The notes below the pieces were generated by a model. The model was not told where the DNA came from. It did not search any database and was given only the letters and a program-made list of their open reading frames with translations. Shown piece after piece: positions 1 to 64,000 of a DNA stretch of 64,000 bases; positions within the stretch are counted from its first letter, which is position 1; every line of letters begins with the position of its first letter. The translations under genes were made by a program, and so were the position numbers. This DNA is from Rhynchopus sp. YZ270_cl-10 (taxonomy: Eukaryota): assembly GCA_964035575.1 (NCBI GenBank), contig OZ037838.1:620001-684000 (forward strand), in the 5' to 3' direction.

Positions 1-1335
1 CTACCCAAGCAAGACCAATCCATACGAGAGATCACAAGAACTCATCACTAGGCTCCAACAAGAAACTTAATCTCTACCCTAGCTCAACCAAGAACTTCAC
101 TCAAGCAGGACCCCCATACGAGACGTCACAAGAACTCGTCACCTGGCTCAACCAAGAACTTAATCTCTCACCAGGCTCATCCAAGAACTGTACTCACGCA
201 GGGTTACCAAGTATAAAACTCATCAGTGTTCGCGGCGCAAAAGAAACAAACAAAGTGCAAACAGCACATAGAGAAAACGTAAAACATGACACATATCCGA
301 ACATCAAATACTCGATCCACACAAGAGATCCCAAGAACTCATCACCCATGAGAGACTAGCCCCCTCGGCACTCAGTCTCACACTAGGGCTCAACCAAGGA
401 CTTTTCTCCAGCAGGACCACCAAGTGTACACTCATCCGCATTCATGTAACAGGAAAGGAAGACAGAGCAAACAGACACAAAAAACATCCGAGCATAAATA
501 CAACGGTAATTCATGAGACCACAGAGCTCTACCCCTGGAGAGACAAGCCCAACTGGCGCACATCTCCTATCACCCGGGATCAACAAGCCTACAAGTGTCA
601 TCGAAACCTCTAACCCTGGAAAGACGAGCCCATACGGCACTCAGTCTCTTTATCACCCGGGATCAACAAGATCTCTACGCAAGCAGAACCAACCCATGCG
701 AGAAGCCACAAGAACTCTAACCCTGGAGTCACCCGGGATCATCAAGAACTCTGCTCAAGCAGGGTTACTCAGCATTAGCTCATCCGCTTTTGTGCCACAG
801 GAAGAAACAAAACAGTGTACAAGTAACATAACAGAACACAAACACCACAGAGAGAGCGAAAAATCCCCCGAGCAAGAACTCTAACCCATGAAAGACGAGC
901 CCATCCGGCCCTCAGTCTTATCACCCGGGATCATCAAGAACTCTGCTCAGGCAGGGCCATATAAACTCATCAGTGTTCTTGTAACAGGACAGAAAAAACA
1001 GTGCAAGCAGACACGAAAAACATCCGAGCATAGATACAACAGTAATGCATGAGACCACAGAGCTCTACCCCTGGAGAGACAAGCCCAACTGGCGCTCATC
1101 TCTTATCACCCGGGATCAACAAGCCTACAAGTGTCATCGAAACCTCTAACCCTGGAAAGACGAGCCCATACGGCACTCAGTCTCTTTATCACCGGGGATC
1201 AACAAGATCTCTACGCAAGCAGAACCAACCCATGCGAGAAGCCACAAGAACTCTAACCCTGGAGTTACCCGGGATCATCAAGAACTCTGCTCAAGCAGGG
1301 TTACCCAGTATTAGCTCATCCGTATTCATGTAACA
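1..1335. repeat. Complex degenerate tandem repeat region with a ~536-bp higher-order duplication
   Basis: Recurrent aagaactc / cacccgggatc(a)acaag motifs. 479-790 is nearly identical to 1016-1330, and the ORFs at 513 and 1049 begin with the same sequence. Confidence 0.75.
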
Positions 1336-1407
1336 GAGCAAGCTGATCAAGCAGGTTAGCCAATGAGGCACTATTTTTAGAAGAAGAAAACAGGGAGCGG
1401 GGGGAGG

Positions 1408-4400
1408 GAAAGCTTTTTGATAAAAATTAGCGAAATACAAAAACCAGCGCGTGTGGAAGAAAAAAGGAGAGGAAAATATTTTTTCTGATTCAAAGTGGTG
1501 TTTACGTTTTGGGTACGGGGCGGAGAATAAAATCTGTTCGATAAAAGAAACGCGAGCTTATTGTTTTATCTTGTTCATTTTATTTTTCCTTCCTTCAAAA
1601 CTACACACACAACGCTTTTTTGGTTTTTGGGAGACACACAAGGTGCCAGGTTCTATGATAAGCACGGAACCACCCTGCACCTGTTTGTCATATTGTTTCC
1701 CGTGCAATACATGGAGAAACGTTTCGCACTCGAAACAAGGGAATAGAAACAACTCCCCCCCTCCCCTTTTCAACCCATCCCTGCCGCACAAGGGACCACA
1801 GCGTTGCCGCAGTAGGGAAGGGGTGGACGAGCCGCCGATAACATTAAAGAGAAAAAACAGTTTTCTTTCCTTACGTCAAAAACTCTCTCTTTTTTAATTG
1901 ATTTGGTTTTGGTTGAGACACATCAATGGTGTAGGTTCTGCGGAATCACTGAACCACCCATATCCTGTATCACATCGTTGATTGTTCTTTCCCTGCGTTG
2001 ACTGCAGGAAAGTTCGCGAAAACTATCGCGACCAGTTTACAATAAAAGACTCCAGCGTCGGTTTTCTTTTACACAGAAATAACAAGAAACGATAACCTGA
2101 GCTGACACCTGGGCGTTCACACCAAACCCAGAGTGCCGTACAAACCCAGAGTGCCGTACATAGAGGCACAAATAATATAACCTACATTCTTGAACTCTTC
2201 TACTATTGGACGCATCCTTCGTCCCGACCAAGACCTTCTCCGAAGACCTGATGCCTGACAACAACCTAACCACCAGCGGGTCCACCCCTGTAGGTGGGAG
2301 GAGGAGACCTGACACCCAGCTCTCGCTTGTGTTTGCGGAGGACGGCACTCACAGTGGTGCTCAAGCCGAGGTGCATGAGGTGTCCATCCGGGAAGTTCTC
2401 CACAAAGCAAGATCCGAAGGTCGCAACCCTGCCACGTCGCGTCAGTCTCCTGGGCAGTAAGCGCACAACGTGTTGCCACATCCGCCGTGATATCGTGAAT
2501 CCCACCTCAACCAAGGGGTGCGACTCCAGGGACCACGCGTAGCTCCTGACTCCCGATTACTATCCAGAGGTACGGAGGGTGTCGACCTCCTTGTGGCGTT
2601 ACACAACCAGCATGTCCCCCACGCCGCACCCATCAACGCCAAGTGCTGCAGGGCCCCTCGCTTCCAGGAGTGGTCGCGAACCTCCGGGAAGTACAGAGAG
2701 GTTTCCCGTCCCAGGCTGTGAACGTCTGACATACTGAACGCCACTCCGCGTTGCTTCCAGTAGCGGACGACGGGGAACATGTACTAGGGGAGGGTGTACA
2801 GCAGCTCGGCTGGGTCCCCTCGCAGCTTGGCCACCTTCCGAGCCGCACTGCTCATGATGTGACCTTTGGATGAAGAAACAAGAGGATTAAAAAACACAAG
2901 TACACGTGCACGCAGTGATCAGCTGCTTGTGTTCATTGGCATTCAGCTGGACATGACGGCGAAGACCGTGTGCCAGACGAGAACTGGAGGCGTAAGCTGC
3001 TCGTGTCGCCGTTCCCCCGGGTCCTCACGTCATGCAGAGCGGTGGCACCACCACATCGGGTGTTACGGATGGACACACTTGGTCATGCGCATGCCGATCG
3101 CCGGATTCGCTCTGATTGCTGCCTCTCTCATCAGATTAGCTGCCACTGCGCTACAGCCGTAGACTGGGACAGGACTATGACCCTATTCGACGCTACTCCT
3201 ACTAAAGGACTTTCGTCGTGCGGAGGTGAGGGCCTCGATGTGTGTTGATGGAGGCGCCTGTCTGCCATATCTGGTCGAGCGCCAGCGACGGTGCCTCCTT
3301 TGTCTTGTTGGGCCCTACGACAATGAAAGGTGAAAACGCGTGTGAACTGGACGCTGCGACACCGTCGAACGCTTCTCCTGCATCTTGATCTGCGCAAACT
3401 TGTGCGCATCCAGCAGCAGCTTCGACAGCGCCACAATCTGGTTCGGGCGGAAGGTTGCGCGACTGCTAGATCAGACGCATCACGAACATGTCGCGCTGCC
3501 CCTCCGCCAGATGCTTCCACGGCACCACGTGGTGATCGGCGACGGCGGCATCGGCGTCACGTCAAACCCGAGGGCCGCTGCAGCACCCGAGTTTGTCTTC
3601 TCCCCGGCCGCCATGTCCGCAACCCCCTCAAGCGAGGAGTCCTTCTTCGACGGGTTCACTGTCCCAACAAAGGCAATGTTCTCGCGGTGGGTATTCGTCG
3701 AAAAGTTCTTCAGATTCGTAGGAAACTCTCCTGCCGACGCGCGTACCCGTCAATTCGCATTGAGGAGCTGTTCACTGCCCTCATCGCCATGGCTGCAGCT
3801 GACTCTGTTGCCCCGCGAGATTACGGCCTGGTGGCTTCCCACGACAACTCCACGGCGGAGTCACGTACCACAAAGGATCTTCACTGCCTTTTCCTGTGCG
3901 GAGACTGATGGATCACTTCGCACAGGCATACTAAGGCATCGCGGCCCCGACATCCCCTAGAGAATCTACGCAACAGAGAAGGTTGTGGGTGAGCGCTCGA
4001 TGTCGTGCAGTTGTGGTGTGAGGGAGAACCGGTTTAGACTCTTGTCGTATAGGGGGTGGCATCTGAGCATGGTACCCCTATGTCGTATTCCCTCGCATCG
4101 ATCAGAAGGCGAGCCAATCGGTCTTCTGCGCGATCTTGAAGGTGGGGCAGCCTTGCGGATGGGGACAATACTGGTGATACGGATCACCCTCTATTCCTTC
4201 AGGGCGGCGCTACACATCAACGTCACCTCCACAGCCATGCAGACTAGGATGTAGTACCTCTGGTTCTTCCACGTGCGCTCAATCGCCCACACACCGCAAT
4301 CCTGCAGCTCCATGTTCCGCGTCATCGCAACGGAGCGTGAACAGCGTCCCATAAAAAACAACGCCTCCTCAGCAGGGAAGCCGATCCGGATCCCAGGTAC

Positions 4401-5155
4401 ATCCGTAAACGTCATACAGGCTCAGTGGGCTCGTCGTCGTCACATTGCAGGGAAAACTACGCAAGCAACGGGCACTAGTGTCGTGTAGGTTCCGTCCGAC
4501 ACAACCTCCACGTCTGGAAGCTGGCGCCGAGCACCTGCAGCATACGTCCTTCGTTCCCGTCACCGGAGTGTACGAAAACTCCCGCTACACCACTGGCAAC
4601 CACTGCCCACTCTTGCGCGGTCGTTGCTGTCGGCGGGTGCTACGGTGTCCTGCTCAAACGCTCTGCTGGTACCTGCCGTCCAACGTGCGTGTGAGTGACA
4701 CAAGATTGTGGAGGCACGTCGTTCTGCTTCTTCCGCAGATGGCCTCCCAGCGTCGTTTGTCGCCAACCCGAAGCGTCGTGGTGGACACACAGATCGCAGC
4801 CTGTGCACGGGATCGCTCCTGCAGGTTCAGCGTCTAGGCCAGGACGGTTGTGTCACCAGTACTCAACCGCGTGAGTCCGCACCTTCGGGCATCACCTTCC
4901 CTCATAGCTCATGTCAAAGCCGTCTTCGCACAGCGCTGCTGCAGACGCCATCGTACGCCATACGTCCGCAGTTGTATCATATAAAGAAAGCTTTTTGATA
5001 AAAATTAGCGAAATACAAAAACCAGCGCGTGTGGAAGAAAAAAGGAGAGGAAAATATTTTTTCTGATTCAAAGTGGTGTTTACGTTTTGGGTACGGGGCG
5101 GAGAATAAAATCTGTTCGATAAAAGAAACGCGAGCTTATTGTTTTATCTTGTTCA
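1408..5155 (-). mobile_element. Degenerate tyrosine-recombinase (YR) retrotransposon with split direct repeats (Ngaro/VIPER/TATE-like architecture)
   Basis: 170-bp repeat A at 1408-1577 and 4986-5155, apparently identical, and repeat B at 1578-1741. Internal decayed motifs: YR box II-like HSWKRGALQHLALMG...RHKEVDT (minus, ~2570-2680), RT/RNaseH-like FIGIQLDMTAKTV and LFDATPTKG (plus, ~2930-3210), and C48/Ulp1-like H*...QDCGVWAI (minus, ~4275-4430). Confidence 0.65.
2560..2780 (-). pseudogene. Tyrosine recombinase C-terminal remnant (frameshifted)
   Basis: ORF 2442..2780 carries RDHSWKRGALQHLALMG (HxxR). A shifted frame then gives RHKEVDTL followed by a further shift toward RYL, the usual H...Y of box II. 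Confidence 0.55.
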
Positions 5156-5370
5156 CACTGTTGTGTGGGTACAGCTGTCTCGTTGCAATGCCGCCTGTTG
5201 CTTCATACCCGAACACAACGACACGTGAACACGGTGATATCGCAAAGGACCCATAATGGGCGAGCGGCATTATACCCACACGGGACATGGTCGCCACATC
5301 GTACTGGTGCAGGGGTGTAGTGTAATCATCGTCACCTTCGTCATCATCAGAATCTTCGCCACATTCATGA
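5156..5370 (-). pseudogene. Orphan 3' fragment of a UBL-beta-propeller unit (blades 6-7), cut at its stop codon by the YR element
   Basis: Translates to ECGEDSDDDEGDDDYTTPLHQYDVATMSRVGIMPLAHYGSFAISPCSRVVVFGYEATGGIATRQLYPHNS, matching the array C-termini. No N-terminal part is present. Confidence 0.8.
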
Positions 5371-5834
5371 AGATGCCGCAATAGTAATCGGCAGCAGCTG
5401 AAACAAAAAAAGAGCACAGTCGAGTGCGGGTTGTCAAAAACAAAATGTGTTTTTTCGATACTTGTTTTGGGGGCGTGGAAAGTACAACATTATGCAAATG
5501 AAAAATCAATTTTAGAACAGGATTAATAGCAACCTGCTCCCCTACCGGAACCCAGAGCACGACGACACTTGGCAAGCAGTTGTGTGATAACGTTTTGTGT
5601 TTGATATTGTGCTTATAACATGTACTTGTCATGTCATGACATGTATCGTTCGTCGTGAGGGTTGCTTGATGGCAGCCACATCAGTGCGCAACCGATGCGG
5701 AAGCAAGGTGGCACCACACAGCTGCGACAGTGGACACAGAAGAACTCTGCCGTGTGGAGCAGCAGCGCACCCACACACCGAATGCCAAACCCGCATGCGA
5801 AGGCAGCACACATCTCAGCACCGTCGCTCCCGCA

Positions 5835-7232
5835 CTACGGCGTGGGTGTCGGGAAGAAGTCCTCTGCAGTGTCCGACACGAAGCAGCCGATCGGTGCTGC
5901 CACGTGCCCGTTCTCTGTGAGGTACTGCTCGAGCCCCAGGCCTGTCTGGCCGTCGCTGCGATGGAAGGAGAAGGGCAGATCCGGTCTTGCCTTGTGTGTG
6001 TTGATCGGTGCTATGCACAGCTCCTCTGGTTTGAAGCCATGCGACGCCTTCTCGACCGACACCACGTAGCCACCGTCCACATCCGTGATCTGTGCGGCAC
6101 GGACAGATGGGCCCTCCCCCGCATCCTCCAACACCTCAACCCACCACCCCTGCTGCAGCACCGGCAGCACACGTATTTGAACGCTCAATGCGGCACTTCC
6201 AGCGCGTGCCGTGGCAACAGGGGCCAACATGTTGGAATCGGTCAGGCATTCACCCGTTCGGCTATGTTCCAACCGGACTCGTCCCTCCGGCAGTCCACAC
6301 TTCACAGCAACCTTGCTGCGTACAACTCCAATCATCTCCGCGCTATCACTATCCAGGAAGATACGCACCTTGGAATCTTCCTTGCCGTCTTCAGACACGT
6401 TTATTAAGCATGGGTATATGGGTGCCATGGCCCCGCAGTCGCAAGCATAACCGAGGACGGGGTCCGCCTTGTCTCTGGAGGGCGACAGGAACGTGCACAT
6501 CGCAGTGCTGCCGCTGACAAACACCTCCGCCAGCATCTGTGTCAGAAGCGACCTTTCAAAGGGAATCGCCGACTTCCTCTTCGCAGCCATTGTGATACAG
6601 GTCGCAAACGCAGCATCCGCAAAACCATGCGCAAAGTCCTTCTTTCCAGTCGGTATGGCCACAACATAGAAGGAAGACGCACGGTCGTTTCCCTTCATAA
6701 AGTGAATGCACGTCGATGTGTCTTCGCTCCTTGGCATCTTGTGCACATCGTCAATCAACCTCGCTGCTGCGGCCCACGTTGCCACCTCCTTCGTAGTGGC
6801 GCCTTCAAGCGCACCGTTGACCACCTTCGGCAGCTCCATAGGCTTATTGGAGAACACGTCTACTGCACTGCTGTCTTCGAGTAGGAACGCCGCCATCGAA
6901 AACCTGACGTTCTTTGCAAAGCCCGCCTCCATGACACGCTTGGCAACCTCCAGTGTGCCTCTGGGCTCAAAGCACTTTGCTGGGTCGTATGAGACGAAGC
7001 ATGTGCCTGCTGTGCCCTCTGTGGTGCGCAGAGGCAACGAAAGCGCCTCACCAAGAGCGGCTGTGCACCCATCCGTGCCAAGAGGCTCCTCGTGGAAGGT
7101 GTTGGAGATGGTGGTTGATCTGTAATGCCAGTCCGTCTGGGTGATAACGTTGTCCTTGATGGAGAGGAGTGTATCTCTGTCCACTTTACTCTGGTCCTCA
7201 CGAGACGTCAGACAGCAACCGAAGGTAAACAT
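5835..7232 (-). CDS. Divergent kinesin-motor-like protein lacking the P-loop, with a putative C-terminal ubiquitin-like domain and an SH3/Tudor-like segment (465 aa)
   Basis: IPFERSLLTQMLAEVF and MCTFLSPS resemble the kinesin IPYRxSKLTxLL and MIAxISPS motifs, and LEGATTKEV resembles VEGLTxxxV. TCFVSYDPAK sits where TIFAYGQTGSGKT is expected. IGVVRSKVAVKCGLPEGRVRLEHSRTGECLTDSNML has a UBL pattern. Confidence 0.7.
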   Translation of the reverse strand: MFTFGCCLTSREDQSKVDRDTLLSIKDNVITQTDWHYRSTTISNTFHEEPLGTDGCTAALGEALSLPLRTTEGTAGTCFVSYDPAKCFEPRGTLEVAKRVMEAGFAKNVRFSMAAFLLEDSSAVDVFSNKPMELPKVVNGALEGATTKEVATWAAAARLIDDVHKMPRSEDTSTCIHFMKGNDRASSFYVVAIPTGKKDFAHGFADAAFATCITMAAKRKSAIPFERSLLTQMLAEVFVSGSTAMCTFLSPSRDKADPVLGYACDCGAMAPIYPCLINVSEDGKEDSKVRIFLDSDSAEMIGVVRSKVAVKCGLPEGRVRLEHSRTGECLTDSNMLAPVATARAGSAALSVQIRVLPVLQQGWWVEVLEDAGEGPSVRAAQITDVDGGYVVSVEKASHGFKPEELCIAPINTHKARPDLPFSFHRSDGQTGLGLEQYLTENGHVAAPIGCFVSDTAEDFFPTPTP

Positions 7233-7797
7233 CTTGGTGTGGGGTGGAAAGGCCTGTGTGTCGTGTATGAACAGCAGTTGTGCACTACCTCAGAGCGGGA
7301 CATCGCACAACGGCTGGTGGTCATCTTCTGAGAAAGCTTGCAAGGGATGTACACTGCTGTGCACACAAGCACAGCGCATTGAGGATGCGTCGCAGGAAAG
7401 CAGGAAAGCAGGAAAGGGGGGAAACAGCTTGCCAAGAAGAGGAAAGGCTACACAACAACATCGCTAAAAATTGAAGAAAAAAACCGACACATGAATGAGT
7501 GTTCTGCACCACTGCGCATCTTCGTCACCATCGGGGCCAACACGTTTGCACCATGAGTCATGAAGGCTTCGCACAACGTCAAAGTTTCTGAGTGTCGCCC
7601 ATCCAGCAAGACCCCTGCTGGGGACGGGATTGACGCGAGCGCCTCATGGGCATCGTGTGAGGTGGGCGACCTGTGGCAGGCAAACAAAAGAAAAGCAGCA
7701 ACAGGGCTGAAAGGGGAGGTTCTTGGGGTGTTTTGAGGGTCTTGGGTTTTTTTGCAGGGGGGATATTCAGCACCACCCTCCCTCCCCTGGTCACACA

Positions 7798-8937
7798 TCA
7801 CTCACTGTTGTGTGGGTACAAATGTTGTGTCACAATGACGCCATCCGGTTGCATAACCACAACAACGCGCGAACACGGCGATATCGCAAAGGATTTATTA
7901 TAGGTTTGCGGTATCACACGCACACAGGACATGGTTGCCACATCATACTGGTGCAGGAAGAAAGTGTAATCGTAACACCCACCGTCAGAATCTTCACTGC
8001 CTTCATCTCTAGATTCCGCAACCTCTACCCTGACCACAAGGTACTTCCCACACGGGGTGAACTGCATGCACTCGACACGCCCATCCCCATCCACAGCAAC
8101 ACTGCGAAGAGCCACGCCATCCCGATCATAGAGCTGTACGTTGTTTCCCTTCTCCACAGCAAAGACAGAGGCAGACCGTGAGAGCGCCACTGCACGCCAC
8201 GCGTCCGTCGGCACACATCCCACAGCTTCACCTGTGTTCACATCCCACAGACGTATGTTGCCCTCCATGTCTGATTTAGTGATCACCCACCCACCACAGT
8301 CCGACACTGCCATTCCCCAACACCTTTCGTGCGAGAGAGAGCGGAGCAACGTCAGGTCTTCGTCATACACAGAGACGCCGTCTTTTCCCTTCGAGACAAC
8401 AACACCGCCACACGCGAACACTGACTTCGAGAGGCCGTCGACTTTGCGGAGCACCTCCCCACCCGGAAGCGCAACCTCGAGAAGGTAATCCCCACACGCC
8501 AGGTAGCAGCGTGTCTTGCACTGCGAGATCGCAGGCCGACCGTGCACATCACTGTCCACTTCAAACGAGAAGACAGTATCGAAGGTTTCTGTGTCGAAGC
8601 CGCCAACATATCCACTTCCGTGCGGACTATAGACGCAGAGTGTTCCACAACGCGACAGCGACAGGGTTCCCACATGAGTTGCAGTGTACTCAGCAGGACA
8701 CTTGATGTCGGCCAAGCGAGGGCGGGCAAGCACAACCTGCACCCCTGCACAAAACGCAGTGTCCTGCAGACGGCACGTCCCCTCCAGCACCTGCGTGCCG
8801 ATGCGCATCTCGACAGACGCAGGCGAGACAGCAAGCGCCGTGCACGCAACCTCCTTTGCCGCTGCAACGTTCGCCTCGCACGGCACCTCCACTGTCGCAG
8901 TCACGCCTGACTCTTCCAGCACAAAGGTCACATCCAT
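7798..8937 (-). CDS. U1: UBL + 7-blade WD40-like propeller (379 aa)
   Basis: Intact ORF from MDVTFVLEESG to LYPHNSE, with WD-like LWDVNTG/LYD/QYD strands. Confidence 0.9.
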   Translation of the reverse strand: MDVTFVLEESGVTATVEVPCEANVAAAKEVACTALAVSPASVEMRIGTQVLEGTCRLQDTAFCAGVQVVLARPRLADIKCPAEYTATHVGTLSLSRCGTLCVYSPHGSGYVGGFDTETFDTVFSFEVDSDVHGRPAISQCKTRCYLACGDYLLEVALPGGEVLRKVDGLSKSVFACGGVVVSKGKDGVSVYDEDLTLLRSLSHERCWGMAVSDCGGWVITKSDMEGNIRLWDVNTGEAVGCVPTDAWRAVALSRSASVFAVEKGNNVQLYDRDGVALRSVAVDGDGRVECMQFTPCGKYLVVRVEVAESRDEGSEDSDGGCYDYTFFLHQYDVATMSCVRVIPQTYNKSFAISPCSRVVVVMQPDGVIVTQHLYPHNSE

Positions 8938-9039
8938 TGTTTTGTCTTCTTCTTGTTGTCCCTCTGTGAGGAGATGAGGTGTGGGTTGTGTGTGGGTCTG
9001 TGGTGGTTCTCGTTGTGAGAGGTGATGAATGGAAAATGA

Positions 9040-9241
9040 TACTCAGCATCGCGATCTGTCACCCACACGAGAGCACCGCATGGGCAGCGTGTGAGGTGGG
9101 CGACCTGTGGCAGGCAAACAAGAGAAAAGCAACAGGGCTGAAAGGGGAGTTTCTTGGGGGTGTTTTGAGGGTCTTGGGCTGTTTTGCTGGTACCCTGGGG
9201 TATATTGATCACCACCCTCCCTCCCCTCCCTTGGTCACACA
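9040..9241 (-). promoter_or_regulatory. Conserved inter-unit spacer block with polypyrimidine tract and CAG acceptor (representative copy)
   Basis: Minus strand reads gcttttctcttgtttgcctgccacag|gtcgccc, with the AG ending at 9105. Close variants recur near 7.7, 12.7, 18.4, 22.0, 24.8, 26.2, 30.8 and 40.5 kb. Confidence 0.5.
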
Positions 9242-10387
9242 TCACTCACTGTTGTGTGGGTACAAATGTTGTGTCACAATGCCGCCAGCTGGTTGCACCA
9301 TAACAACGCGCGAACACGGCGATATCACAAATGACAAAATATAGGTTTGCGGTATCACACGCACACAGGACATGGTTGCCACATCATACTGGTGCAGGAA
9401 GAAATTGGAATCGTAATAGTCAGAATCTTCACTGCCTTCATCTCTAGAATCCGCAACCTCTACCGCCACCACAAGGTACTTCCCACACGGGGTGAACTGC
9501 ATGCACTCGTTGCCCCAACCCCAATCCACAGCAACACTGCGAAGAGCCACGCCATCCCGATCATAGAGCTGTACGTTGTTTCCCATCTCCACAGCAAAGA
9601 CAGAGGCAGACCGTGAAAGCGCGACAGTACGGCTGGATACAGGCACACATGCCACAGCTTCACCTGTGTTCACATCCCACAGACGTATGTTGCCCTCCAT
9701 TTCGGATCTGGTGATCACCCACCCACCACAGTCCGACATTGCCAAGTTCCCACACCACTCGTCGCACCCCTTGTGTGAGAGAGTGCGGAGCAACGTCAGG
9801 TCTTCGTCATACACAGAGACGCCGTCTTTTCCCTTCGAGACAACAACACCACCACACGCGAACACTGACTTCGAGATGATGTGGACTTTGCGGAGCACCT
9901 CCCCACCCGGAAGTGCAACCTCGAGAAGGTGATCCCCACACGCCAAGTAGCAGCGTGCCTTGCACTGCGAGATGGCAGGCCGACCGTACACATCATTGTC
10001 CACCTCAAACGAGAAGACAGTATCGAAGGTTTCTGTGTCGAAGCCGCCAACATATCCACTTCCGTGCGGACTATTTCTAAGATGGACACAGAGTGTTCCA
10101 CAACGAGACAGCGACAAGTCTTTTGCATTCTCACCATACACAGCAGGACACTTGATGTCGGCAAAGCGGCGGGCGAGCACAACCTGCACCCCTGCACCAA
10201 ACGCAGTGTCCTGCAGACGGCACGTCCCCTCCAGCACCTGCGTGCCGATGCGCATCTCGACAGACGCAGGCGAGACAGCAAGCGCCGTGCACGCAACCTC
10301 CTTTGCCGCTGCAACGTCCGCCTCGCACGGCACCTCCACTGTCGCAGTCACGCCTGACTCTTCCAGCACAAAGGTCACATCCATCAT
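9242..10387 (-). CDS. U2: UBL + beta-propeller (381 aa)
   Basis: Intact paralogous ORF. Confidence 0.9.
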   Translation of the reverse strand: MMDVTFVLEESGVTATVEVPCEADVAAAKEVACTALAVSPASVEMRIGTQVLEGTCRLQDTAFGAGVQVVLARRFADIKCPAVYGENAKDLSLSRCGTLCVHLRNSPHGSGYVGGFDTETFDTVFSFEVDNDVYGRPAISQCKARCYLACGDHLLEVALPGGEVLRKVHIISKSVFACGGVVVSKGKDGVSVYDEDLTLLRTLSHKGCDEWCGNLAMSDCGGWVITRSEMEGNIRLWDVNTGEAVACVPVSSRTVALSRSASVFAVEMGNNVQLYDRDGVALRSVAVDWGWGNECMQFTPCGKYLVVAVEVADSRDEGSEDSDYYDSNFFLHQYDVATMSCVRVIPQTYILSFVISPCSRVVMVQPAGGIVTQHLYPHNSE

Positions 10388-11438
10388 TGTTTCTTCTTTT
10401 TTGCTTCACTGCTCACGGGGGTGATGATGAGGTGGGTGGGGGGGGGAGGTGTTGTTCTGTTTGTGGCGGTACTCACTGTGAGCCACACAGAAGAGAACAG
10501 CTTGGGACAACCAACACGCCCAGCTTTCCTATTTGTACGACACGCGCAATATGGCGAAGGTGAAGCGGTGGGATGTTAGCATGCCACCACCTCGTCAGAG
10601 ACGATCGACCATCAGACCTGCGAGGACGAAGAGATTCACCACCACTGAACAGTCTACATGCTACGTTACACTCCACTGTTGGCACAGTGTCAGAGAACAA
10701 AGAATCCCGCCACATCACAATCAAACTTGTGTGAGCTTTGCTGTGGTCTTGGTCGGTTGTAGATAAGAAGCCTCGACAAAGGTGAGACGAAGGCATGCAG
10801 TCCCTCCCCCGGGTTACCAAGTGGAAAAAATGTGTGCCACTTCTTTTTCATGTAGCCACCCGCGTTTCGGGGGGTGACACACCCGAAAAGCGGGTATCGT
10901 TACACCCTCTAGTTGCGTCTCCAGTTTGACTCCAGCTCAGAGGCTGGACCCTTACCCCTCCCGTGTGAGCAAGCAAAACAGGTCACCCCGTGGCAAGCCT
11001 TCCTCAAAAAAAATCTGAGCTGTGCTGGTGGTATGTGTGATTGGGTTGAGTGAAATTGGGCGGAATTAACAAATGGGCTGTGTTCGGTTCGGATAGGTGG
11101 GTGGAAAAACGGTACATGATGACCATAATTTGAAACAATCAAGAACTTGTCCATTTTTCCAAAAAAAAAAAAATGAACCCACTACAGTGAGGGTGAGTTC
11201 GTAAAACCCGAAACCCCACCAAAAAAAGGGGGGAAATGAGAACATAAATCCAGAACTTTGATGTTTTTTCTAAGGAGGCTACCCTGCCCAACCCCCAGAT
11301 ATGGCTTTCTTGAACAGGCTAGGTAAACAACGAAAAGAAAGTGACTTGAGGCAATGAAGGCAGCAGAGTTGTGAGCTTCAGGTACTCCCGTTCGCTGCCA
11401 CACCATTTGCCAATCCACGTGGTGCCAAATCATGAACA

Positions 11439-12557
11439 TCACTTGTTGTGGGGGTACAGATGTCTCGTCACAATGTTGGTGCTGCCGGACAACGAAAACA
11501 TGACCACACTCGAACACGGGGATATCGCAAATGACGCACTGTTGACGCCCTGGATCACAAGTACACAGGCCATCGTCGCCACATCATACTGGTGCAGCTT
11601 TAGATTGCCAGCATCCTCATCGTCGTAACGTTCATCTTCCGCAACTCCCACGCCCACCACAAGGTACTTCCCACATGGGGTGAACTGCATGCACTCGACA
11701 CACCCACCCGCATCAACACTGCGAAGAGCCGCACCACTCCAATCAAAGAGCTGCATGTTGCCACGTCCCTCCACAGCAAAGACAGAGGCAGACCGTGAAA
11801 GCGCCACGAGACACCACCCCTCAACAGTCACACATGCCACAGCTTCACCTGTGTTCGCATCCCACAGACGTGTGTTGTTCTCACTGTAGGAGGAGGTGAT
11901 CACCCACCCACCACAGTCCGACACTGCCGCATACAGGCACCCTTCATGCGAGAGAGAGCGGAGCAACGTCAGGTCTTCGTCATACACAGAGAGGCCGTCG
12001 TTGCCTTGGGAGACAACAACACTACCACACGCGAACACTGCGTGCGAGGTGATTTCGACTTTGCGGAGCACCTCCCCACCCGGAAGCGCAACCTCGAGAA
12101 GGTGATCCGCACACGCCAGGTAGCAGCGTGTCTTGCACTGCGAGATGGCAGGCGGACAGTACTCACAACGGCCAATTGTAAATTCGAAGGCAGTTTCGAA
12201 GTTTTCTGTGTCGAAGCCGCCAACATGCCCACTCTTGTTACTATACACGCAGAGTGTTCCACAACGCGATAGCATCAACGACATCGCGCTCACCTCTGAC
12301 CTGTGTTCAGCAGGACACTTGACGTCGGCCAAGCGAGGACAGGCAAGCACAACCTGCACCCCTGCATCAAACGCAGTGTCCTGCAGACGGCACGTCCCCT
12401 CCAGCACCTGCGTGCCGATGCGCATCTCGACAGACGCAGGCGAGACAGCAAGCGCCGTGCACGCAACCTCCTTTGCCGCTGCAACCTTCGCCTCGCACGG
12501 CACCTCCACTGTCGCAGTCACGCCTGACTCTTCCAGCACAAAGGTCACATCCATCAT
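11439..12557 (-). CDS. U3: UBL + beta-propeller (372 aa, ends YPHNK)
   Basis: Intact paralogous ORF; start placed at the conserved MMDVTF. Confidence 0.9.
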   Translation of the reverse strand: MMDVTFVLEESGVTATVEVPCEAKVAAAKEVACTALAVSPASVEMRIGTQVLEGTCRLQDTAFDAGVQVVLACPRLADVKCPAEHRSEVSAMSLMLSRCGTLCVYSNKSGHVGGFDTENFETAFEFTIGRCEYCPPAISQCKTRCYLACADHLLEVALPGGEVLRKVEITSHAVFACGSVVVSQGNDGLSVYDEDLTLLRSLSHEGCLYAAVSDCGGWVITSSYSENNTRLWDANTGEAVACVTVEGWCLVALSRSASVFAVEGRGNMQLFDWSGAALRSVDAGGCVECMQFTPCGKYLVVGVGVAEDERYDDEDAGNLKLHQYDVATMACVLVIQGVNSASFAISPCSSVVMFSLSGSTNIVTRHLYPHNK

Positions 12558-12882
12558 TGGTTCTTCTTCTTTGCTCCACTGCTCACGGGGGTGATGATGA
12601 GGTGGGTGGGGGAGAGGTGTTGTTCTGTGTTGCATGTTGGTGGTGATTCTCGTTGTGAGAGGTGACGAATGGAAAATGATACTCAGCATCGCGATCTGTC
12701 ACCCACACGAGAGCACCGCATGGGCAGCGTGTGAAGTGGGCGACCTGTGTCAAGCATACAAGAGAAAAGCAGCAACAGGGCTGAAAGGGGAGTTTATTGG
12801 GTGTTTTGAGGATCTTGGGTTTTTTTGCTTGGACCCTGGGGTATATCGATCACCACCCTCCCTCCCCTCCCCTGGTCACACA

Positions 12883-13971
12883 TCACTCACTGTTGTGTGG
12901 GTACAGATGTCTTGTCACAATGACGCCATCTGATTCCATAACCACAAGAATACGTGAACACGGCGATATCACAAATGACGTAGCATAGGCTTGCGGGACC
13001 ACACGCACACAGGACATGGTTGCCACATCATACTGGTGCAGCGCCTGTGGATTCCTTACCACAAGGTACTTCCCACACGGGGTGAACTGCATGCCCCAGA
13101 CATCTCCACGTATATCAACACTGCGAAGAGCCGCACCACTCCAGTCATAGAGCTGAACGGTGCTCTCCTCCCCCACAGCAAAGACAGAGGCAGACCGTGA
13201 AAGCGCCACTCTACACCGCCACCACTCCGCAGGCACACATACCACAACTTCACCTGTGTTCACATCCGACAGACGAACGTTCTTCTCCCTGCTGGAGGAG
13301 GTGATCACCCACCCACCACAGTCAGACACTGCCACCTCCCTGCACCTTTCGTGCGAGAGAGAGCGGAGCAACGTCAGGTCTTCGTCATACACAGAGACGC
13401 CGTCTTCACCTTCGGAGACAACAACACTGCCACACGCAAACACTTTGAACGAGCTGCCTTCAGTTTCGACTTTGCGGACCACCTCCCCACCAGGAAGCGC
13501 AACCTCGGCAAGGTAACCCAAACACGGCAGGTAGCAGCGTGTCTTGCACTGAGAGATGGCAGGCGGACCGACCACTTCCGTGTCCGCTTCAAACGAGAAG
13601 ACAGTGTTGAAGGTTTCTGTGTCGAAGCCAACAACATTCTTCTCATGAATATAGACGCAGAGTGTTCCACAACGCGACAGCGACATCGCTGCGTGCCCCG
13701 ATGACCTCTCGAAATTGTACTCAGCAGGACACTTGATGTCGGCCAAGCGAGGGCGGGCAAGCACAACCTGCACCCCTGCACCAAACGCAGTGTCCTGCAG
13801 ACGGCACGTCCCCTCCAACACCTGCGTGCCGATGCGCATCTCGACAGACGCAGGCGACACAGCAAGCGCCGTGCACGCAACCTCCTTTGCCGCTGCAACG
13901 TCCGCCTCGCACGGCACCTCCACTGTCGCAGTCACGCCTGACTCTTCCAGCACAAAGGTCACATCCATCAT
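12883..13971 (-). CDS. U4: UBL + beta-propeller (362 aa)
   Basis: Intact paralogous ORF; start at MMDVTF. Confidence 0.9.
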   Translation of the reverse strand: MMDVTFVLEESGVTATVEVPCEADVAAAKEVACTALAVSPASVEMRIGTQVLEGTCRLQDTAFGAGVQVVLARPRLADIKCPAEYNFERSSGHAAMSLSRCGTLCVYIHEKNVVGFDTETFNTVFSFEADTEVVGPPAISQCKTRCYLPCLGYLAEVALPGGEVVRKVETEGSSFKVFACGSVVVSEGEDGVSVYDEDLTLLRSLSHERCREVAVSDCGGWVITSSSREKNVRLSDVNTGEVVVCVPAEWWRCRVALSRSASVFAVGEESTVQLYDWSGAALRSVDIRGDVWGMQFTPCGKYLVVRNPQALHQYDVATMSCVRVVPQAYATSFVISPCSRILVVMESDGVIVTRHLYPHNSE

Positions 13972-14441
13972 ATTGTTAAGGGCTCTGTTGTGTTTGATGT
14001 GATGGTTGGTGGTGTCACTTCGCAACGACAAATAAGAAGGTTGGTGGGTTAAATACGTGTTTCAACAAACTCTGACAAAGCAAGCAATTTGAAGATACCC
14101 TGCGACAAACACGCAGTCGTTGTCGTTTTCCAAAGATTGTGGTGTGGAATAATCCAGCTCAGGCGAAAAGAAGAGAAAGTGCAAAAAGAAGTGACTCGAG
14201 ATACAATGCCTTGCCCTGGCAGTGTACCTTTTGGTGCGTGACCAGAACACTGTGGGTGGACCCGCGGCTGATCCCCCTAGACAGAGATGGCGTGCGAAGA
14301 GTTTTCTTTGCATTCTTCTTCGCATTCGGGGGGAAAGCTAAAAGGGGGGTTTCTTGGGGGTGTTTTGAGGGTCTTGGGTTGTTTTGCTGGTACCCTGGGT
14401 TATATTCATCACCACCCTCCCTCCCTTCCCCTGGTCACACA

Positions 14442-15569
14442 TCACTCACTGTTGTGTGGGTACAGATGCCTTGTCACAATGACGCGATCTGATTGCATAG
14501 TAACAACAACACGTGAACACGGCGATATCGCAAAGGACCCACCTGATCGGTGCGGTATCACATGCACACAGGACATGGTCGCCACATCATACTGGTGCAG
14601 GTGTGTATCTTCGTCATCGCCACATTCTACATCAAAGCTCCTCACCACAAGGTACTTCCCACACGGGGTGAACTGCATACACTCGACTTTCCCACCCACA
14701 TCAACACTGCGAAGAGCCGCACCACTCCAATCATAGAGCTGCACGGTGTTTTGCTCCCCCACAGCAAAGACAGAGGCAGACCGTGAAAGCGCCACGTACC
14801 GCCACCCATCCGCAGGCACACATGCCACAACTTCACCTGTGTTCACATCCCACAGGCATATGTTCTTCTCCTTCCTGGAGGAGGTGATCACCCACCCACC
14901 ACAGTCCGACATTGCCATGTCATGACACCATTTGTGCGAGAGAGAGCGGAGCAACGTCAGGTCTTCGTCATACACAGAGACGACGTTGTGTCCCTGCGAG
15001 ACAACAACACCGCCACACGCGAACACTGACGACGAGTTGCCGTCAACTTTGCGGACCACCTCCCCACCCGGAAGCGCAACCTTGAGAAGGCCTTCCTTCT
15101 TGCACGGCAGGTAGCAGCGTGTCTTGCACTGCGAGATGGCAGGTGGACCGAGCTCATCAGTGTGCACTTTGAACGAGAAGGCAGTGTCGAAGGTTTCTGT
15201 GTCGAAGCCACCAACGTGCCCAGTACATTCGCCCATCAATACGCAGACCTCGGGACTGTAGACGCAGAGCGTTCCACAACGCGACAGCGACAAGTAGTCT
15301 GCTTGCTGCCGCCAACTGTACTCAGCAGGACACTTGATGTCAGCAAAGCGGCGGGCAAGCACAACCTGCACCCCTGCACCAAACGCAGTGTCCTGCAGAC
15401 GGCACGTCCCCTCCAGCACCTGCGTGCCGATGCGCATCTCGACAGACGCAGGCGAGACAGCAAGCGCCGTGCACGCAACCTCCTTTGCCGCTGCAACGTT
15501 CGACTCGCACAGCACCTCCACTGTCGCAGTCACGCCTGACTCTTCCAGCACAAAGGTCACATCCATCAT
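14442..15569 (-). CDS. U5: UBL + beta-propeller (375 aa)
   Basis: Intact paralogous ORF; start at MMDVTF. Confidence 0.9.
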   Translation of the reverse strand: MMDVTFVLEESGVTATVEVLCESNVAAAKEVACTALAVSPASVEMRIGTQVLEGTCRLQDTAFGAGVQVVLARRFADIKCPAEYSWRQQADYLSLSRCGTLCVYSPEVCVLMGECTGHVGGFDTETFDTAFSFKVHTDELGPPAISQCKTRCYLPCKKEGLLKVALPGGEVVRKVDGNSSSVFACGGVVVSQGHNVVSVYDEDLTLLRSLSHKWCHDMAMSDCGGWVITSSRKEKNICLWDVNTGEVVACVPADGWRYVALSRSASVFAVGEQNTVQLYDWSGAALRSVDVGGKVECMQFTPCGKYLVVRSFDVECGDDEDTHLHQYDVATMSCVHVIPHRSGGSFAISPCSRVVVTMQSDRVIVTRHLYPHNSE

Positions 15570-17159
15570 TGTTTCAAGAGCTGTGTTGGTGTGATGCAAT
15601 TTAATGTTCTGTTTGGGTGGACACGTGGAAAGAGGAAACGGGGGATAGGGACCGCTGTTTGGAGCGGGGTGTACTGTCTCATGGGTGATTTGGGGTCTTT
15701 TTTCAGGAAAATTCACAAAACCTACCTGATTTTTACCCCGCGTATAGGCGCATATAGGTTCGTGTATATGTCCCCCCACAACCCGCTGAAGCCACTCTTT
15801 TCCCTCTCCATGGGACACCTTCGGCACCGCTTTGTCCTGGCAATCACCACTGCGCCAAGCGGAGGGTGAGGAGGTCGCTTTCTGGGATGATGAGATCGTG
15901 GAAGGAGACGACGACTGGGCATGGGGGCTGTGTGACGAAGGGGCCGACGACTGGGATTTCCCTGAGGTATACTTCCCTCACAACCAGTTGTGGTAGATGC
16001 GTTGATGCCACTTCGTCCGCGGCATACGGGGTTCAGGCACAGGAGGTCAACAAAGGTCTGGCAGAAGTCCGATCCCACTGTGGCACACCCTCGCACATGA
16101 CTGCAGCCTAGCGGCCATCCACGCCTCGGGGTGTCGCTCCTCCACCGTGCTACCCCACCTACCGGAAGGCGCGACATGAGAAGCATCCTCAAGTCTGGCG
16201 GTGCGCTCACTCGGTGGATTGACAGCATCAAGGGCACTGCAAAGACTATCTTGCGTCTCTTCGCATTGAGACGCAACCTCAACATCGTCATCGTCCAGTC
16301 AGGTGAGTCACCGGTCATCCTGGTTGCTCCTGTTTGTGAATTTATGTGAATTTACGTGAATTGGAACCTGGAACATTCACAAAACCTTCACTAGCGATTC
16401 ACATAAATTCACAAAAAATCGGGCACCTGGTGTGTCACATTCTTTCCCCCCCCGCCTAGTTATGAATTTTTGTGAATTTTCCTGAATAAAAAAGTCCTCA
16501 AATACCCCATCAGAAATTACAGACTGGGGAGAATAATATGAACGGACAGTGAGGGTCTGAATGGTCTCATGAGGGTGTCGACACAAAAACGATAGCAACA
16601 AACACGAATTCATCTGAACCTGAACATCTTTTCCATTGTTGTCGAGAAAGAAAAGAATGAATGAAAAGTTTATCAGATGAAGCCTCTCGGACTTTGTCAC
16701 CTGGAGCACAAATTGTCACAATCGTTATCGCACAGCATCTGCTGTGTGGAGTTGCACGGTACTTCAGTATCCACGTTTTCGTCCGCGCTTTTTTGGCGCA
16801 ATGCCATCTCTCGAATCCACACTTAAAAATAGCTATTATCCCGCTGCTATCCGGGTAAAACACCGCTGTTTCTTACCATAACTGTAGTGGGCCGTGGCTG
16901 CGAAAGAAAAATGTGCAACATCCACAAATAGACTGTCGACACTACTGCCCAGACCGACTTTAGATTTACAATATACATCTTCACCCAAAAGGATAACACC
17001 AAAACACTACTATGTCAATACCTATCTTCACCCACAGGAAAAAATGGAAAACGAAACAAGGGGGAGAGTATGCTCGTTGTACGCTTCCACCAACACAAAA
17101 AAAATTACCTCCAAACAAACATGGACCTATCATCCCAGTTCCCCTCCCCTGGTCACACG

Positions 17160-18230
17160 TCACTCACTGTTGTGTGGGTACAGATGCTTTGTCACAATGA
17201 CGCCATCTGATTGCATAACCACAACAACACGTGAACACGGCGATATCACAAAGGACGTATCTGAGTCATGCGTCATCACATGCACACGGGACATGGTCGC
17301 CACATCATACTGGTGCAGAACGTGTGCAGTCTTTACCACAAGGTACTTCCCACACGGGGTGAACTTCATGCCCCAGATATTCCCACGTATAGCAACACTG
17401 CGAAGAGCCGCACCACTCCAGTCAAAGAGCTGAACGGCGCTTTCCCCCCCCACAGCAAAGACAGAGGCAGACCGTGAAAGCGCCACTGGACACCAGAACC
17501 CCGCAGGCACACATGCCACAGCTTCATCTGTGTTCACATCCCACAGACGCATGTTCTTCTCCTTGTTGGAGGAGGTGATCACCCACCCACCACAGTCCGA
17601 CACTGCCATTCCCCAACACCTTTCGTGTGAGAGAGAGCGGAGCAACATCAGGTCTTCGTCATACACAGAGACGCCGTCTTTGCCCTTCGAGACAACAACA
17701 CTACCACACGCGAACACTGACTTCGAGATGCCGTCAACTTTGCGGACCACCTCCCCACCCGGAAGCGCAACCTCGAGAAGGTGGTCCTGACACGCCAGGT
17801 AGCAGCGTGTCTTGCACTGCGAGACGGCAGGCCAACCGTACACTTCCGTGTCCACTTCAAACGAGAAGACAGTGTTGAAGGTGTCTGTGTCGAAGCCGCC
17901 AACATATCCACTTCCGTGCGGACTATAGACGCAGAGCGTTCCACAAGGCGACAGTGACAAGTGTCCCACATTTGTTGCAGTGTACTCAGCAGGACACTTG
18001 ATGTCGGCAAAGCGGCGGGCAAGCACAACCTGCACCCCTGCATCAAACGCAGTGTCCTGCAGACGGCACGTCCCCTCCAGCACCTGCGTGCCGATGCGCA
18101 TCTCGACAGACGCAGGCGAGACAGCAAGCGCCGTGCACGCAACCTCCTTTGCCGCTGCAACCTTCGCCTCGCACGGCACCTCCACTGTCGCAGTCACGCC
18201 TGACTCTTCCAGCACAAAGGTCACATCCAT
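17160..18230 (-). CDS. U6: UBL + beta-propeller (356 aa)
   Basis: Intact paralogous ORF; start at MDVTF. Confidence 0.9.
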   Translation of the reverse strand: MDVTFVLEESGVTATVEVPCEAKVAAAKEVACTALAVSPASVEMRIGTQVLEGTCRLQDTAFDAGVQVVLARRFADIKCPAEYTATNVGHLSLSPCGTLCVYSPHGSGYVGGFDTDTFNTVFSFEVDTEVYGWPAVSQCKTRCYLACQDHLLEVALPGGEVVRKVDGISKSVFACGSVVVSKGKDGVSVYDEDLMLLRSLSHERCWGMAVSDCGGWVITSSNKEKNMRLWDVNTDEAVACVPAGFWCPVALSRSASVFAVGGESAVQLFDWSGAALRSVAIRGNIWGMKFTPCGKYLVVKTAHVLHQYDVATMSRVHVMTHDSDTSFVISPCSRVVVVMQSDGVIVTKHLYPHNSE

Positions 18231-18570
18231 TGTGTTGCGTTGCTTCGTGAGAAGGTGCAAATCAGCACGTTTGCTCCACTACAAACGGAGGGAGTGATGA
18301 GGTGGGTGGGGGAGAGGTGTTGTTCTGTGTTGCGTGTTTGTGGTGGTTCTCGTTGTGAGAGGTGACGAATGGAAAATGATACTCAACATCGCGATCTGTC
18401 ACCCACACGAGAGCACCGCATGGGCAGCGTGTGAGGTGCGCGACCTGTGTCAAGCATACAAGAGAAAAGCAGCAACAGGGCTGAAAGGGGAGTTTCTTGG
18501 GGGTGTTTTGAGGGTTTTAGGTTTTTCTGCTGGTACCCTGGGTTATATTCATCACTCCCCTGGTCACACA

Positions 18571-19647
18571 TCACTCACTGTTGTGTGGGTACAGATGCTT
18601 TGTCACAATGACGCCATCTGGTTGCATAACCACAACAAGACGTGAACACGGCGATATCACAAATGACGTATCTGAGTTATGCGGTATCACATGCACACGG
18701 GACGTGGTCGCCACATCATACTGGTTCAGAACGTGTGCAGTCTTTACCACAAGGTACTTCCCACACGGGGTGAACTGCATGCCCAAGACATCTCCACGTA
18801 TATCAACACTGCGAAGAGCCGCACCACTCCAATCAAAGAGCTGCACGGTGTTGTTCCCCGCCTCAGTAAACACAGAAGCAGACCGTGAAAGCGCCACGAG
18901 ACACCACCTATCCGCAGGCACACATGCCACAGCTTCACCTGTGTTCACATCCCACAGACGTGTGTTCTTCTCCTTGTTGGAGGAGGTGATCACCCACCCA
19001 CCACAGTCCGACACTGCCACACTCCTGCACCTTTCGTGAGAGAGAGAGCGGAGCAACGTCAGGTCTTCGTCGTACACAGAGACGCCGACTGTGCCCTTCG
19101 AGACAACAACACTGCCACACGCGAACACTTTGAACGAGCTGCCTTCAGTATCGACTTTGCGGACCACCTCCCCACCCGGAAGCGCAACTTCGAGAAGTCC
19201 GTGTTCCCAACATGGCAGGTAGCAGCGTGTCTTGCACTGCGAGATGGCAGGCGGACCGTACACTTCCGTGACCACTTCGAATGAGAAGACAGTGTCGAAG
19301 GTTTCTGTGTCGAAGCCAACAACATTCTTATGATGAACATAGACGCAGAGCGTTCCACAACGCGACAGCGACAAGTTTTCCACATCTATTGCAGTGTACT
19401 CAGCAGGACACTTGATGTCAGCAAAGCGAGGACAGGCAAGCACAACCTGCACTCCTGAATCAAACGCAGTGTCCTGCAGACGGCACGTCCCCTCCAGCAC
19501 CTGCGTGCCGATGCGCATCTCGACAGATGCAGGCGAGACAGCAAGCGCCGTGCACGCAACCTCCTTTGCCGCTGCAACCTTCGCCTCGCACGGCACCTCC
19601 ACTGTCGCAGTCACGCCTGACTCTTCCAGCACAAAGGTCACATCCAT
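18571..19647 (-). CDS. U7: UBL + beta-propeller (358 aa)
   Basis: Intact paralogous ORF; start at MDVTF. Confidence 0.9.
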   Translation of the reverse strand: MDVTFVLEESGVTATVEVPCEAKVAAAKEVACTALAVSPASVEMRIGTQVLEGTCRLQDTAFDSGVQVVLACPRFADIKCPAEYTAIDVENLSLSRCGTLCVYVHHKNVVGFDTETFDTVFSFEVVTEVYGPPAISQCKTRCYLPCWEHGLLEVALPGGEVVRKVDTEGSSFKVFACGSVVVSKGTVGVSVYDEDLTLLRSLSHERCRSVAVSDCGGWVITSSNKEKNTRLWDVNTGEAVACVPADRWCLVALSRSASVFTEAGNNTVQLFDWSGAALRSVDIRGDVLGMQFTPCGKYLVVKTAHVLNQYDVATTSRVHVIPHNSDTSFVISPCSRLVVVMQPDGVIVTKHLYPHNSE

Positions 19648-20743
19648 TGTGTTGCGTTGCTTCGTGAGAAGGTGCAAATCAGCACTGTTGCTCCACCACA
19701 AACGGAGGGAGTGACGAGGTGGGTGGGGGAGAGGTGTTGTTCTGTGTTGCGTGTTGGTGGTGGTTCTCGTTGTGAGAGGTGACCAATGGAATGCTACACA
19801 ACATCGCGATCTGTCACCCACACGAGAGCACCGCATGGGCAGCGTGATGGGACGGAAGGGATGTCTCTCTGTGGGCGTAGACAGGTATCAAAAGGGAGGT
19901 AGGGAGTGCAGGTGTGGTGTGCAAGAGATAACAAACAGGTCGGGGAGAGGTCTTTTGTTTTTGAAAGCTTGGTTGTATTAGTGTGGATGTGCTCCACTGT
20001 GTTTTGCTTTTGAACGTGGCCACCTTCCTTTGGTTCTTGCCCTGCTGAGGCAGCATCAGTTTTGTATTTTCACGACTTTTCAGTTTCTCTATCCTCTGCG
20101 ATATGAAGCGCAAACACGCCGTTTTCAATTTGATTCGCAGACCGGTAACTGACTCACGAAGTTGCTGTGTCAAAAAACACTTTCCTCTGGTCTGTGAGTC
20201 GCGCAATGGCGTCACGGCTTTTATCATGACCACAGGCGTCCCATCCTGCTCATTTCTCTCAACATAAAAATCTCAAACCACACAAACGAAGGCAAAGGGA
20301 ATAATGGGCACACAAATGAATGGGGTGAACGACATCTTCTTCGTTCTCAAACACGAAAACCTTGAAAGTGATGTGCAAACCTACGTAGGATAGAAAATGA
20401 ATGCATCGCAATAAAATGTCTTTGCGTTTCACACAGGGACACCTCACTCAGGGGTGACCCCGAGACACAATAAAAAGTTTGAAAACACAAGGCATTCACA
20501 GTGTAGTCCTCATCCCAGCAGTGGCAGCTACCAGAGGCTCCTGAGATCGTCTCATAAGGCATCATTGCAGGAGATCACCTGAGTTTGTCGTTCTCGAAGT
20601 CAGTCAAACCCAACGGTTGGATGCTGTCCACCAACAGGGCTGAAAAGGGAGTTTCTTGGGGGTAGTTTGAGGGTCTTGGGTTGTTTTGCTGGTACCCTGG
20701 GGGAAAATCATCACCACCCTCCCTCCCCTCCCCTGGTCACACA

Positions 20744-21811
20744 TCACTCACTGTTGTGGGGGTACAGATGCATTGTCGCAATGACGCCATCTGGTTGCAT
20801 AACCACAACAACACGTGAACACGGCGATATCGCAAAGAACGTATCTGAGTTATGTGGCATCACATGCACACGGGACATGGTTGCCACATCAAACTGGTAC
20901 AGCAGGTGTGTATTCCTTACCACAAGGTACTTCCCACACGGGGTGAACTGCATGCCCAAGACATCTCCACGTATATCAACACTGCGAAGAGCCGCACCAC
21001 TCCAATCAAAGAGCTGCACGGTATTTTGCTCCCCCACAGCAAAGACAGAAGCAGACCGTGAGAGCGCCACGAGACACCACCCCTCCGCAGGCACACATGC
21101 CACAGCTTCACCTGTGTTCACATCCCACAGACGTGCGTTCTTCTCACGGTAGGAGGAGGTGATCACCCACCCACCACAGTCCGACACTGCTACGTCCCTG
21201 CACCGCTGAGGCGAGAGAGAGCGGAGCAACATCAGGTCTTCGTCATACACAGAGACGCCGTCTCTGCCCTCAGAGACAACAACACCGCCACACGCGAACA
21301 CTGAGTACGAGTTGCCGTCGACTTTGCGGAGCACCTCCCCACCCGGAAGCGCAACTTCACGAAGGTGGTCATGACACGGCAGGTAGCAGCGTGTCTTGCA
21401 CTCCGAGATGGCAGGCGGACCGACCACTTTAGTGTCCACTTCGAACGAGAAGACAGTGTTGAAGGTTTCTGTGTCGAAGCAGCCAACATGTCCATCCCTG
21501 TTACAATAGACGCAGAGCGTTCCACAAGGAGACAGTGACAAGCGTCCCCTATGGGTTGCAGTGTACTCAGCAGGACACTTGATGTCGGCAAAGCGGCGGG
21601 CAAGCACAACCTGCACCCTTGCATCAAACGCAGTGTCCTGCAGACGGCACGTCCCCTCCAGCACCTGCGTGCCGATGCGCATCTCGACAGACGCAGGCGA
21701 GACAGCAAGCGCCGTGCACGCAACCTCCTTTGCCGCTGCAACGTCCGCCTCGCACGGCACCTCCACTGTCGCAGTCACGCCTGACTCTTCCAGCACAAAG
21801 GTCACATCCAT
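20744..21811 (-). CDS. U8: UBL + beta-propeller (355 aa)
   Basis: Intact paralogous ORF; start at MDVTF. Confidence 0.9.
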   Translation of the reverse strand: MDVTFVLEESGVTATVEVPCEADVAAAKEVACTALAVSPASVEMRIGTQVLEGTCRLQDTAFDARVQVVLARRFADIKCPAEYTATHRGRLSLSPCGTLCVYCNRDGHVGCFDTETFNTVFSFEVDTKVVGPPAISECKTRCYLPCHDHLREVALPGGEVLRKVDGNSYSVFACGGVVVSEGRDGVSVYDEDLMLLRSLSPQRCRDVAVSDCGGWVITSSYREKNARLWDVNTGEAVACVPAEGWCLVALSRSASVFAVGEQNTVQLFDWSGAALRSVDIRGDVLGMQFTPCGKYLVVRNTHLLYQFDVATMSRVHVMPHNSDTFFAISPCSRVVVVMQPDGVIATMHLYPHNSE

Positions 21812-22158
21812 TGCGTTGTGTTGCTTCGTGAGAAGGTGCAAATCAGCACTGTTGCTCCACCACAAACGGAGGGAGTGATGAGGTGGGTGGGGGAGAGGTG
21901 TTGTTCTGTGTTGCATGTTTGTGGTGGCTCTCGTTGTGAGAGGTGACGAATGGAAAATGATACTCAGCATCGCGATCTGTCACCCACACGAGAGCACCGC
22001 ATGGGCAGCGTGTGAGGTGGGCGACTTGTGGCAAGCAAACAAGAGAAAAGCAGCAACAGGGCTGAAAGGGGAGTTTCTTGGGTGTTTTGAGGGTTTTGGG
22101 TTTTTTTGCTGGTACCCTGGGGTATATCGATCACCACCCTCCCTCCCCTGGTCACACA

Positions 22159-23229
22159 TCACTCACTGTTGTATGGGTACAGAAGCTTTGTCGCAATGAC
22201 GCCATTTGTTTGCATGACCACAAGAATACGTGAACACGGCGATATCGCAAATGACGTAGCATAGGCTTGCGGGACCACACGCACACAGGACATGGTTGCC
22301 ACATCATACTGGTGCAGCGCCTGTGGATTCTTTACCACAAGGTACTTCCCACACGGGGTGAACTGCATGCCCCAGATATCCCCATCCACATCAACACTGC
22401 GAAGAGCCGCACCACTCCAATCAAAGAGCTGCACAGTGCTCTCCTCCCCCACAGCAAAGACAGAGGCAGACCGTGAAAGCGCCACTCTACACTGCCACCC
22501 CTCCGCAGGCACACATGCCACAGCTTCACCTGTGTTCACATCCCACAGACGTACATTCTTCTCACGGTAGGAGTAGGTGATCACCCACCCACCACAGTCC
22601 GACACTGCCGCATCTCTGCACTCTTCGTGCGAGAGAAAGCGGAGCAACGTCAGGTCTTCGTCATACACAGAGACGCCGTCTTTGCCCTTCGAGACAACAA
22701 CACTGCCACACGCGAACACTGAGTACGAGATGCGGGCGACTTTGCGGACCACCTCCCCACCCGGAAGCGCAACCTCGAGAAGGCAATCCTCACACGCCAG
22801 GTAGCAGCGTGTCTTGCACTGCGAGATGGCAGGCCGACCGTACACTTCATTGTCCACATAAAACGAGAAGACAGTATCGAAGGTTTCTGTGTCGAAGCCG
22901 CCAACGTGCCCATTCCTGCTACAATAGACGCAGAGTGTTCCACAACGCGACAGTGACGAGTCTCTCACATACGTTGCAGTGTACTCAGCAGGACACTTGA
23001 TGTCAGCAAAGCGGCGGGCAAGCACAACCAGCACCCCTGCATCAAACGCAGTGTCCTGCAGACGGCACGTCCCCTCCAGCACCTGCGTGCCGATGCGCAT
23101 CTCGACAGACGCAGGCGAGACAGCAAGCGCCGTGCACGCAACCTCCTTTGCCGCTGCAACGTCCGCCTCGCACGGCACCTCCACTGTCGCAGTCACGCCT
23201 GACTCTTCCAGCACAAAGGTCACATCCAT
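22159..23229 (-). CDS. U9: UBL + beta-propeller (356 aa); also the second half of the U10-U9 read-through ORF
   Basis: Has its own MDVTF start at 23229 and a stop at 22159. Confidence 0.85.
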   Translation of the reverse strand: MDVTFVLEESGVTATVEVPCEADVAAAKEVACTALAVSPASVEMRIGTQVLEGTCRLQDTAFDAGVLVVLARRFADIKCPAEYTATYVRDSSLSRCGTLCVYCSRNGHVGGFDTETFDTVFSFYVDNEVYGRPAISQCKTRCYLACEDCLLEVALPGGEVVRKVARISYSVFACGSVVVSKGKDGVSVYDEDLTLLRFLSHEECRDAAVSDCGGWVITYSYREKNVRLWDVNTGEAVACVPAEGWQCRVALSRSASVFAVGEESTVQLFDWSGAALRSVDVDGDIWGMQFTPCGKYLVVKNPQALHQYDVATMSCVRVVPQAYATSFAISPCSRILVVMQTNGVIATKLLYPYNSE

Positions 23230-24612
23230 AATTGTTTCAAGAGCTGTGTTGGTGTGATGTTTTTTAATGTTCTGTTTGGTGGACAGTTGAAGGAACTGAG
23301 AGGGTGGACACGTGGAAAGAAGGGATGGGGTTGGGGGTCGTTGTTTTGGGTTGGGGAAGAAGTTCTGGCGCACATCTCTGTGTGGAGGGCGACGACGGCG
23401 GCCTTGGTGTTCGGCTGCGACGGGTGGTCTGTGGTGTCTTGCTCGTGGATGCAGATCTGCCATCACTGGATAGGTGTGGTGGGCAAGACGCATCACTCGT
23501 TGTGGGTACAGATGTCTCGTCACAATGGCGGTGCTGTTGGACAACGCAAACATAACCACACGCGAACATGGTGATATCGCAAATGACTGACCTGTGATAT
23601 CCGGGATCACAAGTACACAGGACATGGTCGCCACATCATACTGTTGCAACTCTGCACATGAAGTTAACAATTGTGCATGACTCTGTACTCTGACCACAAG
23701 GTACTTCCCACACGGGGTGAATTGCATGCCGCCGACGTCACTAACCACATCAATCCTGCCATCAACACTGCGAAGAGCCACACCACTCCAATCATAGAGG
23801 TGCACGTAACCAGAGCAGCACACAGCAAAGACAGAGGCAGACCGTGAAAGCGCCACTCTACACTGCCACCCCTCCGCAGGCACACATGCCACAGCTTCAC
23901 CTGTGTTCACATCCCACAGACGTGCGTTCTTCTCACGGTAGGAGTAGGTGATCACCCACCCACCACAGTCCGACACTGCCGCATCTCTGCACTCTTCGTG
24001 CGAGAGAGAGCGGAGCAACGTCAGGTCTTCGTCATACACAGAGACGCCGTCTTTGCCCTTCGAGACAACAACACCGCCACACGCGAACACTTTGAACGAG
24101 CTGCCTTCAGTATCGACTTTGCGGAGCACCTCCCCACCAGGAAGCGCAACCTCGAGAAGGCCTTCCACACACGGCAGGTAGCAGCGTGTCTTGCACTGAG
24201 AGATGGCAGGCGGACCGACCACTTCCGTGTCCGCTTCAAACGAGAAGACAGTGTTGAAGGTTTCTGTGTCGAAGCCAACAACATTCTTCTCATGAATATA
24301 GATGCAGAGTGTTCCACAACGCGACAGCGACATCGCTACGTGCCCCGATGACCTCTCGAAATTGTACTCAGCAGGACACTTGATGTCGGCAAAGCGGCGT
24401 GCAAGCACAACCTGCACCCCTGCATCAAACGCAGTGTCCTGCAGACGGCACGTCCCCTCCAGCACCTGCGTGCCGATGCGCATCTCGACAGACGCAGGCG
24501 AGACAGCAAGCGCCGTGCACGCAACCTCCTTTGCCGCTGCAACCTTCGCCTCGCACGGCACCTCCACTGTCGCAGTCACGCCTGACTCTTCCAGCACAAA
24601 GGTCACATCCAT
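22159..24612 (-). CDS. U10 read through into U9: tandem (UBL-propeller)x2, 817 aa
   Basis: The U10 end reads ccacaacgagtgatg versus the normal ccacacaacagtgagtgatg, i.e. 5 nt shorter. The stop is lost and the frame stays open into U9. Confidence 0.65.
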   Translation of the reverse strand: MDVTFVLEESGVTATVEVPCEAKVAAAKEVACTALAVSPASVEMRIGTQVLEGTCRLQDTAFDAGVQVVLARRFADIKCPAEYNFERSSGHVAMSLSRCGTLCIYIHEKNVVGFDTETFNTVFSFEADTEVVGPPAISQCKTRCYLPCVEGLLEVALPGGEVLRKVDTEGSSFKVFACGGVVVSKGKDGVSVYDEDLTLLRSLSHEECRDAAVSDCGGWVITYSYREKNARLWDVNTGEAVACVPAEGWQCRVALSRSASVFAVCCSGYVHLYDWSGVALRSVDGRIDVVSDVGGMQFTPCGKYLVVRVQSHAQLLTSCAELQQYDVATMSCVLVIPDITGQSFAISPCSRVVMFALSNSTAIVTRHLYPQRVMRLAHHTYPVMADLHPRARHHRPPVAAEHQGRRRRPPHRDVRQNFFPNPKQRPPTPSLLSTCPPSQFLQLSTKQNIKKHHTNTALETIMDVTFVLEESGVTATVEVPCEADVAAAKEVACTALAVSPASVEMRIGTQVLEGTCRLQDTAFDAGVLVVLARRFADIKCPAEYTATYVRDSSLSRCGTLCVYCSRNGHVGGFDTETFDTVFSFYVDNEVYGRPAISQCKTRCYLACEDCLLEVALPGGEVVRKVARISYSVFACGSVVVSKGKDGVSVYDEDLTLLRFLSHEECRDAAVSDCGGWVITYSYREKNVRLWDVNTGEAVACVPAEGWQCRVALSRSASVFAVGEESTVQLFDWSGAALRSVDVDGDIWGMQFTPCGKYLVVKNPQALHQYDVATMSCVRVVPQAYATSFAISPCSRILVVMQTNGVIATKLLYPYNSE

Positions 24613-24963
24613 TGTGTTGCGTTGCTTCGTGAGAAGGTGCAAATCAGCACGTTTGCTCCACCACAAACGGAGGGAGTGATGAGGTGGGTGGGGGAGAGGT
24701 GTTGTTCTGTGTTGCATGTTTGTGGTGGTTCTCCTTGTGAGAGGTGACGAATGGAAAATGATACTCAACATCGCGATCTGTCACCCACACGAGAGCACCG
24801 CATGGGCAGCGTGTGAGGTGGGCGCCTGTGGCAAGCAAACAAGAGAAAAGCAGCAACAGGGCTGAAAGGGGAGTTTATTGGGTGTTTTGAGGGTTTTGGG
24901 TTTTTTTGCTGGTACCCTGGGGTATATCGATCACCACCCTCCCTCCCCTCCCCTGGTCACACA

Positions 24964-26049
24964 TCACTCACTGTTGTATGGGTACAGAAGCTTTGTCGCA
25001 ATGACGCCATTTGTTTGCATGACCACAAGAATACGTGAACACGGCGATATCGCAAATGACGTAGCATAGGTTTGAGGTATCACACGCACACAGGACATGG
25101 TTGCCACATCATACTGGTGCAGCGCCTGTGGATTCTTTACCACAAGGTACTTCCCACACGGGGTGAACTGCATGCCCCAGATATCCCCATCCACATCAAC
25201 ACTGCGAAGAGCCGCACCACTCCAATCAAAGAGCTGCACAGTGCTCTCCTCCCCCACAGCAAAGACAGAGGCAGACCGTGAAAGCGCCACTCTACACTGC
25301 CACCCCTCCGCAGGCACACATGCCACAGCTTCACCTGTGTTCACATCCCACAGACATGCGTTCTTCTCACGGTAGGAGTAGGTGATCACCCACCCACCAC
25401 AGTCCGACACTGCCGCATCTCTGCACTTTTCGTGAGAGAGAGAGCGGAGCAACGTCAGGTCTTCGTCATACACAGAGACGCCGTCTTTGCCCTTCGAGAC
25501 AACAACACTGCCACACGCGACCACTGTGAACGAGCTGACTTCAGTATCGACTTTGCGGAGCACCTCCCCACCAGGAAGCGCAACTTCGAGAAGGTAATCC
25601 ATGCACGGCAGGTAGCAGCGTGTCTTGCACTCCGAGATGGCAGGCGGACCGACCACTTCCGTGTCCGCTTCAAATGAGAAGACAGTGTCGAAGGTTTCTG
25701 TGTCGAAGCCAACAACATTCTTCTCATGAATATAGATGCAGAGTGTTCCACAACGCGACAGCGACATCGCTACGTGCCCCGATGACCTCTCGACATTGTA
25801 CTCAGCAGGACACTTGATGTTGGCAAAGCGGCGGGCAAGCACAACCTGCACCCCTGAATCAAACGCAGTGTCCTGCAGACGGCACGTCCCCTCCAGCACC
25901 TGCGTGCCGATGCGCATCTCGACAGACGCAGGCGAGACAGCAAGCGCCGTGCACGCAACCTCCTTTGCCGCTGCAACGTCCGCCTCGCACGGCACCTCCA
26001 CTGTCGCAGTCACACCTGACTCTTCCAGCACAAAGGTCACATCCATCAT
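24964..26049 (-). CDS. U11: UBL + beta-propeller (361 aa)
   Basis: Intact paralogous ORF; start at MMDVTF. Confidence 0.9.
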   Translation of the reverse strand: MMDVTFVLEESGVTATVEVPCEADVAAAKEVACTALAVSPASVEMRIGTQVLEGTCRLQDTAFDSGVQVVLARRFANIKCPAEYNVERSSGHVAMSLSRCGTLCIYIHEKNVVGFDTETFDTVFSFEADTEVVGPPAISECKTRCYLPCMDYLLEVALPGGEVLRKVDTEVSSFTVVACGSVVVSKGKDGVSVYDEDLTLLRSLSHEKCRDAAVSDCGGWVITYSYREKNACLWDVNTGEAVACVPAEGWQCRVALSRSASVFAVGEESTVQLFDWSGAALRSVDVDGDIWGMQFTPCGKYLVVKNPQALHQYDVATMSCVRVIPQTYATSFAISPCSRILVVMQTNGVIATKLLYPYNSE

Positions 26050-26370
26050 TGGTTCTTCTTCTTTGCTCCACTGCTCACGGGGGTGATGATGAGGTGGGTG
26101 GGGGAGAGGTGTTGTTCTGTGTTGCATGTTTGTGGTGGTTCTCGTTGAGAGAGGTGACGAAAGGAAAACAACACTCGGCATCGGGATCTGTCACCCACAC
26201 GAGAGCCGCATGGGCAGCGTGTGAGGTGGGCGCCTGTGGCAAGCAAACAAGAAAAGAGCAGCAACAGGGCTGAAGGGGAGTTTCTTGGGGTGTTTTGAGG
26301 TCTGGGTTTTTTTTGCTGTTATATTCATCACCACCCATACTGTAAACTTGTTTAAGTAGCTTTGCTACGC

Positions 26371-27326
26371 CAGGGGGGTCTCTAGGATAAAATATGTCGC
26401 GAATAAGAAAGTCTTTTCCCCCTCCCCCTTTTTCGCTATGTATATATTTTTTTTTTGCGCGTACCATTTACAGAGATGGAGATAGATTTGGGATTTTTCA
26501 AAAAAGACCCGGTTTGACCCGGTCTGACCCGGTCTGAGCTTTTTGGGGTCAAAAAAAAAAAAAACTTTCGCGCTGCGCGCGAAAATGACACTGCATGTGC
26601 GACCTGGTTATTACACTTCTTTGGCGGGGAACTTGCGCAACAGCGTTTGTGACTTGATGAAGGGGAGTAGGGTCCATGTTCCCCCTTTGTGCAGCACACC
26701 GAACTTCACGCACTCGGCAAAAGTGGATTTCTCGGCGGTCATGGACCCAAAGGTTCCTGGCGAAGCCACGGTACGCAACATTTCAAAAAAATTGCGCTTA
26801 AAATTGTACATTTTGGGGTGGGTTGCAAGCTTGCAATCTTGCGCCGCAGGCGCACGGTACGCTACATTTATTATTTCGCCATGCTGCATGCTTCCTTTTC
26901 CTTCGGCGTTTGACTAATTGAGTCGCGTTCTGGCTGTGACGGGGTCACTTTGTTCATGAGGCCATTTCTGGTCACTCTCAGAGGCTCGTGTGAGGTACCA
27001 AAAAAAATCGATTTTCTCCCAAAATTCCAAATCCCATTTTTTTTTTTTTTTTTTGACCCGGTTTTGAAACCGGGTCAGTAGACGCACCTCCACCCCTGAC
27101 CATTTATCTATTGCTACGTGCCCTTTTGTTGTTATTGCTTACCACTTGCTTCGGCAAGGTTGGTTGAGGACTTTACGGGGAAATCTCACCACGACCTTCA
27201 TCAGTATTTTTTGTGTTGTGTTTCCCCAGTCTCGCCCTCATGACCACATACCTCGCTGCCGTTTTTTCGGCGCTTTTAACCAAAAGAGACCTTTCACCCC
27301 ATATTTTATCCTAAAGAGATCCCCTG
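26371..27326. mobile_element. Non-autonomous TIR element (hAT-like CAGGG ends) in an array spacer
   Basis: Imperfect ~26-bp TIRs: caggggggtctctaggataaaatatg / catattttatcctaaagagatcccctg. Contains the ggcgaagccacggtacgcaacattt repeat family. No clear TSD. Confidence 0.6.
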
Positions 27327-27334
27327 GTCACACA

Positions 27335-28453
27335 TCACTCACTGTTGTGTGGGTACAGATGTCTTGTAACAATGACGCCAGGTGATTGCAAAACCACAAC
27401 AACACGTGAACACGGCGATATCGCAAAGGACACACCTGAGTTTTGCGGTATCACACGCACACAGGACATGGTCGCCACATCATACTGGTGCAGGTGTACA
27501 CTGTACTCAGAACTGTCGTCTTCGTCATTATCAGATTCAGCGACAAATACCCCCACCACAAGGTACTTCCCACACGGGGTGAACTGCATGCCCCAGAGAC
27601 CCCCATACCCACCCACATCAACACTGCGAAGAGCCGCACCACTCCAATCATAGAGCTGCACACTGCTAGCGTTCTCCACAGCAAAGACAGAGGCAGACCG
27701 TGAAAGCGCCACTTGACACCACCCCTTCGCAGGCACACATGCCACAGCTTCACCTGTGTTCACATCCCACAGACGTGCCTTCTCCAAGGCGGAGGAGGTG
27801 ATCACCCACACACCACAGTCCGACACTGCCACGTACCTGCACCCTTCGTGCGAGAGAGAGCGGAGCAACGTCAGGTCTTCGTCATACACAGAGACGCAGT
27901 CTCCACTCTTTGAGACAACAACACCGCCACACGCAAACACTGACCCCGAGATGCCGTCGACTTTGCGGAGCACCTCCCCACCCGGAAGCGCAACCTCGAA
28001 AAGGCCTTGCTTCCTGCATGCTAGGTAGCAGCGTGTCTTGCACTGCGAGATGGCAGGTGCAACGAGTGTCACGTTCACCTTTAACGAGAAGACAGTGTCA
28101 AAGGTTTCTGTGTCGAAGCCAGCAACATTTCCACGATCACTAACGATGCACAGCGTTCCACAACGCGACAGCGACATCGTTGTTGGTTGCTCCTGTCCAT
28201 TGTACTCAGCAGGACACTTGATGTCGGCAAAGCGAGGGCGGGCAAGCACAACCTGCACCCCTGCATCAAACGCAGTGTCCTGCAGACGGCACGTCCCCTC
28301 CAGCACCTGCGTGCCGATGCGCATCTCGACAGACGCAGGCGAGACAGCAAGCGCCGTGCACGCAACCTCCTTTGCCGCTGCAACGTCCGCCTCGCACGGC
28401 ACCTCCACTGTTGCAGTCACACCTGACTCTTCCAGCACAAAGGTCACATCCAT
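27335..28453 (-). CDS. U12: UBL + beta-propeller (372 aa)
   Basis: Intact paralogous ORF; start at MDVTF. Confidence 0.9.
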   Translation of the reverse strand: MDVTFVLEESGVTATVEVPCEADVAAAKEVACTALAVSPASVEMRIGTQVLEGTCRLQDTAFDAGVQVVLARPRFADIKCPAEYNGQEQPTTMSLSRCGTLCIVSDRGNVAGFDTETFDTVFSLKVNVTLVAPAISQCKTRCYLACRKQGLFEVALPGGEVLRKVDGISGSVFACGGVVVSKSGDCVSVYDEDLTLLRSLSHEGCRYVAVSDCGVWVITSSALEKARLWDVNTGEAVACVPAKGWCQVALSRSASVFAVENASSVQLYDWSGAALRSVDVGGYGGLWGMQFTPCGKYLVVGVFVAESDNDEDDSSEYSVHLHQYDVATMSCVRVIPQNSGVSFAISPCSRVVVVLQSPGVIVTRHLYPHNSE

Positions 28454-28836
28454 TGTTTTGTCTTCTTCTTGTTCCACCTCTGTTGGGAGATGAGGTGTGG
28501 GTTGTTTTGTGGGCTTGTGGCAAAGGGAGGAGAGGGTGGTCTAATTGCTGTTGATGTGAATGCGAATCGTTTCTTGTCTTTGAAACAATCACACAGAATC
28601 GACAAATATGTCTGTTTTGATGCAGATCCACTCCAGAAAGGAGCTCTTCTCCCAGAGGAGAACCACCACATCTGCACGTTTCTGTACGGCGTGGGGTGCA
28701 GACGTTGGTGTCTTGATTGTCCACGTCCACGGTCTCGAAGCTGTCTGTGAAATCTGCGTGCGGGAAGTTCACCTCTGCACCTTTCCCCTATCCACACGGT
28801 CGATGCACGGCGTACCGCTTTCATGGAACAGCGCTC

Positions 28837-30531
28837 TCAGGGCACCCCCTTGGCATCACGTCCAATGCGCAGCACGTCAAGAATAGCAGTGGCATTCGCC
28901 TTCTTGGGCAACCGTTTTGCAACCTCTAGGGGTGTGCGCCCTGCGTGGTTCACTGCATCGACAGAGGCACCGTGCTTGACGAGCATGTGCACCACGTCAC
29001 CCTGCGGGTCATTATTTTTGCTTACAGCATGGTGCAGTGCAGTGTTGCCATTCTTGGCCACAGTGGACAGCGACGCACCCGCTTCAAGAAGAGCAACAAC
29101 AGCATCCTTGTTGCCACACTCGGATGCCCTGTGCAAGGGTGTGCGTCCGAGGCTGTCGACTGCATCGACACAGGCACCGTGCTTGAGAATCATGCGCACA
29201 AAGTCAGCTTGGGGGTCGTTCATTTTGATGGCAGCATGGTGCAGTGCAGTGTTGCCTTTCTTGTCTGCTCCTGCAACCGACGCACCCGCTTCAACAAGAG
29301 CAACAACAGCAACCTTGTTGCCACCATGGGATGCCTTGTGGAGGGGTGTGTTACCAGATTTGTTGGCCGTGTGGACAGAGGCACCGTGCTTGACAAGGAT
29401 GTGCACGAGGTCAGCTTGGGGGTCGTTCTCAGAGCTGGCAGCATGGTGCAGTGCAGTGTTGCCAATCGCGTCCACAGTGGACAGCGACGCACCCGCATCA
29501 ACAAGAGCTACAACAGCAGCCTTGTTGCCACAATATGATGCCCTGTGCAGGGGTGTGCGCCCTGACTTTTCGCCTGCATCGACAGAGGCACCGTGCTTGA
29601 GAAGCATGTGCACGAGGTCAGCTTGGGGGTCGTTCTCAGAGCTGGCAGCATGGTGCAGTGCAGTGTTGCCATTCGTGTCCACAGTGGAAAGTGACGCACC
29701 GGCTTCAAAAAGAGCAACAACAGCAGCCTTGTTGCCACAATATGATGCCTTGTGGAGGGGTGTGCGCCCTGAGTTGTCGACTGCATCGACAGAGGCACCG
29801 TGCTTGAGAAGCATGTGCACGAGGTCAGCTTGGGGGTCGTTCTCAACGCTTGCAGCATAGTGCAGTGCAGTGTTGCGAACTCTGTCTGTTGTGGCCACCG
29901 ACGCACCGGCTTCGACAAGAGCAACAACAGCAACCTTGTTTCCACACCGTAACGCATTGTGGAGGGGTGTTTGCCTTGATTTGTTCTTTACTTCAAGAGA
30001 GGCACCGTGCTTGAGAAGCATGTGCACGAGGTCAGCTTGGAGGTCGTTTTCAGTGCTGGCAGCATGGTGCAGTGCAGTGTTGCCGTCACTGTCCACAGCG
30101 GACAGCGATGCACCCCTTGTGATGAGCTCGTTGAGACAACCAAGGCTCCCCTTTGCAGCATGCAGCAGTGCGGTCATACCGCGAGGTGACACAACGTCCA
30201 GCGCCACACCAGCATCGAGGAGAAGAACTAAACACCCGACATGGCCCCCGCTTGCACAGATCATGAGGGGTGTCGTGCCCGTGTCGTCACACACGTCCAA
30301 CAGCGCAGGCAGCGTGGTGTCTCTTCCCCTCACTGCCGTGTTTGTGTCAGGCGCAAACTGTTCGGAAAGCATCGCCCTGAGGGACTCCTGCTGATCCCCC
30401 CTGCACATAGAGCACACAGCATGGTGTGGGCCTGCTGCACACCTTGCCGCCACAACCAACACCGCATCAGCACACTTTGTTCGCTTAGGTGGGTTCTCAT
30501 CCGATGCCCTGTCTGCGTGTCGCTTCGACAT
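28837..30531 (-). CDS. Ankyrin-repeat protein (~14 repeats, mostly alternating 36+33 aa units) embedded in the array
   Basis: GNTALHHAA...LLKHGASV and GRTPLH.AS.CGN..AVVAL.EAGAS repeats with a 207-nt DNA period. ATG at 30531 (MSKRHADRASDENPPKRTK, NLS-like). Confidence 0.92.
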   Translation of the reverse strand: MSKRHADRASDENPPKRTKCADAVLVVAARCAAGPHHAVCSMCRGDQQESLRAMLSEQFAPDTNTAVRGRDTTLPALLDVCDDTGTTPLMICASGGHVGCLVLLLDAGVALDVVSPRGMTALLHAAKGSLGCLNELITRGASLSAVDSDGNTALHHAASTENDLQADLVHMLLKHGASLEVKNKSRQTPLHNALRCGNKVAVVALVEAGASVATTDRVRNTALHYAASVENDPQADLVHMLLKHGASVDAVDNSGRTPLHKASYCGNKAAVVALFEAGASLSTVDTNGNTALHHAASSENDPQADLVHMLLKHGASVDAGEKSGRTPLHRASYCGNKAAVVALVDAGASLSTVDAIGNTALHHAASSENDPQADLVHILVKHGASVHTANKSGNTPLHKASHGGNKVAVVALVEAGASVAGADKKGNTALHHAAIKMNDPQADFVRMILKHGACVDAVDSLGRTPLHRASECGNKDAVVALLEAGASLSTVAKNGNTALHHAVSKNNDPQGDVVHMLVKHGASVDAVNHAGRTPLEVAKRLPKKANATAILDVLRIGRDAKGVP

Positions 30532-30916
30532 GGTCTTATGCCTTTGTGATGCTGTAAGGAGGGAAGGGTGTAACAAAAACTACTTCTCTTTAAAACAACA
30601 CAAACTGCTGACCAACTCTCACGAAGGTAGCATCTACGTGCAGAGCACTACAGGGGACATCACGACCAATGCCTGCCTAGCAACCTGGAGGACATTCCTG
30701 AAGCCGGCCCTTCTCTGGACACGAAAGGAAAATGGTACTCAGCATCGCGATCTATCACCCACACGAGAGCGCCGCATGGGCAGTGTGTGAGGTGGCGACC
30801 TGTGGCAGGCAAAGAGAAAATCAACAGGGCTGAAAGGGGAGTTTCTTGGGTGTTTTGAGGGTCTTGGTTTTTTGGTGGGACTCTAGGTTATATTCATCAC
30901 CACCCTCCCTCCCCTA

Positions 30917-31301
30917 CAGGCATGAGAATAAGCCCCGGACCCCGGATCCGGGCCCCACACCCCCTGCCCTACCCTTGCTCCCTTCCCAGCTCTAAGAACT
31001 TGTCCACTATGGAAAAGTGACCCCACCACTGTCCGCACGGATTCCAAAAATGCAAATGACGGTGTGTTGGTACTTTCAGTTTGCATCCTGCCCGGCACTG
31101 ATTTACTCCCTTGTTGACCGTAGTGTGAGACAGGAGAAAGCCCCATTTCTGAAAATTGATATAGATTAGAATCAACTTTGATATCCCCTCGCCCACCCTA
31201 CACCCAACTTGTCGATCACCCCTCCAAAAGCAGCGAGCCCCTCACTCCCACCTCACACCTTCGTGAAGTGCCCGCACCACCAAACCTTATCCTCACGTCT
31301 G
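30917..31301. mobile_element. hAT-like MITE inserted in an array spacer
   Basis: Imperfect TIRs caggcatgagaataag / cttatcctcacgtctg, with an 8-bp TSD ctccccta / ctcccctc (7 of 8 match). Confidence 0.7.
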
Positions 31302-31320
31302 CTCCCCTCCCCTGGTCACA

Positions 31321-32415
31321 TCACTCACTGTTGTGTGGGTACATATGTCTTGTAACAATGTGGAGATTTGATTGCATAATCACAACAATACGTGAACATG
31401 GCGATATCGCAAATGACTCACCATAGACTTCCGGTATCACATGCACACAGGACATGGTTGCCACATCATACTGGCTCAGTTGTGCATTGTAATCACCATC
31501 ATCATCATCCCCGACTTCCTTGACCACAAGGTACTTCCCACATGGGGTGAACTGCATACCCCTTCCATCCCCATCCACATCAACACTGCGAAGAGCCGCA
31601 CCACTCCAATCAAAGAGGTGCACGGTGTGTTCCTCCCCCACAGCAAAGACAGAGGCAGACCGTGAAAGCGCCAATCTCTTCCAGGAAAAAACAGGCACAC
31701 ATGCCACTTCTTCACCTGTGTTCACATCCCACAGACGTGCGTTCTTCTCCTTGTCGGAAGAGCTGATCACCCACCCACCACAGTCCGACACCGCTACATC
31801 ATTACACCTTTTGTGTGATAGAGAGCGGAGCAACGTCAGGTCTTCGTCATACACAGAGACGCCGCGTGTGCCTCGTGAGACAACAACACTGCCACACGCG
31901 AACACTGCGTGTGAGGTGCCATAGACTTTGCGGACCACCTCCCCACCCGGAAGCGCAACCTCGCGTAAGTCCTCCCGACACGTCAGGTAGCAGCGTGTCA
32001 TGCACTGCGAGATGGCAGGCCGACGGACCACTTCAGTGCCCACATAAAACGAGAAGACAGTGTTGAAGGTTTCTGTGTCGAAGCCGCCAACATGCCCATC
32101 CCTGCTACAATAGACGCAGAGCGTTCCACAACGCGACAGCGACAAGTGTCCCCTTTGTGCAGTGTACTCAGCAGGACACTTGATGTCGGCAAAGCGGCGG
32201 GCAAGCACGATCTGCACCCCTGCATCAAACGCAGTGTCCTGCAGACGGCACGTCCCCTCCAGCACCTGCGTGCCGATGCGCATCTCGACAGACGCAGGCG
32301 AGACAGCAAGCGCCGTGCACGCAACCTCCTTTGCCGCTGCAACGTCCGCCTCGCACGGCACCTCCACTGTCGCAGTCACGCCTGACTCTTCCAGCACAAA
32401 GGTCACATCCATCAT
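31321..32415 (-). CDS. U13: UBL + beta-propeller (364 aa)
   Basis: Intact paralogous ORF. Confidence 0.9.
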   Translation of the reverse strand: MMDVTFVLEESGVTATVEVPCEADVAAAKEVACTALAVSPASVEMRIGTQVLEGTCRLQDTAFDAGVQIVLARRFADIKCPAEYTAQRGHLSLSRCGTLCVYCSRDGHVGGFDTETFNTVFSFYVGTEVVRRPAISQCMTRCYLTCREDLREVALPGGEVVRKVYGTSHAVFACGSVVVSRGTRGVSVYDEDLTLLRSLSHKRCNDVAVSDCGGWVISSSDKEKNARLWDVNTGEEVACVPVFSWKRLALSRSASVFAVGEEHTVHLFDWSGAALRSVDVDGDGRGMQFTPCGKYLVVKEVGDDDDGDYNAQLSQYDVATMSCVHVIPEVYGESFAISPCSRIVVIMQSNLHIVTRHMYPHNSE

Positions 32416-32605
32416 ATTGTTAAGGGGTCTGTTGTGTTTGATGAGGTGGTTGGTGGTGTCACTTCACAACGACAAATAAGAAGGTTCGTGGGTTGAATAC
32501 GTGTTCCTGCAACAAGGCAAAAGGGGGTTCTTGGGTCTTGGGTTGTTTTTCTGGTACCCTGGGGGAAAATCATCACCACTCTCCCTCCCCTCCCCTGGTC
32601 ACACA

Positions 32606-33700
32606 TCACTCACTGTTGTGTGGATACAGATGTCTTGTTACAATGTGAGTACCTTCTTCCAATACCACAACAACACGTGAACACGGCGATATCACAAATG
32701 CACCTGAGCATTGCGGTATCACACGCACACGGGACATGGTCGCCACATCATACTGGTGCAGAGGTGCATCTTCGTCATCATCAGATTCCGGACCCTGTAC
32801 CCTGACCACAAGGTACTTCCCACACGGGGTGAACTGCATGTCCGTGACAAACCCACCCACATCAACACTGCGAAGAGCCGCACCACTCCAATCAAAGAGG
32901 TGCACGTTATTTAAACCCCCCACCACAGCAAAGACAGAGGCAGACCGTGAAAGCGCGACAACGTGGCTTGATACAGGCACACATGCCACAGCTGCACCTG
33001 TGTTCACATCCCACAAGCGCACGTTGTTCTCCTCCCAGGAGGAGGTGATCGCCCACGCACCACAGTCCGATACTGCCACGTCCCAGCACCGTTCGCGAGA
33101 GAGAGAGCGGAGCAACGTCAGGTCTTCGTCATACACAGAGACGCCGTCTCCGCCCTTCGAGACAACAACACCGCCACACGCGAACACTGACCCCGAGTAG
33201 CCGTCGACTTTGCGGAGCACCTCCCCACCCGGAAGCGCAACCTCGAGAAGGCCTTCCTTGTTGCACGGCAGGTAGCAGCGTGTCTTGCACTGCGAGATGG
33301 CAGGCCGACCGAATACATTGTCCACTTCAAACGAGAAGACAGTGTCGAAGGTTTCTGTGTCCAAGCCAACAACATTCCGATAGTCAAGATAGACGCAGAG
33401 CGTTCCACAACGCGACAGCGACAAGGTTCCCCTGTGCGTTGCAGTGTACTCAGCAGGACACTTGATGTCGGCCAAGCGAGGACAGGCAAGCACAACCTGC
33501 ACCCCTGCACCAAACGCAGTGTCCTGCAGACGGCACGTCCCCTCCAGCACCTGCGTGCCGATGCGCATCTCGACAGACGCAGGCGAGACAGCAAGCGCCG
33601 TGCACGCAACCTCCTTTGCCGCTGCAACGTCCGCCTCGCACGGCACCTCCACTGTCGCAGTCACGCCTGACTCTTCCAGCACAAAGGTCACATCCATCAT
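32606..33700 (-). CDS. U14: UBL + beta-propeller (364 aa)
   Basis: Intact paralogous ORF; start at MMDVTF. Confidence 0.9.
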   Translation of the reverse strand: MMDVTFVLEESGVTATVEVPCEADVAAAKEVACTALAVSPASVEMRIGTQVLEGTCRLQDTAFGAGVQVVLACPRLADIKCPAEYTATHRGTLSLSRCGTLCVYLDYRNVVGLDTETFDTVFSFEVDNVFGRPAISQCKTRCYLPCNKEGLLEVALPGGEVLRKVDGYSGSVFACGGVVVSKGGDGVSVYDEDLTLLRSLSRERCWDVAVSDCGAWAITSSWEENNVRLWDVNTGAAVACVPVSSHVVALSRSASVFAVVGGLNNVHLFDWSGAALRSVDVGGFVTDMQFTPCGKYLVVRVQGPESDDDEDAPLHQYDVATMSRVRVIPQCSGAFVISPCSRVVVVLEEGTHIVTRHLYPHNSE

Positions 33701-34165
33701 ATTGTTAAGGGCTCTGTTGTGTTTGATGTGATGGTTGGTGGTGTCACTTCGCAACGACAAATAAGAAGGTTGGTGGGTTAAATACGTGTTTCGACAAACT
33801 CTGAAAAAGCAAGCTATTTGAAGATACCCTGCGGCAAACACACAGTCATTGTCGTTTGCCAAAGATCGTGGTGTGGAATTGCTCAGGCGAAAAGAAGAGA
33901 AAGTGCAAAAAGAAGAGACTCGAGATACAATGCCTTGGCCTGGCAGTGTACCTTTTGGTGCGTGACCAGAACACCGTGGGTGGACCCGCGGCTGATCCCC
34001 CTAGACATAGATGGCGTGCGAAGAGTTTTCTTTGCATTCTTCTTCGCATTCGGGGGGAAAGCTAAAAGGGGGGTTTCTTGGGGGTGTTTTGAGGGTCTTG
34101 GGTTGTTTTGCTGGGTACCTGGGTTATATTCATCACCACCCTCCCTCCCTTCCCCTGGTCACACA

Positions 34166-35332
34166 TCACTCACTGTTGTGTGGGTACAGATGTCTTGTCA
34201 CAATGACGTCATCTGATTGTATCACCATAACAACACGTGAACACGGTGATATCGCAATGGAAGGAATGTAGTAGGAGGCTGAGCTTTGCGGCATCACACG
34301 CACACAGGACATGGTCGCCACATCATACTGGTGCAGAGTGTACTCTTTACAAAATGATGATGCTGCACCCCTCTCAAACCCAACAACGACGTACTTCCCA
34401 CATGGAGTGAACTGCACGGCACAGACACTACAATCCTCCTCTTCAAAGCTTCCAAGACTGCGAAGAGCCGCACCACTCCGCTTGTAGAGCTGCACGGTGT
34501 CATAGTACTCTACAGCTAAGACAGAGGCGGACCGTGAAAGCGCCGTGTTCCTCCGCGCCACGTGCTGCTCATCTGGAGGCGTACATGCCACAGCTTCACC
34601 TGTGTTCACATCCCACAGACGCACCGTCTTCTCACTGTAGGAGGAGGTGATCACCCACCCACCACAGTGCGACACCCCCATGGTGAAACAATTTTCGTGC
34701 GAGATAGAGCGGAGCAACGTCAGGTCTTCGTCATACACAGAGACGACGTTGTGGCCCCTCGAGACAACAACACCGCCACACGCGATCACTTGGCGCGAGG
34801 GGTCGACTTTGCGGAGCACCTCCCCACCCGGAAGCGCAACCTCGCGCAGACCGTCCATGCACGCCAGGTAGCAGCGTGTCTTGCACTCCGAGATGGCAGG
34901 CGCACCGCACACCTCAATGTCTACTTTGAAGTTGAAGGCACGGCTGAAGGTTTCTGTATCGAGGCCGGCGACATAAGTGACAGTGCTTGCCTCCTGTGCA
35001 CAGAGGCAGAGTGCTCCACAAGGAGACAGCGATAAATGACTCACATGCATCCCTTGCCCTGCAGTTGTTGGCACCTCTGCAGTGTACTCAGCAGGACACT
35101 TGATGTCGGCAAAGCGGCAGGCAAGCACAACCTGCACCCCTGCATCAAACGCAGTGTCCTGCAGACGGCACGTCCCCTCCAGCACCTGCGTGCCGATGCG
35201 CATCTCGACAGACGCAGGCGAGACAGCAAGCGCCGTGCACGCAACCTCCTTTGCTGCTGCAACGTCCGCCTCGCACGGCACCTCCACTGTCGCAGTCACG
35301 CCTGACTCTTCCAGCACAAAGGTCACATCCAT
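34166..35332 (-). CDS. U15: UBL + beta-propeller (388 aa, visibly the most divergent copy)
   Basis: Intact paralogous ORF with several longer loops. Confidence 0.9.
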   Translation of the reverse strand: MDVTFVLEESGVTATVEVPCEADVAAAKEVACTALAVSPASVEMRIGTQVLEGTCRLQDTAFDAGVQVVLACRFADIKCPAEYTAEVPTTAGQGMHVSHLSLSPCGALCLCAQEASTVTYVAGLDTETFSRAFNFKVDIEVCGAPAISECKTRCYLACMDGLREVALPGGEVLRKVDPSRQVIACGGVVVSRGHNVVSVYDEDLTLLRSISHENCFTMGVSHCGGWVITSSYSEKTVRLWDVNTGEAVACTPPDEQHVARRNTALSRSASVLAVEYYDTVQLYKRSGAALRSLGSFEEEDCSVCAVQFTPCGKYVVVGFERGAASSFCKEYTLHQYDVATMSCVRVMPQSSASYYIPSIAISPCSRVVMVIQSDDVIVTRHLYPHNSE

Positions 35333-36261
35333 TGTTTTGTCTTCTTCTTGTTCCACCTCTGTGAGGAGATGAGGTGTGGGTTGTTTTGTGGGCTTGTGGC
35401 AAAGGGAGGAGAGGGTGGTCAAATTGCTGTTGATGTGAATGCGGATTGTTTCTTGTCTTTGAAACAATCACACAGAATCGATAAATATGTCAGTCAAAAT
35501 CTGCTTAACCCATTAAGTCCCAAACGCCACTTTAGTGGCTTTCGAAACGACGCATGCTTCGAGTCAGGTTCAATTTATGTTCGTATTACAAAATTCTGTA
35601 CGTACGCACAGAATTTTTTGCGGGCCTGTGACAAGAAACCAGGGGGGGCCGCCACCTAACAAAGTTCTGTTGATGATCAACAGAACTTTTTGAAAATGAA
35701 AAATGAAAAAAAGAAGAAATAAAAACTGTTATCTGAGTTTAAGCTAGTCTGATAAAGAAAGAAACGAAATCAGAAAAAGAATTTTTCGTTGATCGCACCG
35801 GATTTTTGTGGAGTGTGTCGGGACAAATCAAAAACCTTTCTGTGGCTAAGTTGTGTCGTGTTTACATAGCTCACACCAAAAATTCGGGCACAACTCAGAT
35901 ATGTTTTCATTTCCTCCCCTACAACCTTTGCAAGGCAGTTGTCTCAGGGGGTTATCGTGCGGTTCGCATTTAGTTGAAATCAACTAAATATTTTTTTGGG
36001 AGGGGGTTTTATAGTCCCTGTTGTACACCACACTGTTTTGTTCTTCCTTTTTCCTTTCAACCTTTTTTATTCATTTGCTTTTTTGTTGTTTGGGGGACAC
36101 GCCACACGTGTCGGTTCTGTGGAAAAACAAGACACGGAACCACCTGTGCGCTGCCCCTTTTCAGGTCTATCCATGAAAACAGTATCACAAGTGATACCGG
36201 GAGCCACACAGGATTTTTATTTATTAATTTTTGAAGAAAAGTACCTTAAAAAGACTCAATG

Positions 36262-36632
36262 TGTACGCTCATGCCAAGGAAAAACCAAGCCAAGGTTGGT
36301 TTGCATCGCCCATCAAGAGGGTTCCGCAAGCGTACCATACCCTGTGCTCATGCCAAGGAAAAACCAAGCCAAGGTTGGTCTGCATCACCCATCAAGAGGG
36401 TTCCGCAAGCACAGAATATGTTAAAGTAATACAGGGGGGTTAGGGAGAAAATAGGTGAAAAAAGAAAAACCAGTATGAGGGGAAAACGAACAAGCATAAA
36501 AAGACTCACAATGTACACTCATGCCAAGGAAAAACCAAACCAAGGTTGGTCTGCATCGCCCATCAAGAGGGTTCCGCAAGCGTACAATACCCTGTGCTCA
36601 TGCCAAGGAAAAACCAAACCAAGGTTGGTCTA
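36262..36632. repeat. ~80-bp repeat, 4 copies in two pairs
   Basis: ctcatgccaaggaaaaaccaa(g/a)ccaaggttggt(t/c)tgcatcgcccatcaagagggttccgcaagc near 36268, 36347, 36518 and 36597 (the last is truncated). Confidence 0.8.
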
Positions 36633-37866
36633 AAAAAAAAGTTTAAACTGCGGAAGACGCAAAACAACTCGCGAACGAAAAAAGAATTTTTTCTGCGAAG
36701 TGTGTGGTAAGGGGGGGAGTATAAAACATTACGAAAAAACCTCCACTAGCATTTCGCAAGCTTCATTACCGTTTTGGTTTTCTCCTCACAGAAAAAAAAA
36801 AAAAGAGGGGATTTTTGGGCACTTTTGGGGACCCCTCGCCCGACCCCCAGATGACTGGAATGATGGAACCTTAAAATTTTTCTGCTCGCTGCGTACCGTA
36901 CCCCTTATTTTTTTTGCCTGCGGCGCCATTTTCCTTTTTTGCTCCGCAAAAAAGGGTTTGTTGAGTGACTGTGTGGTGTAAACCAGCATTTTTACACCGT
37001 ACCCTATTTTTTTTCGCCTGCGGCGCCATTTATTTTTTTTTCATACGGCTAAAGAATCGCAGGGTGGCGTTCGCGAAGTTTGACGAATACAAGCGCGTGC
37101 GAAAAGTAGTTATGCAGTGGAGAAAGGAATGGAAACCACCAACCCTGAACAGTACTTCACTTCCCTTTCTTTGGGGGGAAAATTTTTTTTATCAACTAAA
37201 TCTGAGAAAATTGCGAATTTGACGATAATGGGCTGAGTTGTCTCAAAAAAAAAAAAAAAAAAAAAAATGCTCGAGAGACTCGTTACTCTTTGCTTGTTGC
37301 TCAAAAGGCTAAAAACGGGAAGAGGAAACATTAAGGTTGTTTGTTGTTCGCTTCCACACCACTTCTGTTTCAGAATCAAGTCTTTTGGCTGTCCTTTCAA
37401 GCGCCTGCCAAAACGCTCGCCTCGTGGGTGTGGACTTTATTTATATTTCTTTTTTTCTCGACTTGATAACGGTAAATACGCAGATTTACGGTTTGAATGT
37501 GTTTGCCAGAAAGTACAGAAAATGTTGTGGAGCACAAAGGGGAAAAGAGAGGAAACAAGCGGGGGAGGTGGATACGCAGAACGCGCGACTTTTCACAAGG
37601 GTCTCGAGCATTTTGTCAAATACTACGTGTTTACTAAAAACAAAACAAAAAAAATAAAGATCAGAAAGCAAAAATATCAAAAACGTCAGAAAAACCCATT
37701 TGTATCCTTCTCCACTGTTCCCCTCCAGCCAGTAACCTCGACGAGTGCAGATACCAATATGGTCTTTTATATGTCTTTTACGTCTTCTATTTTTGGGGTA
37801 GACGATTTTGGGGAGGCCTACCTCTTTTGAGTGATGCATGACCACCCTCCCTCCCCTGGTCACACA

Positions 37867-39000
37867 TCACTCACTGTTGTGTGGGTACAGATGCCTTGTT
37901 ACAATGCCGCCATCTGATTGCAGAGACACAAGAACACGTGAACACGGCGATATCGCAAACCATGAACTGTCGCACAGCACCACACGTACACAGGACATGG
38001 TCTCCACATCATACTGGTGCAGGGGTACTTCGTAATCATCTGAATTGCCATCATTTGTGTCCGTATCATCATCAGCCGAAACAGATATACTGGCCACAAG
38101 GTATTTCCCACATGGGGTGAACTGTATGCCGTCGACACTCCCTCCCACATCAACACTGCGAAGAGCCGCACCACTCCAATCAAAGAGCTGCACGGTGTTT
38201 TGCTCCCCCACAGCAAAGACAGAGGCAGACCGTGAAAGCGCCACTCTACACTGCCACCCCTCCGCAGGCACACATGCCACAGCTTCACCTGTGTTCACAT
38301 CCCACAGACGTACGTTGTCCTCCTTCCTGGAGGAGGTGATCACCCACCCACCACAGGGCGACACTGCCATGTCCCAGCACATTCCATGCGAGAGAGAGCG
38401 GAGCAACGTCAGGTCTTCGTCATACACAGAGACGCCGGCATTTCCCTTCGAGACAACAACCCTGTCACACGCGAACACTGCGTCCGGGGTGCCGTCGACT
38501 TTGCGGAGCACCTCCCCACCCGGAAGCGCAACCTTGCGTAATTCTTCCTCACACGCCAGGTAGCAGTGTGTCTTGCACCGTGAGATGGCAGGCGGACCGC
38601 GAATACGACAGTCACCTCCCACACTAAAAGCAAAGGCAGTATTGAAGGTTTCTGTGTCGAGGCCACCAACATGCGTACCATGACGATAGAGACAGAGCGT
38701 GCCACAAGGAGACAACGACAACTGTTGAAGGCCCTCCTGCACACTGTACTGAGCAGGACACTTGATGTCGGCAAAGCGAGGGCGGGCAAGCACAACCTGC
38801 ACCCCTGCCTCAAAAGCAGTGTCCTGCAGACGGCACGTCCCCTCCAGCACCTGCGTGCCGATGCGCATCTCGACAGACGCAGGCGAGACAGCAAGCGCCG
38901 TGCACGCAACCTCCTTTGCCGCTGCAACCTTCGCCTCGCACGGCACCTCCACTGTCGCAGTCACGCCTGACTCTTCCAGCACAAAGGTCACATCCATCAT
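37867..39000 (-). CDS. U16: UBL + beta-propeller (377 aa)
   Basis: Intact paralogous ORF; start at MMDVTF. Confidence 0.9.
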   Translation of the reverse strand: MMDVTFVLEESGVTATVEVPCEAKVAAAKEVACTALAVSPASVEMRIGTQVLEGTCRLQDTAFEAGVQVVLARPRFADIKCPAQYSVQEGLQQLSLSPCGTLCLYRHGTHVGGLDTETFNTAFAFSVGGDCRIRGPPAISRCKTHCYLACEEELRKVALPGGEVLRKVDGTPDAVFACDRVVVSKGNAGVSVYDEDLTLLRSLSHGMCWDMAVSPCGGWVITSSRKEDNVRLWDVNTGEAVACVPAEGWQCRVALSRSASVFAVGEQNTVQLFDWSGAALRSVDVGGSVDGIQFTPCGKYLVASISVSADDDTDTNDGNSDDYEVPLHQYDVETMSCVRVVLCDSSWFAISPCSRVLVSLQSDGGIVTRHLYPHNSE

Positions 39001-39171
39001 ATTGTTAAGGGGTCTGTTGTGTTTGATGTGATGGTTGGTGGTGTCAATTCGCAACGACAAATAAGAAGGATGAGTGCGTGTTCTTGCAATAGGGCTAAAA
39101 GGTTTTTTTGGGGGCGTTGGGTAGAGTCTTGGGTTGTTTTGCTTGTACCCTGGCCCTCCCCTGGTCACACA

Positions 39172-40327
39172 TCACTCACTGTTGTGTGGGTACAGATGTC
39201 TTGTCGCAATGTAGGAATCTTGTTGCAGAACCACAACCACACGTGAACACGGCGATATCGCAAATGCATCTGAGCTGTCCTGTATCACATCCACACGGGA
39301 CATGGTCGCCACATCATACTGGTGCAGGGGTGTAGTGTAAGTCAAAACATCTTCGTAATCATCATCTCCTGATCCGTAAACACGTATCCCCACCACTCGG
39401 TATTTCCCACACGGGGTGAACTGCATGCTCCCAACTTCCCCAGCCGCATGAACACTGCCAAGAGCCGCACCACTCCAATCATAGAGCTGCACGGTGTAGT
39501 TCTCCGCCTCAGCAAAGACCACAGCAAAGACAGAGGCAGACCGTGAAAGCGCCACTCTATACCACCACCCCTCCGCAGGCACACATGCCACAGCTTCACC
39601 TGTGTTCACATCCCACAGACGTACGTTCTTCTCCTTGTTGGAGGAGGTGATCACCCACCCACCACAGTCTGATACTGCCACACGCCCGCACTCTTCGTGC
39701 GAGAGAGAGCGGAGCAACGTCAGGTCTTCGTCATACACAGAGACGCCGTCTCTGACCCTGGAGACAACAACACTGCCACACGCAAACACTGACCCCGAGG
39801 GGCCGTCGACTTTGCGGACCACCTCTCCACCCGGAAGCGCAACCTTGAGAAGGCCTTCCTCCCAACACGCCAGGTAGCAGCGTGTCTTGCACTGCGAGAT
39901 GGCAGGCGAAGCCGTGTTCCCGACCGTACACTTTAGTGTCCGCTTCAAACGAGAAGACAGTGTTGAAGGTTTCTGTGTCGAAGCCAACAATATTTCCACC
40001 ATCACCAATAAGGCAGAGCGTTCCACAACGCGACAGCGAGATCGTTACGTCCATAGATGAACACTTGAAATTGTACTGAGCAGGACACTTGATGTCAGCA
40101 AAGCGAGGGCGGGCAAGCACAACCTGCACCCCTGCATCAAACGCAGTGTCCTGCAGACGGCACGTCCCCTCCAGCACCTGCGTGCCGATGCGCATCTCGA
40201 CAGACGCAGGCGAGACAGTAAGCGCCGTGCACGCAACCTCCTTTGCCGCTGCAACGTCCGCCTCGCACGGCACCTCCACTGTCGCAGTCACACCTGACTC
40301 TTCCAGCACAAAGGTCACATCCATCAT
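39172..40327 (-). pseudogene. U17: UBL + beta-propeller frameshifted by a 13-nt insertion
   Basis: gaagccgtgttcc at 39908-39920 interrupts the usual ggcaggc|cgaccgtac. Removing it restores a 1143-nt ORF. Confidence 0.85.
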
Positions 40328-40679
40328 ATTGTTAAGGGGTCTGTTGTGTTTGATGTGATGGTTGGTGGTGTCACTCCGCAACGACAAATAAGAAGGTTGA
40401 GTACGTGTTCCTGCAACACTTGTTCTGTGTTGCATGTTTGTGGTGGTTCTCGTTGTGAGAGGTGACGAAAGAAAAATGATACTCAGCATCGCGATCTGTC
40501 ACCCACACGAGAGCACCGCATGGGCAGTGTGTGAGGCGGGAGACCTGTAGCAAGCAAACAAAAGAAAAGCAGCAACAGGGCTGAAAGGGGGGTTTCTTGG
40601 GGGTGTTTTGAGGGTCTTGGGCTGTTTTGCTGGTACCCTGGGGTATATTCATCACCACCCTCCCTCCCCTGGTCACACA

Positions 40680-41765
40680 TCACTCACTGTTGTGTGGGAA
40701 TAGATGTCTCGTCACAACGGCGCCATCTGATTGAAAAGACACAACAACGCGTGAACACGGCGATATCGCAAATGACACAACAAACCTTTGTGTCGTCATG
40801 ATTTCCACATCATGCGACATGGTTGCCACATCATACTGGTACAGAACGTGTCGAGTCTTTACCACAAGGTACTTCCCACACGGGGTGAACTGCATGCCCA
40901 AGACATCTCCACGTATATCAACACTGCGAAGAGCCGCACCACTCCAATCATAGAGCTGCACAGTGCTCTCCTCCCCCACAGCAAAGACAGAGGCAGACCG
41001 TGAGAGCGCCACGAGACACCACCCCTCCTCAGGCACACATGCCACAGCTTCACCTGTGTTCACATCCCACAGACGTGCCTTCTTCTCCTTGTAGGAGGAT
41101 GTTATCACCCACCCACCACAGTCCGACACTGCCATGTCCACGCATGCCTTTTGCGAGAGAGAGCGGAGCAACGTCAGGTCTTCGTCATACACAGAGACGC
41201 AGTGTGTGCAGCCAGAGACAACAACACTGCCACACGCGAACACTAACCCCGAGTTGCCGTCAACTTTGCGGAGCACCTCCCCACCCGGAAGCGCAACCTC
41301 GAGAAGGTGATCCCCACACGGCAGGTAGCATCGTGTCTTGCACTGCGAGATGGCAGGCCGACCGACCACTTCCGTGTCCACTTCAAATGAGAAGACAGTG
41401 TCGAAGGTTTCTGTGTCGAAGCCAACAACATTCCTATCATAAACATAGATACAGAGCGTTCCACAAAGCGACAGCGACATCGCTGCGTGCCTCGATGACC
41501 TCTCGAAACTGTACTCAGCGGGACACTTGATATCGGCAAAGCGAGGACACGCAAGCACAACCTGCACCCCTGCACAAAACGCAGTATCCTGCAGACGGCA
41601 CGTCCCCTCCAGCACCTGCGTGCCGATGCGCATCTCGACAGACGCAGGCGAGACAGCAAGCGCCGTGCACGCAACCTCCTTTGCCGCTGCAACGTCCGCC
41701 TCGCACGGCACCTCCACTGTCGCAGTCACGCCTGACTCTTCCAGCACAAAGGTCACATCCATCAT
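40680..41765 (-). CDS. U18: UBL + beta-propeller (361 aa)
   Basis: Intact paralogous ORF. Confidence 0.9.
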   Translation of the reverse strand: MMDVTFVLEESGVTATVEVPCEADVAAAKEVACTALAVSPASVEMRIGTQVLEGTCRLQDTAFCAGVQVVLACPRFADIKCPAEYSFERSSRHAAMSLSLCGTLCIYVYDRNVVGFDTETFDTVFSFEVDTEVVGRPAISQCKTRCYLPCGDHLLEVALPGGEVLRKVDGNSGLVFACGSVVVSGCTHCVSVYDEDLTLLRSLSQKACVDMAVSDCGGWVITSSYKEKKARLWDVNTGEAVACVPEEGWCLVALSRSASVFAVGEESTVQLYDWSGAALRSVDIRGDVLGMQFTPCGKYLVVKTRHVLYQYDVATMSHDVEIMTTQRFVVSFAISPCSRVVVSFQSDGAVVTRHLFPHNSE

Positions 41766-41951
41766 ATTGTTAAGGGGTCTGTTGTGTTTGATGTGATGGT
41801 TTGTGGTGTCACTTCACAACGACAAAGAAGAAGAGAGAGTACGTGTTTCTAACAGGGCTAAAAGGGGGTGTTTTGAGGGTCTTGGGTTTTTTTTTTGTCG
41901 TACCCTGGGTTATATTGATCACCACCCTCCCTCCCCTCCCCTGGTCACACG

Positions 41952-43085
41952 TCACTCACTGTTGTGTGGGTACAGATGTCTCGTCACAATGACGGTACCT
42001 TCTTCCAATAGCACAACACCACGTGAACACGGCGATATCGCAAATGCACCTGAACATTGCGGTATCACACGCACACAGGACATGGTCGCCACATCATACT
42101 GGTGCAGTGATGTATTGTAATCGTCATCTGTGTCATCATCAGAATCCGTACCTTCTACCCTGACCACAAGGTACTTCCCACACGGGGTGAACTGCATGCC
42201 CTCGACTTCCCCATCCATACCAACACTGCGAAGAGCAGCACCACTCCAATCAAAGAGCTGCACGGTGTGTTCCTCCCCCACAGCAAAGACAGAGGCAGAC
42301 CGTGAAAGCGCCACTACTGCGCACCACCCATCCGCAGGCACACATGCCACAACTTCACCTGTGTTCACATCCCACAGACGTGCGTTCTTCGCCCTCGTGG
42401 AGGAGGTGATCACGCACCCACCACAGTCAGACACTGCCACGTCCCAGCACATTCCATGCGAGAGAGAGCGGAGCAACGTCAGGTCTTCGTCATACACAGA
42501 GACGCCGTCATTGCCTTTTGAGACAACAACACTGCCACACGCGACCACTGACTTTGAGATGCTGTCGACTTTGCGGACCACCTCCCCACCCGGAAGCGCA
42601 ACCTCGAGAAGGCAATCGTCACACGCCAGGTAGCAGCGTGTCTTGCACCGTGAGATGGCAGGCGCATCCCACACCTCACTGTCTACTTTGAACTTGAAGG
42701 CAGGGCTGAAGGTGTCTGTATCGAGGCCGGTGACATATCCTTCCTCCTGTGCAAAGAGGCAGAGTGCTCCACAAGGAGACAGCGATAAACCCTCTATACT
42801 CATGTCCTGCCCGCCAGGTGGCGCCTCTGCAGTGTACTGAGCAGGACACTTGATGTCGGCCAAGCGAGGACAGGCAAGCACAACCTGCACCCCTGCATCA
42901 AACGCAGTGTCCTGCAGACGGCACGTCCCCTCCAGCACCTGCGTGCCGATGCGCATCTCGACAGACGCAGGCGAGACAGCAAGCGCCGTGCACGCAACCT
43001 CCTTTGCCGCTGCAACGTCCGCCTCGCACGGCACCTCCACTGTCGCAGTCACGCCTGACTCTTCCAGCACAAAGGTCACATCCAT
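41952..43085 (-). CDS. U19: UBL + beta-propeller (377 aa), first unit in transcription order
   Basis: Intact paralogous ORF; start at MDVTF. Confidence 0.9.
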   Translation of the reverse strand: MDVTFVLEESGVTATVEVPCEADVAAAKEVACTALAVSPASVEMRIGTQVLEGTCRLQDTAFDAGVQVVLACPRLADIKCPAQYTAEAPPGGQDMSIEGLSLSPCGALCLFAQEEGYVTGLDTDTFSPAFKFKVDSEVWDAPAISRCKTRCYLACDDCLLEVALPGGEVVRKVDSISKSVVACGSVVVSKGNDGVSVYDEDLTLLRSLSHGMCWDVAVSDCGGCVITSSTRAKNARLWDVNTGEVVACVPADGWCAVVALSRSASVFAVGEEHTVQLFDWSGAALRSVGMDGEVEGMQFTPCGKYLVVRVEGTDSDDDTDDDYNTSLHQYDVATMSCVRVIPQCSGAFAISPCSRGVVLLEEGTVIVTRHLYPHNSE

Positions 43086-43987
43086 TGTTTTCTTCAGGGT
43101 CTGTTGTGTTTGATGTGATGTATTGTATGACTTCGCAACTCGAGTGTTCAGGTCAACGACATCCAAAGAATGGGAAGGGAACACTGTGCTCGCATTGATA
43201 TGGAAGCCTCCGATAGACGCCAACAAAGCAACCCAGACACACCTCTGTTCCCTGACCAGGCATTCCTTAAGTAAATGACTTGTCCTAACAAGTGACCATT
43301 TGTCCTCACCTTCACGTGTCACCGTGACAAGTGAAATTGGTCCTGGGACCACGTCGTGTTTGGGTGCTCAGTGCTGCCGGCGAGGTTATTGGCTCTCCGT
43401 CTATATCAAGCGACCGACTCCGTTGCGACGCGCACACCTCTTCTTCGCACAGCAGGACAAACAGCTCTTTCAAGCACAAACCCTTGATTCTAGAAGCAGA
43501 CCCGCCTGTGACAAATATCAGGTGTTCCTCACGCAAATTACCCATAAGACATGTGAGCATGTGTTTAAGGCAGTTGCGGGTAGTTCCCAGGAGCAGAACA
43601 TTGCTCAGAATGTGGGTGTGCGGGTGTGTGTGTGCAAATGAACAGAGGGGAAATCCGGAGAGGGGAGGAAAAGGACGAAATGATGGACAATCACACTTTT
43701 CTGTTATTTTTTTTCTTCTTTGTAGCCATAGAATCACAAGAAAAAAAGATAAGAAAAAGAAAATAAAGCTTGTAAGATGAATCGGCCTCTTTAATGAACA
43801 CACATCTTTGCCAACTATCGTCGACACAGGGATGGTATTTTTTTTTTTGAGCTGGAAAGCTTTAAAAAAACTCTTCATCCCTACCAAAATATGCAGTTTT
43901 GTTTGTAATTTTTTTTTTTTTTTTTTTTTTTGGTTTGTTTTCAGGCAGGGCTATCGGTAAGAGATATGAAATATGATCGCCTTTTTT

Positions 43988-44022
<35 letters not shown>

Positions 44023-44362
44023 AGGCCAAATATGATCAGAGATGCCCCGCCAACGTGCGGAGCCGAAAGCTCGGAATGGGTTTACCAGGCCACATATGAA
44101 CGGAGATGCCCCGCCAACGTACCGGACCGAAAGCTCGGAATGGGTTTTTGCCGCTGTACACTGTAGTATACTACCTGAACTGAGTATGTGTATATGTCCG
44201 AGCCTCGACCAACACGGACATATGCACGGGGGGGTGTAGGTATTTGGTGTTGTTCATTTACCCTACCACTTTCCGCAATCGATCCGGAAATGCAATTGGG
44301 CTCAATTTCGGGTAGTTTAGGATGACGACAAAAGTGGGCGTACCCCCTTGTTTAAAGTTTAA

Positions 44363-44580
44363 TGTACACCTTCAAAATTTTTTCCGCTCGCTACGCTCGC
44401 GGAGGTACACCTTTAAATATTTTCCCGCTCGCTTCGCTCGCGGAGGTACACCTTCAAAAAAATTTCCGCTCGCTACGCTCGCGGAGGTACACCTTCATTT
44501 TTTTTCCCGCTCGCTTCGCTCGCGGAAGTACACCTTAAAAATTTTCCGCTCGCTACGCTCGCAGAGGTACACCTTAAACT
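44363..44580. repeat. ~41-bp minisatellite, 5 copies
   Basis: Repeated unit tttccgctcgct(a/t)cgctcgcggaggtacacctt. Confidence 0.8.
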
Positions 44581-44629
44581 TTAAATTTTTGTTAACCCCT
44601 TAGACCCCAAGCCGTTTTTTGGACCCACT

Positions 44630-45245
44630 CAGAGATTACGCTCCACTACGTGTGGAACGTATGGAAATCCATACGTGAATTGTTTTTGAAAAGGTGGAAT
44701 CCATACGTGTCCATACGTAGGTAATTTGGGTTTTGGATTGGGGCTGGGGTGGGGTAGGTGAGGGTGAGGGGTGGGGCTCCGCCCCCACCTCTCACCTACC
44801 CCCTACAGAATTCTATTTGTAGGAGACAATTTTCTTTTTTACCGGAAAAGGAGCATGCAGCATGGCGAAAGAAAAAAGTAGCGTACCGTGCGCCTGCGGC
44901 GCTAGATTGCAGTACACCCTTCCCGTGACATAGTAGGCAATTTTAAGCGCAATTTTTAGAAATGTTGCGTACCGTGGCTTCGCCAGAAACTTTCGTTTTA
45001 TCAAAATATGGAAGTAATATTTGCGGAACTAGACCATAGTTACCAACGAAAGTGACATTTTATGTCAAGATTTTTTAGAAATGTTGCGTACCGTGGCTTC
45101 GCCAGTGCCATGACTGGTGATTTCTCCAGTTCTTCGAACTTTCACAGCCCTTCTCAACCAAAGCGCGAATTGTTTTTGCTTAGAATTGTACGTGTTGAAA
45201 ATCCATACGTACTTTTTCATTTTTGGGGGAGCTGCGTAATCCCTG
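44630..45245 (-). mobile_element. hAT-type MITE, copy 1 (inverted relative to the 52.9 kb copy)
   Basis: TIRs cagagattacgc / gcgtaatccctg, with a perfect 8-bp TSD gacccact at 44622-44629 and 45246-45253. Confidence 0.88.
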
Positions 45246-47452
45246 GACCCACTTTTGAGTTTTGGTTTTTGGGACTTTCCAACCGGTAAAGGGACCCCAG
45301 ATGCAATTTTTTGATCGTACCTGGCCGCAATTGAAAGATTTTGAACACGGCTTTCAATTCCATTTTTTAAGTACCTATCCCCCCCGTGGATATGTCCGGA
45401 CCCATTTTGATGTGTATATGCCCGGCACTTTCCTGAAAATTTTCCGGACATATCCACATATGAGGAGAGATGCCCCGCCAACGTGCGGGGCCGAAAGCTC
45501 GGAATGGGTTTTGCCCGTAAACTCGTGTTTTTTTTTTTTTTTTTTGAAATATGATTTTGAAATATGAAATATGATATATGATGCCCCCCAAAACCCCTTC
45601 TTACCGATAGCCCTGGTTTTCAGGGCCTTTTCTAAGTCCATGGGCCCATGGCACCCCTCCGAAAACACACTTTTTTTCTGTACAAATGCCACACGTAAAA
45701 AAAATATTTTTTCTGTACAAATGCCACAGGCAAAATATTTTTTCTGGACTTTTGCCACATGGGAGGTGGGGGGCGGAGCCCCCACCCACCGGCCCCCAAA
45801 AAAAATTCTTTAAAAAAAAAGGAAAAAAAAGAAGAAACACACAGGGTTTTATCTCCTTATGTTAGTGGTCCCTAGACCGGGTAAAATAAAAAAAAAAATA
45901 TTTACCCGGTCTGGGAAAAAAAAAAAAATAACCACCCGGCCAGGCCAAAAAAAAACCCAAAATGATATATCTTGGGGGTACCTCACACAAACCTCTAAGA
46001 GTGACCAGAACTGGCCTCATGAACAAAGTGACCCCGTCACAGCCAGAACGCGACCCAATTGGTCAAACGCCGAAGGAAAAGGAAGCATGCAGCATGGCGA
46101 AAGGAAAAAAAGTAGCGTACCGTGCGCCTGCGGCGCAAGATTGCAAGCCACCCATGACATAGTTTGGCTGTAAAATGTGCAATTTTAAGCACAATATTTT
46201 GAAATGTTGCGTACCGTGGCTTCGCCAAAACTTTCGTTCAGCAAAATATGGAAGTAACATTTACGGGAACTGACGATAATGACCAACGACAGTGCCATTT
46301 GATGTCAACATTTTTTTAGAAATGTTGCGTACCGTGGCTTCGCCAGGAATCAGTTCTGTTTCGTATTTGCGTTAATTAGTCTTGGTTTCCCATCCCCTCC
46401 CTCCCTAGTTCATACGCAAGGGCATCTTCCCTTTCTGTGCACCGCTTAGTGGTGTCCTTACGTCACTTTTGACCATACTTTTCTTTTCCTCACCCCCACC
46501 CCTTTGCTTTAACTTTGCTTGCACACCCCGACCCACCCGGAGAGGCCTGGGGACGGGATAGTTCACAACCGCCCCTTCTCCTATTTGACTCATTTTTCCC
46601 CTTCTTCAACCCCCACCCCCGAAAAACCCCTCTCAAAAATATGAGGGGAGATGCCCCGCCAACGCACCGACCGGAAAGCTCGGAATGGGTTTTGAAAATA
46701 TGCGGGGAGATGCCCCGCCAACGTACCGACCGGAAAGCTCGGAATGGGTTTCCGGGAGTTTTTTACGTGTGGCATTTGTACAGAAAAAAGTCATTGGCAC
46801 CTCGGCCAAAATCGGGGTTTTTGGCTCAACTTAGAGCCACCCCTGTTTGTTTTTCTTTTTGTAATAACTTGCTAGAATAATGCACCTGCCCCCCCCCTTG
46901 TCAAGCTCCACTTTACCCAAAACCATTCACGCCAAAAACGGTAATCCTGGGCTGGACTTTAAATTGCATCCGGGGCCCTTTTGTAGCACTTCCTCCTGAA
47001 ACTCTGTGAAGGTCTGCCTGAGGGTGAAAGGTGCTGGGAGGGCTTCCCCACTCAGTGAAAAGGCCGTAATAGGTGTCTACGTAATGGCAAAAGCCACTCC
47101 CAAAAGGAGAGAAAACGTCACTACAGATATGCCGTCGGTTATCTGGCTTTTCCTCGTGGCACTACCACAGCACCGAAGTGGGAACCCCTAGAAATTTAAA
47201 AAATAAAAAAGATCGGGTCTTTTGTTTGTGCGCTCAAAGCCGGGAAAACAAAAAGGTGAAAAAATGTGTTAAACTGAAGTACGGTTGTTGTGGTTAATTG
47301 AGTACTCAAAGAAAACAAGCAAGCTTCTGTTTTTTTTTAATCCGTTTTGTTTGCCCTGCAGCGCTGCCTCCAATCTTTTTAGAATTGACAACAAGTTGTT
47401 TTATCAAAAAAAAAAAGGACCTCCCTTCGTTTCCTTCTCTTCTTATCCTTGA

Positions 47453-48749
47453 TTAGACCTTTAGTATACTGCCTTCTAGATGTCGTGTGACTTCTTCGAT
47501 GCGTTGGACTAGTTCTTTGAGGCGGATTTCCTGTTGTGGCTTGGTGAGAAGGACGGGAGCCATTTCGCGGGTTCCGCTTCTGTCGCTGTCGCTGAGATCC
47601 GCTGCTTCGATAGCCGCTTCTGCCAGCGCCTCTGCCTCCACGCGCTCCTTTTCGGCTGTATAATCCCTTCGCACATCTGTGAACTTTGCTCCAATGATGA
47701 TGACAGGGAAGGCAAGGGTTAACACCCCACAGAACATTGTCATCACCCCGACCAAATACCCTGGGAACGTGACAGGCACAAGATCGCCGTACCCAACAGT
47801 GGTGACGGTCACAATGCACCACCAGTATCCGTTGAAGATCGACTGAAAGGGATGATCCACTGCAGGCCCTCCGTAGTAGTCTAGGCGGACCCAGGTTCGG
47901 TTGTCTTCGTCCCATTGCGCGGCGAGCTGCTCTGCGTAGAACATTGCGGACCCGAAGAGCACGGTGATGAGCACAACAAGAAACACCAGCAACGACAATG
48001 CGTCAGATGACTGCGACAGCGACACCCACACCACCTGCACACCTTCATTGTATTTGGACAGTTTGAATATCCTGAACACCCTTGTCAACCGAATGACCCG
48101 CAATACAATAAGCCGTTTCGCTGCAGATTCACCACCCGTCAATGCACGCAGAATCAGCCCAATGTAAAAAGGCAAAATCGCGACCAAATCTATCCAATTA
48201 AAAAGCGACGAAAAAAATTGGCACACATCCGGGCACGTAGCGACACGAAAGAGAAACTCTAGCGTAAACCATGAGACGCAGGCGATTTCGAGGATTTTGA
48301 ATTCAATCATATCACGTTCATAATACTCTGGGAGTGTTTCAAGGCTGTACTCAATGACGCTCACAACGATGACCATGAAGGAGAACAGCGAGAAGGCGAG
48401 GACCTTGCGGGAGTGCTGGTCTGCGTAGGCCTCCTCCTCTTTCCCTGTCGCGTCGATGAGGGCGTGCATGCGTTGCTTCAACGACAGATCGCGGATTTCC
48501 TCGGGGTTTACCTTGGGCGGCTTAATACGAAACGACCCTGCTTGCGACTCTGTATCCAATGCGACACGCAAAGGTGTCCGAAACGAAGGTGACGAAGGCG
48601 ACCCACGAGCAGTCATTGGAGTTCCAAGCGCTGTCATTGGTGTACCGCGGAGTGGAGACTTTGGTGCAGGATTCCCTATAGCGCGGGGTGACGGCCCTAA
48701 GGCAGCAAGAGGTATAGGACGTCGGTCTGTAGACCGGCGAGGTGATGCT
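47453..48749 (-). CDS. Voltage-gated K+ channel (Kv/Shaker-superfamily 6TM), terminal exon; 5' end uncertain
   Basis: S4 LRVIRLTRVFRIFKLSKY, pore YWWCIVTVTTVGYGDLVP and S6 LAFPV. The frame is open upstream of ATG 48637 to a ctctctccttcacag acceptor ending at 48750. Confidence 0.92.
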
Positions 48750-49717
48750 CTGTGAAGGAGAGAGAGGGAGGCATCAGAATGTGGTGTGCCCGTAGCTCAG
48801 ATCAAAGTAGTAAGTGTGTAGGGTTCTCAATATATGAGACAAAGAGAGAGGTTACGAGAGAACATCAAAGTGCTCGTAATGGGGTGGGTTAATGACTGAT
48901 AAGGTGCTGTTGGCTGAAAAAGCCAAAAAAAAAAAAAAATGCACTCTGACAAAAGTCCTGACAAAAAAGTGACCTTTTTTTGGACACCATAATGTGTGGT
49001 TTGTGGTTACATACAATGGGGGCATTGTACTAGAGAGTGGCCAATCTGAGTCCTACGGAAATGTGTGAATCCGCGCCTGGATAGGGGGGCCTTTCAAACG
49101 CCCTTTCCCACTATGTTGCCAAGGGTATTGTGCCAATTGGAAAATCGTTGCCGTTTATTTTTGTTCTTTGTATGGTATTGTGTAAATTGCCTGTACAGAG
49201 TGGTGAATATTTGAAGGAGAAGAAGGCCGCAACGAGCCCTGGGATTGCATTTCATAAGAAGAAGAAAAAAGGTCTGACACAGATAATGTTCATCCTTCTG
49301 AATTGCCTATGCATACTACAAGACACACAGTGTTTCGAGACATATAGTGGTGCTGTGGTAAAGGTCGCTATGTCAGGTGCCCACCCTACGTAAACTAATC
49401 TGAGATACACACGCCTCACAAAGACCGCAACCCGAAGGAGTGATACTTAATGAGGACATGAGCACAACAGACTTCGCGTCCTCGAGCGGATACGTATCCT
49501 CAGCAGTCTGCCTTTTGCCAACACACAACACAAAGACAGTAGGTGCCGCTGCCTGCCCCACCCAAACCCACCCTCACCAAGAAAATCACTCTACGGGCAG
49601 AGGAGGGGCACATGAAGCTTGCAGATACGATCAAAAAAATTTTTTTGATTCATTCTCCTATCAGATAGCCGCAATTTTTCTTCACAGGATTCTTTTATGG
49701 GGTGTCCCCAACCCCGG

Positions 49718-49800
49718 TGAAATCCGGGCGAAATCGGGTGAAATCGGGTGAAATCGGGTGAAATCGGGTGAAATCGGGCGAAATCGGGCGAAATCGGGCA
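49718..49800. repeat. 10-bp tandem repeat (gaaatcggg[t/c])n, recurring at 51278-51320
   Basis: Direct reading; it flanks the 7-bp satellite on both sides. Confidence 0.85.
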
Positions 49801-49946
49801 AAAACAGGGTTTTTTGGCTTCTGTGAGGGTTTGGCCCAGTAAAACACCCAGAAACCGCGCTTTTCGAGATTTCCGGGCTGGGTCTGGGTGAAATAAAAAA
49901 AAAATCGGCCACTTTCGTTGAGCAGAACCCCTTTAGGTGACTCACT

Positions 49947-50998
49947 GTACACAGTACACAGTACACAGTACACAGTACACAGTACACAGTACACAGTACA
50001 CAGTACACAGTACACAGTACACAGTACACAGTACACAGTACACAGTACACAGTACACAGTACACAGTACACAGTACACAGTACACAGTACACAGTACACA
50101 GTACACAGTACACAGTACACAGTACACAGTACACAGTACACAGTACACAGTACACAGTACACAGTACACAGTACACAGTACACAGTACACAGTACACAGT
50201 ACACAGTACACAGTACACAGTACACAGTACACAGTACACAGTACACAGTACACAGTACACAGTACACAGTACACAGTACACAGTACACAGTACACAGTAC
50301 ACAGTACACAGTACACAGTACACAGTACACAGTACACAGTACACAGTACACAGTACACAGTACACAGTACACAGTACACAGTACACAGTACACAGTACAC
50401 AGTACACAGTACACAGTACACAGTACACAGTACACAGTACACAGTACACAGTACACAGTACACAGTACACAGTACACAGTACACAGTACACAGTACACAG
50501 TACACAGTACACAGTACACAGTACACAGTACACAGTACACAGTACACAGTACACAGTACACAGTACACAGTACACAGTACACAGTACACAGTACACAGTA
50601 CACAGTACACAGTACACAGTACACAGTACACAGTACACAGTACACAGTACACAGTACACAGTACACAGTACACAGTACACAGTACACAGTACACAGTACA
50701 CAGTACACAGTACACAGTACACAGTACACAGTACACAGTACACAGTACACAGTACACAGTACACAGTACACAGTACACAGTACACAGTACACAGTACACA
50801 GTACACAGTACACAGTACACAGTACACAGTACACAGTACACAGTACACAGTACACAGTACACAGTACACAGTACACAGTACACAGTACACAGTACACAGT
50901 ACACAGTACACAGTACACAGTACACAGTACACAGTACACAGTACACAGTACACAGTACACAGTACACAGTACACAGTACACAGTACACAGTACACAGT
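49947..50998. repeat. Perfect heptamer satellite (GTACACA)n, ~150 copies
   Basis: About 1050 bp with no visible mismatch. Confidence 0.98.
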
Positions 50999-51067
50999 TT
51001 GGGTGGGTATTGGCACAAACCATCGTAGGTACACGCGCCAATAACGTTCAACCCGCTCCTCCAGGCT

Positions 51068-51235
51068 GTTTCCTAATTCTGGAAATTTTCCGGAAAATTC
51101 CGACATCTGGAAGCAAATATTTTCCCTGAAAAAAAGTGGGCTCCAAAACATGCCGCGATTGGCGTTTCCGGAATCCGTCCGCGCTGTGGTGGGGTCACTT
51201 TGCCGAAATGGCCAAGTTCTTGGTTTTGGTCAAAC
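51068..51235 (+). repeat. Dispersed repeat shared with 63007-63180 (partial third copy near 63285-63350)
   Basis: gtttcctaatt.tggaaattttccggaaaattccgacat...ggaatccgtccgcgctgtggtggggtcactttgccgaaatggccaagttcttggttttggtcaaa occurs in both places. Confidence 0.8.
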
Positions 51236-52906
51236 CCCGCCCAAGCTCCCCACCGCCAACCCAAAAAAAGGAATTTTTGAAATCCGGGCGAAATCGGGTG
51301 AAATCGGGTGAAATTGGGTTCAGGTGGGCACAGGTGGGCCCAGGTGGGCTCTAGGGGGGCGATTGTGGGCTGGTCGCGGGACACCACATTTTATTAAAAA
51401 AAAACGAATCAATCAATTATAGGGGGGAGGAAGTTCTTTTTTCTTTTTTGACTGCTCTTTGACGGAAGGGAAGAATATGAAGGGATCGGGGAGGGGGGAA
51501 AAAAACTTTTTTTTAAAAATAACTGAAATCATCTTTCAAAAAAAAAAGAAGGAAAAATAAAAAGGTTTTAGTTTTCTATACTTTCAAATCGAAGAAGAGA
51601 AAGTACAAAGGACGTTCTATTCAGATATGTCCAATCTTTTTTATGGATAAAAATATGTTTAGAATATGTGAAAAAGAAAAGAGAAAAAGCAATTGTTTCC
51701 GTGAAACTTTTCAGTAGATTGGTTTCGAACATTAAACCCTGTCTTCTGTTTTTTTTTTTTTTCAGAAAGTATACAGTATTCAAAAAAGGGTAGATCTCAT
51801 TAGTAATTCCTCTTTGCATGGTGGGTCGAGGTCGTGAAACCGATGCATATCATGTAAAAAAGCGTATAGAGAGTGGGTGGGGCTTCGTAGGAAAAAAGGA
51901 AAAAAATTTGCAGTCTGATAAGAAAATTACTAGTACTAGTAATAAAAAAAAAAATAAAAAAAATTGAGAGGAACCAACAATTACCGAGGTAATGTCAAAC
52001 AGCTGCTCTCCTTATTCTGTTTTATTTTCCTTTTTTTTTTGTTGCAGTTTCGACAATATTTTCCTTGCTAATGTTTTGGCATTGGTGCTGCGCTCTCTCT
52101 CTCTCTCTCTTTTAACTAAATCCTCCTTTTTTTCCTCCTCATCAATCAACTTCCCAAAATGGAAGAAACATTGACAAACTCTTTTTCGCTGCACTGCTCT
52201 CCCCTTTCCTAACATACCATGCACACAACAGATCAATCAGGGGGACTACTACTCGAATTACTGGTCGTAACAACTATCGTTATTTTTACAACTAATTTTA
52301 CGACACGATGTCATAATAAAAATAGCAAACGAGCAGTTCGATACTAGTAATACCAATAGGAGGCACCCCTAGAGTAAGTCTGTCGTGCAATCGGAAAACT
52401 ACCTAGACCCAAAAAAAAAGGGGTCAGACCAATAAATTGGCAGATGCCTTCCTCTTCCGATTTGATTAATAAAGCAAAACAAAAATCTTTCTCCTTTCAC
52501 TGCAACCTACAGAGTCTGGATGTGAACCTGGAAGGTGGCCGTTCGCCGAAGCTAGACTTGGCCCAATAAACTCATGTATCCTATTAATAGGCATGACGCT
52601 CATTTTCGGTTCATTTTGCTTTTTCTTCTTTTTTCCTTTTTTGTTCTTTTTAATTTTCTTTATTTGAATTTTTCGTTTCCCACGAAGAGGGGGGGAAAAT
52701 AGATGCAGGTGGGACACTAGAGTCCCTTTGCCATTCCTTTTTCCCTACCCTTCCGAGGGAGGTTCGGTTTAACAATAGCACCTGAAGGATTTTGGACTAA
52801 GCTGGTTTTGAAGCAAAGCGATATCTATATTACACATATGGTGTGGCTGAACCCAAAAAAAACAAGTAATTGCTATCGGAAAAAAAACGGGGTGTGATGT
52901 GGAACT

Positions 52907-53559
52907 CAGGGATTACGCAGCTCCCCCAAAAATAAAAAAAGTACGTATGGATTTTCAACACGTACAATTCTAAGCAAAAACAATTAAAAACCGCGCGCGC
53001 TTCGCGCGCGCTCTCCCTGGAAAAGTTGGTTGAGAAGGGTTGTGAAAGTTCGAAGAACTGGAGAAATCATCAGTCATGGCATCCAAATGTTCCTGGCGAA
53101 GCCACGGTACGCAACATTTCTAAAAAATCTTGACATAAAATGGCACTTTCGTTGGTAACTATGGTCCAGTTCCGTAAACTTTACTTCCATATTTTGCTAA
53201 AACGAAAGTTTCTGGCGAAGCCACGGTACGCAACATTTCTAAAAATTGCGCTTAAAATTGCCTATTATGTCATGGGAAGGGTGTATTGCAATCTAGCGCC
53301 GCAGGCGCACGGTACGCTACTTTTCTCTTTCGCCATGCTGCATGCTCCTTTTCCGGTAAAATAGAAAATTGTCTCCTACAAATAGAATTCTGTAGGGGGT
53401 AGGTGAGAGGTGGGGGCGGAGCCCCACTCCTCACCTACCCCACCCCAGCCCCAATCCAAAACCCAAATTACCTACGTATGGACACGTATGGATTCCACCT
53501 TTTCAAAAACAATTCACGTATGGATTTCCATACGTTCCACACGTGGAGCGTAATCCCTG
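52907..53559 (+). mobile_element. hAT-type MITE, copy 2
   Basis: Perfect 12-bp TIRs cagggattacgc / gcgtaatccctg, with a perfect 8-bp TSD gtggaact at 52899-52906 and 53560-53567. Internal sequence is the reverse complement of 44630-45245. Confidence 0.92.
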
Positions 53560-56500
53560 GTGGAACTCCATCCTGTAGAAATAATCTACAACACGCCCAG
53601 CATTCTGCTCTTCTGTAGGTATGCTAACGCTCTTCGTACGCTGCCAGACCCACTGGGACGCCAGCATCTGAACGTTCAAGAAGGGGGGCTGTCCTCTTCG
53701 TCCAGCACCATCCGCTCGAGAGCGTTGTTGGACGTCGGCTGGGCAGGCTCGGCGTGGTCCAGCTCGTTTTTGTCCACAGGCTCCCCAGGAGCAGTGCGGA
53801 AGGAACACAGAATGCACAGACTACAACACATCGATCACACCAGGCGCATCAGCACCTCCAGCAAATCGCCAGGATGCTACGGTGGTTTCGAAAATCGCGC
53901 GGAGTTTTCCACAGCACACCCCGCTTTTTTCTTAGCAATTACTTGTCCTTGTTGTTATTGTTGTTTTCAACCACCTTCCTTCAACCCTTGTAGGATCAGT
54001 TGTTATTTTTTTTCGCGAAAACATGAAATTACACATTTCAAGAGAACAAATTAAAAAGGGTCCTTATTTGCATTTTTGGGCTCCGCCCGTGCAGTGGTGG
54101 GGTCAATCTCGAAAATTGGACAATTTTTTGACCACTTAAATTTTGAGAAATATGAGCCCGGTTGCTTATACGTGGGGCCCATTTTCGGCTAAAATTTTCC
54201 TCAAAATCTGGTTTTGTAAAATTGACCCTTTACTCCCCCCCCACATCGATTTCAATACTATACCTTACTTCACCTACGGTTGCCCTTACAGGGGGGTGAA
54301 GGAAGGTAAGTTGAAAAGGGTATTATTTAGCAGTTTGTTAGCAGTTCTTTAGCAGTGAAATTTGCTGGTTTCAGCCACACCAACATAGGAATCACCTTGC
54401 ATTATTTTTAAATTTGTTCTGCAGAATTTTTGAAAATATGTACACAAAAAGATTGGGGGAGAGGGTACACAATAAAAAAACACAAAAAGATAATAAAAAC
54501 GTATTGGTTGGTTCTTCTCTGTATTGCTTCGGCTTTTTTTTTTTTTTTGAAAAATTGAAAAATTGATGACGTGCAGACACCTCGCTTTTTTCTCGTGTGA
54601 ACTCCACGCTCCTTTTTGTTTTTTTGCCGAAAAAAGGGGGAGGGTGATAGAGAGGGGGACAACCTTTGCTGCGTCTGCAAATCGCCTACACTTTCTTTAG
54701 TACATACACTTCTGCCAACATATTGAGAACAGATATTGTACCTATCTAGGTGTTAGGTACAGGATCTAAGGAGAAAGATAACTGAGGGTCTGTCCTCCAA
54801 TGTTGGCCGAAGCCTTCTGTGCTAGGATGTGAAGGGATAAAAAAGAGACACTTTTCTTTTTCTTCGCAGGACCCTCAAATAAAAGGATATGCGCGTTTTA
54901 AACAAAACTTCGTACCATGAACGTGCTTGTTCACAGACGTCTTTAACAAAGTGAAGTTGATAGTGCAAACGCCTCTGGGACGCAGGCACTGATTTAAAAA
55001 AAAAAAAAAAAACGTAGTTTGTCCTGAACTCTTTGAGAACAGCTTTTCTTTTTTTTCTTTTTTTTGATAAAATTGTTGGAGGTATAGTGTAGTTGCCTCG
55101 GTTGTGTTGCCACAGTTTTGTGTAATCTCCACTGTCAGCCCCCGGGTTTTTTTTTGAAAACTTGGTTGCATTAGTGTAGCCACACCCCTAGAGTGTGTGC
55201 TCCACTATATTAAACAATTTTACTTTTTTTTTTCTACAACCCTGCCACATCACTCTCTTGGAGACGGGGGAAAAAAGGGGGTTTTGAATAGGTTTTTTCA
55301 AATTTTAAATTAATTATTTTTTTGGTATGTTTGCTTTGTGCTGTTATGTTGTTCTTTTGTTTTTTTTGTTGTTGACAAAAAGAAAAAGGATGGGGGGGGA
55401 AATGGAGAAAAACTCAGGAGGGAAACGATAAAGTGAGTGCGTTGGAAGCGTGGAGACGGGAAAAGAGGGGGAAAAGAGAAGGGAAAAAAAAGGGCCAGGT
55501 GGTAAAATGTATGTGAGCCATGTGAATAGTCGAATACACGACCGGTATCCCAAAGGGGAACCCAACCATGCAGTCCACTACATCCATTTTTCGTGGTTTA
55601 CATCTGATATTTAAAAAATATAAAGAAAAGGTTTTTTTTTTATAAGATGAACATAATGCCTCTCGGTGCGCATCTTACCAACAAAACACATTTTTGTTTT
55701 GTGCGTAAAGTGTGTATTAAATATTCTGTGGTGATATTTTTTATTACTGCAATACGCTCCCACTGACTACCTGGGCAATGAAGAGGAAACCTCTTTGAGT
55801 GCAAAAAAATAAGAGATAGCGAGAGTGTGCTCAAACCGAAGGGCTCTGATATACAGAGAAGAACGCACACCTGCCTACAGAATAATTCTTCGGGGGGGAA
55901 ATGGTTTAAAAAAAAAGGGGGGGGAATGTGTTCAGTTATACCTTGGGATGTATAACCAAAAAGGAAGAAAAGGCAGAGTGGGAGGACAGTACGGCATGTT
56001 TGATTTTAGACCACTATCACTAGATAGCAGCCCACGGTTTTTTTCCTTCACAAGATCTTTAAAAGAGTGAGACAGGAACAGACTACTCAAATAACACAGT
56101 ATGTGCAGCCAGGAAACAAAAAATTATGGTGGTCAAGCAAAGAGGGAGAAAAAAAAAAATAGAAACCTAATTTTTCAGCAGGCAAGAGAACATGGTGATT
56201 CTTTCCATGCTTTTGAGAGAAAAAAATGGTACTTTTGCTTTTGTTGCCCGCAAATGGGTCAAAAGCTTCTAAGAAAAAAACAAAAAATAGAACGGAAAGC
56301 TTATAAGATGAGTATAAGCCGTGCTTAGTCACCTTTTAAGAAAAAGAGAGAGAGAGAGAGGCCAACCATCATGCAGGCAACCCCGAGGAAGGAACCCTCC
56401 TGCTACAATACAGATGAAACTTCAATCTTAAGTCCACACCCGCGTGGTCGCTTTGGCATGCATCTGTAAGGACAGCCTTTACTGATACTTTGTGTATTAG

Positions 56501-56692
56501 CACACAATCACCACGGCACGCTACCTGAGTACAAAGTCAACCATAATTTTATGTAAAAAAAACGCCTGAAAAAAGCGGGGGGGGGGAAAAAATCACACGC
56601 AGAACTATACTGCGGGGAAAGGGATAGGGGGAAAGAGCTAAAAGTGATGAGAAATTGAAGAAAAAAAATTTCAAAAAAAAAAAAAAAAAAAA

Positions 56693-56983
56693 TTTATTTT
56701 TCCTTCCTTCAAAACTACACACACAACGCTTTTTTGGTTTTTGGGAGACACACAAGGTGCCAGGTTCTATGATAAGCACGGAACCACCCTGCACCTGTTT
56801 GTCATATTGTTTCCCGTGCAATACATGGAGAAACGTTTCGCACTCGAAACAAGGGCGTGTGGAAGAAAAAAGGAGAGGAAAATATTTTTTCTGATTCAAA
56901 GTGGTGTTTACGTTTTGGGTACGGGGCGGAGAATAAAATCTGTTCGATAAAAGAAACGCGAGCTTATTGTTTTATCTTGTTCA
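56693..56983 (-). mobile_element. Solo terminal-repeat remnant (B+A) of the YR retroelement at 1408-5155
   Basis: 56693-56855 matches repeat B (1579-1741) and 56855-56983 matches the distal part of repeat A. The order is permuted relative to 1408-1741, and the copy sits in a poly-A tract. Confidence 0.8.
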
Positions 56984-57869
56984 AAAAAAAAAAGAAAGAA
57001 AGAAGGAGAAAGGGAATGTTGTTGAAAACTTTGGTTTGTATTAGTGTAGATATCCCCTTCTCTTGAGGAGGGGGGCTCCACTATACTACACACGTCTTAT
57101 GCAATGCCAAGGGTTACTTAATGTATTCGTCTGGGCAGAGCATGTCATTCCACAGTCCGGGTGGCGGCGTGAGAAAAAAAGAAAACAAAACAAAAAAAAA
57201 AAAAAAAAAAAAAAATCTTTGCTAGATAAGATGAATGTACCTCTCACCTAAAAAAAGGGAGCTGAGGGAGGGGTTTTTTGGAGATTAAAAAAAAAATCTC
57301 TTTTTTTTTTCCAAGAAAATAGACAGAGAAGCAGGTCATGCCTGTGTAAGGCATATAATTGACGCTAAAATAAAGGGGGGTTGTTTTTATGATTTTTTTT
57401 GTTATTTTTTACTTTGTGCAAAGAAAAAATAAGGGGGGGAAAGAAAAAGAAAGTGAAGTTGATAGCGCAAACGCCTCTGGGACGCAGGCACTGGAGAGAA
57501 GAAGAAAAAAAAAAGCTTTGAAGATGAATCTACGATGAACCTTCGTGTTCAGTCACCTTCAGTCAGCCGATCAGATGATCCGAGCCTTACGTACAGAATC
57601 ATCTGAACAGGGCGCCATTTTTTTTTTTTTAAGGCAGCAATTTTTTTTATTTGAAATACAAAAGCCCTCTCGTGACAGTGTACCTTGGTACATGACAGAT
57701 TAAAATAAAAAAAAGAATAAAACAAAACAAAACAATCTCAGAGCAAGCTTTTTGGTAAGACAAAAAACTCAAGCCGCTCAGTTGCTAAAAATTACTCTGT
57801 CATCAACAAAAACAGATGCCTAGCGTTACATGTGTCAGTATAGCGGTGGCTAGATAGGAAGACCCTGGC

Positions 57870-57904
<35 letters not shown>

Positions 57905-58251
57905 AGAACGTCACCAGGCAGCCTTCCCTCAGAGGTTCAAACATTAGATCTAGTACAGTAAGTGATATAGGAATGGAAAAAATTGTGGTGGCTCCATGAT
58001 AGTTGCCCATACTGCATAATACAATATCGCTGTATTGTGATGTGCATTATGCATTATGATGGGCAGTTATCACAATACAGCCACGACTCGGGGAGGCAAT
58101 TGGATACACTTTTTACTATGTCGTCAATCGCTTTTTATGTATTAGTGTAGACACCTGATGATGAAATCCACTATACAATCGCTTTGTGCTTTGTGCTTTT
58201 TGCTTTTTGCTTTGTGCTTTTTTTTGAAAAAAAAATTTGACCATTCCCTTA

Positions 58252-58459
58252 CAGTGCGGACGAGTCGTCTACTCGCCTGAACTCGTTTTTTTGGGTCTCA
58301 GCCCGAAAACTCGTCTTTTCACTCGTCTCACTCGTCTGTACTCGTCTCTTCGGCAAGTGCCTACAAAACGTACTCGTCTCAACTCGTCACGACGAGTAGA
58401 GACGAGTATTGGAGACGAGTATCGCCACTCGTCTCACTCGGCACGACTCGTCCGCACTG
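58252..58459. mobile_element. Tc1/mariner-type MITE
   Basis: Perfect 17-bp TIRs cagtgcggacgagtcgt / acgactcgtccgcactg flanked by TA on both sides, with internal actcgtc repeats. Confidence 0.85.
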
Positions 58460-58473
58460 TATGCTTGGGAACA

Positions 58474-59178
58474 GAGCATGTACGGTCCTGGAAGCTCCAA
58501 GAAAATGGAGTCGGTAGGGCTAAAGAGGAAGTTGCCTTTCCTAAACGTGCACACAACACAACAACTGACAAAAGGGGAGGTGTCGTCACTCACCTATATC
58601 ATTGAAATACCATTGCTTACCAATGGTACACTCCAATACTGTTGCCCCCCTTTTTTCCAAGGGGAAGCAAATACAACTTTGCGGGGGGGTTTCTATTTCC
58701 TATTTTGGACAAAAATTGATGCGCAAAAAGAAAGAAAAATTTGTAAGATGATCCTAAGCCTGTTTAGTCACCTTGATTACATCCATACAAAAAGGGGGAG
58801 TGAGTATAAAGACAGAAAAATAAGAAGAAAAAAAGCAGGGAAGCCAGCTGAGACAGAGAAGGAAAATAAAAAAAAATAAAAACAATAAAAAAATGCAAGA
58901 TGAAGCCAGAGGCTTTGCTTCGTCACCTACAAAGGAAAAGGGACATATGCGAGACATATAACTTTTATTTGAAAACTTTTTTTTACCATTCCTTTTTACG
59001 GAACGGAGCATGCACGGTCCTGGAAAGCTCCAAGAAAATGGAGTCGGCAGGGCTTAACAGGAAGTTGCCTTTCCTAAACGTGCACACAACAACTGGCAAA
59101 AAGGGGGAGGTGTCGTCACTCACCTATATCATTGAAATGCCATTGCTTACCAATGGTACACTCCAATACTGTTGCCCC
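58474..59178 (-). repeat. ~175-bp direct duplication (58474-58648 and 59006-59178) that looks like an exon-intron-exon fragment
   Basis: Minus strand reads ...gatatag|gtgagtgac...gtgcacgtttag|gaaaggc..., which splices to W(Y/H)FNDIGKGNFL(F/L)SP(T/A)DSIFLELPGP. Confidence 0.55.
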
Positions 59179-62100
59179 GGTTTAGTTTTGTTATCTAAAA
59201 TAGCGGTAAAATATTACTATAAAACACTGGAAAAAAAATTGAAAGGAAAAACAAAACGGAAATGGTTCACAGAGTTTTACTGTGGAGCCCAGTGAACCCA
59301 GAACTGAGTGCTAGGGTTATATCAAAAAGCTCAATTTGAGGTAACGTTTTCCGCCTCTTCAGTAGAGAGACAACACAGAAGAAAGTCGTGTCCGCTAATA
59401 TGGTTGGGTTGTCTGTATGAATGCTGGGTATCTGTCCTAATTGTGTGGGCATTTTTTTTGTCATTCATATTAAATAAAAATAAATCTAAAAAAAAATCCC
59501 AACACTTAAAACGCACACGGTGACCTGTTAAGGTTCAGGTCACTACACTTTCATTTTGCGTCTACGTGTTTCCTCTAATATTTTTGCTTTATTTTTTTTG
59601 AACTCTTGTAGTATGTTAGTGCATGGTGCATACACCAGAGGATGTGCTCCACTATGTTCTCCACTGAGCTCCATTGAAAATACAATTTAAAAAAAAAAAA
59701 AAATCTGTGTGGCATCGCTTAGAAAAGCATAAAGTTCAGTCAAAGTAACCGAAACTCCTTTTTTTTTTTCTAAAAAAATGCTTGTATGGTGCTCCGGGAG
59801 GGGTCGATATTGTTGACAGGTCGCCGACAGGTCGTGACAGGTCGTTGACCGACTTCCGAAAGCACCATTGTAGTGTTATTATTTTTGAACCAAAAATATG
59901 CGAATGAGGAACACTGTAATTAAATTGAAACGGGAATGATACTCACATCATCTTTCTATTCACAAAAAGGGGGAAAAGGGGAAAAGGAAAAAAGAAGGAA
60001 GAGGGAAGAGGAAAGCCGATTTTAAAAGACTGAGACATGTACAGAACACAATGGATGAAGCGATACTGTCGAACTGCGTCACTGTGTATCCAAGAAAAGT
60101 GCTGTTCTGAACAACGGGTAGAGGAAAAAAAACAAAGGAGAAAAACTTGAAATATGAATCTGCCTGTTGCATGGACATCATCAATAAACAGGAGGAAGAA
60201 AGAAAAAATAATGCGAAGTGTGATCTTTGAATGAACAAGTATTTGTTTTCGTTTTTTTTTCATTTTTCTTTTTGCCTTTTTGCCTTATCTTTGCTAGAAA
60301 TTGGCCGTAGTGTGTGTGTCAAACAGATTCAACACATAGTACTTTTTTCGGCTATTCAACAAAAGCAAAAGGGTAGGGGGGGAAATACTCTAGAAAGTTT
60401 TACAAAGATCTTTGTTGAGGAATGATGTCATTTGATTGCCAGATTTTTGAAAAGGAGGGGGGAAAGAAAGTTGGTGAAATATGCACAATCGTGAACATAT
60501 TTAAAACAAAAATTTGTAAGATGAATGTGTCTCTTGTGCACAACACACACACCACACACATCTTTAAAAATAAAAAGAAACAGGGTTTGGTAAGACGAAC
60601 CGAAGCTTCACATCAAGGATATCTCTAAATCCGACCCTTTTTGGCCAAATTCCGAAATCCAAATCCAAAAAATTCCCTGTTTTTTTGATACAGTTTTTGG
60701 GCTGTTTTTTGACTTTTTTGCGGGAAAATTTTTTTTTTCCCCCCACAAAACTTTTTCGACATGTTGACAGGGCTCTTGCCAATCACCCCTTTTGGCCAAA
60801 ACGGGGTGATTTGGGGTCCCGAGCTTTCCCCCCGTAAAAGCGGTCGCTGCGAGCGCGTCGCGCGCGCGACTCCCTGCCAGTGCTGGGAGGTGAGGCTTCT
60901 TCCCTCTGATGCACAAAATCGTAGAAGGCTGGTGGGGAGAGTGAATCACGATCCATCGTGGGTGTCAGCCTTATCAGTAACCTCAGTACATTTATGTAAG
61001 AAAAGGTAGTCAAGGCACCCAAAGGTTCCTGGCGAAGCCACGGTACGCAACATTTCTAAAAAATGTTGACATAAAATGGCACTGTCGTTGGTAATTAGCA
61101 TCAGGAAAATGCCCGCGCGGGAAATCGGCGCCTCAATACATTATTGCCATCAATTTTGATTCCATATTTTGCTAAAGCGAAAGCTTCTGGCGAAGCCACG
61201 GTACGCAACATTTGAGATCTCCTCCGTCTTCCAACCCTCATAATTGAATGCGATTGACACGTCTTCTCCTTCTTCTTGTGCACAACCTCAAATGTCTCCG
61301 ATGCTGGACGTTTGACTGCAACTGACACGAACATCTGCACCCACAACAACTACAGCAACTGTCTGCAGGACCAATTTTTTTCTCGAAAATCCGAGATTTT
61401 TATTTTCCCCCCCCTCACTTTTTTCACTTATTTGATCGCGTTGATCGATCGCATCCCACAGGCGAAACTCTCTGGGGGTGGGGTGGGGTAGAATGTACCT
61501 GAAATTGCTGTAGGGAAAAACAGGGAATTTTTTTCAGGGATTTTTTTTATTTTCCTGAAATCCATATCCAAATCCACAATTAGAAAAATCCCTGCTTCAC
61601 ATGCTTTAAAAAAAAAAGTGAAGTTGATAGTGCAAACGACTCTAGGACGTAGGTACTGAAACAATAAAGAATTGTAGAAGTTTCGACACGTCTTATTTTT
61701 AAAAAAAATAAAAGCAAAACAAAAACAACAACAACAAAAAAGGGGGTTGACTTGAAATACAAATCTCTCTTGTGACAGAGCACCTAAAAAAACCAAAACA
61801 AAAACGATACATTCAAACTTTCAATTCACAGGGAAAAAAAGAAAGTATTGAAGTTACCAAGAGCTCTCTGGGCTAAACGCCAGACCGAGCTCCTAACAGT
61901 TGCAGACACTTTTATTTTTTTTCCTGACACAAACTAACCCACTCTGAGTTGTATCTACACAAATTCTCTTTTATTGAGTCGACAATCATCTGCGTTGGTC
62001 AGGTCGCCCGAAGGACGTTGTACTGCACACTGCACATCTCATACCACATAACAGCTTTGGGCAAGGGATTTTTTCTTTTTTCTTTTTTCTTTTTTTCTTT

Positions 62101-64000
62101 TTTGGGGAAGAAAAATGAGAATTGGGGTATGGAGGTATAGTGAGAATGGAGAACGGGAAAAAAAGGGGAGGGAAATGCACAGACAAAAGGGAGGGGGTGG
62201 CAGGGGGGAGAGGGAAGGGGTAGAGGTTAGTACAAACAGGTGAACAGGTGGTGAAAGACAAAAAAAAGCACCGATACAACTGTGTGAAGCAGGGGTTCTT
62301 TTTAGAATAAGTAAAAGAAACGAAGGCTTATCCGGGACTGCCAGAAAACCATCAATTTCACGGCTAAAGGGGCAAAAAAAAAAGAGTTTGTATATTTTCT
62401 GTTTTCCCCCCTTTGCTTTTGCTATGTCGACCATCGCCTAAAGCACCCATCTTGGGAAACTCGGGGGCTGTACTCAAATATTCGCCGAAGCTTTTTGTAC
62501 TACAAGGGATGGACGCGATTTCGTCCTCAACCCACAGGTTGTTTTTATGGGGAAAAAAAAGAGCTTAGTAGTCCACACATTAGTGTCTTTATTGTATTTT
62601 TCATTCAAAAAAAGAATTTGGAAGAAGAAAAAAAAATGGTTGGATTTGTGGAAATCCAAGAACAGTACTTGCTACCAGAGTAGAAGCCAGCGGACAATAA
62701 TCATAAAGAGCTGCAGCTGGTTTGTGTATGAAGCGTATCTTACGCAAAGAAAGGGGCATGAGGCACCGCTAAGCTTGAGACCAGTAAATGAACAGAAAGG
62801 CAAAAATCACAAAAAGAAATACTAACTCTGAATAGGTAAGTAAAAGAGGAGGAAAAAAAGGTTTGGTTTCGTTGCTCAATTACCCTGTTGGAGGGGTGAT
62901 TGGCGACCCGTATCTGAGGAACTATTTCTCCTTTTAAGCTACGCTTTTGTAGGTATTAAAAAAAGAACGTTGAACGATGAATACTGCCTTGCGTGCATAC
63001 CAGGGTGTTTCCTAATTTTGGAAATTTTCCGGAAAATTCCGACATCCGGAAGCAAATTTTTTCCCTGGAAAAAAAGTGGGTTTTCAGCCCCAAAACATGC
63101 CGCAATTGGTATTTCCGGAATCCGTCCGCGCTGTGGTGGGGTCACTTTGCCGAAATGGCCAAGTTCTTGGTTTTGGTCAAAATGAGTGTAAGGAAAAGGG
63201 GACCAGGTAAATCCCACAACCCAGATTTTCTCTCCCTGATCCTGAAAACATGAAAATGCCCGAAAACACCGGCATTTGCATTTTCGGAATCCGTCCGTTC
63301 TGTGGTGGGGTCAATTTGACGAAATGGACAAGTCCTTGGTTTTGGTCAAAACCCGTCAGTGTAAGGTAAAGGGGGCCAAGTGTTTTCCTGTAGAAACTGG
63401 TAGGAACAGGCAGCGCCGCAGGCGCACGGTACCCAACATCGGTGAAAATAAAAATTCCCGAAAACTGCTTTATTTGAATGATTGGAGCGATCCAGAACAG
63501 CGAACATACTTTTTTCGGGAAAATACCAAAAAATAAGCACTTTAAATACGTCCCTAATTTTTTCCCGCAATTTTTTTCCCTGGCCATTTTTTTCCAAATC
63601 CCCGGAAGCGGAAGCAAATTAGGAAACACCCTGGTGCATACACATCAAAAAAAAACAAAAAAAAAAGGGGGCAGCAAGAGGCAGTACCAGTGGCGCGGCT
63701 ACCAATAACTACTATGTAGTCAGCGTCACGCCTACCATGGTAGGTTACAGTGGAAAAAAGGGGGGGCTGTTTCAAACAGAGACATTGTCACTGAAAAACA
63801 CACCACAGCATTCGTGGTGAACATGATAGAATATTGACCTATCTGGTAAATTGTCAGTTCCCGATTTTTCTGGGATTCACACCATACGTTTAAAGAGCGG
63901 GAGGGATAAGGGTTGCTTAAAGGGAGGGGGGAGAATTGAAAATTATAGTCGCATAATCGCACGAAAAAAAGATAAGTCGTTAATTTGATAACATGCGAAC

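Follow-up and report, generated by a model that had tools for sequence, protein, structure and literature searches.

A stretch of 64,000 nucleotides from Rhynchopus sp. YZ270_cl-10 (contig OZ037838.1, positions 620,001 to 684,000; hereafter the window) contains a tandem array of genes, in each of which a nearly invariant N-terminal domain precedes a variable propeller. This arrangement raises the question of what such a set of proteins may recognize, and to which partner its constant part might be attached.

Organization of the array and extent of the family

Searching the window with one unit by tblastn retrieved 19 near-full copies between 7798 and 43085, all on the minus strand and each with a single N-domain match. 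The units are intron-less and co-oriented; 16 are intact and stand alone, two form a read-through pair and one is frameshifted, while the 18 unbroken ones, measured from a conserved start methionine, comprise 355–388 aa without internal stops, in agreement with the numbers, orientation and lengths given in the initial annotation. The intact genes are units 1 (7798–8937, 379 aa), 2 (9242–10384, 380 aa), 3 (11439–12554, 371 aa), 4 (12883–13968, 361 aa), 5 (14442–15566, 374 aa), 6 (17160–18230, 356 aa), 7 (18571–19647, 358 aa), 8 (20744–21811, 355 aa), 11 (24964–26046, 360 aa), 12 (27335–28453, 372 aa), 13 (31321–32412, 363 aa), 14 (32606–33697, 363 aa), 15 (34166–35332, 388 aa), 16 (37867–38997, 376 aa), 18 (40680–41762, 360 aa) and 19 (41952–43085, 377 aa). 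In unit 17 (39172–40324), as assembled, a short insertion at about 39907–39922, within the top loop between blades 1 and 2, disrupts the frame. Since pairwise identity among the units is 66–89%, they are not collapsed duplicates.

The pair at 22159–24612 had been described as fused. As assembled, a small deletion shortly before the end of unit 10 (23497–24612, 372 aa) removes its stop, and the frame continues through a 267-nt spacer into unit 9 (22159–23229, 356 aa), the downstream half, which has a start methionine of its own. The joined frame of 870 aa is thus present, but it is a read-through caused by a lost stop, and a true gene fusion was rejected. A conserved leader was likewise rejected, because in-frame extensions upstream occur in some units only, and a UBL (ubiquitin-like domain) suspected in a neighbouring 465-aa reading frame was not confirmed. 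In addition to the units listed originally, the 3' remnant of a twentieth, consisting of the last blades, lies on the minus strand at 5156–5381 (tblastn match 5157–5312) and abuts a dispersed repeat at 4986–5155. Judged by hydropathy, no transmembrane segment or signal peptide is obvious (maximum over 19 residues 1.3–1.8), the N-terminus being the UBL itself, which bears out the earlier impression. Contigs of three read runs of unspecified kind cover genes and spacers alike, and one putative RNA run contributes only 39 pieces, a coverage that carries no information on expression.

Beyond the window, at least 120 distinct close paralogs occur among 419 matches, those listed being 58–100% identical, and 81 of them apparently reside on the same contig. 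Relatives at middle distance share 48–53% identity overall and 63–81% in the UBL, while in six distant relatives the UBL, at 25–40% identity, has diverged about as much as the whole protein. When seven distant members were combined into a profile, its matches were three of the input rows and 41 generic WD40 proteins. Querying with single UBL sequences from the window gave no useful match, and all Atlas matches, which serve as leads only, lay below 0.9.

A predicted ubiquitin fold followed by a predicted propeller

Unit 4 was taken as the reference for structural modelling. Its UBL covers residues 1–71 (13756–13968) and its WD40-like propeller residues 84–354 (12907–13719), with 14 hypervariable loops on the top face and a constant bottom face. 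Folding of the whole unit on an alignment of 96 close paralogs did not resolve the N-domain (pLDDT below 50), while a 13-row alignment that included distant relatives resolved the fold at a pLDDT of 88. The resulting model superimposes on ubiquitin with a Z score of 12.6 and an rmsd of 1.4 Å over 74 residues, reaches TM scores of 0.78–0.87 against ubiquitin and UBLs, and 4 of the 13 aligned N-domains match the Pfam ubiquitin family (best E 2.9e-6). The N-domain is accordingly modelled as a ubiquitin (beta-grasp) fold, the outcome anticipated for an AlphaFold check. The remainder of the unit is predicted to be a seven-blade WD40-like propeller, as initially read from seven four-strand repeats: the AlphaFold model of unit 4 has seven four-stranded blades with a pLDDT of about 90 over residues 90–350, and Foldseek returned at least 500 propeller matches. 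Pfam WD40 scores in the units fall below the curated cut-off, so that the propeller is a divergent WD40 member. The units end a few residues past blade 7, with no C-terminal helix in the model, and the blades within a unit are dissimilar, each unit giving one diagonal match and none off the diagonal at E 0.01.

The UBL is acidic, with a net charge of −6 to −8, and contains several invariant glutamates. A conserved MIDAS-binding glutamate characterizes the NLE family, to which Ytm1 and Rsa4 belong; none of the 13 N-domains matched Pfam NLE at E up to 1, nor was this family found in further Pfam scans, and Ytm1 and Rsa4 were absent among the best matches listed in sequence and structure comparisons. 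In the register of a gapless alignment with ubiquitin, the positions of L8, I44 and V70 are occupied by Glu (126 of 126 proteins), Arg (126 of 126) and Ala (124 of 126). The terminal di-glycine is missing as well, Ala-Asp standing at G75–G76 in most of the 126 proteins, and by this sequence criterion the UBL appears not to be a conjugatable modifier.

These features bear on a narrow form of the proposal made at the outset, namely that the family acts like the Rad23/Dsk2-type shuttles, whose UBL binds Rpn1, Rpn10 or Rpn13 to carry bound targets to the proteasome. Such a role would accord with an N-terminal, non-conjugatable ubiquitin fold and with the combination of a constant handle and a variable head, as found in the nematode F-box expansions (PMC8665587, partial text). 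However, the L8/I44/V70 patch is the ubiquitin surface used on Rpn1 (PMC8405992, in the part available), and its replacement in an acidic UBL disfavors the usual proteasome receptors and hence Rad23-type shuttling. Moreover, Pfam scans of five units revealed no UBA or other ubiquitin-binding domain, and the model leaves no space for a UBA. Proteasome routing in this form is therefore regarded here as highly improbable.

Diversification of the top face

The initial description of constant blocks alternating with variable ones translates into a contrast between the two faces of the propeller. Among 126 proteins, 66 of the 67 sites with an entropy of at least 2 bits map to the top face and none to the UBL, while the bottom loops, which are exposed too, show 0.29 bits as compared to 2.47. 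Likewise, 109 of 132 indel runs fall into top loops or top strand halves. With face classes that were drawn from the model after the per-site table had been viewed, and with manually set limits for blades 2 and 7, pairwise dN/dS amounts to 1.51 (CI 1.08–2.15) in d-a loops and 1.70 (1.08–2.65) in b-c loops, as opposed to 0.26–0.63 on the bottom face. A codon model yields an omega of 3.55 for the top loops (29 gap-free codons; 2dlnL 38.4 relative to omega = 1) and 0.55 for 129 bottom codons; the top-face value declines to 1.13, which is not significant, once the top strand halves are included. In recently exchanged tracts of the top loops, replacement and silent single-base changes stand at 17:1 (p 0.15, not significant). 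Silent diversity is 0.30 beside variable codons as against 0.11, so that clustered mutation together with recombination may inflate omega.

Exchange between paralogs is evident from visible mosaics and from site incompatibility, which is 0.29 for sites no more than 30 nt apart and climbs to about 0.42 at distances above 60 nt (p 2e-4 by permutation). The top face is under diversifying selection, with a dN/dS of 1.5–3.5 in its loops as compared to about 0.55 at the bottom, and the paralogs recombine into mosaics, which upholds the notion of a constant module joined to a diversified face. A mutator of the diversity-generating-retroelement or deaminase type found no support, as minor alleles number 1.8–2.1 per site at all four bases alike.

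Constancy of the UBL, in turn, has more than one source. In 125 of the 126 family proteins the N-domain averages 98.3% identity to the commonest variant, and is hence as nearly invariant as first stated. Its coding DNA is 98% identical, whereas the preceding 60 nt are about 60% identical (shuffled 50%). Omega in the UBL is 0.44–0.57 with a dS of only 0.028; silent sites are therefore as uniform as residues, and conversion, not protein constraint alone, explains this uniformity. For the postulated constant effector module it follows that near-constancy itself stands, but that it is no sole proof of a constrained effector surface.

Largely neutral amplification of a single UBL-WD40 gene, in which constraint on the surface loops was relaxed and mutation locally intensified, would be compatible with the dS of the loops, which is 0.42–0.47 as compared to 0.03–0.16 elsewhere and by which silent diversity rises along with replacement diversity, as well as with the fairly high omega in constant parts (0.44–0.55). 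We nevertheless regard it as very unlikely: exposed bottom loops stay constant, two methods place omega in the top loops above 1, 18 of 19 frames remain open despite frequent loop indels, and a base-specific mutation bias is lacking.

Known counterparts and the proposed role

The architecture as such is not new, although the initial annotation did not recognize it as a described family. Ytm1/WDR12 and Rsa4/Notchless also combine an N-terminal UBL, employed as a handle for an AAA+ ATPase, with a seven-blade WD40 propeller as binder (PMC4737154, partial text), yet they are single conserved ribosome-assembly factors, while the present family is hypervariable. No description of such a UBL-propeller family was found in the literature searched, and the terms 'WD40' and 'ubiquitin' are absent from the main text of the D. 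papillatum genome paper. A close parallel in evolutionary pattern is provided by the HNWD/NWD non-self receptors of Podospora anserina, including HET-D and HET-E, in which diversifying selection acts on the same d-a and b-c loops of the WD40 top face and concerted evolution on the rest (PMC1805685, partial text). HNWD proteins carry HET and NACHT domains and shuffle near-identical blades within and between about 10 genes; here the blades of a unit are dissimilar, at least 120 paralogs exchange at matching positions, and the N-terminal module is a UBL.

Because HNWD propellers act in allorecognition, the family might instead serve recognition within the species or genome, as in kin discrimination, mating or conflict with selfish elements, with the UBL as a signalling or remodelling handle comparable to that of Ytm1/Rsa4. 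Pfam scans and the model revealed no NACHT, HET or death domain in the units, none of the 13 N-domains compared matches Pfam NLE, and hundreds of paralogs are present rather than a few polymorphic loci, all of which renders this reading unlikely. To the same degree we doubt that the proteins are offensive effectors, in which the UBL would form a delivery header and the propeller would bind prey or host proteins. Crinkler/CR effectors are likewise an expanded, recombining family; they begin with a predicted Ubl header, lack a signal peptide and recombine where the header ends (PMC5289972, partial text). An identical selection pattern would also result from an arms race against prey or hosts. 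Their C-termini, however, are varied enzymatic toxin domains, while here no such domain is present, and among the best 150 representatives near-identical UBLs occur only on propellers or short fragments, a single propeller payload varying in its loops.

The interpretation we favor, to which we give an even chance, is that of a large recombining UBL-propeller family in which the paralogs likely use their variable top faces to bind different and probably foreign proteins, one target per paralog, while the constant UBL would dock the resulting complexes on a single host machine common to all, leading to neutralization or disposal. Candidate targets would be effectors of endosymbionts, viruses or proteins of mobile elements; diplonemids, among which the host likely belongs, harbor intracellular bacteria with many secreted effectors (10.1101/719211, partial text). 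The proteins are presumably cytosolic, and their single partner would most likely belong to the ubiquitin/AAA+ system, with the contact made outside the L8/I44/V70 patch. Diversity could arise in the manner of fungal HNWD genes, the many copies being a source of mutations and loop indels; these variants would be reshuffled blade for blade through exchange among paralogs, selection may retain new top faces, and conversion would hold the rest uniform.

Two systems offer precedents for such a division of labor. The F-box adaptors of Caenorhabditis similarly comprise hundreds of tandem paralogs with a conserved N-terminal handle and a selected C-terminal binder, for which recognition of foreign proteins has been proposed (PMC8665587, partial text). 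Their F-box binds Skp1 in an SCF ligase, whereas here no F-box or BTB was matched by Pfam, and the handle is a beta-grasp UBL without a known ligase link. Midnolin likewise joins an N-terminal UBL to a substrate-capturing domain, and its UBL binds Rpn11, setting a precedent for ubiquitin-independent delivery (10.1101/2025.02.22.639686); it is, however, a single gene with a Catch domain and requires for Rpn1 a C-terminal helix of which the propeller model has no equivalent. A more specific variant, in which several hundred cytosolic propellers would form an antibody-like repertoire that conversion reshuffles, and the UBL would carry captured endosymbiont or viral proteins directly to an AAA+ unfoldase or the proteasome in a ligase-free, midnolin-like form of immune degradation, seems to us rather doubtful.

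Recognition of intracellular invaders in free-living protists is a largely open field, and the favored reading of the family as diversified binders with a shared docking module would touch upon it directly. An evolutionary signature resembling that of immune receptors is found here on a small single-exon scaffold, comprising one selected face, reshuffling, more than 100 copies and a near-invariant handle. As this handle is constant, one pull-down with the UBL could suffice to identify the effector pathway, and several with propellers could reveal targets. In addition, the propellers, each with 14 loops on a constant frame, would represent a natural library of binders.

Organisation of the array and extent of the family

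Between 7798 and 43085, the minus strand carries 19 single-exon units in uniform orientation, each joining a ubiquitin-like domain (UBL) at the N-terminus to a propeller, which agrees with the co-oriented, intron-less genes proposed in the initial annotation; the 3' remnant of a 20th unit lies at about 5156-5381 (-). Open frames of 355-388 aa are retained in 18 of the 19, while unit 17 (39172-40324) is, as proposed, frameshifted, namely through a short loop insertion. The fused pair described initially does exist as an 870-aa ORF, but it originates from read-through of unit 10 (23497-24612) caused by a small deletion at its stop. Units in the window share 66-89% pairwise identity, are separated by spacers of 174-2867 nt and show a slight rise in similarity with proximity (Spearman -0.23, p 0.004). 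Public-run contigs align with portions of the array, unique spacers among them, with identities reaching 100%, but possibly stem from the source sample and are thus not independent.

A protein search with one unit returned 419 matches, and all 120 of the 120 among the matches listed are family members (58-100% identity); the family hence counts at least 120, as the other 299 may include unrelated WD40 proteins. Of these members, 81 reside on one contig of 2,712,987 nt, apparently that of the window, 31 on a second of 456,684 nt and 8 across five more, the contigs being distinguished by their lengths alone. Searching 1.84 billion representatives with a profile added relatives at 48-59% identity and six full-length ones at 27-31%. 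Since no named organism appeared among the family matches, the expansion looks lineage-restricted.

Several further elements accompany the array. One spacer harbours a co-oriented 564-aa ankyrin-repeat gene (28837-30531, -) that contains a 207-nt repeat in 5.7 copies. A dispersed repeat (1408-1577, 4986-5155 and 56847-56983; 98-100% identity) adjoins the 20th-unit remnant with one copy, apparently truncating it. Upstream spacers (e.g. 8938-9140) fall into about five sequence types, several of which feature a pyrimidine tract plus AG and could be trans-splice acceptors, and a G-rich motif follows the stop of most units. A 465-aa ORF (5835-7232, -) weakly matches kinesin motors (E 0.03-0.08); a UBL-like stretch suspected therein was not confirmed on checking. 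A Shaker-type potassium channel gene (47453-48637, -) has its best named matches in Diplonema papillatum (50-52% identity), and clusters in one orientation agree with diplonemid genome organisation (PMC10161547); a diplonemid host is therefore likely. At 49943-50998, a 7-nt unit occurs in 151 near-perfect copies, flanked by 10-nt and dispersed repeats.

Predicted fold and location of variability

AlphaFold predicted both the beta-grasp domain and the seven-blade propeller that had been anticipated. In the reference, unit 4 (12883-13968), residues 84-354 form the propeller (pLDDT near 90), which resembles WD40 propellers, whereas the N-domain was resolved only after distant relatives had been added (pLDDT 88). 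The latter model matches ubiquitin and UBLs at TM 0.78-0.87 and ubiquitin itself with Z 12.6 and an rmsd of 1.4 A over 74 residues. Pfam ubiquitin is matched by 4 of 13 aligned N-domains, the profile of which aligns gap-free to ubiquitin. In this register, Glu, Arg, Ala and Gln occupy the positions of L8, I44, V70 and K48, and the terminal di-glycine is absent from the family; the UBL carries a net charge of -6 to -8. The units further contain 16-22 cysteines each, many at constant a-b turns on the bottom face.

The alternation of constant and variable blocks remarked upon initially is real, and the variable blocks correspond to the seven d-a and seven b-c loops, i.e. the propeller's top face. 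Among 126 proteins (18 window units and 108 database matches, 12 matches identical to window units being left out), this face holds 66 of the 67 sites whose entropy is 2 bits or more. Mean entropy falls from 2.47 bits in the top loops to 0.29 in those at the bottom and 0.10 in the UBL, in keeping with the nearly invariant N-terminal domain noted initially. Each top-face loop occurs in 71-124 variants and all 126 loop combinations are distinct, partly by construction because database entries represent 90% clusters; 109 of 132 indel runs lie on the top side. The b-c loop of blade 6 (for example that within 7798-8937) is 6-33 residues long and frequently of strongly acidic composition. Only UBL residues 23 (Asp/Lys/Asn) and 63 (Asp/Gly/Cys/Glu) are clearly polymorphic among the window's UBLs, with almost no accompanying silent change.

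Selection, exchange and probable conversion

Selection and recombination were analysed in the 18 window units, with face classes defined after the per-site data had been seen. Pairwise dN/dS reached 1.51 and 1.70 in the two classes of top loop, with bootstrap intervals exceeding 1, against 0.26-0.63 for the bottom and 0.57 for the UBL. In a codon model, omega was 3.55 across the top loops (29 codons free of gaps; 2dlnL 38.4 relative to 1), 0.55 on the bottom face (2dlnL 16.8) and 0.44 in the UBL (2dlnL 4.0), while top loops together with top strand halves gave a non-significant 1.13. Omega can be inflated by recombination and clustered mutation. Site incompatibility grows with distance from 0.29 to about 0.42 (p 2e-4; 119 informative sites), and units are mosaics: the propeller of unit 4 starts 98% like unit 10 and ends 99% like unit 9 (22159-23229). 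Silent diversity is higher just 5' of variable codons (0.30 vs 0.11), and although replacement changes outnumber silent ones 17:1 within the top loops of recent tracts, this excess falls short of significance (p 0.15). The sequence evidence for diversifying recognition is strong, and neutral amplification of the family appears quite improbable.

Uniformity of the UBL extends to silent sites (dS 0.028, vs 0.42-0.47 in top loops) and begins abruptly at the ATG (99% vs 60% upstream). This pattern argues for gene conversion limited to coding DNA and, alongside it, purifying selection, the latter also being suggested by mid-distance relatives.

Proposed mode of action and related systems

The family combines a constant UBL, one diversifying face and reshuffling among at least 120 paralogs. 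The top face of propellers is the standard WD40 interaction platform. Each paralog may thereby bind its own distinct ligand, most likely a foreign one given the arms-race signature, while a single host machine would serve as docking site for the UBL, a proposal to which we give about even chances. Intracellular Holosporaceae and Rickettsiaceae, which secrete many effectors, live in diplonemids (10.1101/719211; PMC8061765); the latter paper treats viruses of diplonemids as unverified. Recognition within the species is an unlikely alternative.

As for the UBL partner, Rad23/Dsk2 shuttles were among the precedents cited initially. Ubiquitin binds Rpn1 through its L8/I44/V70 patch (PMC8405992), and because the family UBL lacks this patch, the classic shuttle route is very unlikely. 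By analogy, candidate partners are Rpn11, as for midnolin (10.1101/2025.02.22.639686), or, following Ytm1/Rsa4 (PMC4737154), an AAA+ ATPase; a ligase scaffold may also serve.

The family belongs to none of the systems compared. Ytm1/Rsa4 share the UBL plus WD40 architecture (PMC4737154), but the family N-domains fail the NLE profile. HNWD propellers evolve similarly, with the same loops selected (PMC1805685), but the present units lack NACHT and internal blade identity; nematode F-box expansions are similarly organised (PMC8665587), yet an F-box is missing here. Crinklers likewise start with a Ubl (PMC5289972), whereas the units lack an enzymatic payload, and that they are delivered effectors is likewise unlikely. 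The initial impression of an undescribed family thus holds insofar as no description was found in the literature searched, although one may exist in supplements or subscription papers, but the architecture itself recurs in Ytm1/Rsa4. The locus is real and unusual, and represents a putative recognition family with constant handle and variable head in UBL-propeller form.

Follow-up and report, generated by a model that had tools for sequence, protein, structure and literature searches.

The window analysed here, 64,000 nucleotides from Rhynchopus sp. YZ270_cl-10, contains 19 intronless gene copies (U1-U19) that lie head to tail on the reverse strand and together span positions 7798-43085 (Table 1). 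Seventeen of the 19 are intact and encode proteins of 355-388 aa. The interval chosen in the original prediction covers the propeller of U1 but omits a predicted ubiquitin-like head, encoded at about 8722-8937.

The flanking potassium channel gene has its closest named relative in Diplonema papillatum (52%), followed by a record prefixed Hpha (48%), which we take to be Hemistasia. One spacer, that separating U12 from U11, contains a dispersed repeat of 150-250 bp (84-87% identity) that recurs at three places downstream, and a separate tract is made up of 151 near-perfect copies (99% match) of the 7-bp unit CACAGTA.

Table 1. Features of the window, in positions counted from its first nucleotide
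Feature	Positions	Strand	Description
3' remnant of a further copy	5158..5325	(-)	end of blade 6 and blade 7 only
Flanking frame	5835-7289	(-)	weakly kinesin-like (Pfam E 0.08)
U1	7798..8937	(-)	379 aa, intact; predicted ubiquitin-like head and 7-bladed propeller
U1 propeller	7798..8700	(-)	14 variable top-face loops; interval of the original prediction
U1 head, codons 1-72	8722..8937	(-)	predicted ubiquitin-like beta-grasp; DNA nearly identical among copies
U2	9242..10384	(-)	380 aa, intact
U3	11439..12554	(-)	371 aa, intact
U4	12883..13968	(-)	361 aa, intact
U5	14442..15566	(-)	374 aa, intact
U6	17160..18230	(-)	356 aa, intact; reference for model and residue numbering
U7	18571..19647	(-)	358 aa, intact
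U8	20744..21811	(-)	355 aa, intact
U9	22159..23229	(-)	356 aa, intact
U10	23491..24612	(-)	propeller complete; small deletion ahead of the stop, frame continues into U9
U10-U9 readthrough	22159-24612	(-)	817-aa double UBL-propeller frame; may be a fusion, a pseudogene or an assembly error
U11	24964..26046	(-)	360 aa, intact; mosaic, 5' part U10-like, 3' part U9-like
Dispersed repeat, U12-U11 spacer	about 26750-27000
U12	27335..28453	(-)	372 aa, intact
Ankyrin gene	28837-30579	(-)	within the array
U13	31321..32412	(-)	363 aa, intact
U14	32606..33697	(-)	363 aa, intact
U15	34166..35332	(-)	388 aa, intact
U16	37867..38997	(-)	376 aa, intact
U17	39172..40324	(-)	frameshift near 39908, in the D-A loop before blade 2; excluded from selection tests
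U18	40680..41762	(-)	360 aa, intact
U19	41952..43085	(-)	377 aa, intact
Dispersed repeat, downstream	44844-46227, 53205-53354		three copies
Potassium channel gene	47453-48796	(-)	voltage-gated; flanking
CACAGTA tract	49943-50998

A protein search with U6 returned 421 matches among 4463 candidates. The best 120 of the 421 were window copies or unnamed ENA proteins with 58-100% identity; beyond the best 120, the matches may include unrelated WD40 proteins. Setting aside from these 120 the 13 window copies and 3 proteins that do not have the start motif gave the 104 out-of-window paralogues used below. The family count comes from protein searches, and the DNA tests cover the window copies. When the head alone was used as query, 27 representatives (50% clustering) were matched, of which 23 were counted as family and four (P0261, P0264, P0265 and P0267) were judged to be unrelated repeat proteins; all ten head-matching representatives that we looked up were ENA singletons. 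The most divergent member, P0266, had five matches (three family members and two generic WD40 proteins), none of them a named orthologue from a diplonemid. By these searches the family seems limited to one assembly. Our literature searches turned up no account of this family, and neither WD40 nor ubiquitin is mentioned in the main text of the paper on the D. papillatum genome (PMC10161547).

Predicted fold of the encoded proteins

Structure prediction identifies the U copies as WD40-like seven-bladed beta-propellers. In the AlphaFold model of U6, built from 99 aligned sequences, 28 strands form seven four-stranded blades with velcro closure, and the propeller has a pLDDT mostly of 75-96. A fold search with Foldseek matched G-beta at an E value of 1e-16, and the fold of a relative, P0262, matched RbBP5 (VIA) with a Z of 28.8 and an rmsd of 2.5 over 276 aligned positions. 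At the sequence level the family profile matches WD40 proteins at an E value of 1e-22; against the Pfam WD40 model (PF00400) one repeat (blade 4) is recognisable, the best score being 23.3 bits versus a cut-off of 27. The blades differ in sequence, and Tandem Repeats Finder detected no blade-length period within copies. A viral origin of the propeller was considered and found unsupported, the viral fold matches being generic propellers with 8-16% identity. In the three copies checked, no stretch of 19 residues exceeded a hydrophobicity of 1.42, and neither a hydrophobic leader nor a membrane helix was seen; since there is no leader peptide the proteins are probably cytosolic.

The conserved blocks and the seven first-loop variants listed in the original prediction are all present in the translations (U1, U2, U3, U4, U5, U12 and U15). 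Because the U6 model has seven four-stranded blades, the roughly 14 variable intervals between those blocks can be assigned to its seven D-A and seven B-C loops. One of these, the B-C loop of blade 6 (in U1, for example, near 7960-8030), has two states: a 3-residue turn in 7 of 18 copies, and otherwise an acidic insertion, rich in Asp/Glu, that reaches 23 residues at most. On the opposite side of the propeller, six of the seven bottom A-B turns carry a conserved cysteine of the S-x-C-G type in all copies (U6 residues 96, 139, 175, 213, 293 and 332). These cysteines may form a ring on the conserved bottom face, where lipidation or metal binding is conceivable.

The N-terminal head of about 72 aa is predicted to be ubiquitin-like, from a modelled fold and a weak sequence match. 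In the divergent member P0262 the head has the order of elements of a beta-grasp, with a pLDDT of about 85; in the U6 model its pLDDT is below 50 and the first 72 residues are not resolved. The head aligns weakly and ungapped with ubiquitin (E 0.048 against a single ubiquitin), and weak Pfam matches were obtained to ubiquitin (P0266, E 0.039) and to Rad60-SLD (P0262, E 0.019). The U6 head alone matched nothing among PDB sequences or in Pfam, its best Atlas score was 0.82, and matches in the whole-model fold searches covered the propeller and not the head. The order of a UBL followed by WD40 repeats is also that of NLE1/Rsa4 and WDR12/Ytm1, which are conserved housekeeping genes of ribosome assembly. 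An NLE+WD40 cluster was a weak Atlas match (0.83); unlike NLE1 and WDR12, the array is massively expanded and diversifying, and the Pfam NLE model gave no match.

Variability and selection on the two propeller faces

Loop labels were taken from the model strands before any rate was computed, and faces were assigned by strand topology rather than by 3D coordinates. Across 18 aligned copies (U17 excluded), none of 53 gap-free top-loop columns is invariant, compared with 36 of 56 in the bottom turns. Ten of the 14 top loops differ in length among copies, and none of the 13 bottom turns does. Variable sites were expected to cluster on the top face rather than to be spread over both, and they do so among the 104 out-of-window paralogues as well, where mean entropy is 2.53 bits over 63 top positions and 0.27 bits over 56 bottom positions (p=4e-20). 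The variability is nevertheless not strictly confined to the top-face loops, as had been proposed: the loops are hypervariable, but the top-facing strand ends vary too, entropy along the strands of the 104 paralogues starting at 1.65 next to the top face and declining to 0.35 next to the bottom face. Similarly, the A-B and C-D turns, described as fixed, are conserved but vary at 20 of the 56 bottom-turn columns.

To these data (256 gap-free propeller codons in 18 copies) we applied our own Python implementations of Goldman-Yang-type codon models rather than PAML or HyPhy, with naive empirical Bayes for sites and with branch lengths fitted under M2a and then scaled. The proposed comparison of M7 with M8 gave 2dL=479, with an omega of 5.2 on 22% of sites; M8a against M8 (2dL=444) and M1a against M2a (2dL=463) likewise placed an omega of about 5 on about 21% of sites. 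When double and triple substitutions were allowed (multi-hit models), these values fell to 250 for M7/M8, 205 for M8a/M8 and 217 for M1a/M2a, with an omega of about 4. Sites with omega above 1 lie where they were predicted to lie: a posterior above 0.95 under M8 was reached by 42 of 107 top-facing, 0 of 108 bottom-facing and 1 of 41 mid-strand sites, and in the multi-hit model by 45, 1 and 2 sites, respectively.

Taken alone and measured against their own synonymous sites, the top loops have an omega of 1.97 (single-hit) or 2.63 (multi-hit, p<=2e-7 for both), in agreement with the predicted loop dN/dS above 1; the corresponding values are 0.80 and 0.69 for strands, and 0.40 and 0.39 for bottom turns. 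On the multi-hit tree, dS is similar in top loops and strands (1.77 vs 1.53) and dN is not (4.67 vs 1.06). Codon positions 1 and 2 of the top loops differ at 0.46, versus about 0.11 in homologous spacers (gaps included) and 0.12 at four-fold sites in strands. Top-face residues of WD40 proteins are the usual hotspots of protein binding (Wu et al., PMC3419727), and three positions of blade 4 (204, 206 and 223), all with a posterior of 1.00 for selection, would by our own mapping be the R1-2, R1 and D-1 hotspots of that study. With an omega that over all the fits is 2.0-2.8 in the top loops (p<=1e-6), 0.6-0.8 in strands and 0.4 at the bottom, these results support the earlier proposal of diversifying selection on a single predicted binding surface. 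Selection on the top loops is real, and its size is uncertain.

A neutral origin of this signal would have the loops unconstrained or faster-mutating with gene conversion acting elsewhere, and an omega above 1 produced by misalignment, recombination or multi-base mutations. In its favour, four-fold diversity in the top loops is about twice that of strands (0.226 vs 0.122), multi-hit terms greatly improve model fit, the copy tree is poorly supported, and 5 of 40 neutral simulations exceeded the nominal 5% threshold under the single-hit model and 2 of 40 under the multi-hit model. Nonetheless, omega remained at 2.3-2.8 under each control. Trees built per blade or per segment gave a top-loop omega of 2.26-2.83, and loops of modal length only gave 2.39/2.51, the D-A and the B-C loops each being significant. 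The 40 neutral simulations, with a shuffled tree for each loop, had a mean omega of 1.01, a maximum of 1.66 and a maximum 2dL of about 11 (10.6-11.2), against 27.0 observed. With site rates left free and multi-hits allowed, 2dL for M2a over M1a fell from 217 to 57, still with an omega of 2.75; 15 of the 53 top sites had a posterior above 0.95, and the top loops leaned to the fast class. This reduction, together with the raised four-fold diversity, suggests that part of the loop excess reflects rate or deeper ancestry. Counting by NG86 yielded a pN/pS of only 1.18 (bootstrap p=0.033), with D-A or B-C loops alone not significant; this signal is weak because, where a codon has changed more than once, averaging over pathways counts too many synonymous changes. 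Among loops of single blades, those of blades 3, 4 and 5 (6-8 codons each) were not significant, with omegas of 1.94, 0.75 and 1.64. Two further results argue against a neutral origin: the loop indels of the 17 intact copies are all in-frame, and mutation shows no preference for a particular base, with 2.06 (A), 1.71 (C), 1.91 (G) and 2.04 (T) alternative bases per site in the top loops. We consider a neutral explanation very unlikely and already largely refuted.

The same lack of base bias gives no indication of a mutator of the retroelement or deaminase type; in particular, the adenine-specific variation of a diversity-generating retroelement target was not seen. The label 'CDR-like' given to the loops is apt for their pattern, but nothing points to somatic or templated diversification. 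The copies do recombine, and their heads are homogenised: incompatibility between sites grows with their distance (PHI-type test, p=0.001), and the nearest-neighbour copy switches from blade to blade. Four-fold diversity in the head is 0.025, below that of strands (0.12) and homologous spacers (about 0.11), and mean head identity among the 104 out-of-window paralogues is 97%. Since the omega of the head is 0.61, much of its constancy must be put down to conversion. Distances between copies in the head show no correlation with those in the propeller (r -0.22 to 0.19), and in the 130 bp upstream of U1-U19 about five flank types abut the near-identical head at the start codon. Taken with the low diversity of the head, these observations suggest conversion or crossover centred on it. 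The probable sources of new specificities are tandem duplication, point mutation and selected in-frame indels, together with unequal crossover or conversion that would reshuffle blades among copies.

Possible functions of the array

A constant head and bottom face combined with a diversifying top face are most simply read as many ligands and one shared partner. We propose, with about an even chance of being right, that the array encodes a cytosolic repertoire that binds non-self through the propeller and carries a constant adaptor head. The top face of each copy would bind one ligand, presumably a fast-changing foreign protein of intracellular bacteria or viruses, and the head would hand the bound protein to a single host partner, which head and conserved bottom face may share. 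Bacterial endosymbionts live in the cytoplasm or nucleus of several diplonemids (10.64898/2026.01.29.702485), and intracellular bacteria are a plausible opponent of such a repertoire. Against the proposal, the head joins the propeller directly, and no NACHT, death or enzyme domain that could account for an output step was found. A stronger form of this proposal, in which several hundred intracellular propeller receptors with 14 hypervariable loops constitute a germline-encoded, antibody-like repertoire and an innate immunity that works without an NLR switch domain, strikes us as possible but doubtful.

One sub-case of the proposed repertoire is that the head docks canonically to the proteasome or a ubiquitin ligase, making the proteins substrate receptors for degradation. 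A constant adaptor joined to a diversifying, selected substrate face is known from the nematode F-box and MATH-BTB arrays and from BTB-Kelch arrays, and the head here weakly resembles ubiquitin itself. Against this, in a weak ungapped alignment through P0262 the equivalents of ubiquitin Leu8, Arg42 and Ile44 are Glu, Glu and Arg in the window copies (Glu9 and Arg45 of U6 matching Leu8 and Ile44). By this mapping of ours the head appears to have no proteasome-binding patch, and the charged residues at the Leu8 and Ile44 positions weaken the case for canonical docking. Di-glycine is absent after the last head strand, and Pfam models of F-box, BTB and SOCS domains matched none of four window copies, the head alone or 12 relatives. 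The array thus differs from cullin-RING adaptors in having a predicted ubiquitin-like rather than an F-box, BTB or SOCS adaptor, and from shuttles of the Rad23/Dsk2 type in having neither the Leu8/Ile44 hydrophobic patch nor a Pfam match to UBA. We give degradation through canonical docking a rather small chance.

The same selection signature is also expected of offensive effectors. The head would then serve to deliver the protein, a role proposed for the headers of Crinklers, and the propeller would bind targets in prey or host. Crinklers (CR) resemble the array in several respects: a near-constant N-terminus, Ubl in Crinklers and predicted to be so here, precedes a variable C-terminus, the genes are expanded in tandem and recombine downstream of the head, and a signal peptide is lacking (PMC5289972). 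The uncorrelated head and propeller distances fit this layout too. In contrast to Crinklers, the array has no enzymatic toxin domain, and no domain swapping was seen: every family member inspected ends in the same non-enzymatic propeller, whose diversity falls on the predicted binding face. No LXLFLAK motif is visible, and the head has no Crinkler match in Pfam. We regard an effector function as unlikely.

Alternatively, the propellers might recognise the organism's own polymorphic proteins, in self, kin or mating recognition resembling fungal heterokaryon incompatibility or in the suppression of selfish elements. Selection on these loops has been studied best in HET-D/HET-E of Podospora, which act in allorecognition (PMC1805685), with selected codons in the d-a loop and b-c turn of the WD40 top face (PMC1805685, PMC4986451), and the seeming restriction of the family to one assembly fits rapid turnover. 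The diversity, however, lies among hundreds of paralogues rather than alleles of a few loci, and the proteins have no NACHT or death domain; self-recognition seems to us quite improbable.

A close parallel to the array is the fungal NWD/HNWD family (HET-D, HET-E, HET-R), which likewise combines top-face selection with exchange among paralogues (PMC1805685, PMC4986451). The array differs from it in having no NACHT or HET domain, in blades that are not near-identical repeats within a gene, and in the variation of all 14 loops, with large indels; where the fungal family has about ten loci, there are hundreds of whole-gene paralogues here. The arms-race signature that marks the top face of WD40 domains in fungal NLRs recurs here on a different chassis, likely of independent origin. 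The evolutionary strategy is a known one, but our literature searches turned up no description of it on this architecture, and no recognition repertoire in this lineage, the diplonemids. For these abundant marine protists the family provides a concrete candidate repertoire with a mapped putative binding face, and its hundreds of loop sets, all carried by the same propeller scaffold, amount to a natural library.

A further repeat gene lies within the array. It encodes ankyrins in about 5.7 copies of a 207-bp unit (81% match), each unit being 69 aa long and comprising two ankyrins. The variation between units is concentrated in the hairpin tips, and the gene is similar to the ANK repeats of fungal NLRs, which are internally conserved.
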